A stretch of 64,000 bases of DNA, taken from a virus. The stretch lies in IMG/VR virus record IMGVR_UViG_3300015360_000042, positions 2,426-66,425 of that record, one strand, 5' to 3'. Positions 1-64,000 of this stretch are shown piece after piece. Each line of letters starts with the position of its first letter. Position 1 is the stretch's first letter. The notes below the pieces were generated by a model. It saw nothing but the letters and a program-made list of their open reading frames with translations. It had not been told where the DNA came from and searched no databases. A program made the position numbers and the translations under genes.

Positions 1-1071
1 AAATTTACTCTCGGTGGTCAGAGAGTTAAGGTGATGTTTGACGATGCCATGCACGGCATGATGCATTCAAACAAGCAACTAAGAGATTACTATAAAAAAA
101 TCCCAAGATTCTTAAGAGTCGGCAAATCAGAAATTTATCCATTTATTGGAAAATTCAAAGAACTAGAATTATTAGAGAAGATGATTCCTGCCATGAAAAT
201 TAATAAACTTTCTCAAGGTAATTTAGTCGCCCTTCCAGTGCCTGATAATTTCGATCTAGAGCAAGGTTTAAATGCCGCTAGACGAGTCGAGGGCATGGTC
301 AATAAGAAAGTAATGGTTGATCCAACTCAAGGCGAAATTACCGTTGAAGCGATCTTGTCCACGGCCGGAAAAACTAGGGTGATACCAGTTTTTGGCGACA
401 AGGGAAGATTAGATAAAATGGATTACAAGTCCGATGACGCAGACGATTTATTTACTAATACAAAAGAGATTCGTGAAAACATTTTGGATTCAGTAGGCGT
501 ACCGTCAGAATTAATCTATAAGTCGGACAATCTTTCCAAAACAGATATCTTGAAAAGGTATGCTAAATATCTCAGAAAATTAAAAAAACTAAGAAAGGCC
601 TTAGCGGAAGGTTTAAAAACTATTGCAGAAATTCATTTACAAAATAAAGGCATCTCGTATGTCGCAAAAGACATTGAAGTTACTTTTGTAAACACACTAG
701 TAGAGATTGACAACCTTGATAAACTTGAGCACGCCGACATCACATTTTCAATGCTCACCAATGCCAAAAATTTTATGGCCGACTTGGTTGCAGAGGATTC
801 ACCATATAAAGATTTAATTGATTTAAATAAGTTCGTTATTTACTTAGAATCAAATCTCAAAACAGTAGGCCTTCAAGATGTTTTAAAAACAAAAGAAGAG
901 GGCGGAAAATCAATTAATAAACTTGATCAGATAGGCGAGACTCCAGGTACTGATCTACCGGATGCGCCTTCTACTAAAGAAGTTCCTAAAGCAAATAAGC
1001 AACAAGAAAAATATCCAAACATACCATTCAAGGTGAACATGCCTGAAAAGAAATTAAGGAGAAGAGTGTGA
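1..1071 (+). CDS. Portal protein (T4 gp20-like), 5'-truncated by window edge
   Basis: Frame is open from base 1. The segment 'IRENILDSVGVPSELI...DILKRYAKYLRKLKKLRKALAEGLK' resembles the C-terminal half of gp20-type portals. It lies upstream of the core/protease/capsid genes. Confidence 0.7.
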   Translation, partial: KFTLGGQRVKVMFDDAMHGMMHSNKQLRDYYKKIPRFLRVGKSEIYPFIGKFKELELLEKMIPAMKINKLSQGNLVALPVPDNFDLEQGLNAARRVEGMVNKKVMVDPTQGEITVEAILSTAGKTRVIPVFGDKGRLDKMDYKSDDADDLFTNTKEIRENILDSVGVPSELIYKSDNLSKTDILKRYAKYLRKLKKLRKALAEGLKTIAEIHLQNKGISYVAKDIEVTFVNTLVEIDNLDKLEHADITFSMLTNAKNFMADLVAEDSPYKDLIDLNKFVIYLESNLKTVGLQDVLKTKEEGGKSINKLDQIGETPGTDLPDAPSTKEVPKANKQQEKYPNIPFKVNMPEKKLRRRV

Positions 1072-1613
1072 GCAAATTAAGAAGCGTGCTTGATAAACAC
1101 AACGCTGGTACTGAAAAAGTTGAAACCTTTGCGAGAGATACCCCACGTATTAACCAATTGAAAAAATATTTGGATACCATCGAGGATGGCATGGGACTTA
1201 TGCGTAACGGATTCATTGGCATATCAAACGCCTACGATAAAGCTGATGTTGAAGGCAAATTTAATTTAAACGCAATTCCAAATATCGTAATTTCTGAATT
1301 AGTAGATGACTTTCGTGATTGCGTATCAGACACGTTAGTTGATATTGAGCGAAATATTTACGAATCATTAAGCGAGGGTCAACATTACTCAACTAAATTA
1401 AGACAAGTTGAGGGTTCGGCCGGAACAAGAAAAGCAAGAATGGCAATCAAAGAAGCTAAGAAAATGGTTGAGAATTTTTTAGATACCGACCACGCCTCAC
1501 CAAGTCCAGTAGGCGAATCAGATACCAAAGCACTATCAATAGCAAAAGGTAATTTAGAAGAGGCAATTAAACAACTTCACGAAGCTAAAGTTGCAAAAAA
1601 AAGCAGGGGATAA
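1068..1613 (+). CDS. Hypothetical head-region protein (possible prohead/internal protein)
   Basis: GTG start overlaps the portal stop (GTGA), with RBS AAGGAG upstream. Charged, helical-looking sequence. Confidence 0.55.
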   Translation: MSKLRSVLDKHNAGTEKVETFARDTPRINQLKKYLDTIEDGMGLMRNGFIGISNAYDKADVEGKFNLNAIPNIVISELVDDFRDCVSDTLVDIERNIYESLSEGQHYSTKLRQVEGSAGTRKARMAIKEAKKMVENFLDTDHASPSPVGESDTKALSIAKGNLEEAIKQLHEAKVAKKSRG

Positions 1614-1615
1614 TA

Positions 1616-2233
1616 ATGAAGTTAGCAGAAGAACTTTTAGAAGATTTGGATGAATTATCTTTTAGTGCTTCAGTAGCAGATTATATTAAGGCAATGTTGT
1701 TACAATGGGACGGTTTATCAGAAGTGGTAAAGCTTACTGGTGTCAGCTATTGCAATGCTGATAAATCCTTGGCCATGGAGTTTGAAGATGACGAGGGCGA
1801 GACAATATTAATAGTGTTTCTGGAGATTGATAGCATACCATCTGTAGTTATTGTTGGCGAAGAAGACGAGGACGACGAGGTTATAGACTTGACCGACATC
1901 GGCCTAAAATCTTTTGATTTTGAGAATGAGCAAATTGATAATTGGTTAACACTTCCTCTACTATTAGACATTTTAGATGGTGATGAAGATTACGAAGACG
2001 ATGAGTTTGAAGAGGCATTTATTAATGTTATTCGCGGTGGAAAAAGAATTAAGAAAAAATTGAAACGAAAGAAACGTAAAATAATGACGAGTAAGAAAAG
2101 AGCAGGAATTAGAAAGGCCACTAGATCAAGAAAAAGAGGACTTAAGAAGGCGCTTAGAAAAAGAAAAAGGTCTTTAAAAATTAGAGGTCGAATGAAGCTT
2201 AAAAGAAAATCAAACCCAAAAATGAGAGTATAG
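1616..2233 (+). CDS. Prohead core protein (T4 gp68-like)
   Basis: Very acidic N-terminal three-quarters followed by an extremely K/R-rich tail (KKALRKRKRSLKIRGRMKL) like the gp68 C-terminus. Located between portal and protease. Confidence 0.6.
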   Translation: MKLAEELLEDLDELSFSASVADYIKAMLLQWDGLSEVVKLTGVSYCNADKSLAMEFEDDEGETILIVFLEIDSIPSVVIVGEEDEDDEVIDLTDIGLKSFDFENEQIDNWLTLPLLLDILDGDEDYEDDEFEEAFINVIRGGKRIKKKLKRKKRKIMTSKKRAGIRKATRSRKRGLKKALRKRKRSLKIRGRMKLKRKSNPKMRV

Positions 2234-2235
2234 TT

Positions 2236-2466
2236 ATGTCGTCCACTGCCTCATCAATTAAAAAACTATGTGCGAAATTAGGTACGCAAGCCGGAAGAGA
2301 GCTTGCTAAAAATATAAACAATGAAACTCGCACCTTGCTTGTAGGTGCAATATCCATGCTATCAATGGCGAGTGGTATGTCCGATACAGAACCTCAGAGT
2401 GCGAGACTTCTTTATAGTCAGGCAAGACGCTTGATAGGGACTAAGGTGCCAGATGCCAAACGATAA
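2236..2466 (+). CDS. Hypothetical protein
   Basis: 76-aa ORF tightly packed in the operon. Confidence 0.55.
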   Translation: MSSTASSIKKLCAKLGTQAGRELAKNINNETRTLLVGAISMLSMASGMSDTEPQSARLLYSQARRLIGTKVPDAKR

Positions 2467-2899
2467 CGATTTAGTTAAGGTTTATTTTCAACAATTAAAT
2501 GAGCGAATCAACCGATTCGAAATTTTAATTAGTAAACTGTTTGATAACCAAACGGAAATGATGACTAAGTTAGAGAGAAACGTTGTATCGTTTGAAGATA
2601 GTAAGCAAAAAAATATCGCGTTTGAATCAATCCTGGAAAAGATGGGACACCACATTTCTGATATAACAAGTAAATTAGTTTCAATGGAAAGAGATTTTAG
2701 CGGATTTCAGCGCGACGTACACGAGTTAGAAGAAGATATGACAATTGTAAAAAAACATGTTGATAAAGTTGATAGAACAATTTTTTTCTTTTCATCCTTG
2801 CCGTCGTTGGTTAAGGTTATCGTTCTATGTCTCACACTGATTACATCTGGCTATGGTTGTTATGTAATAATCAAACCTAAAGAAGAAGTGACGAGATGA
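2453..2899 (+). CDS. Coiled-coil protein with C-terminal transmembrane helix (holin/XhlA-like architecture)
   Basis: Heptad-rich body followed by hydrophobic 'LVKVIVLCLTLITSGYGCYVII'. RBS TAAGGT upstream. Confidence 0.5.
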   Translation: MPNDNDLVKVYFQQLNERINRFEILISKLFDNQTEMMTKLERNVVSFEDSKQKNIAFESILEKMGHHISDITSKLVSMERDFSGFQRDVHELEEDMTIVKKHVDKVDRTIFFFSSLPSLVKVIVLCLTLITSGYGCYVIIKPKEEVTR

Positions 2900-3708
2900 C
2901 ATCTTTTGAAGGATTATTTAAAATGACAAACAAAGGAGATTTGGGTTTGTCGGTGTCTCATAAAGTGAAAATCGATCTACTGCACGGGGATTGTATTGAG
3001 CTTATGAAATCTATACCTAGTAAAAGTATAGACATGATACTGACAGACCCTCCGTAGCTTTATGGCACAACAGCTTGTAAATGGGATTCAGTTATTCCCT
3101 TTGAACCAATGTGGATTGAATTAAAAAGAATCATTAAAGATAATGGTGCAATCTGTTTATTTGGTTCTGAACCTTTTAGTTCTGCTTTGAGAATGAGTAA
3201 TTTAAAAATGTTTAAGTATGATTGGGTATGGGAAAAAGAAAAGGGTACTGGATTCGCAAGGGCAAAAAAACAACCATTAAGGAAGCACGAAATAATTTCA
3301 GTCTTTTATCAGCACCAACCATTTTACAACAGTATTGGCAATATTCTGGATAAACCCTACTCGCATACATTGCCGATAAATAAAAGTGACTCTGATAATA
3401 TTAGTGGTAGTGGATATGATGAAAATAATAAAAGAATTTACATCACATATACACACGCATCAAAGCACACAATTATAAAAATAAGTAGAGATACAACAAG
3501 AAACTCAGTTCACCCTACTCAAAAACCCGTTCCATTATTAGAATATTTAATCAAAACCTACACATTAGAAAATGAAACAGTTTTGGATTTTACTATGGGT
3601 TCCGGTTCTACTGGTGTTGCTTGTAAGAATCTTAACCGTAGTTTTATTGGTATTGAAAAAGACGATGCTTATTTTGAAATAGCTAAAAATAGAATAAATA
3701 ATGATTAA
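2896..3708 (+). pseudogene. DNA amino-methyltransferase (beta-class N6A/N4C), copy 1, interrupted by an in-frame TAG inside the catalytic motif
   Basis: The frame from ATG 2896 (or GTG 2965) reads ...IDLLHGDCIELMKSIPSKSIDMILTDPP*LYGTTACKWDSVIPFEPMW..., with TAG at 3055-3057. It continues in frame into the 3109..3708 ORF, which has HPTQKP and DFTMGSGSTG (motif I). Confidence 0.85.
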
Positions 3709-4459
3709 TCTATTACATGGTGACTGTTTAGAATTAATGAAATCTATTCCTGATAAATCAATCAACTTAGCAGTCACCTCTCCACCTTATGACAATTTGA
3801 GAAATTATAATGGAACACTTGATTGGAATTTTGATATTTTTAAAGCAATTGCATTAGAGATAGCGAGAGTGCTTGAAGTGGGCGGTGTTATTGTTTGGAT
3901 TGTAAATGATTCAACAATCAAGGGAAGTGAAACAGGTTCTAGTTTTAAACAAGCACTTTATTTCAAAGAAGAGTGTGGGCTTAATTTGCATGACACAATG
4001 ATTTGGGAAAAGACGGGCCGAATACCTACACAGGACAGGTATTACGCGGTTACTGAGTATATGTTTATTTTCTCAAAGGGTAAGCCAAGGGCTATGAATT
4101 TCATTTGTGACCATAAAACGGTCAACGGTGGAAGGATTCAAAAAAAAGATGCTTGTATAAACAAAGGAAAGCAAAAAGAAGGGCAAGGTACTTTTATTAG
4201 AGCACATTTTTCGAGAAGATCAAATATTTGGAAAATTCATGTAGGAGAAAACTCAACAGGGCATCCAGCGGTGTTTCCTTTAAAGCTTGCTCAAGACCAT
4301 ATTATATCATGGTCAAATGAAGGAGATACTGTTTTAGACCCATTCATGGGAAGTGGTACAACTGGCCTCGCTTGTAAAAACCTTAACCGTAATTTTATCG
4401 GAATTGAAAAAGATGACAAATACTTTGAAATAGCTAAAAATAGAATAAATAATGATTAA
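3701..4459 (+). CDS. DNA methyltransferase, beta class, probably N4-cytosine (SPPY), copy 2
   Basis: TSPPY motif IV, HPAVFP, and DPFMGSGTTG motif I. Confidence 0.92.
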   Translation: MINLLHGDCLELMKSIPDKSINLAVTSPPYDNLRNYNGTLDWNFDIFKAIALEIARVLEVGGVIVWIVNDSTIKGSETGSSFKQALYFKEECGLNLHDTMIWEKTGRIPTQDRYYAVTEYMFIFSKGKPRAMNFICDHKTVNGGRIQKKDACINKGKQKEGQGTFIRAHFSRRSNIWKIHVGENSTGHPAVFPLKLAQDHIISWSNEGDTVLDPFMGSGTTGLACKNLNRNFIGIEKDDKYFEIAKNRINND

Positions 4460-5168
4460 TTTACTACACGGTGATTGTTTAGAACTTATGAAAAAAATTC
4501 CAGATAAATCTATAGACATGATCTTAACTGATCCTCCTTATCAAACTACACAATGTAAGTGGGATATAATTATTCCCTTTGAACCAATGTGGATTGAATT
4601 AAAAAGAATCATTAAAGATAATGGTGCAATTTGTTTATTTGGTAGTGAACCGTTTAGTTCTGCTTTAAGAATGAGTAATTTGAAAATGTATAAATACGAC
4701 TGGATATGGGACAAGGTTAAGCCTAATGGGCATTTGAACGCTAAGAAGCAACCCTTGGTTCTTAGTGAGCAGATAATGGTTTTTGGTAATGGCAGGGTAA
4801 ACTATTTACCTATTATGGAAAAAAGGGATAAAGTCAAAACTTCTAAGGTTTATTCTGTTTCCGCTGTTTACACACACACACAAAAGATAGACATTAACAC
4901 AAGAATTTACTCACATAGATACCCTAAAAACCATATAAAGATCAGCAATGCCTCACAGAAAAACAGAACACATCCCACACAAAAACCAATTCCGTTATTA
5001 GAATATTTAATCAAAACATATACATTAGAAAATGAAACAGTTTTAGATTTTACTATGGGTTCCGGTTCCACTGGTGTTGCTTGTAAGAACTTAAATAGAT
5101 CATTCATTGGTATTGAAAAAGATGACAAATACTTTGAAATAGCTAAAAATAGAATAAATAATGATTAA
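4452..5168 (+). CDS. DNA amino-methyltransferase, beta class (DPPY), copy 3
   Basis: TDPPY, HPTQKP and DFTMGSGSTG. Confidence 0.93.
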   Translation: MINLLHGDCLELMKKIPDKSIDMILTDPPYQTTQCKWDIIIPFEPMWIELKRIIKDNGAICLFGSEPFSSALRMSNLKMYKYDWIWDKVKPNGHLNAKKQPLVLSEQIMVFGNGRVNYLPIMEKRDKVKTSKVYSVSAVYTHTQKIDINTRIYSHRYPKNHIKISNASQKNRTHPTQKPIPLLEYLIKTYTLENETVLDFTMGSGSTGVACKNLNRSFIGIEKDDKYFEIAKNRINND

Positions 5169-5922
5169 TCTATTACATGGTGACTGTTTAGAATTAATGA
5201 AATCTATTCCAGATAAATCAATTGATATGATCTTAACCGATCCACCCTATGGAACTACTTCATGTAAATGGGATTCAGTTATTCCATTCGATCCAATGTG
5301 GATTGAATTAAAAAGAATCATTAAAGATAATGGTGCAATTTGTTTATTTGGTTCTGAACCTTTTAGTTCACATCTTAGATTGAGTAATTTGAAAATGTTT
5401 AAATATGATTGGATTTGGAACAAAAATAGTTGTTCGGGATTTTTGAACGCAAAAGTAAAGCCAATGAATACCACAGAAATAATATCCATTTTCTCCAACG
5501 GGAAAACATCAAGTGGCAATAAAAATAATATGGTATATTATCCCCAAGGATTAAAGAAATACGAGAAGATAACAAAAAACGGAAACAAGATCGGAAAAGA
5601 AATGACAGGTGCGAGAAAGAACTCCACGCCTTCAACAACCATAGGGTATTTGCAAGAATTTACCAATTACCCTAGAAATTATTTAGAATACGGTTATCAA
5701 AAAAAAGCTGTTCATCCAACTCAAAAACCAGTTTCATTATTAGAATATTTAATCAAAACCTACACATTAGAAAATGAAACAGTATTAGATTTTACAATGG
5801 GAAGTGGTTCTACTGGTGTTGCTTGTATTAATTTAAATAGATCATTCATTGGTATAGAAAAAGATGACAAATACTTTGAAATAGCTAAAAATAGGATTAA
5901 CGAAGTCAAGGATGGAAAATGA
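5161..5922 (+). CDS. DNA amino-methyltransferase, beta class (DPPY), copy 4
   Basis: TDPPY, HPTQKP and DFTMGSGSTG. Confidence 0.93.
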   Translation: MINLLHGDCLELMKSIPDKSIDMILTDPPYGTTSCKWDSVIPFDPMWIELKRIIKDNGAICLFGSEPFSSHLRLSNLKMFKYDWIWNKNSCSGFLNAKVKPMNTTEIISIFSNGKTSSGNKNNMVYYPQGLKKYEKITKNGNKIGKEMTGARKNSTPSTTIGYLQEFTNYPRNYLEYGYQKKAVHPTQKPVSLLEYLIKTYTLENETVLDFTMGSGSTGVACINLNRSFIGIEKDDKYFEIAKNRINEVKDGK

Positions 5923-6626
5923 AATTTCTAAACGATTTAGATGCCAAAACTTTTCTATTAGAGATTGGCGCTTACGATAAGGTAACAAATGCTAATAAAG
6001 GCTACGAGCCAACCGACGAAGAAATGGCCACGTTCGTAAAATCGCGATCAAAATTATCGTCTGGACTAAAAGACTACAGAAAGGCATCAAAACAAAAAGC
6101 AAATTGGAGAAACAATAGAACAAAAATGATGAAAGGAATTAAGGCCTTCCATCGCTCTGTTGATGGTAAACGATTTCATAGAAATCTTGGGCGATTTTTG
6201 GCATCAAGGATTTCAAGATCAAAAAATGAATCATTAACTTTTTTTGAAAAAGGCGATCAGCTAAAGGCGCTTTGTTCGGCAAAACAACATTTGTTTTTAG
6301 AACTTGATTACTTCCATCAAATTGAAGAACAAATAGAATTGGAAGAAATATTTTTAGATCATTCGATCCCGTTGTTTCAGTCAATTGAAAATAAGTTATT
6401 AAATGAGGGCGATCTAGATACTGACGAATTATCTTTTTTATTAGATTTTACTGACAGAAACAACCTTTTCGCGGCACTTTCGGAGAAACTAGCTAGACCA
6501 TTTGAAGAAATTTCGAGTATGTGGCAAAATATGGAAAGCGAGTTAGAGTCAGAAAATATTGCAAAAGACGATGATAAGTTCTATCCTACTCTAATCGATA
6601 GACTTAACGTAGCATTAGGATTTTAA
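5919..6626 (+). CDS. Hypothetical head-region protein
   Basis: ATGA-coupled to MTase 4 and abuts the protease gene. Basic N-half, acidic C-half. Confidence 0.6.
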   Translation: MKFLNDLDAKTFLLEIGAYDKVTNANKGYEPTDEEMATFVKSRSKLSSGLKDYRKASKQKANWRNNRTKMMKGIKAFHRSVDGKRFHRNLGRFLASRISRSKNESLTFFEKGDQLKALCSAKQHLFLELDYFHQIEEQIELEEIFLDHSIPLFQSIENKLLNEGDLDTDELSFLLDFTDRNNLFAALSEKLARPFEEISSMWQNMESELESENIAKDDDKFYPTLIDRLNVALGF

Positions 6627-7991
6627 ATGGCAAAAATTTTAGATGTAATTAATCCATCAATTAAATTTGAATTGTTTGAAGATAATTCTAATGAGGTTGA
6701 CGGAGTAAATATTCTCGGCAAGGTAGTTGGTCAATTTTTTTGTCCAGATGGCACATCAAGAAATGGGCGCTTTTATCCAAAGGCGTTGTGGGAAACAGTG
6801 ATCGATTCAGAAGTTGTGAAAACAGCACTATCTCGAAGATTAATGTTTGGTACAATTGGGCACGATGCAGAGTTAGGTGACAAGGGATTAAGAGAGGGAG
6901 CCGCATCTCACACCATGACAAAAATTTGGATTGAAGATAACAAAGGCATGGGCGAGGCACTGATTTTAAATACACCAGCGGGAAGATATTTAAATACTTA
7001 TCTGAGAGCAAAATGTCAGCTTTACGTTAGCTCTAGGGCCAACGGTGGATACAAAGGTAAAGTAAACGGTGTTCCATCGGTCGATCCAGAAGGTTATGAA
7101 TTAGTTGGATGGGATTTTGTTATTGACCCAGGATTTTTACAAGCAAACCCTTCACTAGCTGAAGGATATAATAAATTGAAAGAAGAATTAAACATAGATT
7201 TTACATTAGGAGATAGTATGGACAAGACTTTGGTAGAACACATTATGAAAGAAAACACTGAACTTAAGTCAAAAGTAACTTCATTATCGAGCGAAGTGGT
7301 TGCGCTTAGGGCCAGTAATGATTCTCTTTTTGAAGAATCAAAAGATTTAAAATCTGGTCAGGAAGATTTAGATAAATATAAAGAAGTAGGAACAGTAAAA
7401 GAAATTGAGGAACTTGTTGATGTTGCTGATAAAATGGGCAAAGAAAACGACGAACTTAAAAAAGAACAAGAAGCTTTTCTAACTTTAGGCGAGTCTTTTA
7501 ATTCAATTAAAAGAGCATTAGAAGTTTCACTAGCTGTAAAAAATACGATTAAAGAAAAATTCACATCTTTAGCAAAAATTGAAGAATTTTTAGACTTATC
7601 AGAAAAGTTTGAAAAAGAAGTTTCAAGCATCGGTTCTTTAAAAGAATTAAAGCAAATTAAACAAGCTCTAGGTTTCTTACTAGCAGAAGCTGAAGAAGTT
7701 GATTTGGCAAAAGATGTTGCATCACTTTGTGCTGAAACAGGACTATCAGAAGACGAAGTAAAAGAACTATTGAAAAAACATACTGCTGAAGAAATTAAAA
7801 ACATTTATCAAAAAGTGGCCGAGCGTTTTAATAAAAAGAAAATTGCTGAATCTGTAACACCTGTTACAAAAGCAGATGATAAGTTTAAGAAGAAAAAATT
7901 CAATGAAGATGCATCTCAAAAAATTGTTCAAGATGCACCTATGAAAACACGTATTGAAAGAATGAACGAAAGATTGGCACGAACATTTTAA
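6627..7991 (+). CDS. Prohead protease (T4 gp21-like) fused to coiled-coil scaffold
   Basis: SRNGRFYP, GTIGH, ASH, LNTPAG, VSSRANG and WDFVIDPGF are gp21/U9-type protease motifs. Long E/K-rich coiled-coil C-terminal half. Directly upstream of the capsid gene. Confidence 0.88.
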   Translation: MAKILDVINPSIKFELFEDNSNEVDGVNILGKVVGQFFCPDGTSRNGRFYPKALWETVIDSEVVKTALSRRLMFGTIGHDAELGDKGLREGAASHTMTKIWIEDNKGMGEALILNTPAGRYLNTYLRAKCQLYVSSRANGGYKGKVNGVPSVDPEGYELVGWDFVIDPGFLQANPSLAEGYNKLKEELNIDFTLGDSMDKTLVEHIMKENTELKSKVTSLSSEVVALRASNDSLFEESKDLKSGQEDLDKYKEVGTVKEIEELVDVADKMGKENDELKKEQEAFLTLGESFNSIKRALEVSLAVKNTIKEKFTSLAKIEEFLDLSEKFEKEVSSIGSLKELKQIKQALGFLLAEAEEVDLAKDVASLCAETGLSEDEVKELLKKHTAEEIKNIYQKVAERFNKKKIAESVTPVTKADDKFKKKKFNEDASQKIVQDAPMKTRIERMNERLARTF

Positions 7992-8070
7992 TTATCTAAA
8001 TCTGACCTACACTTTAGGCTGATGACAATTATTAAAGTAAATTTACATAAACTATAATTTTGGAGAAACT

Positions 8071-9486
8071 ATGAAAGAAGCAATTTTCGAGGCCATTGAT
8101 GGCCAAATGGTAGAGAGCTACTTTAAGATGTACCGTCCTCACATGGAAGTGCTAGAGAAATCTTTGCTAAACCGTGCTGTTGGGGTTACGGATCATCATC
8201 TTATTCAATTAGGTAAACAATTAGACGCGTACAGAAATTACGAAAAACTGCTTGAAAACAGCGGTTCATTAAACACTTTAGGTGAATTACCAAAAGTTGC
8301 TTTAGACGTTATTACTGCTACTTTTGCAAACTCAATTCTTGGTGTAATCGCTACTACTCAAACTATTGATCAACAAAAACAAATTGTTTACTTCAAAAAT
8401 TTGAGATCAGATTCTACTAAAGGAAATTTAACTGCAGGACAAACTATCGTTGATCCAAGATCACCTATGGTGACACCTTCTGCGTTCGCTTCTAATGAAG
8501 TTGCCTCAGAAGTGCTTGTTGCAACTGCCGCCGCTACATTAGTCTACAACGGTACTTGTGCTATTCTTCCAGTACGCTCGCAATTCATTTACATCTCTGT
8601 TCAAGACGATGTCACTGTTTACTGCGAAGACGTTGGACCACGCGGATCTGATAAAAACATTGGTTCTCTATTGGGTGCTGGATTAAGCGGTACAATCAAC
8701 TACACAACTGGTGCTGTTGCTCTACGTTTTGCTGTTCAACCTGCTCAACCGAAATCAGTTTTTATTAAGTATCAACAAAATTTGGAACTTGCTTCTGATC
8801 TTCCAAAAATGAATTCTTTTTTAGATCACGTTACTATCGAAGCCAAAGCATACGCTTTAAAATCAGTAATGGGTATTTTCCAATCGTTTGCTCTTAAGAA
8901 ACAATTAGGTGACTCTGCTGTAGACGATATGGCAATGGACTTAGTAAGAGAAATCAACGCAGAGATCGGTGGCGATTTTATTCGTCAATACGACGCTCAA
9001 GCTGTTGGTAACACCAACTTTTCTTTAACTGCGCCAGTAAACGTTGCTGAGAAATTACACCGCGAATCATACGCATTTCGTATGGCCGATGCAGAAGCTG
9101 TAATGATCGGTAATGCTGGTCGTGGAGCGATTAAAGTTATGATCGTTGGTACCGAACATGCCGCTCTAGTTCGCGGTTTAGATGGCTTTCAATTACTATC
9201 AGATGGTAATTCTCTTGGCGCTCATATTTTTGGTACTTACAAAAGTATCACTTATATTCGCGTGCCAGAGGCTTCTTTACTTGCGGCAAAAGCAGGTATC
9301 GCTCTTTACACTGGTGCGTCTCCTTTGGAGTCAGCTGGTGTTTACTCTCCGTTCATGCCTTTGACCATGGTTCAAGCTCCAGCAAATTCGTTAAATCCAT
9401 TAATGGATCAACGTGTTGCCGCTACTATGGCAGGAACAAAAGTTGTTGTTCCAGCTTATGCGACTAAATTAACTATTACGGCTTAA
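8071..9486 (+). CDS. Major capsid protein (T4 gp23-like)
   Basis: 471 aa with 'TIEAKAYALK', 'LVREINAEI' and 'AGVYSPFMPL' (gp23-like). Strong RBS GGAG, high-expression codon style, followed by a terminator. Confidence 0.9.
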   Translation: MKEAIFEAIDGQMVESYFKMYRPHMEVLEKSLLNRAVGVTDHHLIQLGKQLDAYRNYEKLLENSGSLNTLGELPKVALDVITATFANSILGVIATTQTIDQQKQIVYFKNLRSDSTKGNLTAGQTIVDPRSPMVTPSAFASNEVASEVLVATAAATLVYNGTCAILPVRSQFIYISVQDDVTVYCEDVGPRGSDKNIGSLLGAGLSGTINYTTGAVALRFAVQPAQPKSVFIKYQQNLELASDLPKMNSFLDHVTIEAKAYALKSVMGIFQSFALKKQLGDSAVDDMAMDLVREINAEIGGDFIRQYDAQAVGNTNFSLTAPVNVAEKLHRESYAFRMADAEAVMIGNAGRGAIKVMIVGTEHAALVRGLDGFQLLSDGNSLGAHIFGTYKSITYIRVPEASLLAAKAGIALYTGASPLESAGVYSPFMPLTMVQAPANSLNPLMDQRVAATMAGTKVVVPAYATKLTITA

Positions 9487-9496
9487 TACGCTGTAC

Positions 9497-9530
9497 AGAA
9501 GGGAGATGAAATATTCTCCCTTCTTTTTAT
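9497..9530 (+). terminator. Rho-independent terminator after capsid gene
   Basis: AGAAGGGAGA-tgaaatat-TCTCCCTTCT, then TTTT. Confidence 0.85.
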
Positions 9531-9543
9531 TTAAAGGATTGTT

Positions 9544-9939
9544 ATGAAAGTAAAATTAAAAAATTTATCAGAAGGCCAAACAACAATAAAACCAAATATT
9601 GGTGCCTATCGTCCTTTCATTAATTTAAAGGCGCACGAGGAACTAGTTATTGTTGAAAATGAGATTACAGAGTACAGCGTGGCACTGCATGGTTTAGTTA
9701 TCGCTGGTGTTTTGTCAAAAATTCTTGAAGATGAAACTGCGATAGACGATGAACCGGTAGGTATTGACGAGGTATTGTTATTAACTGCAGTGGAGTCTCA
9801 AATTGCTATCGACGCTGTGAAAGTTGAAATAAAGTCTTTAGAGGTTGAATTTAAATCATCGACCGTAACTAAGGAACGTAAGAAAGAAATTAAAGACGAA
9901 GTGCTATTATTAAAGCAAAAAATTAAAGCGCTTAAGTAA
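9544..9939 (+). CDS. Hypothetical protein
   Basis: 131-aa ORF with RBS AAGGA and a C-terminal coiled coil. Confidence 0.6.
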   Translation: MKVKLKNLSEGQTTIKPNIGAYRPFINLKAHEELVIVENEITEYSVALHGLVIAGVLSKILEDETAIDDEPVGIDEVLLLTAVESQIAIDAVKVEIKSLEVEFKSSTVTKERKKEIKDEVLLLKQKIKALK

Positions 9940-9948
9940 GAGGTTTTT

Positions 9949-10629
9949 TTGAAAATACAGGAAATCTTCGATAGAACCTTAATACGGTCTGGACAATTTG
10001 TTCTTGCGAAAAGCAAGGTAGAATTGGACATTGATAATTTTAGGGTGTTGGTCGAAGATGCACTGGCGGAATACAATAAACATAAACCAATTGATAAAAT
10101 TTATAACTTAGAATTGGTTTCTCCCAGACAATACAATTGGGATTTACACTTAGATCCTATTTTTAATCGTTCACCTGATTGGATTAGTGAATGTACTCCA
10201 ATGAAGTACGGCGCGGTTTCAATATCTTCTTTCTACATGCAAAATTATTATAACCAAGAGTCTCAGTATTTAATTAACCCAACCGAGGCACCTTGGGATT
10301 ATACAAAACCGCTATTAACAGTACCGTTCTCTTCAAGATATAAAATTATTGCAGTGTACAATCATACAATAGAACAAGTCATGGATGATCAAGGTCTTCC
10401 AACAAACGATTGGGAAATTAAATCAATTTCGTCAAAAGATACTCATCTATTAAAACTAATCCAGGCCTATTTTCTTCAAGGTATAGGACGAAGTAGAAAG
10501 GCATTCACTTTAAACGATTTACCCATCATTATGGATGCCGATGCAATAGCCGCTGAGGGTAACGAACTAGAAGAAAAAACATTAGAGGGATTACGAAATT
10601 CATCTAAATTTCATTTATCAATGGGATAG
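9949..10629 (+). CDS. Putative neck/head-completion protein (gp13-like)
   Basis: TTG start with RBS GAGG. 'IGRSRKAFTL...MDADAIAAEGNELEEKTLEGL' resembles neck-1 C-termini. Position after the capsid gene fits. Confidence 0.6.
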   Translation: MKIQEIFDRTLIRSGQFVLAKSKVELDIDNFRVLVEDALAEYNKHKPIDKIYNLELVSPRQYNWDLHLDPIFNRSPDWISECTPMKYGAVSISSFYMQNYYNQESQYLINPTEAPWDYTKPLLTVPFSSRYKIIAVYNHTIEQVMDDQGLPTNDWEIKSISSKDTHLLKLIQAYFLQGIGRSRKAFTLNDLPIIMDADAIAAEGNELEEKTLEGLRNSSKFHLSMG

Positions 10630-10630
10630 T

Positions 10631-10659
10631 TTGTAGCTAAAATGATTTAATGTTAAAGT
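10631..10659 (+). promoter_or_regulatory. Sigma70-like promoter
   Basis: TTGTAG-17 bp-TAAAGT with a TG extended -10. Confidence 0.45.
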
Positions 10660-10700
10660 ATTGGATAATTAATACAAAAACAAATAACAATGGAGCAAAT

Positions 10701-11300
10701 ATGAATAGATTAGAACTGCATATTAAAAAACTAAGTGAAGGCCTAAACGAGGACGCACAACCAGAAGTGGCCACGCCAATTGTTACTCAAGAAGTTGACA
10801 CCGATGACGAGCAGTTACTTGCTTTATTAGATAAATATTTTCAAAGAGTTTCTAAGAAACCACTAGCGGTTAAATCTGAAAAGTTACAAGAATTAATAAA
10901 TCGCTTAATTAATCAAATGATTGGTATGCCTCGTGGTGAGAAAGAGGCACGAATGGCAATTAAATTAGCGATTAAGTCAGTAAACGAAGCAGAAGATGAA
11001 AAACCTAAGTCAGAAGAACCAGAAAAAAAAGTTGTTTCTGAAGATGAAGACGAAAAAGAGGTTTCGGAAGACGCTCAAGCCGCTAGAGGACACGCAAAAG
11101 ATTTAATTGGCTTAAAAGAAAAAAGACGCGCGTTAGAAGATAAGATTTCTAAATTGGTTGCTAAAAAAAAAATGGAATCCGATGATAAAAAATACGCTTC
11201 ACTAACTGGCCAAATTTCATCTTTACATGACGAGGCGCTAAAACTGACTGACGCAATCAAAAAAGTTTCTGCCAAAAAGAAAAAGGCCATGGAAAAATAA
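10701..11300 (+). CDS. Charged hypothetical protein, likely internal head protein
   Basis: The better start is ATG 10701 (RBS GGAG) rather than 10650. Repeated L/V-x-E sites (LSEG, LNED, VNEA, VSED) resemble T4 gp21 cleavage sites. Confidence 0.55.
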   Translation: MNRLELHIKKLSEGLNEDAQPEVATPIVTQEVDTDDEQLLALLDKYFQRVSKKPLAVKSEKLQELINRLINQMIGMPRGEKEARMAIKLAIKSVNEAEDEKPKSEEPEKKVVSEDEDEKEVSEDAQAARGHAKDLIGLKEKRRALEDKISKLVAKKKMESDDKKYASLTGQISSLHDEALKLTDAIKKVSAKKKKAMEK

Positions 11301-11887
11301 TGCCAGTTTTACTAAAAGACATTAAGAAGGAGTTGGAAAAAGATCGATCGAAGGTCGGACTTAATTCAAGAGGTGAGTATAAGTTTACTCCTCCGAATAT
11401 TGTTTCTAGAAAATTAGCAGATTATACCGATTTAAAGATTTCGAAATTTAACACAAATCCAAAAATCAAGTTGAACGCAATTGACTATGTCGGAGCGGTT
11501 AGCTCTGAAACCTTAAATCGAAAATATAAGGTTACTGTTCGATTTGTGGATATGTATTTCTCAAAAGAATTGCCATTGGATAAATCTTATACAATTGAAG
11601 ATGAAATAATGAGCAACGGGATTAAAGTCAAAATCTTCTACCCGATTATACGAGCGAGCACGCAACGTGCAATGTTTAAATGTGCGTGTCAAGATTTTCG
11701 ACATAGATTTGAAACAGAACTATCAGATATCGATTCATTAATAGGTAGACCGCGAGAATATACAAGAGAAACTCCTCCGTGGCCGATCGGTAGACCCTAC
11801 GCAAACGTCACGCATAAAGTAGGAATCTGTAAGCACGTTAACTCAATGATAAATCATTTAAAAAGTAAAAAGTTTTTAAGAGAGTAA
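11300..11887 (+). CDS. SWIM-type Zn-finger protein
   Basis: CACQDF ... ICKH motif. Confidence 0.65.
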   Translation: MPVLLKDIKKELEKDRSKVGLNSRGEYKFTPPNIVSRKLADYTDLKISKFNTNPKIKLNAIDYVGAVSSETLNRKYKVTVRFVDMYFSKELPLDKSYTIEDEIMSNGIKVKIFYPIIRASTQRAMFKCACQDFRHRFETELSDIDSLIGRPREYTRETPPWPIGRPYANVTHKVGICKHVNSMINHLKSKKFLRE

Positions 11888-11889
11888 AT

Positions 11890-12297
11890 ATGAGTAGCTT
11901 CTATTCAGAGATGGAAAGAATTATTAAAGCAAACGGGGCAAACGGCCTTGAGCACGCGCTATTTTACTACGGGCTGGATTTAGAATTGTATAGACCAATT
12001 AAGCGAAGTGTTTACTCAACTGTCCATGGCCGTGATTCTGGTGATCCCATTCAACTCGTAAAGACAATGAGAGGAATCATTCAATCGGATGACTTTTTCC
12101 CATCCACAGGAAGCTTCTCTGGTAATTACAACAGCGCCTTTTTATACACAAATGACGATGGCGTTTTGGTTGGAGACGAGATCAAGATACTTGCAGAAGA
12201 TGATAAAAGACGGCACTATAAAATAACTGAAATTGAGACACTTGGTCTAACCACCGAGGTTTTTAAAAAATATAAACTTAGCAATACCATTGCTTAA
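11890..12297 (+). CDS. Putative head-closure/neck protein
   Basis: Beta-barrel-like C-terminus 'VLVGDEIKIL...YKITEIE'. Position between head and tail genes. Confidence 0.5.
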   Translation: MSSFYSEMERIIKANGANGLEHALFYYGLDLELYRPIKRSVYSTVHGRDSGDPIQLVKTMRGIIQSDDFFPSTGSFSGNYNSAFLYTNDDGVLVGDEIKILAEDDKRRHYKITEIETLGLTTEVFKKYKLSNTIA

Positions 12298-12310
12298 TTA
12301 AGGAGAATTT

Positions 12311-12766
12311 ATGGCCATTAAAGCACCAGCGCACTCTAAAAACGTAAGCGCGAGAACGCTACTTGAAAAGTTTAACACTCAATTTGGTAATAAATACAAA
12401 TTGACTGAAGAAGAAGAAAAAGATTTAAAAGATGCTGATAAAGAAATGAAAGAAGAAGATGAATTAGAAAAAGACACTGAAGAAGATATGAACGCAACAG
12501 GTGAACAACCAGTTGGTGTTGCACAAGTGATTGAAGACTTAATTGCTCAACAATTTTCTAAAGACGGCGATTCAATGAAAGAAGCTTGCGATGGCATGGA
12601 CAAACTTGTTGAAGCGATTGAAGCAGGTGATCCACAAGCTAAAGCATTCATGGAAGCCTTAGACTGTGCTACATCGGCAATGGAATTAAAAGAAGATGGT
12701 GAAGATTCTTCTTACGGTTTCAATAAAGATAAATTGGTTGAGAAAAAATTTAAAAAGAAGAAGTAA
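12311..12766 (+). CDS. Acidic hypothetical protein (possible internal head protein)
   Basis: Strong RBS AAGGAG. E/D/K-rich with L-x-E sites. Confidence 0.55.
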   Translation: MAIKAPAHSKNVSARTLLEKFNTQFGNKYKLTEEEEKDLKDADKEMKEEDELEKDTEEDMNATGEQPVGVAQVIEDLIAQQFSKDGDSMKEACDGMDKLVEAIEAGDPQAKAFMEALDCATSAMELKEDGEDSSYGFNKDKLVEKKFKKKK

Positions 12767-13458
12767 TGTCTACAGGCCCAAATTATTCAAATAGTCAGCA
12801 CGACGTTATCACCACTGTTAGTCATTTTGAAGTAGAGTTTGAAAAAATGATACTTGAAGAAATGCCTAACATTGGTGTCATTTACGATGAGGAGCTAACC
12901 TACGAATCGGGGCTAAGATCCTATATTGCAAAAATGAATTACACGCAGGGGCACATAATAACTGAACCGTTATTTATTTATAATCGAACGGTGATGCGCG
13001 ATTCTTTAAATCCACCATCAAAAAGGTTAAATAACTTTAACGCAGTAATGAAGGTTGACAATAAAGCAGTTAGCTATGCTGTAAGTCATTCTGAATTCGA
13101 TATACAATTTATGTATATTTCAAAATCAGTTGAATTAATGGAAAAATTTGAAGTGGTTTATTCAAGTGAAGAAGGTATCTCAAGCTCAAAACAATTAGTT
13201 GTGCCCATTGGCCCACTAGGTGACTTCAAGTATTTTTTAACTTGGAACGAATTAACTGAAAAGATAATCAATCGTGAGGATTCGGCCTATAAGGCAATAA
13301 TTGGAAGTGTGATTGTTAGAGGAATGTTTTTTACATTTAGAAGTACATCAGAAATTATTAAACAGATTAATGCCAAAATTTACGCATCTAATGATATTCT
13401 AAATAAATCAAAAGATGAACTATTAAACGGACCAGACGGAATTATTATTCCAACATAA
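12766..13458 (+). CDS. Putative tail terminator/completion protein (gp15-like)
   Basis: Position just before the sheath and a beta-rich pattern. Confidence 0.45.
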   Translation: MSTGPNYSNSQHDVITTVSHFEVEFEKMILEEMPNIGVIYDEELTYESGLRSYIAKMNYTQGHIITEPLFIYNRTVMRDSLNPPSKRLNNFNAVMKVDNKAVSYAVSHSEFDIQFMYISKSVELMEKFEVVYSSEEGISSSKQLVVPIGPLGDFKYFLTWNELTEKIINREDSAYKAIIGSVIVRGMFFTFRSTSEIIKQINAKIYASNDILNKSKDELLNGPDGIIIPT

Positions 13459-13466
13459 GGATATGT

Positions 13467-13751
13467 ATGTCAAAAAATAAAATTAAGCTTGAAGTTGTAG
13501 AGGGTAATATCGGTGATACTAGCGAAATTGAAAAAATAAAGTTAGAATCATTTAAGGAATTAGTAAAAGAAGGAAACTCTTCCGCATTAACGGAAGTCAA
13601 TCCATTGTTACTTTTATCTAGCGCCGACCATAACATACATGTTAAAGTTGGTAAAAATACAATAATCGTTCCTCCAAGAGGAATGGTAAAAGTGTCTGAT
13701 TCAACAGAGCTTGGTGTATTGCCAGTGGGTATCGTCTCTAGACCTGTGTAG
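13467..13751 (+). CDS. Hypothetical protein
   Basis: 94-aa ORF with RBS AAGGA. Confidence 0.55.
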   Translation: MSKNKIKLEVVEGNIGDTSEIEKIKLESFKELVKEGNSSALTEVNPLLLLSSADHNIHVKVGKNTIIVPPRGMVKVSDSTELGVLPVGIVSRPV

Positions 13752-13811
13752 TCAATTAGTTAAAGTCAATTTTAAAAAATTTTTTAATTAGTTAAATTAT
13801 ATGGAGGTCAT

Positions 13812-15401
13812 ATGGGTGGAGCCGCGGCGGTAAGATTACAGGAAATCGATCTTTCTACCAGAGTCGCTTCTTTTGCTGGTGTTTACGGAGCAATTTGTAT
13901 CCCATCAAAAAAGGGCGATATCTCTAAAGCAACTTTAGTGACAAACGATGCACAACTTTTAAGCCGCTATACACCAGACTCAAGTGTTGCTGTTGGCTAT
14001 GATTTATCGCATTTTTCGGCACTAGCGTTTCTGGAAAAATCAAACAAATTATGGGTTAAGCGAGTAGCAAATAGTGCGCACTTCGCCGGTTGTGTAATTC
14101 AACAATCAGCGGCTGTTGGCGCAAATGCTTTTTTCGGTGGATCAGAGAATATGACAGATCCATCGGCCAGAGTTTTTGGTGCTGATGAATTATTTATTCT
14201 TCACAGTGCTAATGAAGGTGCGTGGGGGAACAATATTAGAATTAAAATTCTAACTACTACTGCAATCCCATTACTAACAGAGCCGAACGCTTTTAAAATT
14301 GAAGTATATAAATCAACCAACCTTTCTACGCCTCTTGAAACTTTTATTGTTTCTAGAGTACAAGGCCAAAAAGACGGTCGCGGAAGAAACATGTTTATTG
14401 AAGACGTACTATTGGCGTCTGCTTACATTAGAGCTAGATCAAATATTTTAATTAGTGATGTTACTTTACCAAAAGTTCAACTAACAGCATTGGCCCTTGC
14501 AGATGGTATCGATGGATCGGCCGTGACCGATTCTAATATGGTTGCCAGTGCAAATGTTTTTTTAAACAAAGATGCTTATCCTGTTACTATTCTAATGGAT
14601 GGTGGATACGCAATACCGGCATATCAGGTGGCGTTAGATTTAATTGCAAACACTCGTCAAGATTGTATTGCGATTCTTTCAACTCCGTATTCTGATCAAG
14701 TTAGCGCATCTTATATGGCCGACCTTGTGGACTATAGAAAAACCGACTTGAACTTAAACAGTTCGTACTCGGCCCTCTATGCTCCTCACTTACAAATTCA
14801 AGATAAATTTAACGATAGAAAATTATGGATTTCACCAGATGGACATGTGGCGGCGAATGTTTCATTCTCTGCTAATAACTACGAAATTTGGTATCCTTCA
14901 GCAGGTTTTAAACGCGGAATTTTAAACGTACTAGATTTACGCGTGATTTTTACAGCTGGTGAATTGGATGAATTAGTAAACGCAGGAATCAATCCAATCA
15001 GATTTTTTTCTGGTCGAGGAATTGTTGTTTGGGGTCAGAAAACTTTATTGAATAGAGAATCAGCTTTAAATAGATTGAATGTTCGTTTGATGTTAATCGT
15101 TATCGAACCAGCAATTAAGGATTTATTAGAAAATTTTCTATTCGAATTAAATGACGATTCAACAAGATCAATCATTGAAGTTAAAATTGAGTCTTACCTT
15201 GATACAATTAAGGCAAGAAAAGGTGTAACTGATTTCGATGTGGTATGTGATGAAACAAATAATTCTGCAGAAGACATTGATGCAAACAGATTAAATGTTG
15301 ATGTGTATATTAAACCAACTTACTCAGTAGAAGAAATTCCTTTGAGAATAGTTATCACGCCATCGAACATTAGTTTCAGTGACGCCGCTGGTGCAATTTA
15401 A
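13812..15401 (+). CDS. Tail sheath protein
   Basis: 'EIDLS', 'WYPSAGFKRG', 'GINPI', 'VVWGQKTL', 'RLNVRL', 'FELND', 'VVCDETNN' and 'VYIKP' are canonical gp18/FI sheath motifs. Confidence 0.95.
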   Translation: MGGAAAVRLQEIDLSTRVASFAGVYGAICIPSKKGDISKATLVTNDAQLLSRYTPDSSVAVGYDLSHFSALAFLEKSNKLWVKRVANSAHFAGCVIQQSAAVGANAFFGGSENMTDPSARVFGADELFILHSANEGAWGNNIRIKILTTTAIPLLTEPNAFKIEVYKSTNLSTPLETFIVSRVQGQKDGRGRNMFIEDVLLASAYIRARSNILISDVTLPKVQLTALALADGIDGSAVTDSNMVASANVFLNKDAYPVTILMDGGYAIPAYQVALDLIANTRQDCIAILSTPYSDQVSASYMADLVDYRKTDLNLNSSYSALYAPHLQIQDKFNDRKLWISPDGHVAANVSFSANNYEIWYPSAGFKRGILNVLDLRVIFTAGELDELVNAGINPIRFFSGRGIVVWGQKTLLNRESALNRLNVRLMLIVIEPAIKDLLENFLFELNDDSTRSIIEVKIESYLDTIKARKGVTDFDVVCDETNNSAEDIDANRLNVDVYIKPTYSVEEIPLRIVITPSNISFSDAAGAI

Positions 15402-15413
15402 TAGGGAGAATTT

Positions 15414-15944
15414 ATGGCTAAAATAAATATGGACCAACTAAGAGCGCTTCCAGACTACGCCCAGATGACGAAGTGGAATGTAACTTTTGTTACATTGCCA
15501 GTAATCGGACTTCTTGGATTTCCGTTGTCTGAGGCGTTAAATTTAAGATGTGAGAGTATTGAATTTCCAAAAGCATCAAACCAAAAATTTGAAGTAATGA
15601 CACGCGGTCATAAAACGCTTCACAGCGGTATTATGGACTACGGTAACACAATGACACTAACCTTTATTGAAACTGTGGATAACACTGTTTTCAAGCTAAT
15701 CAAGGCGTGGCGCGAAGTGTGTTGGTCAACTCGTCAAGGGCGAGCTTTCAGTAAGAAAGATATTGAGGCAACGATTTTGATTGAGCTATTAGACAATCAA
15801 GATAATACACGAGCTAAATATACTGTGTATGGTTGCTTTTATGAAAGTGATGATTCGGGTACTGGAGATGCTTCTAGTTCAGATGCTATCAAACCAACTT
15901 TGACTCTTTCTTACGATTTCTATACAGATTCGCCTTTAGTTTAA
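15414..15944 (+). CDS. Tail tube protein (gp19-like)
   Basis: 176 aa directly after the sheath, with 'LRCESIEFP', 'AWRE' and 'LTLSYD'. Confidence 0.85.
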   Translation: MAKINMDQLRALPDYAQMTKWNVTFVTLPVIGLLGFPLSEALNLRCESIEFPKASNQKFEVMTRGHKTLHSGIMDYGNTMTLTFIETVDNTVFKLIKAWREVCWSTRQGRAFSKKDIEATILIELLDNQDNTRAKYTVYGCFYESDDSGTGDASSSDAIKPTLTLSYDFYTDSPLV

Positions 15945-15953
15945 TTTTTAATG

Positions 15954-15987
15954 GAGTTCTTGGTTTTCCAAGGACTCTTTCTCTTTT
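15954..15987 (+). terminator. Rho-independent terminator after tube gene
   Basis: GAGTTCTTGG-tttt-CCAAGGACTC followed by a T-rich run. Confidence 0.75.
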
Positions 15988-16028
15988 CAAAATTCAATCA
16001 CTAAGCTAACCTTATATAAAGAGGACTT

Positions 16029-16688
16029 ATGCCATTTGGTTTACCCAACGTAGAGCAAACAATATCAAATTTTTTAGAAGGTAAGCGTGGCATTACCCTT
16101 CAGCGCTCTGTAGATTTTGATGCAAAATATTTATGGCTAGTAGAGTTTACCGATTCATTGGCATCACCTCCAGCACCGTTTGATCAATTTTTTCCAGTAA
16201 ACGACATCACTATTCCAATGGCAATTGCCGAAGCCGGAACAATTGATTTACCAAATACAACAATGAAATATCCATCGAGACAACAATCTAAAGATATGAA
16301 TATGTCGTTTTATGACGATACTAGAAAAACATTAATGAGATACTTTAAAGATTGGATTGAATTAGATATTCACAATGATGGTCAGGGTATCTCAGGATTA
16401 AAAGATAATCATCCTTGCGTAAGGCCTGATTCATTTAATAATATTAGAAATGTTTCTCCTGTTAGAGAGATGAGAGTGGCTTTTCTTGATGCATGGAAAG
16501 ATGAGATGCATACAATGACTTATTGGATTTTCCCAGAAGGCAATCTAGATTTCAATGGGGCAAATACTTCGGATGCGCAAATGTACACAATGTCGTTTAG
16601 CATTGTGGCCGAGAAGACTGGGACGGCAACTAAATTGAGTTTATTAAGCGTACAAAACGCATTAGAAACAATAGGAAGATTTTTTTAA
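16029..16688 (+). CDS. Tube-fold baseplate/tail-tube initiator (gp54/gp48-like)
   Basis: Tube-like pattern 'MNMSFYDD...YFKDW...YTMSFSI'. Follows the tube gene. Confidence 0.6.
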   Translation: MPFGLPNVEQTISNFLEGKRGITLQRSVDFDAKYLWLVEFTDSLASPPAPFDQFFPVNDITIPMAIAEAGTIDLPNTTMKYPSRQQSKDMNMSFYDDTRKTLMRYFKDWIELDIHNDGQGISGLKDNHPCVRPDSFNNIRNVSPVREMRVAFLDAWKDEMHTMTYWIFPEGNLDFNGANTSDAQMYTMSFSIVAEKTGTATKLSLLSVQNALETIGRFF

Positions 16689-16697
16689 GGAGAAGTC

Positions 16698-17483
16698 ATG
16701 GAAAGTCAAAATTTACTACCGTTCATGGAAATCGAATGTAAACATTTACCGAGCAGAGGATTACCGTATCCAATTGATTCAGTTTTAAAATACCGAACGT
16801 ACACTCATGGTGAAGTGCGACAGGTATCTGTTTCTAAACCGACGATTGCAACTCTACTGCAAAATATTTTAGCAGGTGTTAAATCCGATACGGTTGATAT
16901 CAATAAATTAACAATTATTGATGCATTTTACATTGGTATTCTAAGAAAGGTATCAACACTAAATGGTATGCAGTTTGAGTTGCCGTTCGAATGTGAATCA
17001 TGCGGACATAAATCAAAAGAAATTTATAGTGAAAAAGATATTGAGTTTAACGATATCTCATCAGATGTGACGGCCTTGCCAATCAGAGTAAAACTAAACG
17101 GTAAAGAATGTAAATTTAGTCCACTAACTGTTAAGGCATTCCTTGATTTAGAAAGCGGAAGATATTCAAAATTCGTTAAAAACTCAAAAGCAAATGCTAC
17201 AGCGGTTGAGGCACTGCAAATTGAGAATCTAGAGTTTAAAGACGCTTATGATTTGTTATTTAATCTAACCTCACATGATGACATTGCGGATTTGGAAGAT
17301 GTTGATAAACTATTAAAGCACGATCTAAAGCCTCTTATTGCAATTTGTAGTAACACGCTAGAAGACGGATCTGTTTGTTCTTTTAAGAACGAATTGAGAA
17401 TCGAGGGGAGAGACGCATTAATCATGCCCTTTCGTGGAACCCAGGGACTTAATCGAGATAGAATTCGGTTTGGCGCTGAATAA
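16698..17483 (+). CDS. Tail/baseplate-hub assembly chaperone (gp26-like)
   Basis: 'LPSRGLPYP', CESCGH, and a further Cys pair near the C-terminus. Located just before the tape measure gene. Confidence 0.7.
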   Translation: MESQNLLPFMEIECKHLPSRGLPYPIDSVLKYRTYTHGEVRQVSVSKPTIATLLQNILAGVKSDTVDINKLTIIDAFYIGILRKVSTLNGMQFELPFECESCGHKSKEIYSEKDIEFNDISSDVTALPIRVKLNGKECKFSPLTVKAFLDLESGRYSKFVKNSKANATAVEALQIENLEFKDAYDLLFNLTSHDDIADLEDVDKLLKHDLKPLIAICSNTLEDGSVCSFKNELRIEGRDALIMPFRGTQGLNRDRIRFGAE

Positions 17484-17595
17484 GATTGTCGATACCTATC
17501 ATGTGCAATTACTTGAGTTCGTTCACGTACTGGAATTGCATCATAAGGTACAGGCCTATTTAAAAAAGGTATCTGAGGAAAATAAAAATGGATAA
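17431..17595 (+). CDS. Hidden +1 frame ORF (gp51/lambda gpT-like chaperone extension), probably reached by frameshift
   Basis: The +1 frame reads FVEPRDLIEIEFGLALNKIVDTYHVQLLEFVHVLELHHKVQAYLKKVSEENKNG*. It fills the gap to the tape measure gene and overlaps its ATG. It is missing from the ORF track (<60 aa). Confidence 0.7.
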   Translation, partial: FVEPRDLIEIEFGLALNKIVDTYHVQLLEFVHVLELHHKVQAYLKKVSEENKNG

Positions 17596-19546
17596 AAATA
17601 AAGAGGCCGTGGAAATTCTTAAGGACATCAAGGATGCCAAGGACGATATCAAGAGTAAAGAATTTCTATCCGCGATGGTCGGCTATTTAAAAGACATTAG
17701 AGGTTTCACTCAAGATAATTTACTGGAAGAATTGATACACACTGAAAACGAAGACAAAATGTCTAAGGTAATTTTAGATATTCAAGATGATATTTCTTTT
17801 GGGTTTAAAGACTTGTCTAAACAAATTTCAAAACTTGGTCTATTTTCAGGTAAGAAAGAAGATGTTATTGTGAACGTCGCAAAACCCTCTAGTGTGTATA
17901 ACGAGCTAATGGCCCTCAATGCTGAAGATCAAATTGAGTACTTGTCTAATTTAAATTCAAACACTAGTGATATTCTCACGCTACTAAGAGGCGCAAATAA
18001 TCTTAAATCAGTTGGCGCGGTAACTACAAATAGCAAGAGTAATAAATCTAAGGGTAAGGAAGGTTTTTTTGAAAAAATTGCAGGTGGCATTGTAGGATTT
18101 TTAGGTCGTATCGCAAATAGTAACGTGCCAGCAACCGTTGAAAAGTCCTCTGGTTCAAATAGTGATCTCATGTTAGTCAACGCTCAAGATCAAGTTTATT
18201 ACTTATCTAATTTGAATTCAAGCACCGATGAAATGCTTGCAATAATGAGAAATGAAAGTAAACCCGTACCCTCTAGTACTGGTGCCTCTAGTGTTTCTAG
18301 CGCAGTGATAACTAAAAAGGAAGATAACAATAAAGGCTTTTTTGGCGGAATTGCAGACAGCATTTTAGAATTTTTAGGTCTTACATCTTTAACACGATAC
18401 GCAAAATCATACATTGAGCCAATATTTGCTTGGCTATTTAAACCCGTTAAATTGTTTGGAACCATGCTCATGGATTTTGCGAGCAAGCAATTTACAAAAA
18501 TAATGACCGCAATTTTTAACAGTAAACCAATGATTTATTTAATAGAAAAACTATTTACAACGAAAATAGGCGCTTTCTTTTTAAATTTGTTTTCAAAACT
18601 TTCTCCGTTCGTAAAAGGCTTCTCTAAATTTATTCCAATAATTGGGCAAATAGTAATGATTATTACAAGCGTTATTGATGCCGTCTCTGCGTTTGGAAAA
18701 ATGGAAGAAATATCTGGTAAAGTAAAAAGTACCATGACACTACTTGAAAAAATAAGCGTGGGGCTTGCTGGTATTATATCTCTTGGGATTTTTGATGCTA
18801 AGAAAATTTATAAAGTCATCATGTCTATAAATAAGTTAGTTGAAGATATTTACAATTCATTTATGGCCGCATTCCCAAAAAGTGTTAAGGCCGGCCTAGA
18901 GTCTGTAATGAGCGGACTATTTAATAAAGATAAAGGATTATTCGGGTTCATTCTCAGAGGTATTGAAGAGATAATTAACGACTTATCCGATGGTAAATTT
19001 CTTAAAGCTTTATGGAAAGCGTTGTTGTATTTACCAAAAGTTGTAATTGACTCCATCGGTAATATTTTAGACACAATGTTTAAAAAATCTTTTGGAAAAG
19101 ATGCGAAGGATCTCATTGTAACACCTATTGTAAATATGTTTACCACTCTTATACAAGCAGTAATGGATGCAATGTCGTCCATGCTCAGACAAGTGCCAAT
19201 GATTGGCAATTCGATGGCCGATGCTATTGATAAACTAAGAGCAGGGACTCAAAAACCAAATGCGATAGTTGGTAACACGAATGATGTAAATTACGCCAAT
19301 AAACCAACAACGATGAGCAATATTCAACCGTCTCAACCATCGGCAATGCCCGCCAATTTAAAAATGGGAAACACTACCGATCTAATGATTAAAGCATCGC
19401 CAAAACAAAAAATCACAGTTAATCAACCTCCGATAAGCGTAAACGTAACGCCAGCGCAGACCAAGCCAATTGCAATACCACAACGTTCAGCGGGTTCAGA
19501 ACTAATGTTTAGTATTGAGAGACTAACTGCTAGACCTGCAAGCTAG
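17588..19546 (+). CDS. Tape measure protein
   Basis: 652 aa with amphipathic helical segments, 'KFIPIIGQIVMII', an internal repeat of about 87 aa and a P/Q/N-rich tail. Follows the chaperone genes. Confidence 0.75.
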   Translation: MDKNKEAVEILKDIKDAKDDIKSKEFLSAMVGYLKDIRGFTQDNLLEELIHTENEDKMSKVILDIQDDISFGFKDLSKQISKLGLFSGKKEDVIVNVAKPSSVYNELMALNAEDQIEYLSNLNSNTSDILTLLRGANNLKSVGAVTTNSKSNKSKGKEGFFEKIAGGIVGFLGRIANSNVPATVEKSSGSNSDLMLVNAQDQVYYLSNLNSSTDEMLAIMRNESKPVPSSTGASSVSSAVITKKEDNNKGFFGGIADSILEFLGLTSLTRYAKSYIEPIFAWLFKPVKLFGTMLMDFASKQFTKIMTAIFNSKPMIYLIEKLFTTKIGAFFLNLFSKLSPFVKGFSKFIPIIGQIVMIITSVIDAVSAFGKMEEISGKVKSTMTLLEKISVGLAGIISLGIFDAKKIYKVIMSINKLVEDIYNSFMAAFPKSVKAGLESVMSGLFNKDKGLFGFILRGIEEIINDLSDGKFLKALWKALLYLPKVVIDSIGNILDTMFKKSFGKDAKDLIVTPIVNMFTTLIQAVMDAMSSMLRQVPMIGNSMADAIDKLRAGTQKPNAIVGNTNDVNYANKPTTMSNIQPSQPSAMPANLKMGNTTDLMIKASPKQKITVNQPPISVNVTPAQTKPIAIPQRSAGSELMFSIERLTARPAS

Positions 19547-19554
19547 GAGAACAA

Positions 19555-20307
19555 ATGTCTACTAATTTTTTAACAGATTTAGAAAAGCAATCACTCGCAG
19601 GGAATAATAAATCTACCGATAAATATTCTTTTTTATTGACTGGCCTAAAGGACGATCAATTTATCAGCGGTGTTATGCAAAACGCATTAAGTTTTGGCGG
19701 ATCAAATTCTTTCACATCAAAAGGCGCAGAGCTAAGAGATCGTCCAGTTGTCGGTGGTGCATACAGTGCAATGGATAAAGTAAATCAAGTAAGAGGCGTA
19801 CGTTTTTCCGGTCACTCAATGTTTTCACAAGGTGAGATGACTGATCTTTGGACCGATTCTAATAAACCAAGTTTTAGTATTTCTTTTACTTTACTAGCGC
19901 ATACTGCGCAAGAGGCCGTAAGAAACCAAGCAAAAGTTCTAGCGCTTCAATCGGCCGTCTTACCTGTTGGAGGTGGCTCACTGTTGACCGCACCTCTGGG
20001 ATATAAAGGTAACGGATCTGGAACATTAGAATTGGCCGTCGGTGTTTGGTTTAAGGCACCAAAATTAATTATGCACAGTCTTACAGCAAGCGCAGATAGA
20101 CAAGTAATGTACAATGGCGGGAATCCGCTTTCTTGGACAATTTCTATGGATCTTCAACCTTATCGTATGATTACCATTTCAGATTTTGAAAAATATTTTA
20201 TTGTTCCAAAAATTGCTATCGCAGGAGCAGAGAACAAGTTGTCTCAAGAAGATCAGAAAACGTTGTTTAGTCGCGCAACTGAAAAAGCAAAATCATTTTT
20301 CGCATAG
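19555..20307 (+). CDS. Baseplate/tube-initiator-like protein
   Basis: After the tape measure gene. 'PSFSISFTL...LQSAVLP...WTISMDLQP' tube-like pattern. Confidence 0.55.
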   Translation: MSTNFLTDLEKQSLAGNNKSTDKYSFLLTGLKDDQFISGVMQNALSFGGSNSFTSKGAELRDRPVVGGAYSAMDKVNQVRGVRFSGHSMFSQGEMTDLWTDSNKPSFSISFTLLAHTAQEAVRNQAKVLALQSAVLPVGGGSLLTAPLGYKGNGSGTLELAVGVWFKAPKLIMHSLTASADRQVMYNGGNPLSWTISMDLQPYRMITISDFEKYFIVPKIAIAGAENKLSQEDQKTLFSRATEKAKSFFA

Positions 20308-20315
20308 AGGATTAT

Positions 20316-20669
20316 ATGGTCGCTGAATTATTTTTTTTAAATTTGGATCGTGAGTTCTTAGAGCGTTTTGAATTGGAGCGTTTTTTAAATTTTGATGTCG
20401 ATAACTATGATCCATTAAATAGCGCTATACTAAACGAACTAACTGATTTAAAAAAAAGCGGTAGGTTTATAGTACAAGGTGAGACAAGTCGCCCAGATAA
20501 TATATCACATAAAGTTTACGGTGATGTTCAATATTGGTGGGTAATAATGTTTTATAACAATATTACCGACGTAAATGATATTGTCACTGGCCTAGAATTA
20601 AACTACCCTTCATTAACAGACCTGGAACAATATTATTTTAAATTAAAATCGAGACAACCAAGTGCTTAG
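20316..20669 (+). CDS. Baseplate wedge protein, LysM-like (T4 gp53-like)
   Basis: 'RPDNISHKVYGDVQYWWVIMFYNNITD...G.ELNYP'. Confidence 0.88.
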   Translation: MVAELFFLNLDREFLERFELERFLNFDVDNYDPLNSAILNELTDLKKSGRFIVQGETSRPDNISHKVYGDVQYWWVIMFYNNITDVNDIVTGLELNYPSLTDLEQYYFKLKSRQPSA

Positions 20670-21792
20670 ATTTAGTAACACTTTTGCATTAGAATTATCA
20701 ATAAACGGTGTAACCGACTTTATTAAAGAAGTCCAAGACCTTTTCGAGTTCTCAATATCAGAATATTCCGGTTGTAGACTACCTACATTTAATATCTCTT
20801 TCATCTCAGATAACGATAATATTTTAAAATTTTTAAACGAGGGTAATATTATTCTCGCTTCTTATGGTAAGGACATCGATACACTAGAAACGACAAGTCT
20901 CGTTCTATCTACATTAAACACTAGTAAAGAAGGCGACACTCGAAGAATGTACGCAATCTCAGGTTTTGCAATTAATTTAGGCTATATTCAAAATAACAAT
21001 TTAGTAATTTCAAGTAAAAAATCTGGAATCGAAGTAGCAATTGAAGTAGCAAAAAGAAATTTCAAAAAAATTGATTCAAATATTACAAAGTCGGAAGACT
21101 CACAATATTGGATTCAACCAAACACAACAGATAGACATTTCATAAATCATTTAATAATGCGTTCTGATTTAAAGGATTCTTTTGCTTGCGGTGCCATATT
21201 GGCCAATGGTGTGTTTATTCTAAGAGATATTAAAAAATTAATTAAGGACGAGGTAAAGTGGAAGTTTATTAAACACGCCAATAACAAAAACGAAATTGAT
21301 TACTCACCGGATGCCTCCTTACAGCTTAGTCCTATCTATTATAATTTTTGGACAGGATACGAAAAGGGACAAGTGGTAATTGATTTTGAAACTGGAGAGC
21401 AATCAACAGTTTCATCTAAATTTATTCCCATATTGGCCATTTCAAAAGAACAAGATAAAGATCCATCAATTACTAAAAAGTACGACGAAACATCTTTTCA
21501 AAATGATTCTGTACATGCCAATTTTTTTAAATCGTATAAACAAAATCTAACGTATTTAACCCAGTTATCTAAAGTTGAAATTCAAGTTGATTTTCAAAAT
21601 TTTTACAGAGCGATTAAACCCTTGGACCTTTGTTTTTTTGCTCAACCAGACAACACTAACCCAGCGGGGTCTAATGAGTTTACTTCTGGTGTTTATATCG
21701 CGACGAGAGTAACTAAATCAATTCAAAATAAAAAACTAATTACTACCGTTTTATTAAATAGAGAGGCCTTAAACTCGGCAAGGAACGCATAA
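20662..21792 (+). CDS. Baseplate hub protein (gp27-like)
   Basis: 'WIQPNTTDRHFI' and 'SGVYIATRV...LNRE'. Lies between the gp53-like gene and the spike. Confidence 0.7.
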   Translation: MLRFSNTFALELSINGVTDFIKEVQDLFEFSISEYSGCRLPTFNISFISDNDNILKFLNEGNIILASYGKDIDTLETTSLVLSTLNTSKEGDTRRMYAISGFAINLGYIQNNNLVISSKKSGIEVAIEVAKRNFKKIDSNITKSEDSQYWIQPNTTDRHFINHLIMRSDLKDSFACGAILANGVFILRDIKKLIKDEVKWKFIKHANNKNEIDYSPDASLQLSPIYYNFWTGYEKGQVVIDFETGEQSTVSSKFIPILAISKEQDKDPSITKKYDETSFQNDSVHANFFKSYKQNLTYLTQLSKVEIQVDFQNFYRAIKPLDLCFFAQPDNTNPAGSNEFTSGVYIATRVTKSIQNKKLITTVLLNREALNSARNA

Positions 21793-22592
21793 TGTTATTA
21801 GATCCATCTGAGTTTTTTACATCACCTGATCCAACAGAAAAAACCCGATACTACGTTGGAACAGTTGTTAATGACAACGATCCTAAAAAATTAGGCAGGG
21901 TAAAAGTTTCAATACCGGAAATTTATGGCGAAGCAGATACGGATAAGCTTCCATGGGTTAGTTCAATTGGTAACCCAAAAACTTTTAAAACTCCAAACAT
22001 GGGTAGTAAATTAATAATATTTTTTCCATTCGGAATGGCCTACTTTCCTTTCAGTCTTGGTTATTGGCATTTCACATCAACACACTCAACGTATTTTGAT
22101 GCTGATTATCCAAACACATTTGGAATAGATGACTCGTTTAAGGTAAAATTTAATAAGGTAGATAAAAGCTTCGAATTACTAAATCCAGACGGTGCATATT
22201 TTAAAATTAAACCAGATGGTGGCTTAGAGTTTAACGCGCTAATGGTTTGCAAATTTATTACGGGTGATAACTTTGAAATTGAGTCAACTAAAAAAATAAA
22301 ACTAACATCGACAGAAGATACCGAAATTAATTCATCTCAAAAAGTAAAAATAGACGGTACTGGTGGATTAGAGTTCACTACCGACGGCGAAGCAAAATTT
22401 AAAGGTACGGCAAAAACAGAAGTTGGAGATAGTGGATCAATAACTATGGTAAACGGTCAGACGGTTTTAATTGCCGGTGGCGGTACTAGTGTTGCTGTAC
22501 TAGGCGCGACCTGTATCGGAGTTGGTAATTTAGGTATTCCCGTCATGTCCACAATCATACAAGGCAGTTCAAAAGTTTTTGCACCATTATAG
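21792..22592 (+). CDS. Baseplate central spike (gp5/gpV-like, OB fold + beta-helix, no lysozyme domain)
   Basis: 'YVGTVVNDNDPKKLGRVKVSIPEIYG...LPW', then beta-helix repeats. Confidence 0.88.
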   Translation: MLLDPSEFFTSPDPTEKTRYYVGTVVNDNDPKKLGRVKVSIPEIYGEADTDKLPWVSSIGNPKTFKTPNMGSKLIIFFPFGMAYFPFSLGYWHFTSTHSTYFDADYPNTFGIDDSFKVKFNKVDKSFELLNPDGAYFKIKPDGGLEFNALMVCKFITGDNFEIESTKKIKLTSTEDTEINSSQKVKIDGTGGLEFTTDGEAKFKGTAKTEVGDSGSITMVNGQTVLIAGGGTSVAVLGATCIGVGNLGIPVMSTIIQGSSKVFAPL

Positions 22593-22598
22593 GATTTT

Positions 22599-24029
22599 AT
22601 GGCATTAGTTTTTTCTACATCACAAATTCAATCAATCAGTAAAGACGCTTTATTGCTTCCAGCTATTATCAATGCGCCAGATACAGGACTTATTGATCAA
22701 AGAGCAAAGTCAGTTATAACAAAAGACAACCTTTTAATTACCGATAACAATAACAAGGTTTATTCCGATTTCTATGAAGATACTCAATTACGTTATCATA
22801 ATGAATTAGTTTTATTAAATAATGTGCAGAAAACTAATTATCCAGACGCTGATCTTGTTTCTGGTGGTAATGGTGTCGGCGGACATTTCCCAACAGCACC
22901 GGCATGGGTGAATATGCCTCCGAAATTGATAGATTCGTTAAACGGTCTACCAACAAACACTTTAGGAAATAACTTAGAAGCATTTCATACAAACAGATTC
23001 GACAATGAAATAACATTATTAAAAACGGGCTTTAATGATTCGGCCTATAATCTGGTGGGCACAATCGCGGGCACCGTCTTCACTGGTGCGAACGTTACAG
23101 GCCTAGTGATAAATCAAAGAATTTTATTAGTCGATGGGACAAATAACTTCATTGGCCTAATTACCGCAATTGATATTATTTTATTTACCTTTGATTTTAC
23201 GATTATATACGGAGCAGGATTTACAGGTGCCGCAACCGCAATAGGATCTTTTTCTGGATTTAATAATAGTCAAAGAGGAGGATTCTCTACACTCGTACCA
23301 AACACTAATATTTATAATGCAATGACCGCGAATATTGTTACCTACGAATCATCATGGAAAGCATACGTTTTAAATTTAAAAACCATTATTGATTTGAACA
23401 CTGATTTATCTCCAAGGAAATCATCAAACCAAACGGCCTCTGGAGATTGCAATACGGCCTTAATTGCGCTCTCAGCTTGGGAGGCCTTATCTAATACTGG
23501 TGTAAGTGGAAAATACGTGGACGCGTCAATAGCACCGCTACTAACAATGATTACAACTAGAGTAACTTTCACTACGAATCGCATTATAGGAATCGCAACC
23601 AATGTTGGTTCAGTGGCACAAAATCCCGATGGTTCGTACACGACTAGCGGTGCCTATGGTGAACTTTTTAAAAATATTGATTTAAGAGTTAATCGCGCAT
23701 CCGGTTCATTGAGCGCTTACGTTAATTCTTTCCTAGCAGTAACATTTTTTGATCAAAAAATTGCTAGTGCAAACGCTCAACTTGCGCAATACCTTAATAC
23801 TTTTGCAATAAGTAAAATTTCAAGCGATACTACTATTGGACAAGGTATATTTATTGTTGACACTGTCTCTGGATTGATAAACGGTGATACGGTTTACGTT
23901 ATGGATAATGAATCCTTAGTTTACACCAGAAGCATTTCATCAATCATAGGTTTTTCAATAACATTAAATACAACAATCCCAGCGATACTCTTAACCTCTA
24001 AATTGTGTAGAATTGTAAAACAAAAATAA
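22599..24029 (+). CDS. Hypothetical structural protein in baseplate cluster
   Basis: 476 aa, T/N/S-rich, between the spike and gp25-like genes. Confidence 0.6.
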   Translation: MALVFSTSQIQSISKDALLLPAIINAPDTGLIDQRAKSVITKDNLLITDNNNKVYSDFYEDTQLRYHNELVLLNNVQKTNYPDADLVSGGNGVGGHFPTAPAWVNMPPKLIDSLNGLPTNTLGNNLEAFHTNRFDNEITLLKTGFNDSAYNLVGTIAGTVFTGANVTGLVINQRILLVDGTNNFIGLITAIDIILFTFDFTIIYGAGFTGAATAIGSFSGFNNSQRGGFSTLVPNTNIYNAMTANIVTYESSWKAYVLNLKTIIDLNTDLSPRKSSNQTASGDCNTALIALSAWEALSNTGVSGKYVDASIAPLLTMITTRVTFTTNRIIGIATNVGSVAQNPDGSYTTSGAYGELFKNIDLRVNRASGSLSAYVNSFLAVTFFDQKIASANAQLAQYLNTFAISKISSDTTIGQGIFIVDTVSGLINGDTVYVMDNESLVYTRSISSIIGFSITLNTTIPAILLTSKLCRIVKQK

Positions 24030-24030
24030 T

Positions 24031-24399
24031 ATGGCATTTTACCAAGATATAAACGAACACACTCCGACAATAAAGCCTATGGTAAAGGACGCGAAAGCTG
24101 TTGCCCAATGGTTGTCATCTTTACTAATGACGGGAAAAGGTGAGGTACTATTTAAACCAGATTACGGTTTTGATGCCTACTCATTTATTTTTGAATTAAT
24201 GACCGAGGGTGGTGCAAGTGCTTTGTTTAGCGAAATACAAAGAATTGTTGAGGAGTACGACCCAGAGGTCTTAATTGATGGTGGGGCGTCATCCGTTGTA
24301 GGGATTCCAGAGAATAACGCATATATTGTTGACTTGGCGTTTACAATCAAAGGTTTTTCTGAAAATGTTTTTAATGTACCACTAATTTTTAAAGCATAG
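24031..24399 (+). CDS. Baseplate wedge / sheath initiator (gp25/gpW-like)
   Basis: 'LLMTGKGEVLFKPDYG...IFE...YDP'. Confidence 0.9.
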   Translation: MAFYQDINEHTPTIKPMVKDAKAVAQWLSSLLMTGKGEVLFKPDYGFDAYSFIFELMTEGGASALFSEIQRIVEEYDPEVLIDGGASSVVGIPENNAYIVDLAFTIKGFSENVFNVPLIFKA

Positions 24400-24406
24400 G
24401 TTTAAC

Positions 24407-26338
24407 ATGAGTTTTATTATTAATCCCGCATCAATTAATCACGCATCAATTAGACAAGACTTAGTGAATTTTTTAGCTGTTCAAGCAGACGCGACAAAGT
24501 GGTCACCGTTTTTTGAATCAACGACAGGACAAAATTTAATTGATTTAATGAGCGGTCTTGCGGCTTTTTTTCAATATCAAACGATTACTGCAAGACGTGA
24601 GGCCTATATTCAATTCTCCAAAAACAGATCGTCACTTCTTGGTGCGGCAAACTTTCTAGGGTATTCCGCCTTTCGCGGAAGAAACGCTATTGTTTCTTTA
24701 ACCATTATACCAGCAACGACAGGAACATGGCCAAAATGGTATGAACTTGGAACAGTTAAAGATAGAAAATTAATTTTATTAAGTGAGACGATACACAATA
24801 TCGGTGTGCCTGTAACCGTTTTAGTCGCAATTGGTGAAATCGAAATCGAAACAATACTCTCGCCAAATACGAATTTAAATGTTTTTAAATTTACTCAAAA
24901 GAACGTATCCGAAGATATTAGGGTGTACTTTTCATCAACGGAAGTCGCAATTAGTAAAGAGATTGAAGATTTATTGGATGGTAAAGTCGTTTGCTTATCA
25001 AACTCATTCGGATCGGTCGATGTAAAATATTTAAATCAACTTTCATTCATAAATCGCTATACTACCGGCACGGCAATTAATTTACATTGGATAGATTTAA
25101 AGGATACCGATTTTACTTTAAATGATTTGGCCCTTTATATTAGTGAAGGCACATTAACTGTCTCGTCTTTAAACACTGTATTTACTCTACCAGAAGGTGA
25201 CGATGAAATACGAGTGAACGCTCCATTAAGAAGCGAAACAAAATCGGCCGTTAGAGGACGACAAGATCAACCTAAAATAATTAAGCGCCTTGATACTAGA
25301 ATTATATCTGCATCTGGTGAAGATGTTTCAGCCGCTATAATGAGAATCTATTGCGTCTTATTAAATGATCTAAGATTTAATGATGCTGAGAAACTAACAA
25401 TTATTTCGTCATTTGAACCGTTTCGACCGCACGGTTTGCTACCTCCAATTATTTCTGCGGCAACAAGATTTAAAACACAATTAAATATTACATACAAGCC
25501 AGTTGTTGGTGCGGTTGGAAATATTCAAACAATTATTAATGCAAAATTGGCCACTTTAAATTTAAAATTAGGTCAGACACTTGATACTGATTTACTTGAA
25601 CAATTTTTAGAAGATCAAGATTTTATTAAAATTGCTAGAGTATCGTTAAAAGGGTCAACCTTTTTGCCAACATTCGCCTACGAATTAGGCGAGCTTGTTA
25701 CACCAACGGTTATAAATGGAAAAGTGTATCGTGTATTTTCTTTGCTATCATTTAGTGGTGTAACACAACCAATATGGCCGATTGTTGCTGACGCTACTAT
25801 TAACGATGGTGATATTCAATGGAAAGCAATCCCTAAGACAGAGCTAGCAGGTATTAGTGCATGGGCGGCGTCAACTGCATATACGATCGGAGCAATCGTT
25901 AAACCATCCGTAGTTAATAATTTTGTTTATGAAGCGGTGATAGAGTTTAGAAAGTCGTTAGGTACGCAACCAACATGGCCTCCGTTAGCAGGCGCTCAAC
26001 CAGAAGACCTTATAGGATCGTTTGTTAAAGACGGCGATATTTTATGGCAAGCACGTCCACAAGAAGGCACACCTCCTGTGTGGCTTGCAAATACTCATTA
26101 TGAAAAAGGTTATAGAGTTAAGGCCACAAATCAAATTTCTTCGGACACAGTGGCAGTAATGTTTGAAGTTTACGCCTACTTGGGTCAAACTAGTACTGAA
26201 CCAATATGGCCAGTGACGGTTAATAACACAATTAATTCCGGCAATATAAAATTTGTTTGTCTTGATCCAGAAGGTGTCATTTTTGAATTATCAAAAGGAC
26301 AGTATTGGAATCTTAGTGCGACTCCGGTAATAATTTAA
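24407..26338 (+). CDS. Baseplate wedge protein (gp6/gpJ-like) with three C-terminal carbohydrate-binding-like repeats
   Basis: 'REAYIQFSKNRSSLLGAANFLGY' and 'EGDDEIRVNAP'. Repeats of W-x4-Y-x2-G...P-x-WP...DG-x-I-x-W. Confidence 0.85.
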   Translation: MSFIINPASINHASIRQDLVNFLAVQADATKWSPFFESTTGQNLIDLMSGLAAFFQYQTITARREAYIQFSKNRSSLLGAANFLGYSAFRGRNAIVSLTIIPATTGTWPKWYELGTVKDRKLILLSETIHNIGVPVTVLVAIGEIEIETILSPNTNLNVFKFTQKNVSEDIRVYFSSTEVAISKEIEDLLDGKVVCLSNSFGSVDVKYLNQLSFINRYTTGTAINLHWIDLKDTDFTLNDLALYISEGTLTVSSLNTVFTLPEGDDEIRVNAPLRSETKSAVRGRQDQPKIIKRLDTRIISASGEDVSAAIMRIYCVLLNDLRFNDAEKLTIISSFEPFRPHGLLPPIISAATRFKTQLNITYKPVVGAVGNIQTIINAKLATLNLKLGQTLDTDLLEQFLEDQDFIKIARVSLKGSTFLPTFAYELGELVTPTVINGKVYRVFSLLSFSGVTQPIWPIVADATINDGDIQWKAIPKTELAGISAWAASTAYTIGAIVKPSVVNNFVYEAVIEFRKSLGTQPTWPPLAGAQPEDLIGSFVKDGDILWQARPQEGTPPVWLANTHYEKGYRVKATNQISSDTVAVMFEVYAYLGQTSTEPIWPVTVNNTINSGNIKFVCLDPEGVIFELSKGQYWNLSATPVII

Positions 26339-26934
26339 TGCAAGTACAAGAAGTCGATAAATTTTTGGCCGAGTACAAGAAGGACAAAGAGCTTTGGATT
26401 AAAGTTACTGCAATGATGAGAGAGATCCTCATTGATTCCGTTAATGAATTAAAAGATGTAAAATATAAATTCACTGACCCGTCGCAATTAAACAATGACG
26501 TAATTAAGGAAATTTTAGTTGAGCAGGGTTTTAAATACATTGTATCTGTTATGGATACAATCGTAGGTTTTGATTTTAAAACAATGGTTTCTTTCGTTGA
26601 TTTAATAAACCAATTGAAAGGGACACGAAAAGGTTTAGAATTAGTTTTAAAACTTATGGGGTTTGATTCAATCATTGTAGAATGGTGGGAGCAAGTACCA
26701 AAAGCAGAGCCTTGGACTTATGAAATTATTATAATTGTTGATAATTCGTACGTGCCGGATATTTTTTCAACTTTAAACTACGTTAAAGAATTTTCTGACA
26801 ATTACGTAATTGCTAAGGTCGGTAATATTGATGTACGGTTTAGTTCACCAGAATTTGCGATAACTGTTCCATTATTAGGTGGTTTTTTTACTGGACACTA
26901 TACAGGACGAGCATTACAACGGCTTAATCCTTGA
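26338..26934 (+). CDS. Baseplate wedge protein (P2 gpI/gp7-like)
   Basis: 'LKGTRKGLELVLKLMG...VEWWE...PWTY'. Confidence 0.8.
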   Translation: MQVQEVDKFLAEYKKDKELWIKVTAMMREILIDSVNELKDVKYKFTDPSQLNNDVIKEILVEQGFKYIVSVMDTIVGFDFKTMVSFVDLINQLKGTRKGLELVLKLMGFDSIIVEWWEQVPKAEPWTYEIIIIVDNSYVPDIFSTLNYVKEFSDNYVIAKVGNIDVRFSSPEFAITVPLLGGFFTGHYTGRALQRLNP

Positions 26935-26958
26935 CTTGATACTTTAGTATTGTAAACT
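26931..26958 (+). promoter_or_regulatory. Sigma70-like promoter for the fibre gene
   Basis: TTGACT-16 bp-TAAACT upstream of RBS GAGG. Confidence 0.5.
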
Positions 26959-26983
26959 TTTTAATAAATTCGAGGAAGAATAT

Positions 26984-29900
26984 ATGGCTATTGCAGGTTT
27001 ATTTACGTCCGTCGGTATCTCAAAATGTATTGATGCCCAAAATAATCAAGGTTTTAAAATACACCCATTATCTTTTGGTGTGAGTAGAGACTACAGTTTG
27101 TTTTCTAATGCATTGGTAGCTCCGAACGCTGGCCAATGGTTTACTGATACCATCTCAGCAAGAGTAGTTGTGGACTTAAACACAGTTAAAGTTGTTTGTA
27201 CCGTGCCTCCAGGATCTTCACTGCTTGCCGATAATATTAAAGAAGTTTACTTATATGCAAAAGATAGTTTGAATGTTGATTTTTTATTAGCATTTGGGCA
27301 ATCCTCAGAAATTATTCGATACGATCCGACTGGAACAATTACTTTAGAACTACAATTGTCACTTGCCGATGTTGATCTAAGCTCAATTTTCGTTTTCAAT
27401 AATACTAAAGCAACCGAATTAGCAGAGCACATTATTGATGTAAATGCTCATCCTGAAATTTCAGAGACATTATCTAAACACGGTATCTTTTTACCGTTGG
27501 GCGCTTATCCATTCGAGAGAACAGGTCAGCAAACTGAATTTCCAGTAAACTTCGATGGCACTAAAGCAACTTTCACACACGATAGCGTAATCTGGACGGC
27601 CACTTACAATGGTACTGAACTAAATACCGAAACAATTATTTTCAATGGTGCTAGAACAAACGATGTAGTTAGGGCCGATTTTAATGCATTAAATTATCCA
27701 AATACAGTAGAGCATAACGGTTCAGGTGTTGGGATTTCAGCGGCGTCTACAAAAACATTGGCAGGTGGAACATATATCGTTCAAGATAAAGACATCGTCT
27801 ATAAAGACGTTGATGGCACATACAAGCGTGCGCTTGCTGACGGTACAATTAAATCTCGCGTGGCGGGTATTGCTAGGATTGTCACTAAGTCAGTTTTGAC
27901 TAGAGGTGTAGTAGATATTAATACAGGTTTCGCAATTAGTGCTCCGGTTTACTTATCTGGTAGCGCACCAGGTGCATTAGTCTCTTTCGATACAAACATA
28001 AATCTTGGTTTATGTTTAGGTAATTTTGTTTTATTTACTGGTTTCGGTGGCGATATTACCGCAAATGTTACACAAGATTTTGATGCGGTCGTTTCAGATG
28101 TACCAGGCCTTGGGCAGTACGCTAGAACACAAGACGCTATCAACGTTGTACCAACAGACGGTAGAATTTTAATTAACAAATTAGAACTAGTAAAAGAAAC
28201 TATCGATACACTAAGTAAAAATCTATCAATCGTTGTCGGCGGGTCCAACAAAGGTTGGAAGAAATTTGCTGGTGTTAGCACACAGTTTAAAATAAACTTC
28301 GCGGCCGTTCCAACTCAAGGTTCATGGCGAATAGAATGGGAATCACAAGAAACGACTGATCTTGCTTTCAATGCGTCCGCAGGAACGATTCAAACAGCGT
28401 TTAACTTATTTAGCGGTCATAATGGTGTAACGATTACTGGAAATTATACAATTGGTTTCACTGTTGCATTCAATGATTTGGATACCTACACGCTACCAAC
28501 ATTTAACTTTACAGGGTTAAACGAAGTTCAAAGATTTAATTTTTCAAATATTCCAGACAACGGGACAATTACCTTTCAAAAAGATGCGAGCAATACTTTA
28601 AACTTTCCATGGGATGATGACGCCTCAGATTTAAAAATTGCGTTAGAGGCGTTACCAACTATTTCAAATATCGCTGTGACAGGATCTTTTGGTGCTGGTT
28701 TTTTCCAAATTGAGTTTCAAGGTGGATGGCTTCAAGATGGGCTAAAAGATCAATCTCTAATTTCTGTTTTTCAAACCGCTTTATCTTTAGGTGCGTCTGT
28801 AACAAATGTAAACGGTACAACAATCATTCCGATTAATGCGCTAGTTATTCAACAAGGTAAAGCGAAAGCATCGAACTTGTTTAACGGAACTACGCCAATC
28901 GCTATATCGACGCTATTCTTACAAGAAGGTCTTCCAGTAGGCGAACAAAGATTAATGAACGTAACTTCATCAAAATTATCTATTAGCGGTATGGGTAAAA
29001 TTGAAGATTTCGAAGAAGGTATCGTACTAGGAAATACCTCAACTAAAATTGTATTTTCAGGTTATTTTGTAAATACAAATAAAAAAATATTAACTAATAG
29101 TAAATTGGCCGGTGTTGATTATTTAATTGAAGTACCAGAGTTTGCAAGAGATGTAATTTCGCAATTTAAAATTTCCGAACATCCTACACTTAAAAAAAGA
29201 ATTATTATTTCATCGGGTAAACAATTTTTACCTAACGGCATCACTTTAAATAATCAAGTTCAAAATTCGTTAGTAGATTTTGCTGGTGCTCAAATTGATT
29301 TTAGTACGGGTGTTATCTATGAAGCAGACGGTGTAACATCTCTGGGTTCATCGTTTACTCCAGCTGTAATCACTGCAGATCAATTCAGATGGGTATCAAT
29401 TAACTTATTTCCGTTAAGCACTAACGCCGATAAATCAATAAAACTAGGTCTTAATGTTGTGTATGCTACTGTTGATGGTTCAACTCCAACACTCGCGGAG
29501 AAAGCAACATTTGGAGATATCCCAATTGGTTGTATTTGTATTAAGGGTGCACTAGGTAAAAAAGAAAAAACAAAAATCAGAACAGTAAAAGATACGAACG
29601 ATTCTTTGAAAGGTAAGACGTTAAAAGTTTATCATCCGTCTGAATCAGTAGCTTTTTGGTTCAGCGATCCCTCACTTGATAATTTTACAACAACACATAC
29701 AACAGCGGTTGTAGGTACTAACGCTGACACACTAAATACTACAGACAAAAAAATTGTAGCGTTTAAAATGGTAATTGGTTCGACTAAAATTGTTGACCAC
29801 GTAGCTTTATATTTAAAGAAGCAAGGGCTACCTACTGGAACCATGAGTGTTCGAATTTTAAATAATAATTCAGGTCAACCAGATACGGCTTCAGTAGTTG

Positions 29901-32900
29901 TAAATGGAGTTGGAACAATTAATTTAACTTCAATACCTGCAAATTTTTCATCATACGTTTTATTTCCTATGGCATCACAACAAACACTTGTTGCAGGTAC
30001 TTATTGGGTAGAACTAGATGCTTCTGGTTACACATACAGTGCCGGTAATTTTTTAGATTTTAATTCTCAAGCATCGGCGGCGGGTGAAATATTTAACAGA
30101 AGTGGTGCGCCTTGGCTTACTGATTACGGAAATAGACAAGGCCACGCGCTATTTATTGATAAAATTAAAGGTTACCCAGCGCTTGCCTTAACAACTACTA
30201 GAGAAGTTGAAATCACTTCCTTAGTCACTAATGATTTTCATACTGTTGTAGCAACTAAATTAAATACTTTTATCGACGCAGACGTTCGTTTTGTAAGTAC
30301 AGTAGCAACTAACGTGGTTGAAGTTGAAAATACTACATTAGGAAACGTTTCACACATCGATGTCGGTGATACTGGATTTTTTACAACATTAATTGTCGAT
30401 GGTACTGATACAGATGTAACGGGATTGGAAGATATCACAAATGATTTTGTACAACAATTATCTGGTGGCATTGGTGGTTCTGGTGCTTACACCGTTTATG
30501 GTACAATCGCTCTGCCAGTAGTTGTAGTGCCGGCCACAGGTGTCGTGTCTACTCGCGCACAAAGACAAATGCACATTATTAAATCAAACGGCGGTGCAGT
30601 AAACATTTCAGCAAATCCAAAAATTAATGCTGGTTCAAAAATTGGGCAAGAATTATTATTAGTCGGTGGTTCTGACACAGATTTTATATTATTAACAGAT
30701 GGTAATGGTGTAAAATTAAATGGGACTAAAAAATTAAAATTAAACCAAACCGTTCTATTAGTTTGGGATGGTACGAATTGGGTTAATGGCGATCAAGCCG
30801 ATGCCGCTGGTTCATCTGGTGGTGTTGATTTATTGGATCTAGATTATAAAGCAATTATTATTGATGACTTCAAAGATATATCGGATGCAAATGGTACAAT
30901 TGATATCTCAGCAAATAAGACCAATGCAACAATTTTTGACGGAACAAACGGTTTATACAAATTAAGCTACGACGCATCTAAAACAATAACTGGTACAGGA
31001 TTAAACATGGTGCTTTCTTCTGCGCCATCATTCACTATTAAAAAAGGTGATGTATTAATAATTGGTGAGGAAGTAAAAGAAATTGATATAGTAACGAGTC
31101 AATTAATTTTTTCAATCTTATCAGCGTTCACTACAAATCCAACTGCGTTAGCATGTACTGTATCGCAAGCTGTTCATACTAAAGATTTAAACGATGTTAA
31201 CGATGGTGGTTCTGGTTTAAAATTTAGTCAGATATTTAGTACAACTATTGATAAATTACTAGTTATGTACGCCGACACATTAACATTAAATGACTCGATA
31301 CCAGACTTGGGCGTTAGAAATATAGGCTACTCTGTTGCGTCTGTTGCAAGCACTTGGTTAAACAAAAGAACGCAATCACAAATAAATGACACACAATACA
31401 GTGTTAGTCCGTTAACAAACACATCAAGTATATTTGTACTATTTTTCGCTAATAAAACATCCGGTACAGGAACAGTTAATTTACTAGATATGACTGTGGC
31501 CTTTCACAGAAGAGAGTCATCTGTTTTAATACCCACACAATCGGTGGCATACACTAGAAACTCTTTTTCACAAAATTGTGTACATACACTATTTGGCGGA
31601 AAAAGCAGACTAGCGTTAAACTTTGCGATACCGATGGGCGACAACGCAAAACCAAACGGTCAACCTGTAGTGGTTCATATAGACGGTAAAAAAATACCTT
31701 TGCGTGTCGTTGGTTTAACAGATGATACGCAAGCGTATTTCACATTTATAAACGCATCTTTAATTGAATTGGATATTGATTATACAAACAGCGGTTTAGA
31801 AATAATGGTAGAAGTTGTTCAATCTATTGTTGATCAATCCACAACAAATACAGGAAGAATTTTAGAATTAGAAAATTATCATAAAGAGATAAAAGACCTA
31901 GATCGAGTTGTTGAGGTAATGATGGCCGTGCCTTACACGAATATTGTAAATCGCGCTCAAGTGCGAAATCCAAAATTAGATTTAGGCACTAAGTTTGGAT
32001 TGAATAGATTTCAATTCACAAGTATTTTTAACATATCAAACGAATTAGGCCCTGTAGGTCAAGAAGTTTTTGGCGTAATGGGAGATCAAGTAAACGATGT
32101 GAGATTTGTTGGCCAGTGGAGTTCTGATATTGTTGATCTTCATTTAAACAATGGGCCAGAATACCCAGCGGTCAGTAATGCAGGTGTAGGCTATATTGAA
32201 ATTTTCTTTTATGGAAAAGGTTTAGTATTACTATTGCCTAATCTAATAGCATCTGGTGGAAATAATAATACTGATTTAAGAGTTTCGATTGATGGCGGAA
32301 GTGAGGGCGCGGATGTTACTCCTACCGCTGTTTTTTCTGAGAATCGTAATTACAGACAAAATATACCGCTAGTCGTAGCCTCTGGATTGGCAATGGATTT
32401 TCACACCGTAAGAATTAGAAAAGCCACAACAGGTACAGCAACAGAATTTGGAGTACTGGGTTATACAGTAATCGGCCCAAACACTATGCAAGTTGATCAG
32501 GGCACATATTTTTCTAATGGGAAAGTTTACACATTAAATTCTTTGGCCACATTAAACTTCAAAACAATTTTTGAAACAGGTGCAATCGGCACGAAAGGTG
32601 GAAGAGTACTTGTTTATCTAAAACCAGATGGGACAATTGGAAAAGCAATCACACCTACGGATGTAAATGTTTTATCATTTACGAGCACGGATCACGCAAA
32701 CGAAGAAATAGTTGATGAGTTATATTATAATTCTTTTGCATCGGGAAGAACCGACGATTTGGCCAGTGAGCTTGGTGCAGTATCAAATAAGCATTTTACT
32801 AAATCAGATGGATTGACTGCAATGTACGGTCTTAATTTGGAGGTGTATCACTTAAACACTTCCACATCTAGCGAGTCTTATGGTGTCGCTACTGGTGCGT

Positions 32901-34198
32901 CTACTCAACCAGTGCATTTTACTTTTAAAGGTACTGGGTTTGATTTAAAGATTGTTGATAACACTACAAACGCATCACACGATACACTAAATAAACGAGT
33001 ACACATTTATGTAGACGATGTTTTATTAGGCCAAACACAAAACACTTCTTTACAAATCGGCGGTATTCGAATTGAAAAAATTGTATCTGGATTAAAATAT
33101 GGCACGCACACAGTTAGAATGGTGCCACTCACTACTCAAATTACATGGTCTTGGGTTTTTATAAGCGCATTAATTTACGCACCTAAAAAACCTTCTATCG
33201 CATCAAACTTTCTAGCATTAGACGAGTATTGTATATTAGGTGATTTTTTAGCAAACACTACCGAAGGCGCAATGAAAATTTCAGAGGGTGTATTGAGAAG
33301 ACATTCGTCACGCGATTTTTTATACGCTCAAGGTACAACTGGTTCTGTTGATTGGCTAATCAACATGACATCAGCATTACGATGTAATGGTGCATACATT
33401 GAAACAGATAGATTAAACGCTTATTTAGAAACGCTTTTTCACGGTGTTGGTTTTGATTTTAGATTTGGTAATATTGCATCCGCTATGACGCTAACATTTA
33501 CAGTAAATAATTTAGCGTTGAATGTTACAAATTTCCCAAGTTTAGCATCTTCAATATATGCGACCAATGGATCGTTCAATACATCAACTGGCGTATTAAC
33601 TTTTTCTGCGGGGTCATCCGGCGAGAGTAAGGGTTTAGTGATTACCGGACTACCTTTAGACTCGTATAAAATACGAGTGCAATCAAACACTGCTTCGGCT
33701 CTATGGCAGTTTGAAGCATTAGATGTAATTTCTTCAATAGATTTTACATCTTATAGTAAGATCATTAATCAAAACGAAGCGGCATTAGGAAATAGGCCAA
33801 TTAATCAATTAAGAAAATTTACAAATGATTATAAAGTAATTAGAAGATTTTATGAGGCACGCGGTTCGTCCGGTACATGGTCAACAACAGTAACAGCGCC
33901 AATTCAAGTTAAAGAAATGAATATCATGGTTGAATCAGAAGGTGAATGGTTTGATATTCAATTTAAGGGTAGAGTTTCTTGGAGTGCAAGTGCCGCATTT
34001 GGTATTTATGTAAACAATAAGCGCGTTCATTATTTAGATGGTGGCAATGCCGCGAATACAGAACAAAGTTTGTCTTTATTCAAAGAAGTTTTTCTATCAA
34101 AAGGAAAACATCTTATTGAAGTTAAATCCTCTGTTGGATCTGGTACGCTTATATTTTACACAAGCTCAAGAATGTTAACAGCTAAGAATAGGATATAA
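26984..34198 (+). CDS. Giant tail fibre / receptor-binding protein (2404 aa)
   Basis: N-terminal baseplate-attachment-like region ('FTSVG...IKEVYLY...EHIIDVNAHP') followed by modular beta-rich domains. The C-terminal about 750 aa is paralogous to the next two genes. Confidence 0.8.
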   Translation: MAIAGLFTSVGISKCIDAQNNQGFKIHPLSFGVSRDYSLFSNALVAPNAGQWFTDTISARVVVDLNTVKVVCTVPPGSSLLADNIKEVYLYAKDSLNVDFLLAFGQSSEIIRYDPTGTITLELQLSLADVDLSSIFVFNNTKATELAEHIIDVNAHPEISETLSKHGIFLPLGAYPFERTGQQTEFPVNFDGTKATFTHDSVIWTATYNGTELNTETIIFNGARTNDVVRADFNALNYPNTVEHNGSGVGISAASTKTLAGGTYIVQDKDIVYKDVDGTYKRALADGTIKSRVAGIARIVTKSVLTRGVVDINTGFAISAPVYLSGSAPGALVSFDTNINLGLCLGNFVLFTGFGGDITANVTQDFDAVVSDVPGLGQYARTQDAINVVPTDGRILINKLELVKETIDTLSKNLSIVVGGSNKGWKKFAGVSTQFKINFAAVPTQGSWRIEWESQETTDLAFNASAGTIQTAFNLFSGHNGVTITGNYTIGFTVAFNDLDTYTLPTFNFTGLNEVQRFNFSNIPDNGTITFQKDASNTLNFPWDDDASDLKIALEALPTISNIAVTGSFGAGFFQIEFQGGWLQDGLKDQSLISVFQTALSLGASVTNVNGTTIIPINALVIQQGKAKASNLFNGTTPIAISTLFLQEGLPVGEQRLMNVTSSKLSISGMGKIEDFEEGIVLGNTSTKIVFSGYFVNTNKKILTNSKLAGVDYLIEVPEFARDVISQFKISEHPTLKKRIIISSGKQFLPNGITLNNQVQNSLVDFAGAQIDFSTGVIYEADGVTSLGSSFTPAVITADQFRWVSINLFPLSTNADKSIKLGLNVVYATVDGSTPTLAEKATFGDIPIGCICIKGALGKKEKTKIRTVKDTNDSLKGKTLKVYHPSESVAFWFSDPSLDNFTTTHTTAVVGTNADTLNTTDKKIVAFKMVIGSTKIVDHVALYLKKQGLPTGTMSVRILNNNSGQPDTASVVVNGVGTINLTSIPANFSSYVLFPMASQQTLVAGTYWVELDASGYTYSAGNFLDFNSQASAAGEIFNRSGAPWLTDYGNRQGHALFIDKIKGYPALALTTTREVEITSLVTNDFHTVVATKLNTFIDADVRFVSTVATNVVEVENTTLGNVSHIDVGDTGFFTTLIVDGTDTDVTGLEDITNDFVQQLSGGIGGSGAYTVYGTIALPVVVVPATGVVSTRAQRQMHIIKSNGGAVNISANPKINAGSKIGQELLLVGGSDTDFILLTDGNGVKLNGTKKLKLNQTVLLVWDGTNWVNGDQADAAGSSGGVDLLDLDYKAIIIDDFKDISDANGTIDISANKTNATIFDGTNGLYKLSYDASKTITGTGLNMVLSSAPSFTIKKGDVLIIGEEVKEIDIVTSQLIFSILSAFTTNPTALACTVSQAVHTKDLNDVNDGGSGLKFSQIFSTTIDKLLVMYADTLTLNDSIPDLGVRNIGYSVASVASTWLNKRTQSQINDTQYSVSPLTNTSSIFVLFFANKTSGTGTVNLLDMTVAFHRRESSVLIPTQSVAYTRNSFSQNCVHTLFGGKSRLALNFAIPMGDNAKPNGQPVVVHIDGKKIPLRVVGLTDDTQAYFTFINASLIELDIDYTNSGLEIMVEVVQSIVDQSTTNTGRILELENYHKEIKDLDRVVEVMMAVPYTNIVNRAQVRNPKLDLGTKFGLNRFQFTSIFNISNELGPVGQEVFGVMGDQVNDVRFVGQWSSDIVDLHLNNGPEYPAVSNAGVGYIEIFFYGKGLVLLLPNLIASGGNNNTDLRVSIDGGSEGADVTPTAVFSENRNYRQNIPLVVASGLAMDFHTVRIRKATTGTATEFGVLGYTVIGPNTMQVDQGTYFSNGKVYTLNSLATLNFKTIFETGAIGTKGGRVLVYLKPDGTIGKAITPTDVNVLSFTSTDHANEEIVDELYYNSFASGRTDDLASELGAVSNKHFTKSDGLTAMYGLNLEVYHLNTSTSSESYGVATGASTQPVHFTFKGTGFDLKIVDNTTNASHDTLNKRVHIYVDDVLLGQTQNTSLQIGGIRIEKIVSGLKYGTHTVRMVPLTTQITWSWVFISALIYAPKKPSIASNFLALDEYCILGDFLANTTEGAMKISEGVLRRHSSRDFLYAQGTTGSVDWLINMTSALRCNGAYIETDRLNAYLETLFHGVGFDFRFGNIASAMTLTFTVNNLALNVTNFPSLASSIYATNGSFNTSTGVLTFSAGSSGESKGLVITGLPLDSYKIRVQSNTASALWQFEALDVISSIDFTSYSKIINQNEAALGNRPINQLRKFTNDYKVIRRFYEARGSSGTWSTTVTAPIQVKEMNIMVESEGEWFDIQFKGRVSWSASAAFGIYVNNKRVHYLDGGNAANTEQSLSLFKEVFLSKGKHLIEVKSSVGSGTLIFYTSSRMLTAKNRI

Positions 34199-34217
34199 AA
34201 TTTTAAAAAACACAAAC

Positions 34218-34245
34218 TTGATATAAGGATTTTTTATGTTAAAAT
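34218..34245 (+). promoter_or_regulatory. Sigma70-like promoter
   Basis: TTGATA-16 bp-TAAAAT with a TG extension. Confidence 0.5.
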
Positions 34246-34276
34246 TTATTATCTTTAAAAAATCCAAAGGCAACAA

Positions 34277-36844
34277 ATGGTAGCAAGCAGAAAAGCATCG
34301 TCTAAAGGTTTTATCGTAACACCTACGGATTCAGATGCCAGAAATTTTGGTAATCCAGTATCTAAAAAAGTGCAGTTAGCTGACGCAATAGATGGTCAAG
34401 TAGTAATTAACCTACCGTTTTCAATTGGCCAAGACGTAGAGCAGAAAAAACAATTCGAATTGGTTATTGATGGAAAGGAGTACCCTGAAAGTGAGTATTC
34501 GTTTAGCGGTATATCGAATAACTTTTCATCCACTGTTTTATTAAATCAACCTTTAAGTATTGGTCAATCTATTGTTGTTAAAGCGCTGGGGTACTACTTT
34601 GACAAATTTAACACTGCGTCTCAAGTAAACGCAAAATTAATTACTGATATAAACGAACCACATTTAATGGCGTTATCAGGAGCAAATTCCTTTATTAAAA
34701 AGAATTTTATAAACGCCGTGTTTACACAAATTTTAAACAGAGCAAAAGTTTTAGACGATACAACAAATTTAAAATCTTTATCAGGTGTTGAAACTATAAA
34801 AGTTAGATCACTCAACAGATTAACTAAAGAAGTAGGGCCTATAGGTGAAATCGTTTACGATATAAGTAATAAAGATTCACGTGTAAGACTCGTTGGATCT
34901 GGTTGGATTCAACCATCGGACACTAACGGCAACAGAGCAAAAACTATTATTGTAAACAACTTTTCAGAAATTACATTTTACGGAACAGGTTTGTCCATTC
35001 AAGGGCCTTATACGAATAGCTCTTGCGATATACGAGCAACGACCGACAATGGTGTCGAAGGTGCAAATTTAATTCCTACGTCTCTAAGCGCAGTACTAGG
35101 TGCTAGAAACTATGAACCGAATATAATACTGCCCGTAGTAACTGGTTTAGCTCTTAATTGGCACACTGTAAAAATTAGAAACAACGCGGTAGCAGGCTTT
35201 GATATTGCGGCATTTAGAATTTTAAATGCAAGAACGGATTTAGCTATTTTAAGTGGTGAGGCTTTTTACGGTGCGAAAAAAGAAACACTAAACGGTTTAT
35301 CCACTACAGCTTATAATGCAAGTGTGGCAGGCGTTCGTGGTGCTAGAGTTGTAAAATATTTAAAAGATACAATTATTTCTCAATCAGTAACTGAAACAGA
35401 GAGTGCCAGTGCTTTTTTAATTAATACCGATCATACAAACGAAGAAGAATATAGAAGAGTAAATTTTAGAGAGTTTGGGAGTCAAAGAGGTGACGACTTT
35501 AGTGCGCTTGGTGCAGGTTCAACAACACGCGTGTTTACATTAGAAGATAACTTAACAACTTTATTTGGTGTATCAATAGACTCATCCTCTAATGCTGTTA
35601 GGCTTGTAGATGATAGCACGGGTATGCTATCAATTACGTTTTATGGCACGGGTTTAGATATGCTTTGGTTCACTGACAATGTCAGTACAAATACAAATGC
35701 TAATGCGTACACGGTAACGGTAGATGGCACTTTGGTTGGTAACTTACCTCAAGCATCGGTGGCCTCTGAATTATTTTTACCAACGACTAGAAGACTTTGC
35801 TCCGGTTTACCTCTAGGCACACATGTTGTTAAGATATCTAGAAATGTTGCAGATTCTTGGACTCTGCATATTTCAGACTTTATTTTTTATCAACCTAAAA
35901 AACCTACGATCCCAGTTGGCGCAATTGAGGTAAACGATTATTGTGTTAACGCAAATTACATTGAATCAAGTCTACCAGACAGTGGATATATAGGTGTAGG
36001 TGTTTTACGAAGACAAGTATCTGCTAGCGAATCAATTTTTGTTGGCACATGGGCACAAAACGGACTAGATGCACTAAACAACGCTGGTAGTAGTGTTCGC
36101 TCAGTTACTGTAAGCGACTACACCGAGTATAGATTTTTTGGTACAGGATTTGAGTGGCGCTCTATCGTTCAAGCACTGGCCAATAATTGTACGATAGCCG
36201 TTGATGGTGTCTCAAATTTTACAGCATCTAATAGTCCATTTTGGTCTGGTTCTTTAGCTACTTCATTTTCTCAAGTCGGTACTGGTGCGGCGTGGTCGGC
36301 CACTACCGGAATTTTATCAGGTACAAACCCTCACGGTGCCGCTAATATTAAGATAAAAATAACTGGTCTAAATCTTGGATTTCACACTATTAGATTTACG
36401 CAGAATGGTGCGTCTGGTGGGCTTTATGTGGATTCCTTAGATGTTATTTGTCCGGTGCATTCTGTTTCAAAAACGTCTAAATCTTTTGATAGTATTTTAG
36501 ATACCCGAAATTTCTTACCATTTAAAAATGCAGATATTGATTTAAGTAAAGTAAAAGCTTGGGTTTCATACGATGGTGCCAATGAGCGAATACTCTCCTC
36601 TTCAAATATTGCGGGTGTTTTAAAGGTCGCTACCGGAGCATGGATAGTATTTTTTGAAAAGGGCTTCAAGAGCAAAGACTATGTAATGAGTGGGTCGTCC
36701 AATACACAAGGTTGGGGTTTCAACGGTCACTTAACTTATTTAAGAGCGCCTAGCATGACGTCTGTTTCAATAGTGGATACAGGTGGCACATTTCAAAATA
36801 CTCCATGGGATGCAACATTCTCTGGTGAGTTAGAAGAGGAATAA
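34277..36844 (+). CDS. Receptor-binding/fibre protein paralog 2
   Basis: Three F-x-GTG...GL-x2-G/W-H-x-V/I modules, and a C-terminal 'KAWVSYDG...FSGEL' domain. Confidence 0.72.
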   Translation: MVASRKASSKGFIVTPTDSDARNFGNPVSKKVQLADAIDGQVVINLPFSIGQDVEQKKQFELVIDGKEYPESEYSFSGISNNFSSTVLLNQPLSIGQSIVVKALGYYFDKFNTASQVNAKLITDINEPHLMALSGANSFIKKNFINAVFTQILNRAKVLDDTTNLKSLSGVETIKVRSLNRLTKEVGPIGEIVYDISNKDSRVRLVGSGWIQPSDTNGNRAKTIIVNNFSEITFYGTGLSIQGPYTNSSCDIRATTDNGVEGANLIPTSLSAVLGARNYEPNIILPVVTGLALNWHTVKIRNNAVAGFDIAAFRILNARTDLAILSGEAFYGAKKETLNGLSTTAYNASVAGVRGARVVKYLKDTIISQSVTETESASAFLINTDHTNEEEYRRVNFREFGSQRGDDFSALGAGSTTRVFTLEDNLTTLFGVSIDSSSNAVRLVDDSTGMLSITFYGTGLDMLWFTDNVSTNTNANAYTVTVDGTLVGNLPQASVASELFLPTTRRLCSGLPLGTHVVKISRNVADSWTLHISDFIFYQPKKPTIPVGAIEVNDYCVNANYIESSLPDSGYIGVGVLRRQVSASESIFVGTWAQNGLDALNNAGSSVRSVTVSDYTEYRFFGTGFEWRSIVQALANNCTIAVDGVSNFTASNSPFWSGSLATSFSQVGTGAAWSATTGILSGTNPHGAANIKIKITGLNLGFHTIRFTQNGASGGLYVDSLDVICPVHSVSKTSKSFDSILDTRNFLPFKNADIDLSKVKAWVSYDGANERILSSSNIAGVLKVATGAWIVFFEKGFKSKDYVMSGSSNTQGWGFNGHLTYLRAPSMTSVSIVDTGGTFQNTPWDATFSGELEEE

Positions 36845-36845
36845 T

Positions 36846-39032
36846 ATGTTAGCTAATTATAATCAAGAAGTTACACTGAAAACATTTAACAACTTTATAG
36901 CTGTTAATTACGTTGCGTCTACACTAACTGAAATTCAAAATCGTTCTAAAATTTTAGATGATTCAAAAAATTTAAAATGCTTAATCGGCTTTGAAAAAAT
37001 AGAAGTAATCGGTGTAACTTTAAAAATAAACGAGTTTGGCCCTTTGGGTGAAAATGTTTATGAAGCATCTAATAAAGATACGCGAGTAAGATTTGTTGGT
37101 TTATGGAATAATTTTTCAGACACAAACGGTGTCGGAGCTATTTCAACAAAAATAGGAAACTTTATAGAGGTCGAATTTTACGGAACAGGTTTAACGGCCT
37201 TAGTAAACTACGACGCAAATCCGTTAGATGTGCGAGTTAAGATAGATGTAGGTGTCGAAGGTGCAAACATTGTTGCCGCGAATAATTCAAGCGTAATATC
37301 TACGAGATCGTTATCTGCTAATCAACCAATGTTTTTAACAAACGGCCTATCACTTGGTTGGCATAAAGTGAGAATAAGACACAACTCAACACACAATTTT
37401 CGTGTTCACGGATTTAATATTATAAACGATAGACAAAATATTTTAGTAACAGCCGGAAAAGGTTACGTCGGTCATATATTACAAAATTTGGCTGTTGCAA
37501 CGACCACGCCTTTCAATGCTGGTGTATCTGGGACTAAAGGCGCAAGAATTGTAAAATATTTAAAAGATACAGTTGTTTCACAATCAGTTAATGAATCACC
37601 GGCCGCACCTTCGTATTTAACAAATACCAATCATGCAAACGAAGAAGAAGTGCGTCGAGTTAATTGGCGAGAGTACGGAAATAATAGAAACGACGATTTT
37701 TCGGCTGTCTCCGGTGCTGGTGGTGTAACCCGAACTTGGGTTAAGAGTGATAACTCACACGCGTTATTTGGTGCAACAATTGCGGAATATTCTTCTGTAA
37801 CTCCATCTGGTGTACGTTTTTTGGCCAATGGAAACTCACTAATGTATCATTTTGTAGGCACTGGTTTAGATATAATTAAGCACGGTGTTACTGCGACAGT
37901 CGATCCAACAGAAGTTTTTATTGATGGTTACTCAATTGGTTTTTTAAATGCGACTAACGCCAATGATCGATATGTCGTTGAAAGAATTTGCTCTGGTCTT
38001 CCCGCTGGTGTGCACACAGTTAAGTTTTTATTTAACGGTTCAGATCAAGGTGATTTTGGTTTTATAGATTTTATCTCATACCAAATATCAAAACCTGTTA
38101 TCCCATACGGTGCATTGGAATTATGTGATTACTTATTAAATGCCAATTTCATTTTAAATACTATTGCTGTCAATGGTCTAATTGGTTTGTCCGCTACATC
38201 GGAAGGTGTCATTAGAAAATTTGCGAGAAAAGAGCTTAGTTATTTTGGTTCATGGGCGTACTCTCCTGATACAGGCCAAATCGGTGGAGCACAAGTTTAT
38301 TCAACCGTGATTGGCGATTATTATGAGTTCGAATTTTATGGTACGGGATTTGTATTTCGTGGAGAAACTGCTGGCGGTTCTTGTTTGGACGCGAGAGTTA
38401 GTATTGATGGATCAACTAATTTGTCAGCATTAACATTTACCGGCTACGGAGGAATGAGTGTAGTTAATCAAGCAATAGGACAAATAGAAATTCGTGACGC
38501 AGGTGGTTTTAGAGGAGCAGGATTAGCAATAAGTGGTCTATCACTTGGTTGGCACAGAGTTAGAATAACAGGAAACGATGCAAACTTTTTTTATGCAGAC
38601 GCTTTTGATTTAATTTGTCCCATTTACTCAATTGATAAAGCAATGAAGAAGAGTGAATCATTAAAAATTAATCAAGAATTTACGCCTGTTAAAAAAGAAA
38701 TTACACCTCTACCAACGATGCAAAATGCCAAGGCGTGGGTAATTTTTGACGGCCCAACAGGTAAGATTGTAAAATCGCATAACGTAAGCGGTGTATTAAA
38801 TATCTCAACTGGCCAGTGGAAAGTATTTTTTACAAAACCTTTCAAAGATAAAGATTATGTAATGGTAACATCTGCTGGGGAAGGTGATTCGTCCATTGCA
38901 TCTGCTAACGCATACGACGGTATATTCAAAAATCCAAACTCCATTCAAATTGCTCAACATAATAGCGCGGGAACATTGATTAGTGCAGGTGCTCCTAGTT
39001 TAGTTTTTTTCGGAGAACTTTACGATGAATAA
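36846..39032 (+). CDS. Receptor-binding/fibre protein paralog 3
   Basis: Collinear with the previous gene. C-terminal 'KAWVIFDG...FFGEL'. Confidence 0.72.
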   Translation: MLANYNQEVTLKTFNNFIAVNYVASTLTEIQNRSKILDDSKNLKCLIGFEKIEVIGVTLKINEFGPLGENVYEASNKDTRVRFVGLWNNFSDTNGVGAISTKIGNFIEVEFYGTGLTALVNYDANPLDVRVKIDVGVEGANIVAANNSSVISTRSLSANQPMFLTNGLSLGWHKVRIRHNSTHNFRVHGFNIINDRQNILVTAGKGYVGHILQNLAVATTTPFNAGVSGTKGARIVKYLKDTVVSQSVNESPAAPSYLTNTNHANEEEVRRVNWREYGNNRNDDFSAVSGAGGVTRTWVKSDNSHALFGATIAEYSSVTPSGVRFLANGNSLMYHFVGTGLDIIKHGVTATVDPTEVFIDGYSIGFLNATNANDRYVVERICSGLPAGVHTVKFLFNGSDQGDFGFIDFISYQISKPVIPYGALELCDYLLNANFILNTIAVNGLIGLSATSEGVIRKFARKELSYFGSWAYSPDTGQIGGAQVYSTVIGDYYEFEFYGTGFVFRGETAGGSCLDARVSIDGSTNLSALTFTGYGGMSVVNQAIGQIEIRDAGGFRGAGLAISGLSLGWHRVRITGNDANFFYADAFDLICPIYSIDKAMKKSESLKINQEFTPVKKEITPLPTMQNAKAWVIFDGPTGKIVKSHNVSGVLNISTGQWKVFFTKPFKDKDYVMVTSAGEGDSSIASANAYDGIFKNPNSIQIAQHNSAGTLISAGAPSLVFFGELYDE

Positions 39033-39044
39033 GGAAATTAATTT

Positions 39045-39503
39045 ATGATTTACATAATCCAAAAACCAGACGCGACTTATACAACTATGGACGTTGTCGA
39101 TACATTTCCGCAGTTACCAAATGGGTACACAATTGTCGGTAGTGAGTCGGATCATCCTGAAATTGTAGCATCAATTGAATTCGGTAATTTTAAAGTTACT
39201 CAAATACTAACGGCATATAATTTAATGAATTCAGAAATTTTTACACAAATGTACAGCGTCTATAAAACAACTAGAAGTGACTCTGCAATGGCCACGCAAG
39301 AGACTTGGAAGTTAATGTTACAATACCCGGCCGAATTTGCAGTAATTGAATTAATAGACGATTTAACTAATAATTTAGATACCGAGCAAAAGATTTTAGA
39401 TTACGCGAATTTAAAACTATTACAATCAAAAGACTACGCAATTTATAGACTTAATAGAATCAAGCAATTTAGAATAGAGCGAGAACAAATTATAAACTCA
39501 TAG
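39045..39503 (+). CDS. Hypothetical protein (possible fibre assembly chaperone)
   Basis: Directly after the fibre genes, with RBS AAGGA. Confidence 0.55.
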   Translation: MIYIIQKPDATYTTMDVVDTFPQLPNGYTIVGSESDHPEIVASIEFGNFKVTQILTAYNLMNSEIFTQMYSVYKTTRSDSAMATQETWKLMLQYPAEFAVIELIDDLTNNLDTEQKILDYANLKLLQSKDYAIYRLNRIKQFRIEREQIINS

Positions 39504-39509
39504 GTAATT

Positions 39510-39590
39510 ATGGCAGTAGCTTTACCAGCAAGAATTGAATTTATTCGCATACAAACGGCGGCTAACGCTGAAAGTGTTTACGCGTCATGA
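39510..39590 (+). CDS. 26-aa small ORF (MAVALPARIEFIRIQTAANAESVYAS)
   Basis: AGGT upstream of the ATG. Its TGA overlaps the next ATG (ATGA), and it fills the gap exactly. Confidence 0.45.
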   Translation: MAVALPARIEFIRIQTAANAESVYAS

Positions 39591-40408
39591 TAGTAGCGAT
39601 ACTTAAAAACAACGAAGTGATTCAAGTAATAGAGTTTGAGACTGAAGAATCTTTGGTTGCGCTAGCGACTATCAATGAAATGATAATTGATATAACTTTT
39701 CACAATCCATTACCGACCATTGGGTGGGTGTTACAAGGAAATACACTAGTGGGAGGGTCACAAGGTTTCCCTAAAATTAATAAGTGGCTTGCAGGCAATA
39801 AACCAATTGACACACATCTTTCTCCTATTCGAGTTAACTATATAACAGGGCTTGATATTAAACTTCATCGTAAATCAATTATTGTAAAGGGTGAGTGTAG
39901 GTCAGAAGAGTTTTATGAAAACTACAACGGAGTTACTTACTCAAATTTAATTGTTAAAGAGGATCATGTCTTTCTACGAGATGCGCTCGGGTTTGCTATC
40001 AAAAGAGAAACACTTGTCACTTGGTACAACAATGATGGACAACCAAATCAACTAACAAAGCCTATCCCAAAGTTTTATAGTAGTACTGAACAAATTGAAG
40101 AAGGAAAAACAAGAAGGGCCAATTTAATTAACGGGCTTCAAATGCCTACGATTGGTCTTATCTCTATCGCTATTCTTGGATCTATAAACGCGACGATGGC
40201 AGTAATTCTTGAGGGTAGAAGATTTCTTGCTGATTACAAATTAGAGTTTGATGTTTTTATAAGTGAGTCAAACAAAGCAATGCTTGACTGCTTCATAAAT
40301 CCTAATAACCCTAGATATGTATCAGCGTCAAACTATACTTGGATAGATGCTATGACTCCTTATGGTGTCACTATTAGAAACTATCTATACAATGAAATGA
40401 ATATTTAA
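39587..40408 (+). CDS. Hypothetical protein
   Basis: 273-aa ORF. N-terminus 'MIVAILKNNEVIQVIE...PTIGW' resembles fibre-associated small domains. Confidence 0.6.
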   Translation: MIVAILKNNEVIQVIEFETEESLVALATINEMIIDITFHNPLPTIGWVLQGNTLVGGSQGFPKINKWLAGNKPIDTHLSPIRVNYITGLDIKLHRKSIIVKGECRSEEFYENYNGVTYSNLIVKEDHVFLRDALGFAIKRETLVTWYNNDGQPNQLTKPIPKFYSSTEQIEEGKTRRANLINGLQMPTIGLISIAILGSINATMAVILEGRRFLADYKLEFDVFISESNKAMLDCFINPNNPRYVSASNYTWIDAMTPYGVTIRNYLYNEMNI

Positions 40409-40419
40409 GAGGAATAATT

Positions 40420-42498
40420 ATGGCAATCTTAAAAACTATTACCGCAGACATTCAAGAAAGTGTTGTAAGCGTGTACGATCAAACCAAGACGACTATAGCT
40501 GGGTTTACCTATGCTCAAGTCATTAACGGTGTTACTGTGCTTGCTCCTCCGTTAGTTAAATGGGTGGATATTTTTATTGACTCTGGAGAGACAGTAACTT
40601 ACGCAAGTTTAACTTCCAATGGAAGATTGTTTTGTATGACAGCGCCTTCTGGTGGTCTTGCACGAATTTTGTGCTTTGATTTTAACCTCATGACGGGAGT
40701 TGCCGCTTATCGAGGTAAAATTTCTGTTTCTTTACCAAGCGTAGCGTCAACCACTCATACTGTAAGAGGGTTTAGAGCAGACGATTCAAACGTAAATGAA
40801 ATAAAAATATTTTTTGCTACTTCTGGATCAGTGACAATCAATGGTGGAACGTTTGTAGCAAATAAAATTGCCATTGCGGATTTCGCCCCTGTGGGTTTTC
40901 CTACTATCGGTTTTGCAGTAGGCAGTAACACTCGTGGTATTTATTTTTTGCAAGATCCTTTTGCTGTAGGTGCCGGACAACTTAATATTGCATCGGCCGG
41001 AATGGCCATCGATAGTGTCTCTCAAAAACTTTACATACATAACGGTAACGCAGCTACCCATCAATATTTTGTCTACGACTACTCAATTGCACCAAATTGT
41101 CCTCAATCAATAGTAACTATTTCTATTGCAGTTCCCGCAGTTGTTTCTCTTACGGCCCACGGGCTCAACAATAACGATCAAGTCGCGTTCACTACAACAG
41201 GTGCTTTGCCAACGGGTATATCAGTTGGGACAGTTTATTTTGTAAGAAACGCTACTGCTAACACTTACGAAATATCTGCCACATCGGGAGGCGGAGCGAT
41301 TACAACTACGGGCACACAATCTGGCGTTCATTCAGCATCAAGAGCATTCGGTATTTCAACTGCAAACTTTTCATTTAAAACAGGAAACTTGCCCTTATTA
41401 ACAGGTGCTCTTCTTATCAATAACTCCGAAGCTTACATGACTCCGGGCCATTCAATAAATTCAGGTTCTCCATGCTTGTTCTTTGCTACAAACAACGCAT
41501 TGTACATTGGTAAAGTATCTGATCTTACCTCTCTTTCAACATCTTGGAATTCACTGATTACTTCAAATCTTCTTGGGTCAGTAAACCAAGTGGTGGCACC
41601 AACGGCGATAAACGCTACATGGAATCATTCTTTAGATAGAGCAGTGTTTATTACATCGGTTACCAAAATGATTGCTAAGAAAATTGTCAATAATCAATAT
41701 GAAGATATCTTTGGTGTTTTGAATAATGATTACCTTGAGGGCGTCTTGCCTTCAAACGTGATCACACAATTTGGAGCGATTACTGTTACGGAGTTCGCGA
41801 GTTCAAACGGTTGGACATTTTTACTTGGTTCCTCTGTCGGTCAACGTGGATTACTTGCCCTTAACTCTGGTGCTAGTTATAGAGCGGGTACTACCTATAT
41901 TATTACTAAAGTTATTGATACCCCAAACACTCTTCAATACGCTGTAGTGGATATTTCCACACAACTTGCCGCGTTCAGTGGCTCGTCACGGATATCTTAT
42001 AGAACTTCAGGCTTTGGATCGGCGTCTGGTGGATGGATTTTACTCCCAGCTAACAACCTTTTAAGCGCAATACTTCCAGTAGCGCAAATTCAATTTAAAA
42101 TCGAGTTTAACCCAAGCGACATTAGCTGTAACAACATGCCAGCAATCATCGAAGTGTATCTTTCTCTATTGGAGTCTTTTGCCATATCCGACAATTGGTC
42201 GGCATCGGTGGCCAACTCTTCTCAACCGTCAGCTTCTCCATTCTATGCGGCCTTCAGACTAGCTAAGACATACGCCACCATTGTACCAAAAATATTTGTA
42301 ACAGTAGTGGATGACAGTGGCGCAGTCTCAAGATACGACACGGTTACAAATGCGGCGCTATTTAATTATTCAACGAATAATGGAACAACATGGAACGCTC
42401 TGGGAATAATACCAAACACAGCGCTTACAACAGAGTTGCGACTTAACATTGTGTCTCCTAGTGGCAATCCGATTACTTGTGGAATTTTGGAGTATTAA
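40420..42498 (+). CDS. Beta-rich structural protein (putative virion appendage)
   Basis: 692 aa, S/T/A/G-rich. Contains 'PAVVSLTAHGLNNNDQVAFTTTGALPTGISVGTVYFV', a beta-barrel module common in phage structural proteins. Confidence 0.65.
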   Translation: MAILKTITADIQESVVSVYDQTKTTIAGFTYAQVINGVTVLAPPLVKWVDIFIDSGETVTYASLTSNGRLFCMTAPSGGLARILCFDFNLMTGVAAYRGKISVSLPSVASTTHTVRGFRADDSNVNEIKIFFATSGSVTINGGTFVANKIAIADFAPVGFPTIGFAVGSNTRGIYFLQDPFAVGAGQLNIASAGMAIDSVSQKLYIHNGNAATHQYFVYDYSIAPNCPQSIVTISIAVPAVVSLTAHGLNNNDQVAFTTTGALPTGISVGTVYFVRNATANTYEISATSGGGAITTTGTQSGVHSASRAFGISTANFSFKTGNLPLLTGALLINNSEAYMTPGHSINSGSPCLFFATNNALYIGKVSDLTSLSTSWNSLITSNLLGSVNQVVAPTAINATWNHSLDRAVFITSVTKMIAKKIVNNQYEDIFGVLNNDYLEGVLPSNVITQFGAITVTEFASSNGWTFLLGSSVGQRGLLALNSGASYRAGTTYIITKVIDTPNTLQYAVVDISTQLAAFSGSSRISYRTSGFGSASGGWILLPANNLLSAILPVAQIQFKIEFNPSDISCNNMPAIIEVYLSLLESFAISDNWSASVANSSQPSASPFYAAFRLAKTYATIVPKIFVTVVDDSGAVSRYDTVTNAALFNYSTNNGTTWNALGIIPNTALTTELRLNIVSPSGNPITCGILEY

Positions 42499-42501
42499 TT
42501 T

Positions 42502-43146
42502 ATGCCTAACAATATTTACTTTAAAAATGTTGCATACAATAAGTCTCCGTCGGCATGTCAGCTAGACAGTACGCCGCCTACGTTTTCAGGTGTACAATCT
42601 CTTACCCCAAATGCCGATGGAACAATTACGGTTAATTGGAACACAGCTACCGATCTGTCCTCTCCAATTTACTATGAAGTTTTTATTGCGCTTGGAAGTG
42701 TACCAGCTTCAAATCTTTTTGCTCTTAACCCTACTAGAATTATTCGTGGAGCAATTACAACACGAGTTGGGTTATTGCATGATCAAGCAACGTATTTGCT
42801 AAACGGTCAAATTTATACAATAGGTGTAAGGGCCAGAGATGGCGTAGGAAATTTAAATACAAATACGTCCATATTAACAACAACAGCAATTGGTTCGGGA
42901 AATCTTGCAAGTGTGTTTCAAACTATTTCAACTTCGCTTACTGCGGCGAGTACTAATTTTGATTCGAACTTAGTCACACTAGATAGTGAGATAACAGCAC
43001 TAAGCACAAACGTAACAGATATGGAGCAAATAGTCCTTGATATCAAAAATTCAGCGTCCTCCGATATTTCTGTTATAATTGAAGATGAAGACGAAATACA
43101 AATTATAATTGAAGATGAAGACGAAATACAAGTTACAATTGAGTAA
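42502..43146 (+). CDS. Fibronectin type III-like domain protein
   Basis: 'DSTPPTFSG...ITVNWNTATD...YYEVF...YTIGVRARDGVGN' (FN3 pattern), then a coiled coil. Confidence 0.75.
   Translation: MPNNIYFKNVAYNKSPSACQLDSTPPTFSGVQSLTPNADGTITVNWNTATDLSSPIYYEVFIALGSVPASNLFALNPTRIIRGAITTRVGLLHDQATYLLNGQIYTIGVRARDGVGNLNTNTSILTTTAIGSGNLASVFQTISTSLTAASTNFDSNLVTLDSEITALSTNVTDMEQIVLDIKNSASSDISVIIEDEDEIQIIIEDEDEIQVTIE
43073..43142 (+). repeat. 30-nt tandem repeat (about 2.3 copies) encoding IIEDEDEIQI
   Basis: ttataattgaagatgaagacgaaatacaa(a/g) at 43073 and 43103, partial copy at 43133. Confidence 0.9.
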
Positions 43147-43163
43147 ATTAAAATAGGAAGTGT

Positions 43164-43739
43164 ATGACAAAAAGATTAATAATTCCAAGAGGCGCAGACA
43201 AATCATTCATAGCCGTTCTTAGAAATAGTGCGGGCGATCCTATTTCATTAGCGAATGCCGTGCTTATCCAGGTAGTTTTTGATAACGCAGACAGGACAAA
43301 ATTAACATTGAGCAATGTTGTTAAGCCTGAGACATTTGCGTCAATATTGTACGGTGGAGTACGTTTTACCGCGATTACATCCGGTATTACTGGTAACGCA
43401 ATTGTTTTAGCTTTTGATGGTGTTGCTACTATAACTGCAGTTGTCCTAGCTTGGAACACAGCGAATCCTTCAAACACGATATCGCATAATGGAGTAGGCA
43501 CTGTTGTATTGTCGCTAGGCTCAGCGCAATTAACAAACGGCTATAGTTCGTATTCACCTATCGCAATTTATGGAAATGTTATCCTTGGCAAAATACGAGT
43601 GGTCATAACTGAAACTGAGGCCAGTCTTTTAAAAGCAGGATTAAATCAATCAGCAAGATTTATTATCGACGACGGAATAAACACAGGCGGGATCAGAGCG
43701 ATTGGGTTTTTGGCCGGCCTAGTTGACGTAACTGCGTAA
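43164..43739 (+). CDS. Structural adaptor-like protein (BppU-like pattern) with inserted module
   Basis: 'IPRGADKSF...GDPISL...GKIRVVITETEASLL' pattern. The central insert resembles a module in the giant fibre. Confidence 0.55.
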   Translation: MTKRLIIPRGADKSFIAVLRNSAGDPISLANAVLIQVVFDNADRTKLTLSNVVKPETFASILYGGVRFTAITSGITGNAIVLAFDGVATITAVVLAWNTANPSNTISHNGVGTVVLSLGSAQLTNGYSSYSPIAIYGNVILGKIRVVITETEASLLKAGLNQSARFIIDDGINTGGIRAIGFLAGLVDVTA

Positions 43740-43779
43740 TAGTATCAAAATATAATTAGCGATCGTGAAAAACGTTAAC

Positions 43780-43822
43780 GGGTTTGAATAATCAAGGATG
43801 ATAACTTCAAACCTTTTCTTTT
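43780..43822 (+). terminator. Terminator-like hairpin with apical CsrA/RsmA-type motif
   Basis: GGTTTGAA...TTCAAACC followed by TTTTCTTTT. The loop region contains ATCA-AGGA-TGAT. Confidence 0.6.
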
Positions 43823-43879
43823 AATTCAATCAAAAATGTTATATTACAACACTCAACAATACTAAAATTGAGGAGTTTT

Positions 43880-44227
43880 ATGGCCAAAAAATTGAAAACA
43901 TTAGTGAGTGAAGAAACCAAACTAGAAACCGAAGTAGAAACCAAGCAAGCATGTCTCACAGAGAAGGAGCTAATCTTCTTTTACGAAATAGATAAGCGAA
44001 TACAAGAACTTCAAAATAAAAAAATCGAGCAGGCAAAAAAGATCATGTTAAAGTCGGGTCCAACCTCTGGGCACCTTAGAATTGACGGTCTAGAAAAGCC
44101 CTACGTTCGCGTAAAATTGAAAGATAACGCTAACGCCTTCTCAATGGACGAGTGTGCGTATAGAACCGCTAGATTTAGCCGATACGAGGTCGAAATAAGC
44201 GCCTTGAAAAACGAACCGAAAGACTAA
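43880..44227 (+). CDS. Hypothetical protein
   Basis: ATG 43880 preceded by GAGGAG, a better start than TTG 43868. Confidence 0.65.
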   Translation: MAKKLKTLVSEETKLETEVETKQACLTEKELIFFYEIDKRIQELQNKKIEQAKKIMLKSGPTSGHLRIDGLEKPYVRVKLKDNANAFSMDECAYRTARFSRYEVEISALKNEPKD

Positions 44228-44247
44228 TAGTTAGTGTAGTATTTTAA

Positions 44248-44276
44248 TTGACTATTGCCACCAGTTAGCTTAAAAT
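44248..44276 (+). promoter_or_regulatory. Sigma70-like promoter
   Basis: TTGACT-17 bp-TAAAAT. Confidence 0.65.
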
Positions 44277-44293
44277 CGAGTTAAGAGGTGGCA

Positions 44294-44941
44294 ATGATCT
44301 TAAATAAAGCTTATTTATATAAAGACACACTTTATGTACTAATTAAAAGTACACACTACAAGAATCATAAAAAATATTTTAGATGCATTAAAATTAAGTC
44401 GGACGGCTTGCTCGGTAAAGAATTTATCGTGCGAGCAATTAAAAACAATTTTAAAAACGTGCCAAAAGCAAAAATACAAATCTCAGTGGATCTTCCGGCA
44501 ATAGACCTCCAAAAAATACGATATAGAAATGTTATAGACTCCGCTCTGCAGTTTGTTTCGACGTATAAGAAGTGCAACAAGCGATCAATTGAGGCAAAAC
44601 GACTACAAGTGGAAATTGCAAAATTGGCCTACGGTGTGTGCTCCATATACAACACCGCTGAGGGTAGAAATTACAATCTGAGAGATTTTGCTAAGAGCAT
44701 TAAATTAAAAAGAAGCACGACTCTTTACGGTTGGGTTTACAACTATCTTCTGACGCAATTTACGAGCGTTAAATATAGTGCATTAAAGCGCGTATCAGAT
44801 ACGACTCTAGTTTCGGTAATAAACAATTATCAAAAGTTTTATTCGTCGATAATTGGATTCTCAACTAGACTTGATAGCTTAATTCAACACGATATTAATT
44901 GTTACACCAAGGAAATTTACAGCAGACAAGTGAGCAGTTAA
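44294..44941 (+). CDS. Basic hypothetical protein with possible HTH
   Basis: ATG 44294 after GAGGTG. 'NLRDFAKSIKLKRSTTLYGWV' is HTH-like. Confidence 0.55.
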   Translation: MILNKAYLYKDTLYVLIKSTHYKNHKKYFRCIKIKSDGLLGKEFIVRAIKNNFKNVPKAKIQISVDLPAIDLQKIRYRNVIDSALQFVSTYKKCNKRSIEAKRLQVEIAKLAYGVCSIYNTAEGRNYNLRDFAKSIKLKRSTTLYGWVYNYLLTQFTSVKYSALKRVSDTTLVSVINNYQKFYSSIIGFSTRLDSLIQHDINCYTKEIYSRQVSS

Positions 44942-44953
44942 TTAAGAATTGTA

Positions 44954-44983
44954 TTTACATTAAATGTAAAATGTTTTTATATT
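44954..44983 (+). promoter_or_regulatory. Sigma70-like promoter with palindrome over the -35
   Basis: TTTACA-18 bp-TATATT. Inverted repeat TTTACAT-taa-ATGTAAA at 44954-44970. Confidence 0.55.
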
Positions 44984-45023
44984 ACCGTTGGCCAATAACG
45001 GCCAATCTAACATTGGAGAGTAT

Positions 45024-45116
45024 ATGGCCAAAGCATTAAAAAAAGTTGCTAAAAAAGCATCTAAAAAAGTTTCTGCAAAGAAATCTGCTAAAAAAGCATC
45101 TAAGAAAACAACTTAG
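45024..45116 (+). CDS. 30-aa lysine/alanine-rich histone H1-like peptide
   Basis: MAKALKKVAKKASKKVSAKKSAKKASKKTT*, with RBS GGAG at 45015-45018, an upstream promoter and a downstream hairpin. Not in the ORF track. Confidence 0.8.
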   Translation: MAKALKKVAKKASKKVSAKKSAKKASKKTT

Positions 45117-45121
45117 TTTTT

Positions 45122-45140
45122 AGGGGTCTTGAAGGCCCCT
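45122..45140. terminator. GC-rich hairpin at the convergence of the two transcription blocks
   Basis: AGGGGTC-ttgaa-GGCCCCT between convergent stops. U-tract is weak. Confidence 0.55.
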
Positions 45141-45143
45141 GAT

Positions 45144-45449
45144 TTAATCATTTAAATAATTTTCAAACAACTGATCATTTAGATATTCATAAATCCATAG
45201 ATAAGAATTTGAATGCGTCATTTTTAACTCTAAGATTGAATTTTTTGAATCAATGAACGTCGATAGTATTTCGTGCGTGCCAATATCAGTAATTACAATA
45301 TTATAATCATTAAAAAATATCTCTGCATTCTCGCTGACATTAAAGATTTCAGCAAACCTCTTTAATTTATCGCCCTCAAGCCTTTTAACACTCTTCACTT
45401 CTGAGTTGATGGTGTCTTTAAGAATATTTAAAATGTCTTTAAAATGCAT
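45144..45449 (-). CDS. Hypothetical protein
   Basis: 101-aa ORF abutting the upstream gene. Confidence 0.55.
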   Translation of the reverse strand: MHFKDILNILKDTINSEVKSVKRLEGDKLKRFAEIFNVSENAEIFFNDYNIVITDIGTHEILSTFIDSKNSILELKMTHSNSYLWIYEYLNDQLFENYLND

Positions 45450-46322
45450 TTAAGTCCAGTCAATTTCTGTTTTACTAAATAGTTGTTTAAATATTTTTAA
45501 CCACAACTGCAAATACGTCAAGTTATCCGTTATGATTCTGGTCAGCATTGGATCGTTTAATTGCTCCAATCTTCCCGCCAAGCGAGTATCGGTTCCATGG
45601 TCGATCAACACTAGATTAGGATCTAAATTTATGTCAGCGTCGAATTTTGGTAAATTAACAACGTCCCAAAATAATCGCTTTTGATAATGCTCACACTCTT
45701 TTGCTTTTAATAATTTTGATATTACTTCCTCGAATACATCGTAGTCCTTGCCGTGGCGTTCAAGCATTTTATTATTAAACACATCGCTCTCGATATCACC
45801 ATTAATAAAAAAGTACTCAAACTCAAAAGAGTTATCAATCGATATGTAAGCACCAGACCAAAACGATTTAAGACATTGCATAAGTTTCGTTCGAACTGTT
45901 GGAGTACGTTGTTGAAGCGGTAGCATATTTAATAATAATATTATAATTGGACTTAAGCTTGTGCCAGAACACAAATCTCGGTTACAGCAATAAAAATGGT
46001 CATTCATATATAGCACTTGTGAACCGCATTGATTGCAATTCGCATTAATTTCCGTATTACCAGATGTCAGCTTTTGGAAATTTACATTTGTCAATTGTCC
46101 CTTAGTGCTTTCGGTTGTTGTTATGTTAAAAACATCGCCTAATTTAAATTTGTGATCTAAAAACTCCTTTGAGTCTTTAAATAGAAACGTGCCGCCCTCT
46201 TTAACACCAAATTGAATCACAGGTAGTGTTATTCCAGATCCATCGTTTTGAAAAAAACAATTATCTAAGGATACACCAAGTAGAAAGTGTTGTTTTTCAT
46301 TATTTATAATTTCAATAGTCAT
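45450..46322 (-). CDS. Protein with NAD-dependent DNA ligase-like OB fold and C4 Zn finger, no adenylation domain
   Basis: 'GSGITLPVIQF...FLDHKFKLGDVFNI' and 'CNQCGS...FYCCNRDLC' match the LigA OB/ZnF order. No KxDG motif. Confidence 0.55.
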   Translation of the reverse strand: MTIEIINNEKQHFLLGVSLDNCFFQNDGSGITLPVIQFGVKEGGTFLFKDSKEFLDHKFKLGDVFNITTTESTKGQLTNVNFQKLTSGNTEINANCNQCGSQVLYMNDHFYCCNRDLCSGTSLSPIIILLLNMLPLQQRTPTVRTKLMQCLKSFWSGAYISIDNSFEFEYFFINGDIESDVFNNKMLERHGKDYDVFEEVISKLLKAKECEHYQKRLFWDVVNLPKFDADINLDPNLVLIDHGTDTRLAGRLEQLNDPMLTRIITDNLTYLQLWLKIFKQLFSKTEIDWT

Positions 46323-46576
46323 TGAATTATTTCCAAGTTTTTCGCCTTAAAGCCTTTAACGCCTTTGTGAAGATCAAACTCTACAACTTGTCCTTCTTGT
46401 AATTTTTTAAATTGGTCCTGCCACGATACGTTTGGTTGTATATCTTTAAAATGAATAAACGCATCTTTATTTCTGTATCTAAAATCCTCGTCTGATATCT
46501 TAATAAACCCAAAAGATTTAGTTACATTGTACGCAGTTACTGTTCCTCTAACTCGAATTTCTAAATTTTCAATCAT
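46319..46576 (-). CDS. Cold-shock domain protein
   Basis: RNP1 'KSFGFI', RNP2 'AFIHF', and 'LQEGQVVEF...KGFKAKNL'. Confidence 0.9.
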   Translation of the reverse strand: MIENLEIRVRGTVTAYNVTKSFGFIKISDEDFRYRNKDAFIHFKDIQPNVSWQDQFKKLQEGQVVEFDLHKGVKGFKAKNLEIIQ

Positions 46577-47073
46577 AATCCCTTCTTATATCCATATAGT
46601 GCAATTAATGCCGCATCGATGTATCCGTCATGAGGAACCTTACTTCTAGTTGAGGCAAGAAAGGTTTCTTCTGGAAATAGTCTGCTAGCTGTTATTAGTG
46701 CTATTTTCTTATTATCTTTTCTACCATCTTTTTTGAGATACATTTTAGTACCGAGACAAATTACTCCCTGCCAAGTTTTCGGAATAACCGATGTGACTGG
46801 TATGCCAAGTAGTGATCCAATTGCTCGAATAACGGCCACCTGACTTCCAATACTTATTGCCGCTGATTTTGAATATCCAAAAAATCCAGCAAACTTTTCA
46901 GTTACAATATGACATGTGCCTTTAGTTTTTAACTTTAATAGTGTTGAAGAAATTTTTCTGTAATTAACTTCGTCTCCACCAATTAGCGGCATTATTTCCT
47001 TATGCACAATTTTACCGCGCGTGATGACAACTATTGCCCCTTTTTTTCCAGGGTCTATTCCAATGTAAAACAC
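46573..47073 (-). CDS. ruvC: RuvC-like Holliday junction resolvase
   Basis: 'YIGIDPGKKGA', 'VTE', 'PKTWQ' and 'HDGYIDAALIA'. Confidence 0.88.
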   Translation of the reverse strand: MFYIGIDPGKKGAIVVITRGKIVHKEIMPLIGGDEVNYRKISSTLLKLKTKGTCHIVTEKFAGFFGYSKSAAISIGSQVAVIRAIGSLLGIPVTSVIPKTWQGVICLGTKMYLKKDGRKDNKKIALITASRLFPEETFLASTRSKVPHDGYIDAALIALYGYKKGL

Positions 47074-47082
47074 TACCCACCT

Positions 47083-49131
47083 CTAAGTTAATTCAATACT
47101 ACTTGTTTTGTCTTGGTGTCTTGTAATCTTCAAAATGTTAGGGATAGAATTTTTTATCTCAACATCATGGGAAATTAGAAAGACTTGTTTAAATCCAAGC
47201 TTCTTAGTTAGTAATTGAATCACAGACGCGACTATTGATCTACGAAAAAATTTATCAAAAGCGCTATCAACCTCATCTAAAAATATCATATCTAATTTTG
47301 CCTTACCTTGATTTCTTTTTAATAGTGAAAGGGCCAGTCGTACAGCGTAAGAGATTAAAACCTTGCCACCACCGCTATCCGAATCGAAATCGGCCTCTGT
47401 TGCGCCTTCCATAATTTTTAAACTTAATTCGTCCTTTCTTTGTTTCATTCTTGGTTCATTACATTCGGTGCACTCCGATCCTCTAAATCCTTTCGGGTAA
47501 ACAAAACCGCAATGACAAATTGGTTCCATCTTTGCTATCTCTTTATCTGGTGAAAATGAAACAGAGAAGTCGGTATCTAAATTTGTTAATACAAAATTAA
47601 TGTTATCCTCAACAGCTTGAAACTCGTTTTCAATCTCATCAGCTGGGATACCGTTCTTACCGAACATTAGGCAAATATAATTTAAATCCGCAAGTGCGGC
47701 CCTTTGCTTTTCATTAATTATATTCAAACTTGTTATTTTCTCTAGTGTCTTTTTTGCTTGTGTTTTCTTCTCCACGATAGCACCGATGTCTCTTTGTGCT
47801 CTAGCGATCTTGTTGTTTACCTCATCCAAATTAAATTGTGTGCTACTAGCAATCTCGTGTAATGCGTTTGAAGAAACTTCTTTAGTTTCTTTTGTTTTTT
47901 GTAGTGCATGTTCAGCGTTATCCAAATCTTCGGATTTAAAGTTTAAAGAATCCGCTTCTTTTTTTAACATTTGTAGTCTTTGCTGAAACCGATCGAATTG
48001 AATTTTTGCTGTTGCGGCTTTGTTACTCTCATTTGCTAATTGTTCTAATTTGCTGATATCTTTATCAAGTATTTCAGATTTGACCTCTGTGTCTTTAATG
48101 GTCGATGTGGATACCGTAATTAAATCGCATGACGATTCCAAAATAGGGCACATACCTTTACCAGATTTTAGTTTCCTAAGTTGGTTTTCTAATGTTGTTT
48201 TGGCATTTAATTTTGCACCTAAATTCTTTTGATTTTCATTTTTCTTGGTTTCATCAAAACATGCGGCAAGTTCAGTAATTTCATCCATTGCCAATTTTGT
48301 AGTTTTATAGTCCGACCTTAATTCTTTAATTCTATTAAACGTTGTTCTAAGTCCATTTACCTTTTGAGTATCATCTTTTAATTTTTTATCGTAGTCTTTG
48401 ATATCTTTTTCTTGAATTGTTATTTTCTTATTTAATAACGAAAGTTCCTCTTCAATCGTTTCCTTTGACGCGGTTAATGAGCTAAGTCCCTTTTTTAGAA
48501 TATTAAGCTCATTTACAAAATTGTCCTCTGGTACTAAAGAGTTATTTAGCGCTTTAACTGTTATATCGTTTTCATTAATTAATGATTTTAATGAATCTCT
48601 ATCCTCTTTTGCTAGGCCTTCTTTTACTTTCCAGTGATCATTTCTCATCCATTTCATTAAGAATTGCGTCTTCTCAGTTGGCGACATTCCCATGAATCCA
48701 TGAATTTCTGATTGTTGAAAAAAATTAGTTAATAAAATATCCTCGGATGAATCTATTCCAAATAGATCATTGATGGCCTTTTGCGCCTCTCGTGTCTTTT
48801 CAATCCAATCAACGCTTAATGATCTTTCATTGCTAGCGGTACAACCTCTTTTAATTTTATACGACTTACCATCGTCGTCTTTATAGATGCCAATAACCTG
48901 CATCATAGTTTCTCCATGATGAATAAGTTTTAAAGCTGATTTTGTTCTCGTGTATCCTGTAAGATTATATAGAATGGATTCAAGTGCGAGACTTTTACCT
49001 CCTCTATTTGATCGCTCTGGATCATCTTCGTATTCAGCAAGTACACCAATTATATCTTTGTCCTTGAATCTGATTTGGTGCTTACCTTTAAAGATACCAA
49101 AATTTAATATTTCTATGGCTGATAAATACAT
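47083..49131 (-). CDS. sbcC: SbcC/Rad50-like (gp46) SMC ATPase
   Basis: Walker A 'NRGGKS', Q-loop 'FFQQ', coiled coils with hook 'CPILESSC', signature 'SGGGK', Walker B 'IFLDEVDSAFD', and 'ISH'. Confidence 0.92.
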   Translation of the reverse strand: MYLSAIEILNFGIFKGKHQIRFKDKDIIGVLAEYEDDPERSNRGGKSLALESILYNLTGYTRTKSALKLIHHGETMMQVIGIYKDDDGKSYKIKRGCTASNERSLSVDWIEKTREAQKAINDLFGIDSSEDILLTNFFQQSEIHGFMGMSPTEKTQFLMKWMRNDHWKVKEGLAKEDRDSLKSLINENDITVKALNNSLVPEDNFVNELNILKKGLSSLTASKETIEEELSLLNKKITIQEKDIKDYDKKLKDDTQKVNGLRTTFNRIKELRSDYKTTKLAMDEITELAACFDETKKNENQKNLGAKLNAKTTLENQLRKLKSGKGMCPILESSCDLITVSTSTIKDTEVKSEILDKDISKLEQLANESNKAATAKIQFDRFQQRLQMLKKEADSLNFKSEDLDNAEHALQKTKETKEVSSNALHEIASSTQFNLDEVNNKIARAQRDIGAIVEKKTQAKKTLEKITSLNIINEKQRAALADLNYICLMFGKNGIPADEIENEFQAVEDNINFVLTNLDTDFSVSFSPDKEIAKMEPICHCGFVYPKGFRGSECTECNEPRMKQRKDELSLKIMEGATEADFDSDSGGGKVLISYAVRLALSLLKRNQGKAKLDMIFLDEVDSAFDKFFRRSIVASVIQLLTKKLGFKQVFLISHDVEIKNSIPNILKITRHQDKTSSIELT

Positions 49132-50352
49132 TTATTCCCCTAAGTATTTTAACGTTTTTTCGTAGATACGATTGGCCCTTTCATTGTCATTTTTTAAATT
49201 TGCTTTTAAATAAATTTTAACACTATCTTTTGGGTCTAAATTTATTTTTTGATTTTCTGATCTTACAATCTTTTTAGAAATAACCCTTGGTATAATTGGC
49301 TTAACATTACATTTAAGTAAGCGACTCCATTTTCCGCGAATGGCCTCCCAATCGTATGAATTATTTTCTGGGTTAGTGGTTATATTAAATTTTACCATCG
49401 GGGTATCGTCTGAAAATTGTGTAGCAATTTCCCAAAATTGTTTAACCTCGTCTATTTCAAAGAAGTCTTTAGTCGCTTCAATCAGATTGATATCTAATTG
49501 TAAAAACGGAACACACTTTGATTTTATATATTCAATCGTATCTGGTTTACTAATTTGGCCGTTAATATGAATGACGGCGTAATACTTTTCAGACGTTTCA
49601 CCAAAACCGCAGTAAAGTGGATTTCCAATTATATTAATGTTTCCAATCTTTGCTCTTGTATGTAAATGTCCTTGTATTATTGTCGGGAGATTAACGCCCT
49701 CAATCTCAGTTACGAAACACTTCGGTAAATAAGCCTCTGATTTTCTTAATAGATTTTCTTCACTTCCAGGGTGTGCTCCACGAACATTTAAATGTGAAAA
49801 GACGTAGTGCTGGCCAATGCCGATTCTTTTTACAATGGCCCTACATTTTGTCTCAATGTACGTTTGTGTATCCGTAATCTCAAGAAACCGCATTTTCCTG
49901 TGATTGCTCTCAAGTACTGCTTTGGTTATATGAGGTAAGAACGTAAAGTGTAGATCGCCACAATCGTTTGTTGTAATTTTTAAAGATGCGATATCGTCAA
50001 TTAGTTTTATAGTTGGATATCCTACTTTGGCCTTCTTAATAAATGAAAGACACGATAACCTAACAGGATCGGCAACCGATTCATGATTACCGACGATAAT
50101 GTATGTGTCCAATTCGTTTTGCTTAATCTTGTTTAACACTGTAAAAAAAGACGAAATTGTTTTTTCAGATGGCGAGTTATTGTTAAAGATATCTCCACCA
50201 AGCACTAAAATAACTTGGTGATTTTCTTTCTTAAACTCAACTGCCTTATCAACAACATCCAGAGTTATTCTTAAAATTTCTGGATTTCTATCAACTTCGT
50301 CTGTTTTTAGTTCAAAATGTAAGTCGGAAGTCCAAACAACTTTAAGTGCCAT
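49132..50352 (-). CDS. sbcD: SbcD/Mre11-like (gp47) metallophosphoesterase nuclease
   Basis: 'SDLH', 'GGDIF', 'GNHE', 'SH' and 'GHLH'. Start placed at ATG 50352 (MALKVVW). Confidence 0.9.
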   Translation of the reverse strand: MALKVVWTSDLHFELKTDEVDRNPEILRITLDVVDKAVEFKKENHQVILVLGGDIFNNNSPSEKTISSFFTVLNKIKQNELDTYIIVGNHESVADPVRLSCLSFIKKAKVGYPTIKLIDDIASLKITTNDCGDLHFTFLPHITKAVLESNHRKMRFLEITDTQTYIETKCRAIVKRIGIGQHYVFSHLNVRGAHPGSEENLLRKSEAYLPKCFVTEIEGVNLPTIIQGHLHTRAKIGNINIIGNPLYCGFGETSEKYYAVIHINGQISKPDTIEYIKSKCVPFLQLDINLIEATKDFFEIDEVKQFWEIATQFSDDTPMVKFNITTNPENNSYDWEAIRGKWSRLLKCNVKPIIPRVISKKIVRSENQKINLDPKDSVKIYLKANLKNDNERANRIYEKTLKYLGE

Positions 50353-50353
50353 A

Positions 50354-51505
50354 TTACTCCGCTCCTTCTGTATCTTCGATTGCTTCCTCGACCAAATCAT
50401 CGCTATCAATCTCGCCGACCATGATTGGTTGAATGATTTTTGGTTCCGCATCTATTAGGTCTGAAATGGTGGCGTACACCGCACCTGTTTCGATTGAGGT
50501 ATATCGTGGAGCGGCTCTTTTATTTTCTCTAATAGTTTCGATGCTAATTCGATTGTGATTTAGTAGTAGTTCGTCCACGCCTTTAAATGGATCGATACCT
50601 TTGCTAAATAAAGTTTGAACCATTGCCTTTTGAAATGGTGCTACGTGCCGATTTTTAATCGCGTGCCATTCGGCCCTAATACCAACTTGCATTTCTATTT
50701 CTTTCTTAACTGTGCTGTGTACTTTCTTATTTAATTTTTTTGCTGTTCTGCCTCTAATTCGTTGTGTACACCAAAATTTTATAACCTCTTCGCCTAAGGT
50801 ATAAGTAGGATTACCAAAAACTACGCCCTTCTTTGTTCGTGTTTGATTGATTAAGATCAGTGTCGCGCCGTATGTATCCAAATCACCAACGAACTTCTCA
50901 ATTGATTGAGAAAATTTTAAGTTTTTTTGCATTGCCGCGTATCCTTTTGGGTCGGCCCCTTCCTCGTAGCCCTTCATTACATCGCGTGTTTGTAATGATG
51001 GAAAAGAATCCAATCCAATTAATATTGGCGCTGTCTTATCTTTTTTTCTAATTGATAAAATGTATTTTAACATTAGTGGAAATAAGTTTTCAATAATGCG
51101 CTCCTTTGTAATAGCAAAGGTGCCATTCATTGAGATTTTATTTGCTAGCGCAATATTTTTTGAAAATGCTCTTTCACCATCTTGTAGCAAAGCGTATCCG
51201 CCCATTGCTTGTACCGATGAGATTAATTCGTATAGTAAATAGCTTTTTCCCACCATGCTATCGCCTGAAACCTCTATAAACTTTCCACCTAAAATACCAC
51301 CTGTAATAAAATTTAAAGCATGACTTTTAAATGGGATAATATATGGTACGTCTGATAAATCATTAGTATCTGACATGATCTCAAACTCGAAATCTTTTAA
51401 ATCAGCTTCTAACGAATCAATAACGGCCTTAGAACGGTCTTGAGTCTTCATCGTCTGTGTCTTCTTTTTGATTGCTTCTGGTGCTTTGTTTTTTACCTTT
51501 ACCAT
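50354..51505 (-). CDS. recA: RecA/UvsX-like recombinase
   Basis: 'GGILGGKFIEVSGDSMVGKS', 'IGLDS', 'INQTR...FGNP' and 'KNRHVAPF'. Start ATG 51505 with RBS AAGGAG. Confidence 0.92.
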   Translation of the reverse strand: MVKVKNKAPEAIKKKTQTMKTQDRSKAVIDSLEADLKDFEFEIMSDTNDLSDVPYIIPFKSHALNFITGGILGGKFIEVSGDSMVGKSYLLYELISSVQAMGGYALLQDGERAFSKNIALANKISMNGTFAITKERIIENLFPLMLKYILSIRKKDKTAPILIGLDSFPSLQTRDVMKGYEEGADPKGYAAMQKNLKFSQSIEKFVGDLDTYGATLILINQTRTKKGVVFGNPTYTLGEEVIKFWCTQRIRGRTAKKLNKKVHSTVKKEIEMQVGIRAEWHAIKNRHVAPFQKAMVQTLFSKGIDPFKGVDELLLNHNRISIETIRENKRAAPRYTSIETGAVYATISDLIDAEPKIIQPIMVGEIDSDDLVEEAIEDTEGAE

Positions 51506-53564
51506 TTTCCTTCTCCTTCTCGTAATTAATAAAAAATTCTTTAACATTTTGATCTCTTTTTTCGTTTGTTAATTGAAATCCGCAATGATTTGAATCATTA
51601 GTTGCTCCTGCGTAAGCGAAATTTTGCATGGACATAAACGGCGAGCTAATAGTTTCAAACCGTCCAAGTTGTCCTTCGATTGCGGATAAATACAATTGAT
51701 GTTTGGGTCTAGTAATGGCAACGTAGAATATTCTATGTTCCTCAAGTACGTCTTCCGCTCTATAAAATGGATACGTCTTATTAGAAATGCCGACTACGAA
51801 CACATGCTCAAACTCTCGTCCCTTTGCTTTATGAATACTCATTAATTGAACTAAATCATCGCTCTCGTCATTATCTTTTAAATCCTTCGTGCGCATCTCC
51901 ATGGCATCAATGAATTCTAAGAAATCTTCTAAATCGCTAAATTTCTCGGCCGTTGTTCTAATAGAGTCGAGATTCATAATTAAATCGCTATCTAATTCAT
52001 TGTCTTGATTCTCTTTCTCTACGAATTTTTCATAACCCATGTCTTTTAAAATATAGTTTATTAAATCGCAAACCTTAGAGCCAGATTGATATCTGCTTTG
52101 ACCTGTTGAGATATCTTTCAATAGTCTAGTTAAGCCGTTTATTGCGTATTCCGATAGCGGTGATCTATGGTCGTCAACTACGTCAGTGAGCGCGGAATAA
52201 AATGAACCACCCTGCGTATCCTTAACTTTTGAAATGTGCATGAATACATCATTACTTATGTAGCGTACTGGCTTATTTGCAATCCGTTGTAGCATTGTCT
52301 TATTCATTTTCTCTGGCCTTAAAAACAGAGCTAGGTAGGTTAAAATATCTTGAACTTCTTTTTTTCTATAGAAACTTGTTTCGATATATGTTTTATATTT
52401 AATATTTGCAAATACTAGCTCCAATTCAATTTGTTGTGATAGTGAGTGTGCTCTATAAATTACAGCAATCTCACTTGGATTTACGCCAGATTTTATCAGT
52501 GAGTTTATTTTATCCGCAATAGTAATTGCCTCTTCACCATCGCTTTTGCTTCTATAGTAAATGACTTGTTCACCAATCGGGTTATCTGTTACAGCTGGCG
52601 CACCGAGTAGCTCAGGATAATGAGTCATGAACTTGTTTGAGTTTTCAACAATCGCCTTAGTTGATCTATAGTTTTTTGGGAGATCAATAATCTTTGCATT
52701 GTAGTGTTTAATGAAGTTTGGAATATTGGAAACATTGGCCCCTGCAAAAGCAAATATAGATTGTCTTCTGTCTCCAATGATTGTTACGTTTCTTGATTGC
52801 GCCAATTCATAAATAATTTTAAAGTTTAATGTTGACGTATCTTGTGCCTCGTCCACAAGTAAATGTTCTATTTTTGAAGTGTAGTCGTTTTTAAAAATTT
52901 CGTATGCAGGTAGTGTCATTACTTTATACGCACCTAATAAAATATCAGCAAAATCTATTTTATTAAATTTAAGACAGGCCTTATTATACTCTTCCCAAGT
53001 AGCCGCAACACAACACACGTATGGGTAACGACTTGGTTCACCAGCTTTTTGAACTTGCGTATCAAACTGTATTTCTTTTTTATACTGCGCTAAATCGTTT
53101 CCCATTACTTTTTGAAAACCGATATCCTTTAAATGTGTAACAACCGCTTTATTACTCAAGCCAATTTTTTTAGCATGTAACAGAAGTGGCATCATATAGA
53201 AAATAGGATTAGATAAAATAGATGGCATTGAATAATAAGGGTCGATACTTAATCGACCACCTTTAAAAATTTTATAAGCTAAAGAATGAATAGTGCTAAT
53301 TCTTAACTTTTCGGTGACTTCTTTGCCTATTATTTTAGTTAGTCTGTCTTTGATTTCCTCTGCCGCCTTTTTAGTTAATGTACACGCAACTATTCTGCTT
53401 GGTTTAATATTTTTTTCTTTTAGTAGATATAGAATTTTTGTAACGAGTGTTTTTGTTTTGCCAACACCCGCAGAGGATAATACGGCCAGCGGTCCGTCGT
53501 TATATAGGACAACAGCTTTTTGATGTTCGTTTAATTCTTTTAGATATTCCATTTCAATTTCCAA
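51429..53564 (-). CDS. uvrD: UvrD/PcrA-family SF1 helicase
   Basis: 'SAGVGKT', 'VDEAQD', 'GDRRQSIFAF', 'NYRS', 'SIHKAKGREF' and 'YVAITR'. Confidence 0.93.
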   Translation of the reverse strand: MEIEMEYLKELNEHQKAVVLYNDGPLAVLSSAGVGKTKTLVTKILYLLKEKNIKPSRIVACTLTKKAAEEIKDRLTKIIGKEVTEKLRISTIHSLAYKIFKGGRLSIDPYYSMPSILSNPIFYMMPLLLHAKKIGLSNKAVVTHLKDIGFQKVMGNDLAQYKKEIQFDTQVQKAGEPSRYPYVCCVAATWEEYNKACLKFNKIDFADILLGAYKVMTLPAYEIFKNDYTSKIEHLLVDEAQDTSTLNFKIIYELAQSRNVTIIGDRRQSIFAFAGANVSNIPNFIKHYNAKIIDLPKNYRSTKAIVENSNKFMTHYPELLGAPAVTDNPIGEQVIYYRSKSDGEEAITIADKINSLIKSGVNPSEIAVIYRAHSLSQQIELELVFANIKYKTYIETSFYRKKEVQDILTYLALFLRPEKMNKTMLQRIANKPVRYISNDVFMHISKVKDTQGGSFYSALTDVVDDHRSPLSEYAINGLTRLLKDISTGQSRYQSGSKVCDLINYILKDMGYEKFVEKENQDNELDSDLIMNLDSIRTTAEKFSDLEDFLEFIDAMEMRTKDLKDNDESDDLVQLMSIHKAKGREFEHVFVVGISNKTYPFYRAEDVLEEHRIFYVAITRPKHQLYLSAIEGQLGRFETISSPFMSMQNFAYAGATNDSNHCGFQLTNEKRDQNVKEFFINYEKEKENGKGKKQSTRSNQKEDTDDEDSRPF

Positions 53565-53569
53565 TTAGG

Positions 53570-53595
53570 CCCGACAAGAGTTAACTCATCGGGCG
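53570..53595 (-). promoter_or_regulatory. Stable hairpin between SSB stop and UvrD start
   Basis: GCCCGA/TCGGGC outer stem enclosing the palindrome GAGTTAACTC. Confidence 0.55.
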
Positions 53596-53603
53596 ATTAT
53601 AGT

Positions 53604-54734
53604 TTACTTACGTCTTAGCGCGGTTGCTTGCTTAGTTAAAAATTTACCTTTAACTGGTACTTTTTTAACGTTCTCTTCTTCTAAATCTTCTTCTTCTAAA
53701 TCTTCTTCACCTAACTCTTCCTCAAACTCTTCTTCTTCCACAACTTTAACAGCCGTTTTCTTAGTTAAAACTTTACCTTTAACTGGTGCTTTTTTAACTT
53801 CCTCTTCCTCAAACTCTTCTTCCAAATCTTCCTCTAACTCTTCTTCTTCCACAACTTTAACGGTTGTTTTCTTAGTTAAAACTTTACCTTTAACTGGTAC
53901 TTTTTTAACTTCGATTTGCTCAATATCCTCATCTAGTTCTTCATCTAACGCTTGTTCTTCTTCTTCTAGAACCTCTTCCTCAATTGTTTCATCATCAATT
54001 GAATCAGCTGTTAATTCAGACACATCAATTTTATATTTATCTCTTGCAACCTTTGATAAATATTCTTTGATTTCTAAAAGTTTCGCATCGTCACATCTAA
54101 CTTGTAGGCCAGATAACGGCTTCAGTTTTGAGGCCAAAGATTCCATTTCTTCATCGGATAAATCCAAGCTCGCAGTTTCAGAAAGAAACTTAGCTGTATA
54201 ACGCACGCTAATTCCAGACGCGCCATTTGATTTAACCTGAAGAATCCGTCCATCAGCGAAGTCACAGATACTTGTTAAATCTTCACCAACATCAACAAGT
54301 TCGTCGATAATTGTTTGCTCAACTGTTCCAGAAAGAGCATAGACTTGTGGGCCAACGTCCAGGTTATCTAAATCTAGAACATTAATGTTCATTTTTTTAG
54401 TCGGCAACCACTCTTTGTAAAACGTTTTTAATCCCTCATCTTTACTTTTTGAATACTTCTCTCTAATTTTCCATCCGATTTCTGCAATATGATTGGTGTT
54501 ATTAAATACTTCTGGTGCGCCTGTTCTAAACTTTAATTGCTTACCCGAACCAAAAATTAAGTATTCATTTGTTACAAAAAATACTGCCTCTTTAACATCC
54601 ACGGGTGGAAGAACTAATAAGCGTGCCTTAAGTTTTCCCTTCATGGAAAATTTAGCAAATCCCGCTTTCTCATTTTGTTTTTTAAGCATTTCTGTTGATG
54701 CTTTTGACTTTAATACGAACGTTGGTTTACTCAT
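53604..54734 (-). CDS. Single-stranded DNA-binding protein (gp32-like) with repetitive acid/basic C-terminal tail
   Basis: 'ARLLVLPP...INVLD...GPQVY...DFADGR...VRY' core. Lies between the UvsY-like and helicase genes. Confidence 0.65.
   Translation of the reverse strand: MSKPTFVLKSKASTEMLKKQNEKAGFAKFSMKGKLKARLLVLPPVDVKEAVFFVTNEYLIFGSGKQLKFRTGAPEVFNNTNHIAEIGWKIREKYSKSKDEGLKTFYKEWLPTKKMNINVLDLDNLDVGPQVYALSGTVEQTIIDELVDVGEDLTSICDFADGRILQVKSNGASGISVRYTAKFLSETASLDLSDEEMESLASKLKPLSGLQVRCDDAKLLEIKEYLSKVARDKYKIDVSELTADSIDDETIEEEVLEEEEQALDEELDEDIEQIEVKKVPVKGKVLTKKTTVKVVEEEELEEDLEEEFEEEEVKKAPVKGKVLTKKTAVKVVEEEEFEEELGEEDLEEEDLEEENVKKVPVKGKFLTKQATALRRK
53625..53910 (-). repeat. Three imperfect repeats (VKKVPVKGKVLTKK + poly-E)
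   Basis: cttagttaaaa(a/c)tttacctttaactggt(a/g)cttttttaac on the + strand at about 53631, 53760 and 53871. Confidence 0.88.
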
Positions 54735-55155
54735 GATCCCTCCTTACAGGTGTTATTTGAGTGTTGATAGTTTTTGTTTCTTGTCTGATATTATTTGCTA
54801 AAGTAATTAGCATGTCTGTTTTAACGTGCAAAGCATCTAGCTTTATTTTTGAGAAACTAAGAACGATTTTTAATTGATGTAGACTCTCTTTAAGTTCGAT
54901 GACCTCCATATTTGTTTTAACTAAATCCCTAATGTATGTTTCGGACAAAGCACCTTTTACTTGCTTGTACTTCACGCGAAAATGATTAGATAGTTTTGCC
55001 TCAACTAGCTCCAACTGATTTGATGTTTTCTCAAACTCCATTTTAGCAGTGGTCACTTTCATACCAAATTGATAAATCAAAGTTGCTTGTTTAGATAGCT
55101 CATCGTTAATTTTTGTTTTGTTTATTTTAAGAAATTCGTTAAATTTTATTTTCAT
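54727..55155 (-). CDS. UvsY-like recombination mediator
   Basis: 142-aa coiled coil 'INDELSKQATL...LSETYI...LDALHVKTDMLITLANNIRQE', adjacent to SSB and RecA. Confidence 0.65.
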   Translation of the reverse strand: MKIKFNEFLKINKTKINDELSKQATLIYQFGMKVTTAKMEFEKTSNQLELVEAKLSNHFRVKYKQVKGALSETYIRDLVKTNMEVIELKESLHQLKIVLSFSKIKLDALHVKTDMLITLANNIRQETKTINTQITPVRRDHE

Positions 55156-55225
55156 ATTTCCATTTCCAATTCTAATTTCAATTCTTAATATTTAATAATA
55201 AAGTATCTAATCAATCAAGAAATAT

Positions 55226-57874
55226 TTAGGAGTATTTCACCTTTTCCGAGTACCAACACGACGCGTAAAAATCATGGTCTATTTTCAATAATAATTCAGA
55301 TTTTTTACCCTTATTTAAAATAGTCGGCATCACACTTTGAATAATGTCACCGATTCTTTTTACCTCGGATTTATGGCACTCACCAACAACACCGTCGTGA
55401 ATGAACATTAACGCACGTGCTTGTATATTTTGTTGCTTAATACTATCCATAAGCCTGAGAATTGCAGGTTCAAATACTTCATGTGCGCCGCCTTGAACGG
55501 GCGTATTCATCGCTTGTCTGCCAATCTCTTCTTTAAGATTTTTTGAGATCCACACATTCTCTCCAAATTTTGAATTAAGAAAATCCGTGGCCATTCCAAA
55601 TCGTCGCTTTCTGCCAGATGGTAGAGATATGAAGCCTTTAGTTAATGCCTCTTTTACTTTCTCATCCCTCCAATGTTTTAATTGTGGGTATAGCGAGAAG
55701 TACGCATCAATCATATCTTGCGCCTTATCAATTGTTATTTTAAATTCCTCCGCATATGACGAGGCCATTTTTCCATAATTTAAACCAAATCCGATCATCT
55801 TTGCTTGTGTTCTTAAATTGGTAAACTTGTATAAAATGTCTGGATCTAATTTGTCTTTAGATATTTTTCCTTTGCCAATACATTCTAAAAATTGTTCATA
55901 CGACACTGACTTATCAATCGTCCCTAGTGTGTGACCTAAGTTAACTGCGTTAAAAGCATGAATGTCCGGTAGCGTCTTTAAATTTGAAATTAAATTCATA
56001 TCCTCAGATAAGGCGGCAACAATATATTGTTCCAAGGCAACAAAATCTGCCTCAAACAAAACCCAATTGTTGTCGGTTGGTAAGATTACATTTCTTGAAT
56101 TTGGAAGGCCCTTAACCGGACGTGGCCAAACTTGAAGGGAAGGCGAATTGCACGTATGTCTACTCGTTCTCGCTGTGTGTAGATTAAAATTGGCGTGAAT
56201 CCTATTATCAAGATCAAGATATTTTACGAAACCACCTTTTCCGTTTTTACCATCTACATACGTCCCTTTAATTTTTGATAGCTTTTTAAAATTTAAAATT
56301 ACTTGCGGTAACGCTGAATACTTTTTAAATTTTGTAAATTTTAATAAAGCTGTCTCATTTGTTGAGTATCCCGTCTTGTTCCTTTTAATTTTTAATTTTT
56401 CAAACGGGTAATGATTCTCAATCATATACGTTAAAATTTGTTTTGGAGAATTAGGATTGAAAGCATCAATTGATGTCAACTTGTCTAGTACAAGTTGTAA
56501 TTCTTCAAACTTTTTTGTAATAATTTTTGATGTGTCCAAAAGTAGTTTTTTATCTATCTTTACCCCAACATATTCGGATTCCATAATATGTTTTAATATT
56601 GGCATTTTTTGCTTCATTAAATGCTCAGTCATTCCTTCTCTTTTTATTTCTTTGACTTGTTGTTCGAATAACCTGAAGGCCCCGCTACAATCGAAACCTA
56701 AATATTGCTCCATTAGTGGAGGCGGAATAAATTGATAAGTTCGACGTTTCTTAACATCCTTACTAACGTACTTCCATAGCTCAGTATCGTATGGGCCAAA
56801 ATTAATATCTCTTCGTTCAAGGCAATAATTTAGTGAATGTGTTACGTTCTCATCAATTAATGAATCCGCAATTAGCGTATCCCATTTAAAATTTTTAATC
56901 GGCATTCCGTTGAATAACAAAAACTTTAAATCAAATTTTCCGTTATGAAATATGAAGGATAAGTTATCAAAACTATTTACTGTCTTGATCGCTGTGTGAA
57001 TACTTTTATGATGCTGTTTGGTAAATTTGTTTATTTCGACTCCGCGACTTATCTCTTGCTTTGTCCATTTTTCACTGTGCGCCTTTTTATATTGTTCTAA
57101 AAACAATATATGAGTTAAATTTTTATTAAACGCAAAGCCCGCGTTTATTATCTTATGCCTAAAGAAATCAAACCCAGTAGTCTCTAAATCCGATGCACAG
57201 TACTTTTGCTCTCTTGCAATTTCAACGAATTCATTTAATGCGGTTAGAGTTAGAATGGTATTTACTTTAGGTGTCAATAGTGGAGGAATTTCGCCCGTGG
57301 CTAAATACGCTTTGGCCTTTCCAAAATGATGAATAATATCTCCTGACACCTCCCATTTTTTTAGTGAAGAGGAGAGTGAGAAAGTTGGCAATAATTTTGT
57401 TTCAAACTTTATTAGCCTAGTATTGCCGGCCGCCTCTACTTCGTAACTAAAATCAAAATCAATAAAGTGTCCGGCAAAATCGGCCAAGCTTTTTTTACCT
57501 GTCAACATTTGATGTGCAGTCTTTCCCATTGTTAAAATGAGTCTAGGCTTGTGCTCCATTACCTCAGATAATAAATACTCGCGGCACATTTCAATGTGTT
57601 GTCCCTTAACATCGGACGCTTGCTTTGGCGTACACTTAATCGCTGATGTAAAAAAAACCTCACTAAACTTAATTCCTACCTTATCTAAAAAATAGTTTAA
57701 TTTCGCACCAGTATCACCCGATGCAACCATATCTCTAAGATTATCAAAATAAGTTGGGTAATCTTGAACGATCATTAATTTTGTACGTGATGAGTGCGCA
57801 CCACGACCAAACAATAAAGTTGTCTTACATCCAGAGCTTAAACTACATTTTGTGCATCTTTTATCGTATTCCAT
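55226..57874 (-). CDS. polA: Family A DNA polymerase with N-terminal UDG family-4-like domain and 3'-5' exonuclease
   Basis: N-terminal CxxC...KC.P...C (UDG-F4 Fe-S ligands). Exo I 'DLETTG', Exo II 'HNGKFD', Exo III 'YLGFD'. Motif A 'ADFVALE', motif B 'RTQAKMIGFGLNYG', motif C 'IHDG'. Confidence 0.92.
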   Translation of the reverse strand: MEYDKRCTKCSLSSGCKTTLLFGRGAHSSRTKLMIVQDYPTYFDNLRDMVASGDTGAKLNYFLDKVGIKFSEVFFTSAIKCTPKQASDVKGQHIEMCREYLLSEVMEHKPRLILTMGKTAHQMLTGKKSLADFAGHFIDFDFSYEVEAAGNTRLIKFETKLLPTFSLSSSLKKWEVSGDIIHHFGKAKAYLATGEIPPLLTPKVNTILTLTALNEFVEIAREQKYCASDLETTGFDFFRHKIINAGFAFNKNLTHILFLEQYKKAHSEKWTKQEISRGVEINKFTKQHHKSIHTAIKTVNSFDNLSFIFHNGKFDLKFLLFNGMPIKNFKWDTLIADSLIDENVTHSLNYCLERRDINFGPYDTELWKYVSKDVKKRRTYQFIPPPLMEQYLGFDCSGAFRLFEQQVKEIKREGMTEHLMKQKMPILKHIMESEYVGVKIDKKLLLDTSKIITKKFEELQLVLDKLTSIDAFNPNSPKQILTYMIENHYPFEKLKIKRNKTGYSTNETALLKFTKFKKYSALPQVILNFKKLSKIKGTYVDGKNGKGGFVKYLDLDNRIHANFNLHTARTSRHTCNSPSLQVWPRPVKGLPNSRNVILPTDNNWVLFEADFVALEQYIVAALSEDMNLISNLKTLPDIHAFNAVNLGHTLGTIDKSVSYEQFLECIGKGKISKDKLDPDILYKFTNLRTQAKMIGFGLNYGKMASSYAEEFKITIDKAQDMIDAYFSLYPQLKHWRDEKVKEALTKGFISLPSGRKRRFGMATDFLNSKFGENVWISKNLKEEIGRQAMNTPVQGGAHEVFEPAILRLMDSIKQQNIQARALMFIHDGVVGECHKSEVKRIGDIIQSVMPTILNKGKKSELLLKIDHDFYASCWYSEKVKYS

Positions 57875-58122
57875 TAATGCGCCAAGTTTTGTAAATCAAT
57901 ATTTTGCTTAAATGTCGATTCAGTTATTTGTGCCACAGAAAGCTTCTCACTGGTCAAGTTTTTAAAAATAAGCGTGGTGTTATGATTTATACTAATTCTT
58001 AACACCTGACCAACCATTGCTAGTTTTCGTGCACGATCAATTCTTTTTAAAATCTCTAAAATTTGCTCCTCGTTCGATTCAATTTCAAATACTAGTTCTG
58101 ATTCTAAATTTGTATTTACCAT
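57874..58122 (-). CDS. Hypothetical protein
   Basis: 82-aa ORF coupled to the polymerase start. Confidence 0.55.
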   Translation of the reverse strand: MVNTNLESELVFEIESNEEQILEILKRIDRARKLAMVGQVLRISINHNTTLIFKNLTSEKLSVAQITESTFKQNIDLQNLAH

Positions 58123-58128
58123 ATAATC

Positions 58129-58548
58129 CTATTTAAACCTGTTTACTTTTTTTGGTGTATCAAAAGATAGTTCACTGCCAGATGTTAATTCCACTTCTTG
58201 AACTTCTGATTCTTCCTTAACCTCAATGCCAAGAATATTCGCGACTTTTCTTAAATTGGATTGGTTATTTAGAAATTGATCGACTTCAAAGCGAATAAAT
58301 ATTTCACGCTCATTTAGTCTGTCTCTTACTATTGTTTCTAATTTTTTAATGGTTTCTGTGATATCTTCAATAGGATATAGTTTTGTTGTCATGGATTCAT
58401 TCAAACAAACTTTTTTATCCAAATTATTAATTGTTTTGACTGTGACAGAGATACCAAATTTATGACTCTCGTACTCACCAATATTTACTGTTCGCTCCTC
58501 CCAATACGTTATAGTGTTTGGTTGGATGCCTTCATTTTTAGTTTCCAT
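58129..58548 (-). CDS. Hypothetical phage protein
   Basis: 'ERTVNIGEYESHKFGISV' is a motif I recognise from phage replication clusters. Function unknown. Confidence 0.6.
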   Translation of the reverse strand: METKNEGIQPNTITYWEERTVNIGEYESHKFGISVTVKTINNLDKKVCLNESMTTKLYPIEDITETIKKLETIVRDRLNEREIFIRFEVDQFLNNQSNLRKVANILGIEVKEESEVQEVELTSGSELSFDTPKKVNRFK

Positions 58549-58560
58549 TTTTATTTCCCT

Positions 58561-60396
58561 TTAAAATCGTTTTTTAGTTTTATGCGCCTCGTACCGCTTT
58601 CTCTCTTTTGCATTCATTAGTTTTACAAATTCACCTCCTCTATCAATAAATAACGAACGTCTACCTAACATGGCCAACCAAGACTTACCACCTTCTACCC
58701 ACCTTCCGGTAACTAAAAACTCAGTCCTGCCACTCATTGCGCCCTCTCGTATTCCCATCGCTTCTTCTTCTTCTGTTAAGTCGCCATCGTTTGCTTGTCT
58801 ATGCATTAAAATAATTAAATCAGCATCTTGAAATATGGAGGCTGACCCTTTTAAATCTTCATTTCTAATCGGTTTATTCGTATTAGTTTTCCTTGGATGC
58901 GCAATCAAAATTAAAGTAATGTTTAAATTCTCGGCCAAAATTTTAAACGCTTGAGTTGCTTTATCAATTAACGTTTTTTCATCATCTCCACGGCAAAGAA
59001 AGTGAAGGTTATCAAAAACAAAAACTTTTAAATTATGTCTTTGGACCATTTCAGTAATTTTTTCAACAACTTTATCTAATTCCAAATCACCCATTTGTGG
59101 GTAATATGTAAAAATTAATTTGTTTTGTCTTCGCATTAAGTAATTCAATCGATCGAAATCTTCTGGTTCAACGGCATCAAAAGAATGATAACCTTGTAAA
59201 TTCATACCAATCCACTTCTCAGCTAACCGTTCTTCGCGCATTTCGCACGAATACATACCGCTTGCAATACTGTAGGCCTTTGCCCAGTAGTCTAACAAAT
59301 TCATTGCAAAAGTACTCTTTCCAGCTTTTGGTTTAGCGCATAAAACAACAAGATGGCCTTGCTTTAGTGCGCCAGTAACTCTTTGCAATCTTGGCCAAGG
59401 AAAAGATAGTCCTGACTCTTCAACCTCTTCACTATTAATTTTCTTACGCGCCAATGCAATTGATGTACTTAAATTATTTACACCATGAACTTGATATTGT
59501 GTGGCGTCTGATTTCAGTTTATTAAAATCACTTAGGGTGTATTTTTTAATAAAATCATTGGGATCTTTAACGTCTTCCGGTAACGTCATTACATAGCATC
59601 TTCCCATGCCAAGACGTTTAGCTAATTTTTCTGCGCCTTCCATTCCGGCCGTATCATTATCTAGTAATAAATAAATCTTTTTAAATCTTAGAAGTCTATC
59701 GTACCAAGCATCTTTAAATGACCCAGCACCGGCCGTTAATCCTATAACATTTTCAGCACCAAGTACCCAAACTGAGATTGTATCAATTTCGGATTCTGTA
59801 ATAATAATTTCGTCGTAATCTAAATTAAAAATCGCACAATCGTTATATAAGACGGTGGCCCCGCCTTTTTCTCTTCTCCATTTGAATTTCTTTTCAACAT
59901 TGGGATCGAGTGAACGATATTTTATGTTCACGCACTTACCATCTTTAATATGGGGAATCGCTAGATGCTCTCCACAATTTTTACCATTCAATATCGATGT
60001 TGCGCCCAATTTAAAATGTATAATGGCGGCTTTAGTTATATTTCTTTCTTGTGTTAAATACTTATACGTTTTGAACTTTGATGTACGTCTAATGTTTTTA
60101 CAAAAAGGTAAATGAATATTTGGATTAATGGTGCATTTTTCTTCTTGCGCATCTCTGGCCAATTTCTCTGATGTTTTAATTGTTGATTTATTATTTAAAG
60201 CAAACACAAACGAACTTAGTTTTTTACCACCACTAGAGCAATTAAAACAATGCCAATGATTGTTCTCCTTACTTAAACCTAATCGCTCGCTAGTATCGGA
60301 ACAAAGAAAACAATTCATTTGAAAATGTGTATCTGTTTCTCTGAACTTTACTTCAAACTTATTTAATAAATCTAAAACATTTACTTCTTCAGACAT
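58561..60396 (-). CDS. Primase-helicase (T7 gp4/Twinkle-like)
   Basis: Zn-binding CFLC...CFNC, TOPRIM 'TESEID' and 'DND', Walker A 'AKPKAGKS', 'FDNLH', and 'LKGSASIFQDAD'. Confidence 0.92.
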   Translation of the reverse strand: MSEEVNVLDLLNKFEVKFRETDTHFQMNCFLCSDTSERLGLSKENNHWHCFNCSSGGKKLSSFVFALNNKSTIKTSEKLARDAQEEKCTINPNIHLPFCKNIRRTSKFKTYKYLTQERNITKAAIIHFKLGATSILNGKNCGEHLAIPHIKDGKCVNIKYRSLDPNVEKKFKWRREKGGATVLYNDCAIFNLDYDEIIITESEIDTISVWVLGAENVIGLTAGAGSFKDAWYDRLLRFKKIYLLLDNDTAGMEGAEKLAKRLGMGRCYVMTLPEDVKDPNDFIKKYTLSDFNKLKSDATQYQVHGVNNLSTSIALARKKINSEEVEESGLSFPWPRLQRVTGALKQGHLVVLCAKPKAGKSTFAMNLLDYWAKAYSIASGMYSCEMREERLAEKWIGMNLQGYHSFDAVEPEDFDRLNYLMRRQNKLIFTYYPQMGDLELDKVVEKITEMVQRHNLKVFVFDNLHFLCRGDDEKTLIDKATQAFKILAENLNITLILIAHPRKTNTNKPIRNEDLKGSASIFQDADLIILMHRQANDGDLTEEEEAMGIREGAMSGRTEFLVTGRWVEGGKSWLAMLGRRSLFIDRGGEFVKLMNAKERKRYEAHKTKKRF

Positions 60397-61117
60397 TTAC
60401 TTCATTTCTCAGTTTACTTATGTAATCCGAAATCCTTTTATCCATTACTCGACCGCGCCTAAGTATCATAAAATCTCTACAATATACTGCTTGTTGCATG
60501 GTGGCCGTTTCGTCCTTTATGTTATTAAAGAATTTTATATATCTTTCGTTAGTAGTTAAAGTTAATTCTTTCTCTTCATCGGTAATAAACAAGCGTTTAA
60601 ATTCTTTATTTTTGTTGATCTTCTCCAATTTTGTTTTATGCAAAAATGTTTGATAACTATGATATCGCTCAATGGCCAAGTTAGTGTGTAACGCACCTAA
60701 TGGTGGAAATTGTTTTAAATATCCGAACCCATGGATTTGGGCCTGAATGTAGTGATTGAAATTTTTTTCCTTTAATTCATAGCAAATTTTTACTGCTTTT
60801 AAGAATGACGTAAACTCTTTTGATGCATGGTCTATTTTATATTTCACTTGTCTATTTTGGAATTCACTTTTTAATGTGTAAAAACACTTCATCATAAACT
60901 CACCGTCAATAACTAATTGCGACGGCAATTGATTGGTTAATACGTTTTTGAATTTATTAACAATTCTCTCAGCTAAACTTGGCGATAGAAAATCAATAAT
61001 TAGGTCGCCTAAGATTTTATTATCAATCAATATAAAATCTTCAAAGCAATATCTAATAAGTGTTTTATTGCCTTTTACTTTAAAGTCAATGCTATCTCTT
61101 ATATCTGCAATTTTCAT
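60389..61117 (-). CDS. Hypothetical protein
   Basis: 242-aa ORF coupled to the primase-helicase. Confidence 0.6.
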   Translation of the reverse strand: MKIADIRDSIDFKVKGNKTLIRYCFEDFILIDNKILGDLIIDFLSPSLAERIVNKFKNVLTNQLPSQLVIDGEFMMKCFYTLKSEFQNRQVKYKIDHASKEFTSFLKAVKICYELKEKNFNHYIQAQIHGFGYLKQFPPLGALHTNLAIERYHSYQTFLHKTKLEKINKNKEFKRLFITDEEKELTLTTNERYIKFFNNIKDETATMQQAVYCRDFMILRRGRVMDKRISDYISKLRNEVNV

Positions 61118-61131
61118 TTCTTATTCCATTT

Positions 61132-61163
61132 TAAAAATGGGCACTACTTTTTACATAGTGCCC
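61132..61163 (-). terminator. Rho-independent terminator (minus strand)
   Basis: The minus strand reads GGGCACTA-tgtaaaaag-TAGTGCCC-attttt. Confidence 0.75.
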
Positions 61164-61190
61164 TCTTTGAGATTGAATCAGGAGGCGACC

Positions 61191-61958
61191 CTAATCAACC
61201 TCGAAGTTAATTTCTTCTTCTTCAAGATCCAAATCATCAACGTCTAAATCAATATCATCAATTGAATCCAAGTCTAAATCGGTATCGGAGTTATCCTCTT
61301 CAGCAATTTCAACTTTTTTGACCTTCTTTTCTTTACTTACTTTTTGAACCTTCTTTTTGAACTTCTTATCATTACTAACTTCTTCAAAAACTTCTTCGAC
61401 CTCAACGGCTGATTCATCACTGCTTGCATTGATTAAATCATCAACTGCTTCATTAACAAGCTTGCGCATTTCATTAATATTTTTTGACTTATTTAAAATA
61501 GTTTTCTTTAGGCCCCATTTAGCAATAACAGCGTTTAAATCCTTAACTTCCATTTGATTGATTTCATTTTCCGATGGCAATTCTGTTTCATCAGATTCAG
61601 GTGCATCTTCAATTTCTTCAACAATTTTTGCCTTGGCCTTTAAAGGTAGTTGAGCGTCTGCTTTTATTTTCTTGATGGCCATGGGTGCCTCGTTTACTTT
61701 TTCTACTTGATTCAAATTAACCAAATCTTTTAAACAAACATTACATTTTACATATTCTAATAATGTGGGTGAACCACAATGAGGACATGTAATATGAAGG
61801 TCTTTTCCGGCCGATGATAAAAACGCTGTTTTAATTTTGTCATGCGTATCAACAATCTTAACAATATCAGATGCTACTATCGTTAGTGCCTCTAACAAAT
61901 TTTTACCTTTCAGATTCTTTGTTCTTGTGGTGATAAACTCCACTACTAAATCATTCAT
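61191..61958 (-). CDS. Zn-ribbon protein with acidic C-terminal tail
   Basis: CPHCG...CNVC, followed by K-rich and D/E-rich blocks. Confidence 0.65.
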   Translation of the reverse strand: MNDLVVEFITTRTKNLKGKNLLEALTIVASDIVKIVDTHDKIKTAFLSSAGKDLHITCPHCGSPTLLEYVKCNVCLKDLVNLNQVEKVNEAPMAIKKIKADAQLPLKAKAKIVEEIEDAPESDETELPSENEINQMEVKDLNAVIAKWGLKKTILNKSKNINEMRKLVNEAVDDLINASSDESAVEVEEVFEEVSNDKKFKKKVQKVSKEKKVKKVEIAEEDNSDTDLDLDSIDDIDLDVDDLDLEEEEINFEVD

Positions 61959-63537
61959 GCTTTCTCCTTATAATTATGGCGTCAGTATTTTTAATCCAAA
62001 CAACGCTGTTAGTGTATTTTTCTTTTATGTTATTCATTGCTTTGCGACTAATTGAATCCTTATCGACAATCACATCAATTGTAGGGATTGCTTTTTTTCT
62101 TCCGTATAGTTCGATTAACTTATCGTCAAAAGTGCGCTCGACTCTACCTTTTTGTTGATTAAATCTTTCTAGGTTATTGCCAGAGGCCGTTGTAATGATT
62201 AAGTGTTCTAATGAACGTAAATTTAAACCAACCTCTGCTTTTTGTGTTCCAATAATATAATCTAATTTTTTTGCGTAAGATAATTTTAAAATGCGGTCAT
62301 ACGCGCCATCATGATCATAATTAAGTAAAATTTCCTTAACTGAATCCGCCATTTGAGTCTCATCGGTCAATTTGGACCCAATTGCACCGACTAGCATATC
62401 GCCTCTAAACTTCGATAACATTTTAAACAAAATCCCAGCGTGCTCCTTTCTCTCAACTAAAATTAAAACGAGCTTACCTTCTCTAATTTTACGAATGGCC
62501 CTTTTGCATATTAGAATATTTCTTTGATTATTTCGTGCCATTCTAGTTAAGTATGCCGCGTGTTGATTATCTTCATCATACGTTTTATCAAAGTAGTCTG
62601 ATTTAACTAATTGAATAGTTGATAGAATTTTTGAATCGGACGCCTTTTCCTCAATTTTTACTCTTATTGGCCCAAACGCGTCAAAAGTTAAACACTCTTT
62701 ACCGTCTTTACGTTTTACTTCTGCAGTGGCCGTGAATCTGTAACGCGCTCTGAATTGATTGACTACTTGTTGAATACCTTCGATCGGTGTCTTTTGCGAT
62801 TCATCAAAGAACACGAATCCAACTTTTTCAACGAAAATATCTCTATGCTTCTTATTCATTAATGAATGGTATAAACAAACATTAATTACGCCCAGTTTTG
62901 GTTTTTTAAATATTCCGCCAACACCACCAATCTTTTTATAATCAAAATTAAATAATAGTGGATTGACTGCTTCATTAATCCATTGTTCTTGCAAAAAGGT
63001 AGTATGAACTATGATCATCATTGGTTGCCCTATATCAGCGCCCAATTCAAGGCCTACAAGCGTTTTACCAAACGCGGTTGAACCAATGCCAATGCCGCCT
63101 GTCCATTTCAGCATTTCTCTTATAAAGACTTGTTGATCGTCTCTTCTGACTGTTTTTGATTGATTGTAGGCTATTGTTGGTAAAACCAGTGTTCTATCAA
63201 CAACGTTGGTCTTTATGTTAAATAACTTAAAAATTCCAAGCATTCCGTCAATTGCACCGCGACTAATTCTTAAATTATTATCCTCGTCAATTTCATGCGT
63301 ACGAAGATGCTTTTGAATACCAAAATTGGAATAACCCCATTTCTCATTTTCAACAAACTTAGGGTTTCTATAAGTGGTTTTGTTTTTGATTTTTTGAAGA
63401 ATGATCTTGCCATCTCTTAATTCCAAAATATCAAAAACGTTTATAATAAGAGTTGCCTCAATTATAATTTTAATTTCGTTTTTCAAAGTCGCCTCTTTAA
63501 AAATTTTTAAAATAATAAACGCTAAATATTCAATCAA
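61951..63537 (-). CDS. SF2 helicase (UvsW/type III Res-like)
   Basis: 'STAFGKT', 'FDESQK', 'TAEVKRKDG', 'VGLNL' and 'QQKGRVER'. The true start may be TTG 63486 (RBS GAGG). Confidence 0.85.
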   Translation of the reverse strand: MIEYLAFIILKIFKEATLKNEIKIIIEATLIINVFDILELRDGKIILQKIKNKTTYRNPKFVENEKWGYSNFGIQKHLRTHEIDEDNNLRISRGAIDGMLGIFKLFNIKTNVVDRTLVLPTIAYNQSKTVRRDDQQVFIREMLKWTGGIGIGSTAFGKTLVGLELGADIGQPMMIIVHTTFLQEQWINEAVNPLLFNFDYKKIGGVGGIFKKPKLGVINVCLYHSLMNKKHRDIFVEKVGFVFFDESQKTPIEGIQQVVNQFRARYRFTATAEVKRKDGKECLTFDAFGPIRVKIEEKASDSKILSTIQLVKSDYFDKTYDEDNQHAAYLTRMARNNQRNILICKRAIRKIREGKLVLILVERKEHAGILFKMLSKFRGDMLVGAIGSKLTDETQMADSVKEILLNYDHDGAYDRILKLSYAKKLDYIIGTQKAEVGLNLRSLEHLIITTASGNNLERFNQQKGRVERTFDDKLIELYGRKKAIPTIDVIVDKDSISRKAMNNIKEKYTNSVVWIKNTDAIIIRRKHE

Positions 63538-63602
63538 TCAATCTTTATTTTTAAAATAAATCTTAAAATATATGATAGTTAATTATTTCGCTCAGTTATT
63601 AA

Positions 63603-63651
63603 CTTTTTGAAATAATATGCGTTAAAGAGTTTCAAAAAGAACGCATATTAT
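63603..63651. promoter_or_regulatory. Interleaved inverted repeats in the divergent intergenic region
   Basis: ctttttgaaa (63603-12) pairs with tttcaaaaag (63630-39). ataatatgcgtt (63612-23) pairs with aacgcatattat (63640-51). Confidence 0.6.
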
Positions 63652-63682
63652 GGTTTAAGCAAAATGTGCGTTACAATAAATA

Positions 63683-63871
63683 ATGCTTAAAGAATTCCTA
63701 ACAATCGTCGTAATTTGTTCTTATCGTCCGGAATACGTTTGCGAAGAAATTTCTAAAAAAGATGAAACCGAATATAAAGATAATGATTTCGTCGAATCCG
63801 ATGTCATTCAAACCAACTATTCTGAAAAACTAGACACCGACATTAAACTTCTTGATTTTAAAAAATACTAG
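63683..63871 (+). CDS. Small hypothetical protein
   Basis: 62-aa ORF with a short hydrophobic N-terminus and no clear RBS. Confidence 0.35.
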   Translation: MLKEFLTIVVICSYRPEYVCEEISKKDETEYKDNDFVESDVIQTNYSEKLDTDIKLLDFKKY

Positions 63872-64000
63872 AGAACTAAAACAGGTAATTTACCAAGAAA
63901 GGCTTTCAGCCTTAAAGCATTGTATTTAATAGCTTAACGCTATCAAATCACATACTTTTTCTTGCAAAGAAAAGATATGTGGAATATTTTTAATATTCTA

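Follow-up and report, generated by a model that had tools for sequence, protein, structure and literature searches.

The contig studied here (66,425 bases, called G000 among its relatives) covers about half of an uncultured large myovirus genome whose head, tail and replication genes are T4-like. The window, that is the whole stretch of 64,000 nucleotides that was analysed, corresponds to bases 2426-66425 of this contig. Its genes include those for a T4-like capsid, sheath and baseplate, as well as a RecA-like gene and genes for a polymerase and a primase-helicase of its own. G000 is a partial genome (a relative of 104.8 kb has a completeness rating of 88%), so genes that would favour another reading of the observations described below could sit in the missing part. 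No integrase was seen in the 66 kb of this incomplete genome, no tRNA gene was found in the contig, and a megablast search against known phages returned no match for it.

Four methyltransferase genes of family PF01555 lie in tandem on the plus strand, an array found only in G000. The initial annotation had mentioned amino-methyltransferases of the phage itself, and these genes are indeed there, with one of the four broken by an in-frame stop. The broken gene is copy 1 (2896..3708, beta-class N6/N4), which is probably inactive because the stop interrupts the DPPY motif (DPP*LYG). Copy 2 (3701..4459) has a diverged central region and an SPPY catalytic motif, which we take to be the one usual for N4-cytosine enzymes. 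Copy 3 (4452..5168) carries DPPY, presumably the motif usual for N6-adenine enzymes, as does copy 4 (5161..5922), whose relatives with a solved structure are CcrM, DpnA, M.MboIIA and M.RsrI. The nearest relatives of the methyltransferases (52-57% identity) belong to phages of Gammaproteobacteria and Flavobacterium, a weak hint as to the host.

GCWGC is nearly absent in all frames and on both strands

From the codons of Ala-Ala pairs, the initial annotation had read a near-total avoidance of GCWGC, and full counts bear this out. A single GCWGC is present in the whole contig, together with 61 GCSGC (1 and 60, respectively, in the window), while 20 other five-letter words occur 11-101 times each in the window and the look-alikes CGWCG, GCWCG, CGWGC, CCWGC and GGWGC have 37-90 occurrences there. 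Markov models of orders 1, 2 and 3, with both strands counted, predict 56.1, 44.6 and 41.9 GCWGC, and 500 within-gene shuffles of synonymous codons gave 40.5 +/- 4.3 and never fewer than 25; the Poisson probability P(X<=1) is at most 1.9e-16. No other 5-mer is as depleted as GCAGC/GCTGC under either the Markov or the codon-shuffle null (z = -9.8).

As many as 33.7 of the 40.5 sites expected from codon shuffles are in frame 1, i.e. in Ala-Ala pairs, which is the argument for a translational codon-pair bias against GCA or GCT followed by GCN, or for an artefact of libraries prepared with a GCWGC-cutting enzyme. The initial annotation had recognised that a codon-pair effect would leave the word near its expected frequency in the other two frames, but both are empty (0 against 4.7 expected in frame 2, 0 against 2.1 in frame 3). 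Jointly, the expectation for these two frames is 6.77, zero was reached in 0/2000 shuffles, and, since the present codon usage used for shuffling has already been altered by the purge, these expectations are if anything too low. The 1,943 non-coding bases also contain no GCWGC, and both gene blocks are affected, with 1 site against 30.5 expected in the plus block and 0 against 9.1 in the minus block. Behind codons that end in GC, AGC or TGC is used in 0/8 cases and AGT or TGT in all 8, compared with 205 and 384, respectively, elsewhere; similarly, none of the 139 CAG or CTG codons has G before it and C after it. Furthermore, relatives with homologous proteins write 52-100% of their Ala-Ala pairs as GCW-GCN, which argues against a codon-pair bias, and an artefact can account neither for the compensating GCSGC nor for the missing Ala-Ala pairs described below. 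We regard either explanation as hardly credible. The depletion is an effect on a DNA word and not on a codon pair, because frames 2 and 3 are empty as well.

Ala-Ala pairs are recoded, and fewer than expected

In frame 1, codon shuffles predict 33.7 GCWGC and 20.3 GCSGC, versus 1 and 53 observed, so the loss of GCWGC is offset almost one to one by synonymous GCS-GCN. The contig encodes 54 Ala-Ala pairs (53 of them in the window), with GCC as the first codon in 27, GCG in 26 and GCA in 1. The earlier reading that all but one begin with GCC or GCG was therefore accurate (53/54 in the contig; 52/53 window pairs are GCS-GCN), and the lone exception, GCA GCT at 41050-41055, had been placed exactly. 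Single Ala codons had been described as mostly GCA or GCT, and before a non-Ala residue Ala is written in this way in 858 of 1331 cases (64.5%; Fisher p = 3e-22 for the difference from Ala-Ala).

The purge is also visible at the protein level, where 54 Ala-Ala are found for 96.8 expected (ratio 0.56), with ratios of 0.89 for Gly-Gly and 1.00 for Ala-Gly. The Ala-Ala ratio is 0.78-1.16 in the six close relatives whose GCWGC counts are close to or at the expected level (L085, L084, L081, L001, L087 and L086). A seventh close relative that is not classed as depleted, L004, has an Ala-Ala ratio of 0.47, and 8 GCWGC for 10.8 (order 1) or 14.9 (order 2) expected; all 8 of these sites are disrupted in L100 (79% identical), through various substitutions. 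Two routes to the purge exist side by side among the relatives, recoding (G000, L083, L093/L022) and loss of Ala-Ala (L100, L108, L128, L088).

The sole remaining site (GCAGC, 41050..41054, plus strand, codons GCA GCT) is inside a tail-fibre-like ORF of 692 amino acids (40420-42498, plus strand). This ORF is part of a tail-fibre module of three ORFs (39587..43146, plus strand) that has no tblastn match in the relatives G001-G003, and it is adjoined by a conserved ORF (39045-39503). The span that includes the module and this last ORF (39045-43146) carries 3 of the 8 survivors of the 18 strongly avoided words, which corresponds to a binomial probability of 0.0115 for a span picked after the positions were known. 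A recent import of the survivor-bearing region is only a suggestion, because the four remaining Ala-Ala pairs of the 692-amino-acid ORF are all GCS-first and hence already recoded. The survivor reads GCAGCT and overlaps AGCT; with a single site, and a T next to it by chance in about 3 of 10 cases, this is uninformative.

The purge is lineage-specific and recurrent

Over whole records, the nearest relatives keep the word, with 62 GCWGC in G001 (69 expected) and 82 in G002 (67 expected), versus 1/45 in G000, and GCW-first Ala-Ala pairs are common in L085 (23 of 34) and L086 (21 of 22). G003, for its part, has 1 GCWGC for 65 expected over 76.7 kb. We scored 71 non-redundant related loci, each with a GCWGC expectation of at least 4.5: the observed/expected ratio is below 0.3 in 6, at least 0.9 in 58 and intermediate in 7. 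Six of the 60 rows of a capsid tree are depleted, and six changes are needed to account for them; that is, the GCWGC purge arose six separate times within one capsid clade.

GCWGC is not the only word that is missing. In G000, 19 of the 64 six-base palindromes have an observed/expected ratio below 0.5 and 1 of 64 a ratio above 1.5; AGATCT is absent (25 +/- 4 expected), and GTATAC, TACGTA, GGATCC, GCATGC, CCWGG, CCSGG, GGWCC and more are also purged. The missing short palindromes differ from one relative to another, with GATC at 1/54 in L087 and 0/64 in L069, ACGT at 0/30 in L094 and CCWGG at 3/101 in G002.

These two series of observations bear on the idea that the phage avoids its own enzyme, namely that it encodes a GCWGC-cutting nuclease, with no matching methylase, that shreds host DNA while the site-free phage genome is spared. 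Each of the six purged lineages would need such a nuclease, and the simultaneous purge of many other palindromes is not what it predicts. No restriction-endonuclease-like match was obtained in searches of Pfam (62 proteins), PHROGs (46 of these) or PADLOC (26 unannotated), and the ORF that adjoins the methyltransferases (5919-6626), for which no PDB sequence match had an E-value below 0.06, has conserved counterparts in both G001 and G002, where GCWGC is retained. On the other hand, the contig being partial, the nuclease gene could lie on the missing half, and three ORFs without a recognisable family are found only in G000 (1616-2233, 45450-46322 and 57874-58122); ESM Atlas gave no usable match for 45450-46322 and 1616-2233, and the AlphaFold model of 45450-46322 has a mean pLDDT of 35 and is unusable. 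Taken as a whole, this evidence makes such self-avoidance very unlikely.

Host restriction as the probable selective agent

The word purged from G000 is the recognition sequence of known enzymes, ApeKI being a type IIP enzyme that reads GCWGC and BbvI a type IIS enzyme that reads GCAGC. TseI cleaves G^CWGC, as described in PMC3643589. The purge follows their specificity, in that GCSGC, which is outside the range of these enzymes, is retained in G000; the correspondence with these characterised systems is one of the word. We consider it likely that a GCWGC-cutting restriction enzyme of the host selected this lineage to lose GCWGC. Selection against a restriction target is indicated by the independence of frame and strand, the synonymous compensation, the absence of the purge in the closest relatives and the other missing palindromes. 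Of the causes that had been put forward initially, long-term selection against such a target thus stands, whereas m5C deamination and Vsr-type repair do not, as discussed below.

According to this model, the bacteria infected by the lineage would cut unmethylated GCWGC, by means of a TseI/ApeKI-type IIP enzyme, which would read the palindromic GCWGC, or of a BbvI-type IIS enzyme, which would read the asymmetric GCAGC on either strand; the sequence does not discriminate between these two kinds of reader. Each site lost would improve the odds that injected DNA survives, so that site-free variants would have been fixed one after the other. At Ala-Ala sites the first codon would have exchanged A or T for C or G at its third position (53 of the 54 remaining pairs), about 4 in 10 Ala-Ala pairs would have been lost outright, and GCWGC would also have disappeared from the other two frames and from intergenic DNA. 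Other short sites may have been purged likewise, and the three intact methyltransferases of the phage presumably protect further sites. We infer, as the initial annotation did, that these methyltransferases leave GCWGC uncovered, although copy 2 bears the N4-type SPPY motif and an m4C GCWGC methyltransferase occurs in nature, as reported in PMC6329791.

What the counts reveal is selection against the word and not the reader of the word, which could also be a host factor other than a restriction-modification system, such as a DNA-binding protein or a defence that relies on another nuclease. Nevertheless, GCWGC is exactly a known type II specificity, GCSGC, identical except for its middle base, is unaffected or enriched, and the words purged together with GCWGC are classic six-base palindromes, a hallmark of orthodox type II enzymes. 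A different host factor is therefore unlikely.

Mutational loss supposes that GCWGC carries m5C and is eroded by its deamination, or else that Vsr-type short-patch repair alters the word. M.BatI, described in PMC8936443, is an example of an enzyme that places m5C in GCWGC, and a Vsr-like word shift is found around GGCC in the contig. Deamination, however, would yield GTAGC/GCTAC and GCAGT/ACTGC, whose observed/expected ratios of 1.17 and 1.21 are within the 1.14-1.89 of several unrelated neighbours (0.90-1.89 overall). Moreover, the lost sites return as GCSGC, with the central W changed and no C changed, and replacing either C by T would not be silent in frame 1. As for Vsr-type repair, in E. 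coli it restores C and enriches the word methylated by Dcm, whereas GCWGC is depleted. These properties make a mutational origin extremely unlikely, and host restriction remains our preferred explanation.

Avoidance of restriction sites has long been known. In the survey of Rusinov et al. (2018; PMC6286503), avoidance of orthodox type II sites is pronounced in non-temperate double-stranded DNA phages, and about one viral genome in ten shows nearly complete elimination. G000 resembles these cases in that silent changes have removed a type II word almost completely from a large tailed double-stranded DNA phage, and also in that further palindromes are depleted, in sets that differ between related phages. 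It stands out by the depth of the depletion (1 site versus about 40-56), by the Ala-Ala ratio of 0.56 and by the six origins, which make it a very clean case, though an ordinary one of the same kind.

The case has the quality of a textbook example, with an approximately forty-fold removal, visibly compensated through the choice of codons, and a cost that can be measured at the protein level. The six purges in one capsid clade suggest that large environmental phages are commonly under pressure from enzymes that cut GCWGC, and sets of purged words could help to pair uncultured phages with their hosts once host methylomes are known. The value of such observations is mainly cumulative, as G000 by itself raises no new question.

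The proposal that the purge might fingerprint the host could not be put to use. GCWGC methylation or restriction-modification spans unrelated phyla, with no clear association with phylogeny in the data presented in PMC6329791 and PMC8919816, and these systems are too scattered for the purge to be usable for naming a host. Other clues are as slight: a UvrD-like helicase has metagenomic relatives, its named cellular relatives being just 24-28% identical, and one relative of G000 was binned in a Thiotrichaceae-labelled genome and another in a Deferribacterales-labelled one, phage binning being weak evidence.

The word shift around GGCC consists of an enrichment of GGCC and a depletion of its one-transition neighbour GGCT/AGCC. 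It has the same form as the Dcm/Vsr signature of E. coli, in which CCWGG is enriched and CTWGG/CCWAG are depleted, but the word is GGCC and, unlike in a Dcm/Vsr setting, the contig showed neither a Vsr-like gene nor one for an m5C methyltransferase. The depletion of GGCT/AGCC points to the outer C of GGCC, whereas the well-known GGCC methylases modify the inner C.

Depletion of GCWGC in the contig

The virus record is a single contig of 66,425 bases with 35.5% G+C (the window is bases 2426-66425), for which megablast returned no match to a known phage. Its structural genes encode a T4-type major capsid protein (8071-9486), a tail sheath (13812-15401), a prohead protease, tube and baseplate proteins and a 2404-amino-acid fibre-like protein, while SbcCD-like, RecA-like and UvrD-like proteins, a primase-helicase and a family A DNA polymerase with an N-terminal uracil-DNA-glycosylase-superfamily domain are encoded on the opposite strand. 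In this polymerase (55226-57874, minus strand), which is itself kept in relatives G001-G004, the N-terminal domain (PF03167, E = 1.9e-11) precedes the 3'-5' exonuclease and polymerase domains. The nearest named phages by protein are Rhizobium myoviruses, with a capsid identity of 40%; that of metagenomic relatives reaches 72%. As completeness is put at 88% for one relative of 104.8 kb, the contig represents roughly half a genome.

The near-total avoidance of GCWGC (W is A or T) claimed by the initial annotation is borne out by full counts. A single site (GCAGC at 41050) is present in the window, and the rest of the contig adds none, against 56.1, 44.6 and 41.9 expected from Markov models of orders 1, 2 and 3, and 40.5 +/- 4.3 expected from 500 within-gene shuffles of synonymous codons, none of which gave fewer than 25 (range of expectations 40.5-56.1; Poisson probability of at most one site no higher than 1.9e-16). 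With either null, no other 5-mer is as strongly depleted. The word GCSGC (S is C or G) is present 60 times in the window and 61 times in the contig, and 20 further words of five letters, counted alongside, occur 11-101 times each, the closest look-alikes 37-90 times. The codon usage from which the avoidance had been deduced was read exactly: 53 of the 54 Ala-Ala pairs (53 pairs lie in the window) start with GCC (27) or GCG (26), the sole exception being GCA at 41050, whereas before a non-Ala residue 858 of 1331 Ala codons are GCA or GCT (Fisher p = 3e-22).

Loss in all frames, and its cost to proteins

Such a bias could reflect either a DNA word or a codon pair, and the comparison of frames proposed with the initial annotation decides for the DNA word. 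Outside frame 1, in which the site is read as Ala-Ala, GCWGC is also lacking (0 against 4.7 expected in frame 2, 0 against 2.1 in frame 3; together 0 against 6.77, zero being reached in none of 2000 shuffles). Ser or Cys following a codon that ends in GC is encoded 8 times by AGT/TGT and never by AGC/TGC, which are used in 205 of 589 cases elsewhere, and none of 139 CAG/CTG codons has both a G before and a C after it. Both gene blocks are affected, with 1 site against 30.5 expected in the structural block and none against 9.1 in the replication block. In homologous proteins of close relatives 52-100% of Ala-Ala pairs start with GCA or GCT, so no translational rule forbids this pair in the phage group.

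In frame 1 a single GCWGC remains where 33.7 are expected, and GCSGC is found 53 times against 20.3; the lost sites thus reappear as GCSGC, their central A/T being altered and not a cytosine. Digestion of the library with a GCWGC enzyme, or another artefact of that kind, is rejected as an explanation, as it cannot create such compensation. The mutational origin also considered in the initial annotation, by m5C deamination or Vsr-type repair, does not hold. The C-to-T products of GCWGC show no special excess (observed/expected 1.17 for the GTAGC class and 1.21 for the GCAGT class, with unrelated neighbours at 0.90-1.89), and replacing either C of the word by T in frame 1 changes an amino acid, which argues against deamination. 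Vsr-type repair, known from Dcm/Vsr of E. coli, restores C and would enrich the methylated word; it is rejected because GCWGC is depleted where enrichment would be predicted.

The purge of GCWGC also cost protein sequence. The contig encodes 54 Ala-Ala pairs against 96.8 expected (0.56), with ratios of 0.89 for Gly-Gly and 1.00 for Ala-Gly, and the Ala-Ala ratio is 0.78-1.16 in six close relatives that have GCWGC at or near expectation. It is 0.47 in locus L004, a close relative of the purged locus L100, with 8 GCWGC in L004 against 10.8-14.9 expected.

GCWGC among relatives

Capsid alignment yielded 139 loci of relatives. Once redundant loci and those shorter than 5 kb are set aside, 77 remain, and for 71 of the 77 no fewer than 4.5 GCWGC are expected. 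The observed/expected ratio is at least 0.9 in 58 of these 71, 0.3-0.9 in seven and below 0.3 in six (L022, L083, L088, L100, L108 and L128); values of 1.5-3 are frequent among the 58, since structural genes are rich in Ala-Ala. In a maximum-likelihood tree built from 60 distinct capsid rows, the depleted ones, six with the contig included, need six changes, not fewer than with shuffled labels. G001, the nearest relative by path length on this tree (capsid identity 64%; 66% for L084), has 62 GCWGC against 69 expected in its whole record, and the whole record G002 has 82 against 67. The more distant G003, the whole record of L100, has a single site against 65 expected over 76.7 kb. All 8 GCWGC of L004 are disrupted in L100 by varied substitutions (79% identity over 9.2 kb).

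The word was lost by two routes. The contig, L083 and L093/L022 show the recoding route, with an excess of GCSGC, while L100, L108, L128 and L088 have lost almost all of Ala-Ala itself (observed/expected 0.06-0.19), their purge having been made by protein change rather than codon change. Ala-Ala pairs number 2 against 32.2 expected in L100/G003, 1 against 16.6 in L108, 1 against 12.4 in L128 and 2 against 10.4 in L088.

Other avoided words are found in the contig: of the 64 palindromes of six bases, 19 fall short of half the number expected at order 3 and a single one exceeds 1.5 times that number. With Markov models of orders 1-4, AGATCT is absent against 13-28 expected (25 +/- 4 by codon shuffle), GTATAC against 6-11, GGATCC against 6-7 and GCATGC against 4-9, and TACGTA occurs once against 10-15; with orders 1-3, CCWGG occurs 14 times against 40-44, CCSGG 2 against 10-26 and GGWCC 12 against 26-38. 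The relatives lack or nearly lack other words: GATC in L087 (1 against 54) and L069 (0 against 64), ACGT in L094 (0 against 30), CCWGG (3 against 101) and AGATCT (0 against 52) in G002, GAATTC (0 against 40) and GGWCC (0 against 30) in G003. Each relative has its own set of gaps, which is the mosaic predicted by host-specific restriction pressure, and the gaps in G002, L087, L069 and L094 are candidate restriction footprints, each of a different host.

Origin of the purge

The loss in all frames, the compensation by GCSGC and the differing gaps of relatives support restriction avoidance, as the initial annotation had suggested. Probably, the hosts infected by this lineage cleave GCWGC when it is unmethylated, and the phage has lost one site after another. 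We infer the link from the purge to an actual host enzyme; this enzyme would be TseI/ApeKI-like or, given that BbvI recognizes GCAGC and ApeKI GCWGC, a BbvI-like enzyme reading GCAGC in both orientations. Judging from their titles, papers on Aeropyrum, Prevotella, Listeria, Clostridium thermocellum and Microcystis also deal with GCWGC. TseI cuts G^CWGC (PMC3643589), M.AbaBS3I of lake Chloroflexi makes m4C at GCWGC, as shown with TseI digestion (PMC6329791), and the prophage enzyme M.BatI makes m5C there (PMC8936443). In marine genomes GCWGC methylation is described as 'solitary' and without clear association with phylogeny (PMC8919816), and the word is therefore not usable as the host fingerprint initially envisaged. 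A phage-borne GCWGC nuclease, against which sites were purged for self-protection, is very improbable: this explanation draws its small remaining probability from the half of the genome that is missing, but searches with contig proteins in Pfam (62 proteins), PHROGs (46), PADLOC (26), PDB (one ORF) and Atlas (two ORFs) gave it no support (the sole structure model tried for this question, with a pLDDT of 35, was unusable). Restriction-site avoidance has long been known; it mainly concerns sites of orthodox type II systems and dsDNA phages that are non-temperate, and about one viral genome in ten has eliminated a site almost completely (PMC6286503). Among the matches listed in a limited literature search, which is not proof of absence, none dealt with the purging of GCWGC by a phage.

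The phage's METHYLTRANSFERASES consists of four tandem PF01555 genes (2896-5922) between conserved head genes, paralogues of the beta class of N6/N4 DNA methyltransferase genes. It was not found in any of the 82 further loci of 5 kb or more, nor in the whole records G001-G003. The N-terminal catalytic and C-terminal AdoMet-binding parts of the four copies are near-identical and the central regions differ, as would be expected of paralogues with exchanged target-recognition parts. The catalytic motif is SPPY in copy 2 (3701-4459) and DPPY in copies 3 (4452-5168) and 4 (5161-5922); SPPY is usual for N4-cytosine enzymes and DPPY for N6-adenine enzymes. Copy 1 (2896-3708) is likely a pseudogene, judging from an in-frame stop within DPPY (3052-3057; DPP*LYG, DPPYG in the paralogue). 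The presence of this array alongside purged words suggests that the phage combines putative shielding by predicted methyltransferases with purging.

The surviving GCWGC (41050) is inside a tail-fibre-like ORF, one of three genes that form a module (39587-43146) for which tblastn gave no match in G001-G003. For 18 words under strong avoidance eight sites survive in all, and the stretch 39045-43146 contains three of them (binomial 0.0115, for a span picked post hoc). This cluster fits a later import of a host-range module; against this, the ORF has four further Ala-Ala pairs, and all four have already been recoded. Many type II enzymes require two sites, and for this reason a single site may be tolerated.

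A shift from GGCT to GGCC

In the window, codon shuffles also reveal a 2.4-fold enrichment of GGCC (179 against 75 +/- 7, z = +15) and a halving of AGCC/GGCT (116 against 233 +/- 11, z = -10). The form of this unexplained pattern matches the footprint of T:G-to-C:G short-patch repair around GGCC; neither a Vsr nor an m5C methylase gene was seen among the contig genes. Ala following a codon that ends in G is encoded 118 times by GCC and 16 times by GCT, compared with 122 and 313 times elsewhere. GGCC is in excess in all three frames, and the depletion of AGCC and of GGCT is confined to frames 1 and 3, AGCC being near expectation and GGCT enriched in frame 2. The shift is also found, with varying strength, in L001, L086/G002, L100/G003, L004 and L012 (in G003, GGCC 129 against 33 and AGCC 101 against 223), and other relatives are near 1 or avoid GGCC.

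Follow-up and report, generated by a model that had tools for sequence, protein, structure and literature searches.

Restriction-modification is the commonest bacterial defence, and what is known of how phages keep up with its changing specificities in nature comes mostly from single genes in cultured phages. The locus described here, in which DNA methyltransferase genes lie head to tail among the head genes of an uncultured myovirus, raises the question of how such a set is put together and what it does for the phage. The window, by which we mean the whole stretch of 64,000 nucleotides that was analysed, is part of a 66-kb record (IMG/VR IMGVR_UViG_3300015360_000042) that CheckV estimates to be 56% complete, with ~44% of the genome missing. 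We propose, with a probability of about 0.7, that the locus is an accessory block of orphan class-beta methyltransferases that became mosaic by recombination and would act as a multi-specificity anti-restriction kit.

A first-pass annotation had placed four beta-class amino-methyltransferases head to tail at 2896-5922, and every coordinate that it gave is exact. All four match PF01555 (N6/N4), with scores of 115.1, 156.6, 115.0 and 118.2 bits for copies 1 to 4 against a gathering cut-off of 26.7, the score of copy 1 being that of the sequence read through its stop. The three intact copies and the junctions between all four are as follows.

3673..3750, + strand: junction unit between copies 1 and 2, running from the 3' end of copy 1 across the ATGATTAA overlap into the 5' end of copy 2; identical to 5133-5210
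3701..4459, + strand: copy 2, SPPY/HPAVFP subfamily, intact, 252 aa; PF01555 156.6 bits; core at about 3761-4355 foreign to the other copies
4403..4453, + strand: junction unit between copies 2 and 3, 51 nt; identical to 5112-5162
4452..5168, + strand: copy 3, DPPY type, intact, 238 aa; target-recognition domain (TRD) type 3 at about 4710-4970
5133..5210, + strand: junction unit between copies 3 and 4; identical to 3673-3750
5161..5922, + strand: copy 4, DPPY type, intact, 253 aa; TRD type 4 at about 5419-5712

At the internal junctions the stop of one gene overlaps the start of the next by 8 nt, ATGATTAA, with copies 1-3 all ending in KNRINND and a stop codon and copies 2-4 all starting with MINLLHGDCLELMK. 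The repeats reported earlier hold letter for letter, in the first and third junction units (78/78), between 3092-3152 and 4570-4630 (61/61), and between 3535-3581 and 5737-5783 (47/47). The three inner junctions are near-identical and the outer ends of the array have diverged; the 3' end of copy 4 is private, encoding KNRINEVKDGK and a stop codon that overlaps the ATG of the downstream gene. Promoter-like hexamers at the junctions (TTGAAA-17-AATAAT) were considered and set aside, with 36 present against 33.4 expected by shuffling and a -10 box that ends at the ATG.

The order of motifs is DPPY or SPPY (motif IV) at residues 27-30, a variable region, and MGSGSTG or MGSGTTG near the C terminus; in class-beta methyltransferases motif IV precedes motif I, as the available text of PMC7544214 has it. 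A structure model of copy 3, the one copy folded, has a pLDDT of 90.8, and its best Foldseek matches are M.BceJIV, CcrM, M1.HpyAVI and M.MboIIA (E 3e-17 to 5e-16, TM 0.66-0.75). Judged from sequence, the two intact DPPY-type copies probably make m6A, and SPPY points, as a rule of thumb, to N4-cytosine.

The genes and layout of the four-gene array thus stand as first described, but copy 1 is not an intact gene, a short insert in it having been overlooked. Its parts are these.

2896..3057, + strand: N-terminal fragment of copy 1, 53 aa; private 24-aa leader, then IDLLHGDC...TDPP, ended by an in-frame TAG
3055..3060, + strand: 6-nt insert TAGCTT in motif IV, placing a stop and L between DPP and Y, which breaks copy 1
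3061..3708, + strand: in-frame continuation of copy 1, whose first ATG is at 3109; carries the N-core, the SAM-binding C-core and, at about 3232-3510, TRD type 1

The frame reads DPP-TAG-CTT-YGTT, with an amber stop inside the catalytic motif IV, and the remainder is without a further stop codon. The insert is spanned by a unitig resembling the source, which covers 2400-3105 with 0 differences at a depth of 16.4. Because 13/61 of the window's long ORFs terminate in TAG and no tRNA gene was found there, we take it to be a real stop; recoding or suppression of TAG that would rescue copy 1, and with it a stop-codon-recoded phage, were rejected since TAG is a common and ordinary stop and no suppressor tRNA is present in the window. 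With motif IV interrupted by TAG-CTT, copy 1 is predicted to fail as an enzyme and would be an array member caught freshly dead, in which case the full set is not under selection now.

The array is bounded by two conserved genes of the head module.

2453..2899, + strand: upstream boundary gene, 148 aa, coiled-coil with a C-terminal hydrophobic tail; BLASTP E 4e-19 to L085 4000-4425
5919..6626, + strand: downstream boundary gene, 235 aa; 47% identical to L085 4433-5164

The TGA of the upstream gene overlaps the ATG of copy 1. L085 is the sole relative found for the window phage (capsid 62% identical), and its gene order is portal, 207 aa, 79 aa, 141 aa, 243 aa, protease and capsid, without a methylase. 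The homologues of both boundary genes directly adjoin each other in L085, and the array is therefore an accessory insert of ~3 kb. It sits within a + strand series of head genes, and the sole strong terminator-like site lies at 9497-9524, 3' of the capsid gene. Other searches for kin gave little: megablast against 50,697 phage records found no sister phage, the downstream boundary gene found no relative among viral contigs, capsid queries found L085 alone in those contigs, and metagenome scans, with a choice of patterns that was probably poor, found none. Capsid identity to cultured phages is at most 40%. Shine-Dalgarno-like motifs lie upstream of 23/43 + strand genes, and homologues of the methyltransferase frames are spread over MAGs of many phyla and so give no host signal.

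The contrast between constant and variable parts is strongest in copies 1, 3 and 4. The middles between W-x-W and HPTQKP, which had been called largely unrelated, are 93, 87 and 98 aa long, only 18-30% identical and at chance level in nucleotide identity, and they occupy the TRD position of class-beta enzymes. The frames around them are 90-91% identical in amino acids, with blocks of 90-100% nucleotide identity, and conserved motif-coding DNA flanks the variable TRD on both sides. Identity is clustered into exact tracts more than chance provides: of 5000 codon-column shuffles, 20, 19 and 23 gave runs as long as 61, 49 and 60 nt respectively. The earlier description of these flanks as homogenised is nonetheless overstated, as in-array frame identity is 81-86% in nucleotides against 83-88% to the outside contig L009, and the in-array identity takes the form of patchy tracts. 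Because identity within the array is no higher than identity to L009, the frame is conserved family-wide; the frames of L009 and L007 are 86-91% (amino acids) and 79-88% (nucleotides) identical to those of the array, and an exact tract of 77 nt is common to the array and L009, an unrelated contig.

Each TRD type is found in other phages on different frames. The relatives of the copy 1 TRD are in L058 (60%), the second gene of L021 (53%) and L032 (39%), those of copy 3 in L005 and L010 (49-50%), and those of copy 4 in L050 (44%) and L019 (42%), and the frames of these relatives are 69-88% identical in amino acids to those of the array, against 90-91% within it. Separate trees of frames and TRDs, proposed earlier as a check on swapping, are incongruent. 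The frame tree pairs copies 1 and 3 (support 99/90) and groups copies 1, 3 and 4 with L007 and L009 (95/93), whereas the TRD tree, a quick tree of 94 columns in which the placement of copy 4 is uncertain, joins copy 1 to L058, L021 and L032 (SH-aLRT 100). An AU test on the frame data rejects the TRD-defined group, which was chosen after both trees had been viewed (delta lnL 114.6, p 0.0001), and on the TRD data the clade of copies 1, 3 and 4 is rejected at a borderline level (delta lnL 52.4, p 0.046). The incongruence is family-wide, and swaps have therefore occurred somewhere, if not in this array.

Copy 2 is peculiar in that, as had been pointed out, it belongs to a different subfamily (SPPY, HPAVFP) and carries N- and C-terminal ends of the array type. 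Its first 50 nt are identical to copy 4 (59/60 over the first 60 nt) and its last 51 nt to copy 3 (45/45 over the last 45 nt), and its own subfamily carries other ends. Full-length homologues of copy 2 are 60-73% identical, and its best PADLOC model is oMTase PDLC03714. The ends of copy 2 have been converted to the array's own sequence.

These observations suggest the following model. A block of orphan methyltransferases has been inserted into the late head operon of the myovirus, comprising the three genes now intact (two of DPPY type and one of SPPY type) and a fourth, DPPY-type gene that was knocked out recently. A single transcript would carry the methyltransferase genes along with the head genes, and translation of successive methyltransferases is probably coupled by way of the ATGATTAA overlaps. 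Every enzyme is expected to modify a short motif of its own on the progeny DNA ahead of packaging, and as a consequence the phage would reach its next host protected against several restriction systems, a role that we assign by analogy. The frame, consisting of the catalytic N-core and the SAM-binding C-core, forms together with the gene junction a near-repeat of roughly 450 nt between successive TRDs, in which homologous recombination has most likely joined frames to TRDs of separate descent, the partners in the exchange being other members of the array as well as methylases of other phages. The same recombination has most likely overwritten the ends of the non-orthologous copy 2. Two genes elsewhere in the window provide context for this.

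50354..51547, - strand: UvsX-like recombinase, the phage's own; phrog_97, E 4e-32
46573-47073: Holliday-junction resolvase

The UvsX-like recombinase could drive exchange between the diverged repeats, and gain and loss of cassettes may be continuing. The earlier interpretation of the locus as an expandable cassette in which specificities are captured and swapped finds partial support, and the observation behind it was itself partly confirmed, the intactness of copy 1 excepted. In the one relative, L085, and in the short unitigs no cassette gain, loss or duplication was seen, and an expandable array is a conjecture.

There are several other models to consider. The gene order comes from a short-read assembly with exact repeats of up to 78 nt, the reads are represented by Logan unitigs, which are short and end wherever a repeat occurs, and the array is not covered end to end by any record, all of which might be expected if alleles of one locus from co-existing strains had been strung together. 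The first-pass annotation had raised a chimera of this kind, and unitig depths argue against it: the unique segments of the four copies have depths of 15.5, 18.1, 19.4 and 22.1, close to the 16.4 and 17.3 of the backbone, and these sum to about 75, against about 17 expected for alternative alleles. Tandem pairs and triples also recur in independent contigs, with directly tandem methylase genes at 5/80, 8/79 and 3/79 loci examined, and in L021 two tandem genes have ends that are 95-100% identical in nucleotides around a middle of about 40%. We thus consider an assembly artefact very improbable. Run X1 is probably the window's own sample and is for that reason not counted as independent support, and runs X2-X4 have partial coverage at low depth, such that gaps in them carry no meaning. 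Two joints in X1, from 3291 to 4971 and from 3594 to 4346 (the latter being exactly one 751-nt cassette period), are not counted as deletion variants because their short sides of 21 and 25 nt are typical of repeats. Least probable of all is an origin by simple tandem duplication, after which the recognition region would have diverged fast by point mutation as diversifying selection acted on it; such an origin would account for the head-to-tail layout and the frames in common, but the TRDs are closer to those of unrelated phages (39-60%) than to each other (18-30%), exact tracts of 47-78 nt have been kept in the frames, copy 2 comes from another subfamily, and the TRD tree and the AU test on frames contradict it.

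A more serious competitor, although we regard it as unlikely, is that complete genes were taken up serially from a habitat-wide pool with near-identical frames, without domain swapping, and that the junctions are alike through selection for a coupled stop-start overlap. The L009 and L007 frames are as close to the array copies as these are to each other, so that the three DPPY genes could have arrived whole and not been swapped in place, and L050 aligns with copy 4 over 727 nt, TRD included, at 74%. Serial uptake does not explain why copy 2 carries array-type ends even at synonymous sites, unlike its own subfamily, and it leaves the family-wide incongruence of frames and TRDs unexplained. It is improbable, too, that the genes serve the phage's own biology, as packaging or replication marks, in gene regulation, or as the modification component of a restriction or exclusion system that the phage itself carries, with its nuclease in the unrecovered part of the genome. 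The absence of a cognate nuclease, as first reported for the window, holds for the ORFs scanned (a PHROGs scan of 57 ORFs found none, and PADLOC on 14 non-methyltransferase ORFs gave no match), but 34/57 ORFs are without a PHROG family in a record of that completeness, which leaves room for such a partner. However, both neighbours of the array are head genes kept in the methylase-less L085 and no nuclease is adjacent, as is characteristic of orphan methyltransferases, albeit in an incomplete genome, and a set of several unrelated specificities in which a dead copy is tolerated is more in keeping with a kit that the phage can do without than with a core function.

Some better-known switching systems were also weighed and rejected. 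An integron-like attC array would not fit a locus without intergenic DNA, in which the sole inverted repeat within 2500-6500 is weak (27-nt, 70%). Tandem Repeats Finder reports nothing in 2896-5922, and with no inverted repeats beyond the weak one a phase-variable methyltransferase of the phasevarion or shufflon kind was set aside, as was retroelement-driven variation, with neither an integrase nor a reverse transcriptase found among the 23/57 ORFs that have a PHROG family.

The role of the common frames may go beyond that of guiding recombination. Class-beta enzymes act as dimers in which, according to the accessible portion of PMC7544214, one subunit can read DNA as the other methylates, and paralogues with near-identical frames could on that account form mixed dimers and make the array a combinatorial generator of specificities and not a simple sum. 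We consider this a long shot. If it were so, the specificities available would outnumber the three or four genes, asymmetric sites included, and a dead member such as the copy 1 remnant could be a recognition-only partner.

In this compact arrangement a recognition domain can be exchanged while the frame stays as it is. Crossovers in register between constant stretches would always leave intact genes, so that the phage could drop, acquire or replace a specificity without passing through a non-functional stage, and the same build is found again in unrelated phage contigs. The natural breakpoints, after W-x-W and before HPTQKP, may be of use in engineering class-beta methylases of chosen specificity, and the build is a possible marker of phage-host restriction pressure in metagenomes. 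In the literature searched we found no paper on a tandem phage methylase array with swapped TRDs.

Exchange of TRDs is reportedly termed 'domain movement' in work related to Helicobacter. In the Type III mod genes of Helicobacter pylori, TRDs move through conserved motif-coding DNA and the trees are incongruent, as described in the available part of Furuta & Kobayashi 2012 (PMC3467074). On that text, the array resembles the mod genes in that both are class-beta amino-methyltransferases with TRD exchange by homologous recombination in conserved-motif DNA, incongruent TRD and non-TRD trees, and TRD homologues in distant genomes. The mod genes described there are chromosomal, belong to restriction systems at separate loci, and have had their states compared across many strains, whereas the array consists of small, orphan, Type II-like phage genes that are adjacent with overlapping stop-start junctions, includes a non-orthologous member (copy 2) with converted ends, and has one relative for comparison (L085), itself without the array. 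The mechanism matches the published TRD movement and is already known in outline; the array extends a mechanism of the Helicobacter chromosome to phage orphan methylases and overturns nothing.

Among phages, orphan methyltransferases account for 51 of the known genes in variable islands (11%), more than any other kind, and in the sections of Bellas et al. 2020 (PMC7468147) at hand they are read as exchanged by recombination against different host restriction systems, although those sections concern whole-gene replacement between near-identical phages and not a tandem array or domain breakpoints. The lactococcal 936-type phages likewise have methylase genes in the packaging and structural region, and their orphan methyltransferases protect against HphI and DpnII; within the accessible text of Murphy et al. 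2014 (PMC4190342) these are single genes of known motif with protection shown, whereas the array is known here from sequence. As in lpl, tandem paralogues are reshuffled by recombination at a conserved stretch, and the conserved unit straddles two ORFs, taking in the 3' part of the first and the 5' part of the second; in lpl, however, recombination takes place at a conserved central site between variable ends, whereas in the array the ends and junction are conserved, the centre varies and intergenic DNA is absent. Bacillus phages SPR, phi3T and rho11s reportedly encode multispecific cytosine-C5 methyltransferases with several TRDs in one polypeptide on one catalytic core, and so likewise carry several recognition domains against several restriction specificities, but in the array every TRD occupies a separate ORF, with an amino-methyltransferase frame to itself. 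Unlike attC cassettes, the genes of the array overlap by 8 nt and lack hairpins, and exchange would go by homology in coding DNA, not by site-specific recombination.

The four tandem methyltransferase genes of this phage (copies 1–4; copies 1, 3, and 4 DPPY-type, copy 2 SPPY-type) are a real feature, and the evolutionary reading in the first-pass annotation, of conserved frames carrying exchanged target-recognition domains (TRDs), is largely right, with dynamics and function belonging to a proposed model. A frame here is the conserved catalytic N-core together with the SAM-binding C-core, and the TRD is the middle segment between W-x-W and HPTQKP. The window covers bases 2426–66425 of a 66,425-base IMG/VR virus record (56% complete by CheckV estimate) and has a GC content of 35.5%; PHROGs families were given to 23 of 57 long ORFs. 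The phage is contractile-tailed, its replication and recombination genes are grouped as a minus-strand block, and its cultured relatives are distant, with the best capsid match being to Rhizobium phages at 40%.

Features of the window and of the array
Plus strand: genes for head maturation protease, major head protein, tail sheath, tail tube, baseplate, and fibre (PHROGs)
Minus strand: genes for DNA polymerase, primase-helicase, UvsX-like recombinase, SbcCD-like nuclease subunits, and Holliday-junction resolvase (PHROGs)
2896–5922, plus strand: four successive ORFs, each far over the Pfam PF01555 cut-off
Upstream gene to copy 1: TGA/ATG overlap
Three inner junctions: 8-nt overlap ATGATTAA
Copy 4 to downstream gene: copy 4 TGA overlaps the next ATG

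The exact identities initially reported between copies all hold (78/78, 61/61, and 47/47 nt). The inner-junction overlaps have no Shine-Dalgarno motifs, and 23 of 43 same-strand genes have one. An attC/integron array is ruled out, as there are no hairpins and no intergenic DNA. At every inner junction there is also a sigma-70-like pair, TTGAAA-17-AATAAT (10/12 matches; 3674–3702, 4425–4453, and 5134–5162, plus strand), with its -10 box ending on the ATG of the following gene; such sites are no more numerous in window 1–10000 than in shuffles. Elsewhere, in the tail-fibre region, a 2404-aa ORF (26984–34198, plus strand) could not be assigned to any PHROG family at E 1e-5; after it come an 855-aa ORF and then a 728-aa one, of which the latter alone has a tail-fibre match.

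The closest solved structures by sequence are CcrM, DpnA/M1.HpyAVI, M.MboIIA, M.RsrI, and M.BceJIV, and the fold of a copy 3 model (pLDDT 90.8) matches the same enzymes with TM scores of 0.66–0.75, the model being weak only at the post-DPPY loop and at residues 131–150 within the variable segment. In PADLOC, copies 3 and 4 score best with PDLC03251, a Type II methyltransferase model, and copy 2 with PDLC03714, an orphan methyltransferase model. Class beta enzymes have motif IV first, then the TRD, then motif I (PMC7544214), and the variable segment of the array occupies the class-beta TRD position. A PHROGs scan of the 57 ORFs and a PADLOC scan of 14 non-methyltransferase ORFs detected no restriction enzyme. 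Copy 1 had been taken as intact, which is wrong: it has six additional bases that place an amber stop within catalytic motif IV, such that its frame reads ...TDPP-TAG-CTT-TAT(Y)GTTACKWD where copies 3 and 4 have TDPPYQTT and TDPPYGTT. TAG is an ordinary stop in the window, ending 13 of 61 long ORFs, and the window contains no tRNA genes. A unitig spans 2400–3105 with zero differences and at backbone depth, in a public run that contains 93% of the stretch and probably comes from the same sample as the window. The break looks recent, because the remainder of the gene has no additional stop.

Logan unitigs break at each repeat, so the gene order is not confirmable from them, and we considered whether the array is an assembly chimera in which alternative alleles of one methylase locus have been strung together. 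We regard this as highly improbable, since alternative alleles should sum to the backbone depth, whereas the unique parts of copies 1–4 have depths of 15.5, 18.1, 19.4, and 22.1, together ~4.4 times the backbone (16.4 and 17.3 on the two flanks). Two 'joints' in the run were not taken as deletion variants, since each has a short side (21 and 25 nt) of a length typical of repeats.

The only relative found, a phage contig (L085) with a capsid 62% identical, has the gene order portal, 207 aa, 79 aa, 141 aa, 243 aa, protease-scaffold, capsid. Its 141-aa protein matches the 148-aa protein directly upstream of the array (E 4e-19), its 243-aa protein is 47% identical to the 235-aa protein directly downstream, and the two genes are separated by a methylase-free gap of 7 nt; the array thus sits inside a conserved head-gene run. 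On this comparison of gene order, the ~3.0 kb of methylase genes, with no spare non-coding DNA, is an insert. The sole strong terminator-like site of the run lies 3' of the capsid gene. The head module has another small insertion, a 181-aa gene (1068–1613, plus strand) that separates the portal gene from an acidic/basic 205-aa gene; at the equivalent position in L085 nothing lies between the portal and 207-aa genes. The conserved head-module protein at 1616–2233 (plus strand; 3141–3764 in L085) is strongly acidic in its front half, ends in a C-terminal tail of nearly all K and R (KKKLKRKKRK...), and may be an internal head protein or a packaged DNA-binding protein. Directly upstream of the L085 portal gene, an 87-aa ORF (1254–1517, plus strand; IFIGGLNYSTTE...KGYGFATF) looks by eye like a eukaryote-type RRM RNA-binding domain; in the phage of the window, the matching region precedes base 1.

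Codon alignment of copies 1, 3, and 4 reveals a mosaic, with 90–100% nucleotide identity across much of the N-core (approximately PFEPMWIELK to YDWIW) and from HPTQKP onward, and chance-level identity (about 35–55%) in the middles, whose mutual match is confined to the first ~25 residues after W-x-W. The core of copy 2 has no kinship with the other copies, and its 5' end is that of copy 4 at 59/60 nt and its 3' end that of copy 3 at the last 45/45 nt. Exact tracts of 26–61 nt join all pairs of copies, and their clustering of identity was matched in just 19–23 of 5000 codon-column shuffles. The three inner junctions are near-identical, unlike the outer ends, which have diverged both 5' (copy 1 agrees with the other copies at ~40/60 nt) and 3' (copy 4 shares its final 25 nt with no other copy). 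This pattern fits better with exchange among neighbouring repeats than with selection on the protein. The copy 2 subfamily has at least 8000 database proteins, with 60–73% full-length identity among the matches listed (best 120), and the N- and C-terminal sequences of 13 aligned members are other than those of copy 2, whose ends are those of its neighbours, synonymous sites included. We consider these ends, as read from the alignments, the firmest sign of in-place conversion.

TRD kin in phage contigs
Copy 1: L058, 60% over 88 aa; L021 second gene, 53%; L032, 39%
Copy 3: L005 and L010, 49–50%; L006, 41%
Copy 4: L050, 44%; L019, 42%; L011, 38%

Trees were built from 63 members, comprising 60 distinct ORFs (L005–L084; at least 200 bits, 215–290 aa, HP[TC]QKP present) and copies 1, 3, and 4, with copy 2 and its kin excluded. 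The frame tree pairs copies 1 and 3 (99/90) and places copies 1, 3, and 4 with contigs L007 and L009 in a starred five-row clade (95/93). A quick TRD tree of 94 columns puts copy 1 with L058, L021, and L032 (SH-aLRT 100) and copy 3 within a group of 8–9 rows (84–89), and the placement of copy 4 is not supported. In AU tests, the group that the TRD tree defines around copy 1, chosen after inspection of both trees, is rejected by the frame data (delta lnL 114.6, p 0.0001), and monophyly of copies 1, 3, and 4 is rejected only marginally by the TRD data (delta lnL 52.4, p 0.046). Frame and TRD histories therefore differ, as the first-pass annotation had anticipated for swapped domains, by the AU tests and the identities, the TRD side being marginal.

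The suggestion that the frames are homogenised stands only in part: amino acid identity is 90–91% within the array, but outside contigs are equally close, at 90–91% (L009) and 86–90% (L007). Nucleotide identities are 81–86% among the array copies and 83–88% to L009, which has a 77-nt exact tract in common with copy 1. This phage has no head genes in common with any of the 80 methylase-bearing viral loci, and with frames this close in L009 and L007, these comparisons indicate that the frame is a highly conserved family-wide scaffold moving among unrelated phages. Bacterial and archaeal assemblies of many phyla contain it at 44–60% identity.

Similar arrangements occur in other contigs. Two adjoining genes in L021, one of them with the copy 1 TRD type, have nucleotide identities of 95–100% in the first 30 codons, 93–100% in the last 45, and ~40% in the middle, and L078 has an SPPY-type and then a DPPY-type gene, the order of copies 2 and 3, and these two genes have their ends in common. 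Directly tandem genes (same strand, gap <100 nt) are present at 5 of 80 loci found via copy 3, 8 of 79 found via copy 2 (two of these eight contigs being already counted, and two pairs resembling one phage sampled twice), and 3 of 79 from prokaryote assemblies, with no four-gene array among the tandem loci of the three samples. L114 and L115 have two SPPY-type genes in tandem, with a third ~1.4 kb on in L114, and in L102 one DPPY-type and two SPPY-type genes stand in direct tandem; arrays thus extend beyond the DPPY frame family. In another microbial-mat run (X4), a 1016-nt contig aligns to 3508–3695, 4470–4549, and 5308–5413, and its methylase gene has pieces ~90% identical to the array frames flanking unrelated sequence, pointing to related genes with other middles in similar samples.

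A plausible model is that C-core, junction, and N-core act as a near-repeat of ~450 nt between successive TRDs, and that an in-register crossover, either within the array or with the methylase gene of a co-infecting phage, would leave intact genes while TRDs are lost, gained, or replaced. The phage's own recombinase and resolvase would be on hand for exchange, which could run in either direction, with TRDs moving into frames or frames being overwritten around TRDs. The genes would be expressed late, together with the head genes, with translation probably carrying over at the overlaps, and the three live enzymes would mark different motifs on progeny DNA, which may then resist matching restriction systems (PMC4190342; PMC7468147).

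A full-text literature search returned no description of a phage array in which class-beta orphan methylases stand in tandem, with TRDs swapped and junctions converted, and there are parallels to its separate elements. Orphan methylases of phages are described as the most variable known phage genes (PMC7468147), and in the lpl tandem cluster the evolutionary unit spans two adjacent genes (PMC2568036). In the Type III mod genes of Helicobacter pylori, TRDs move via conserved motif-coding DNA with incongruent trees (PMC3467074), and we propose that this TRD movement is also the mechanism of the array.
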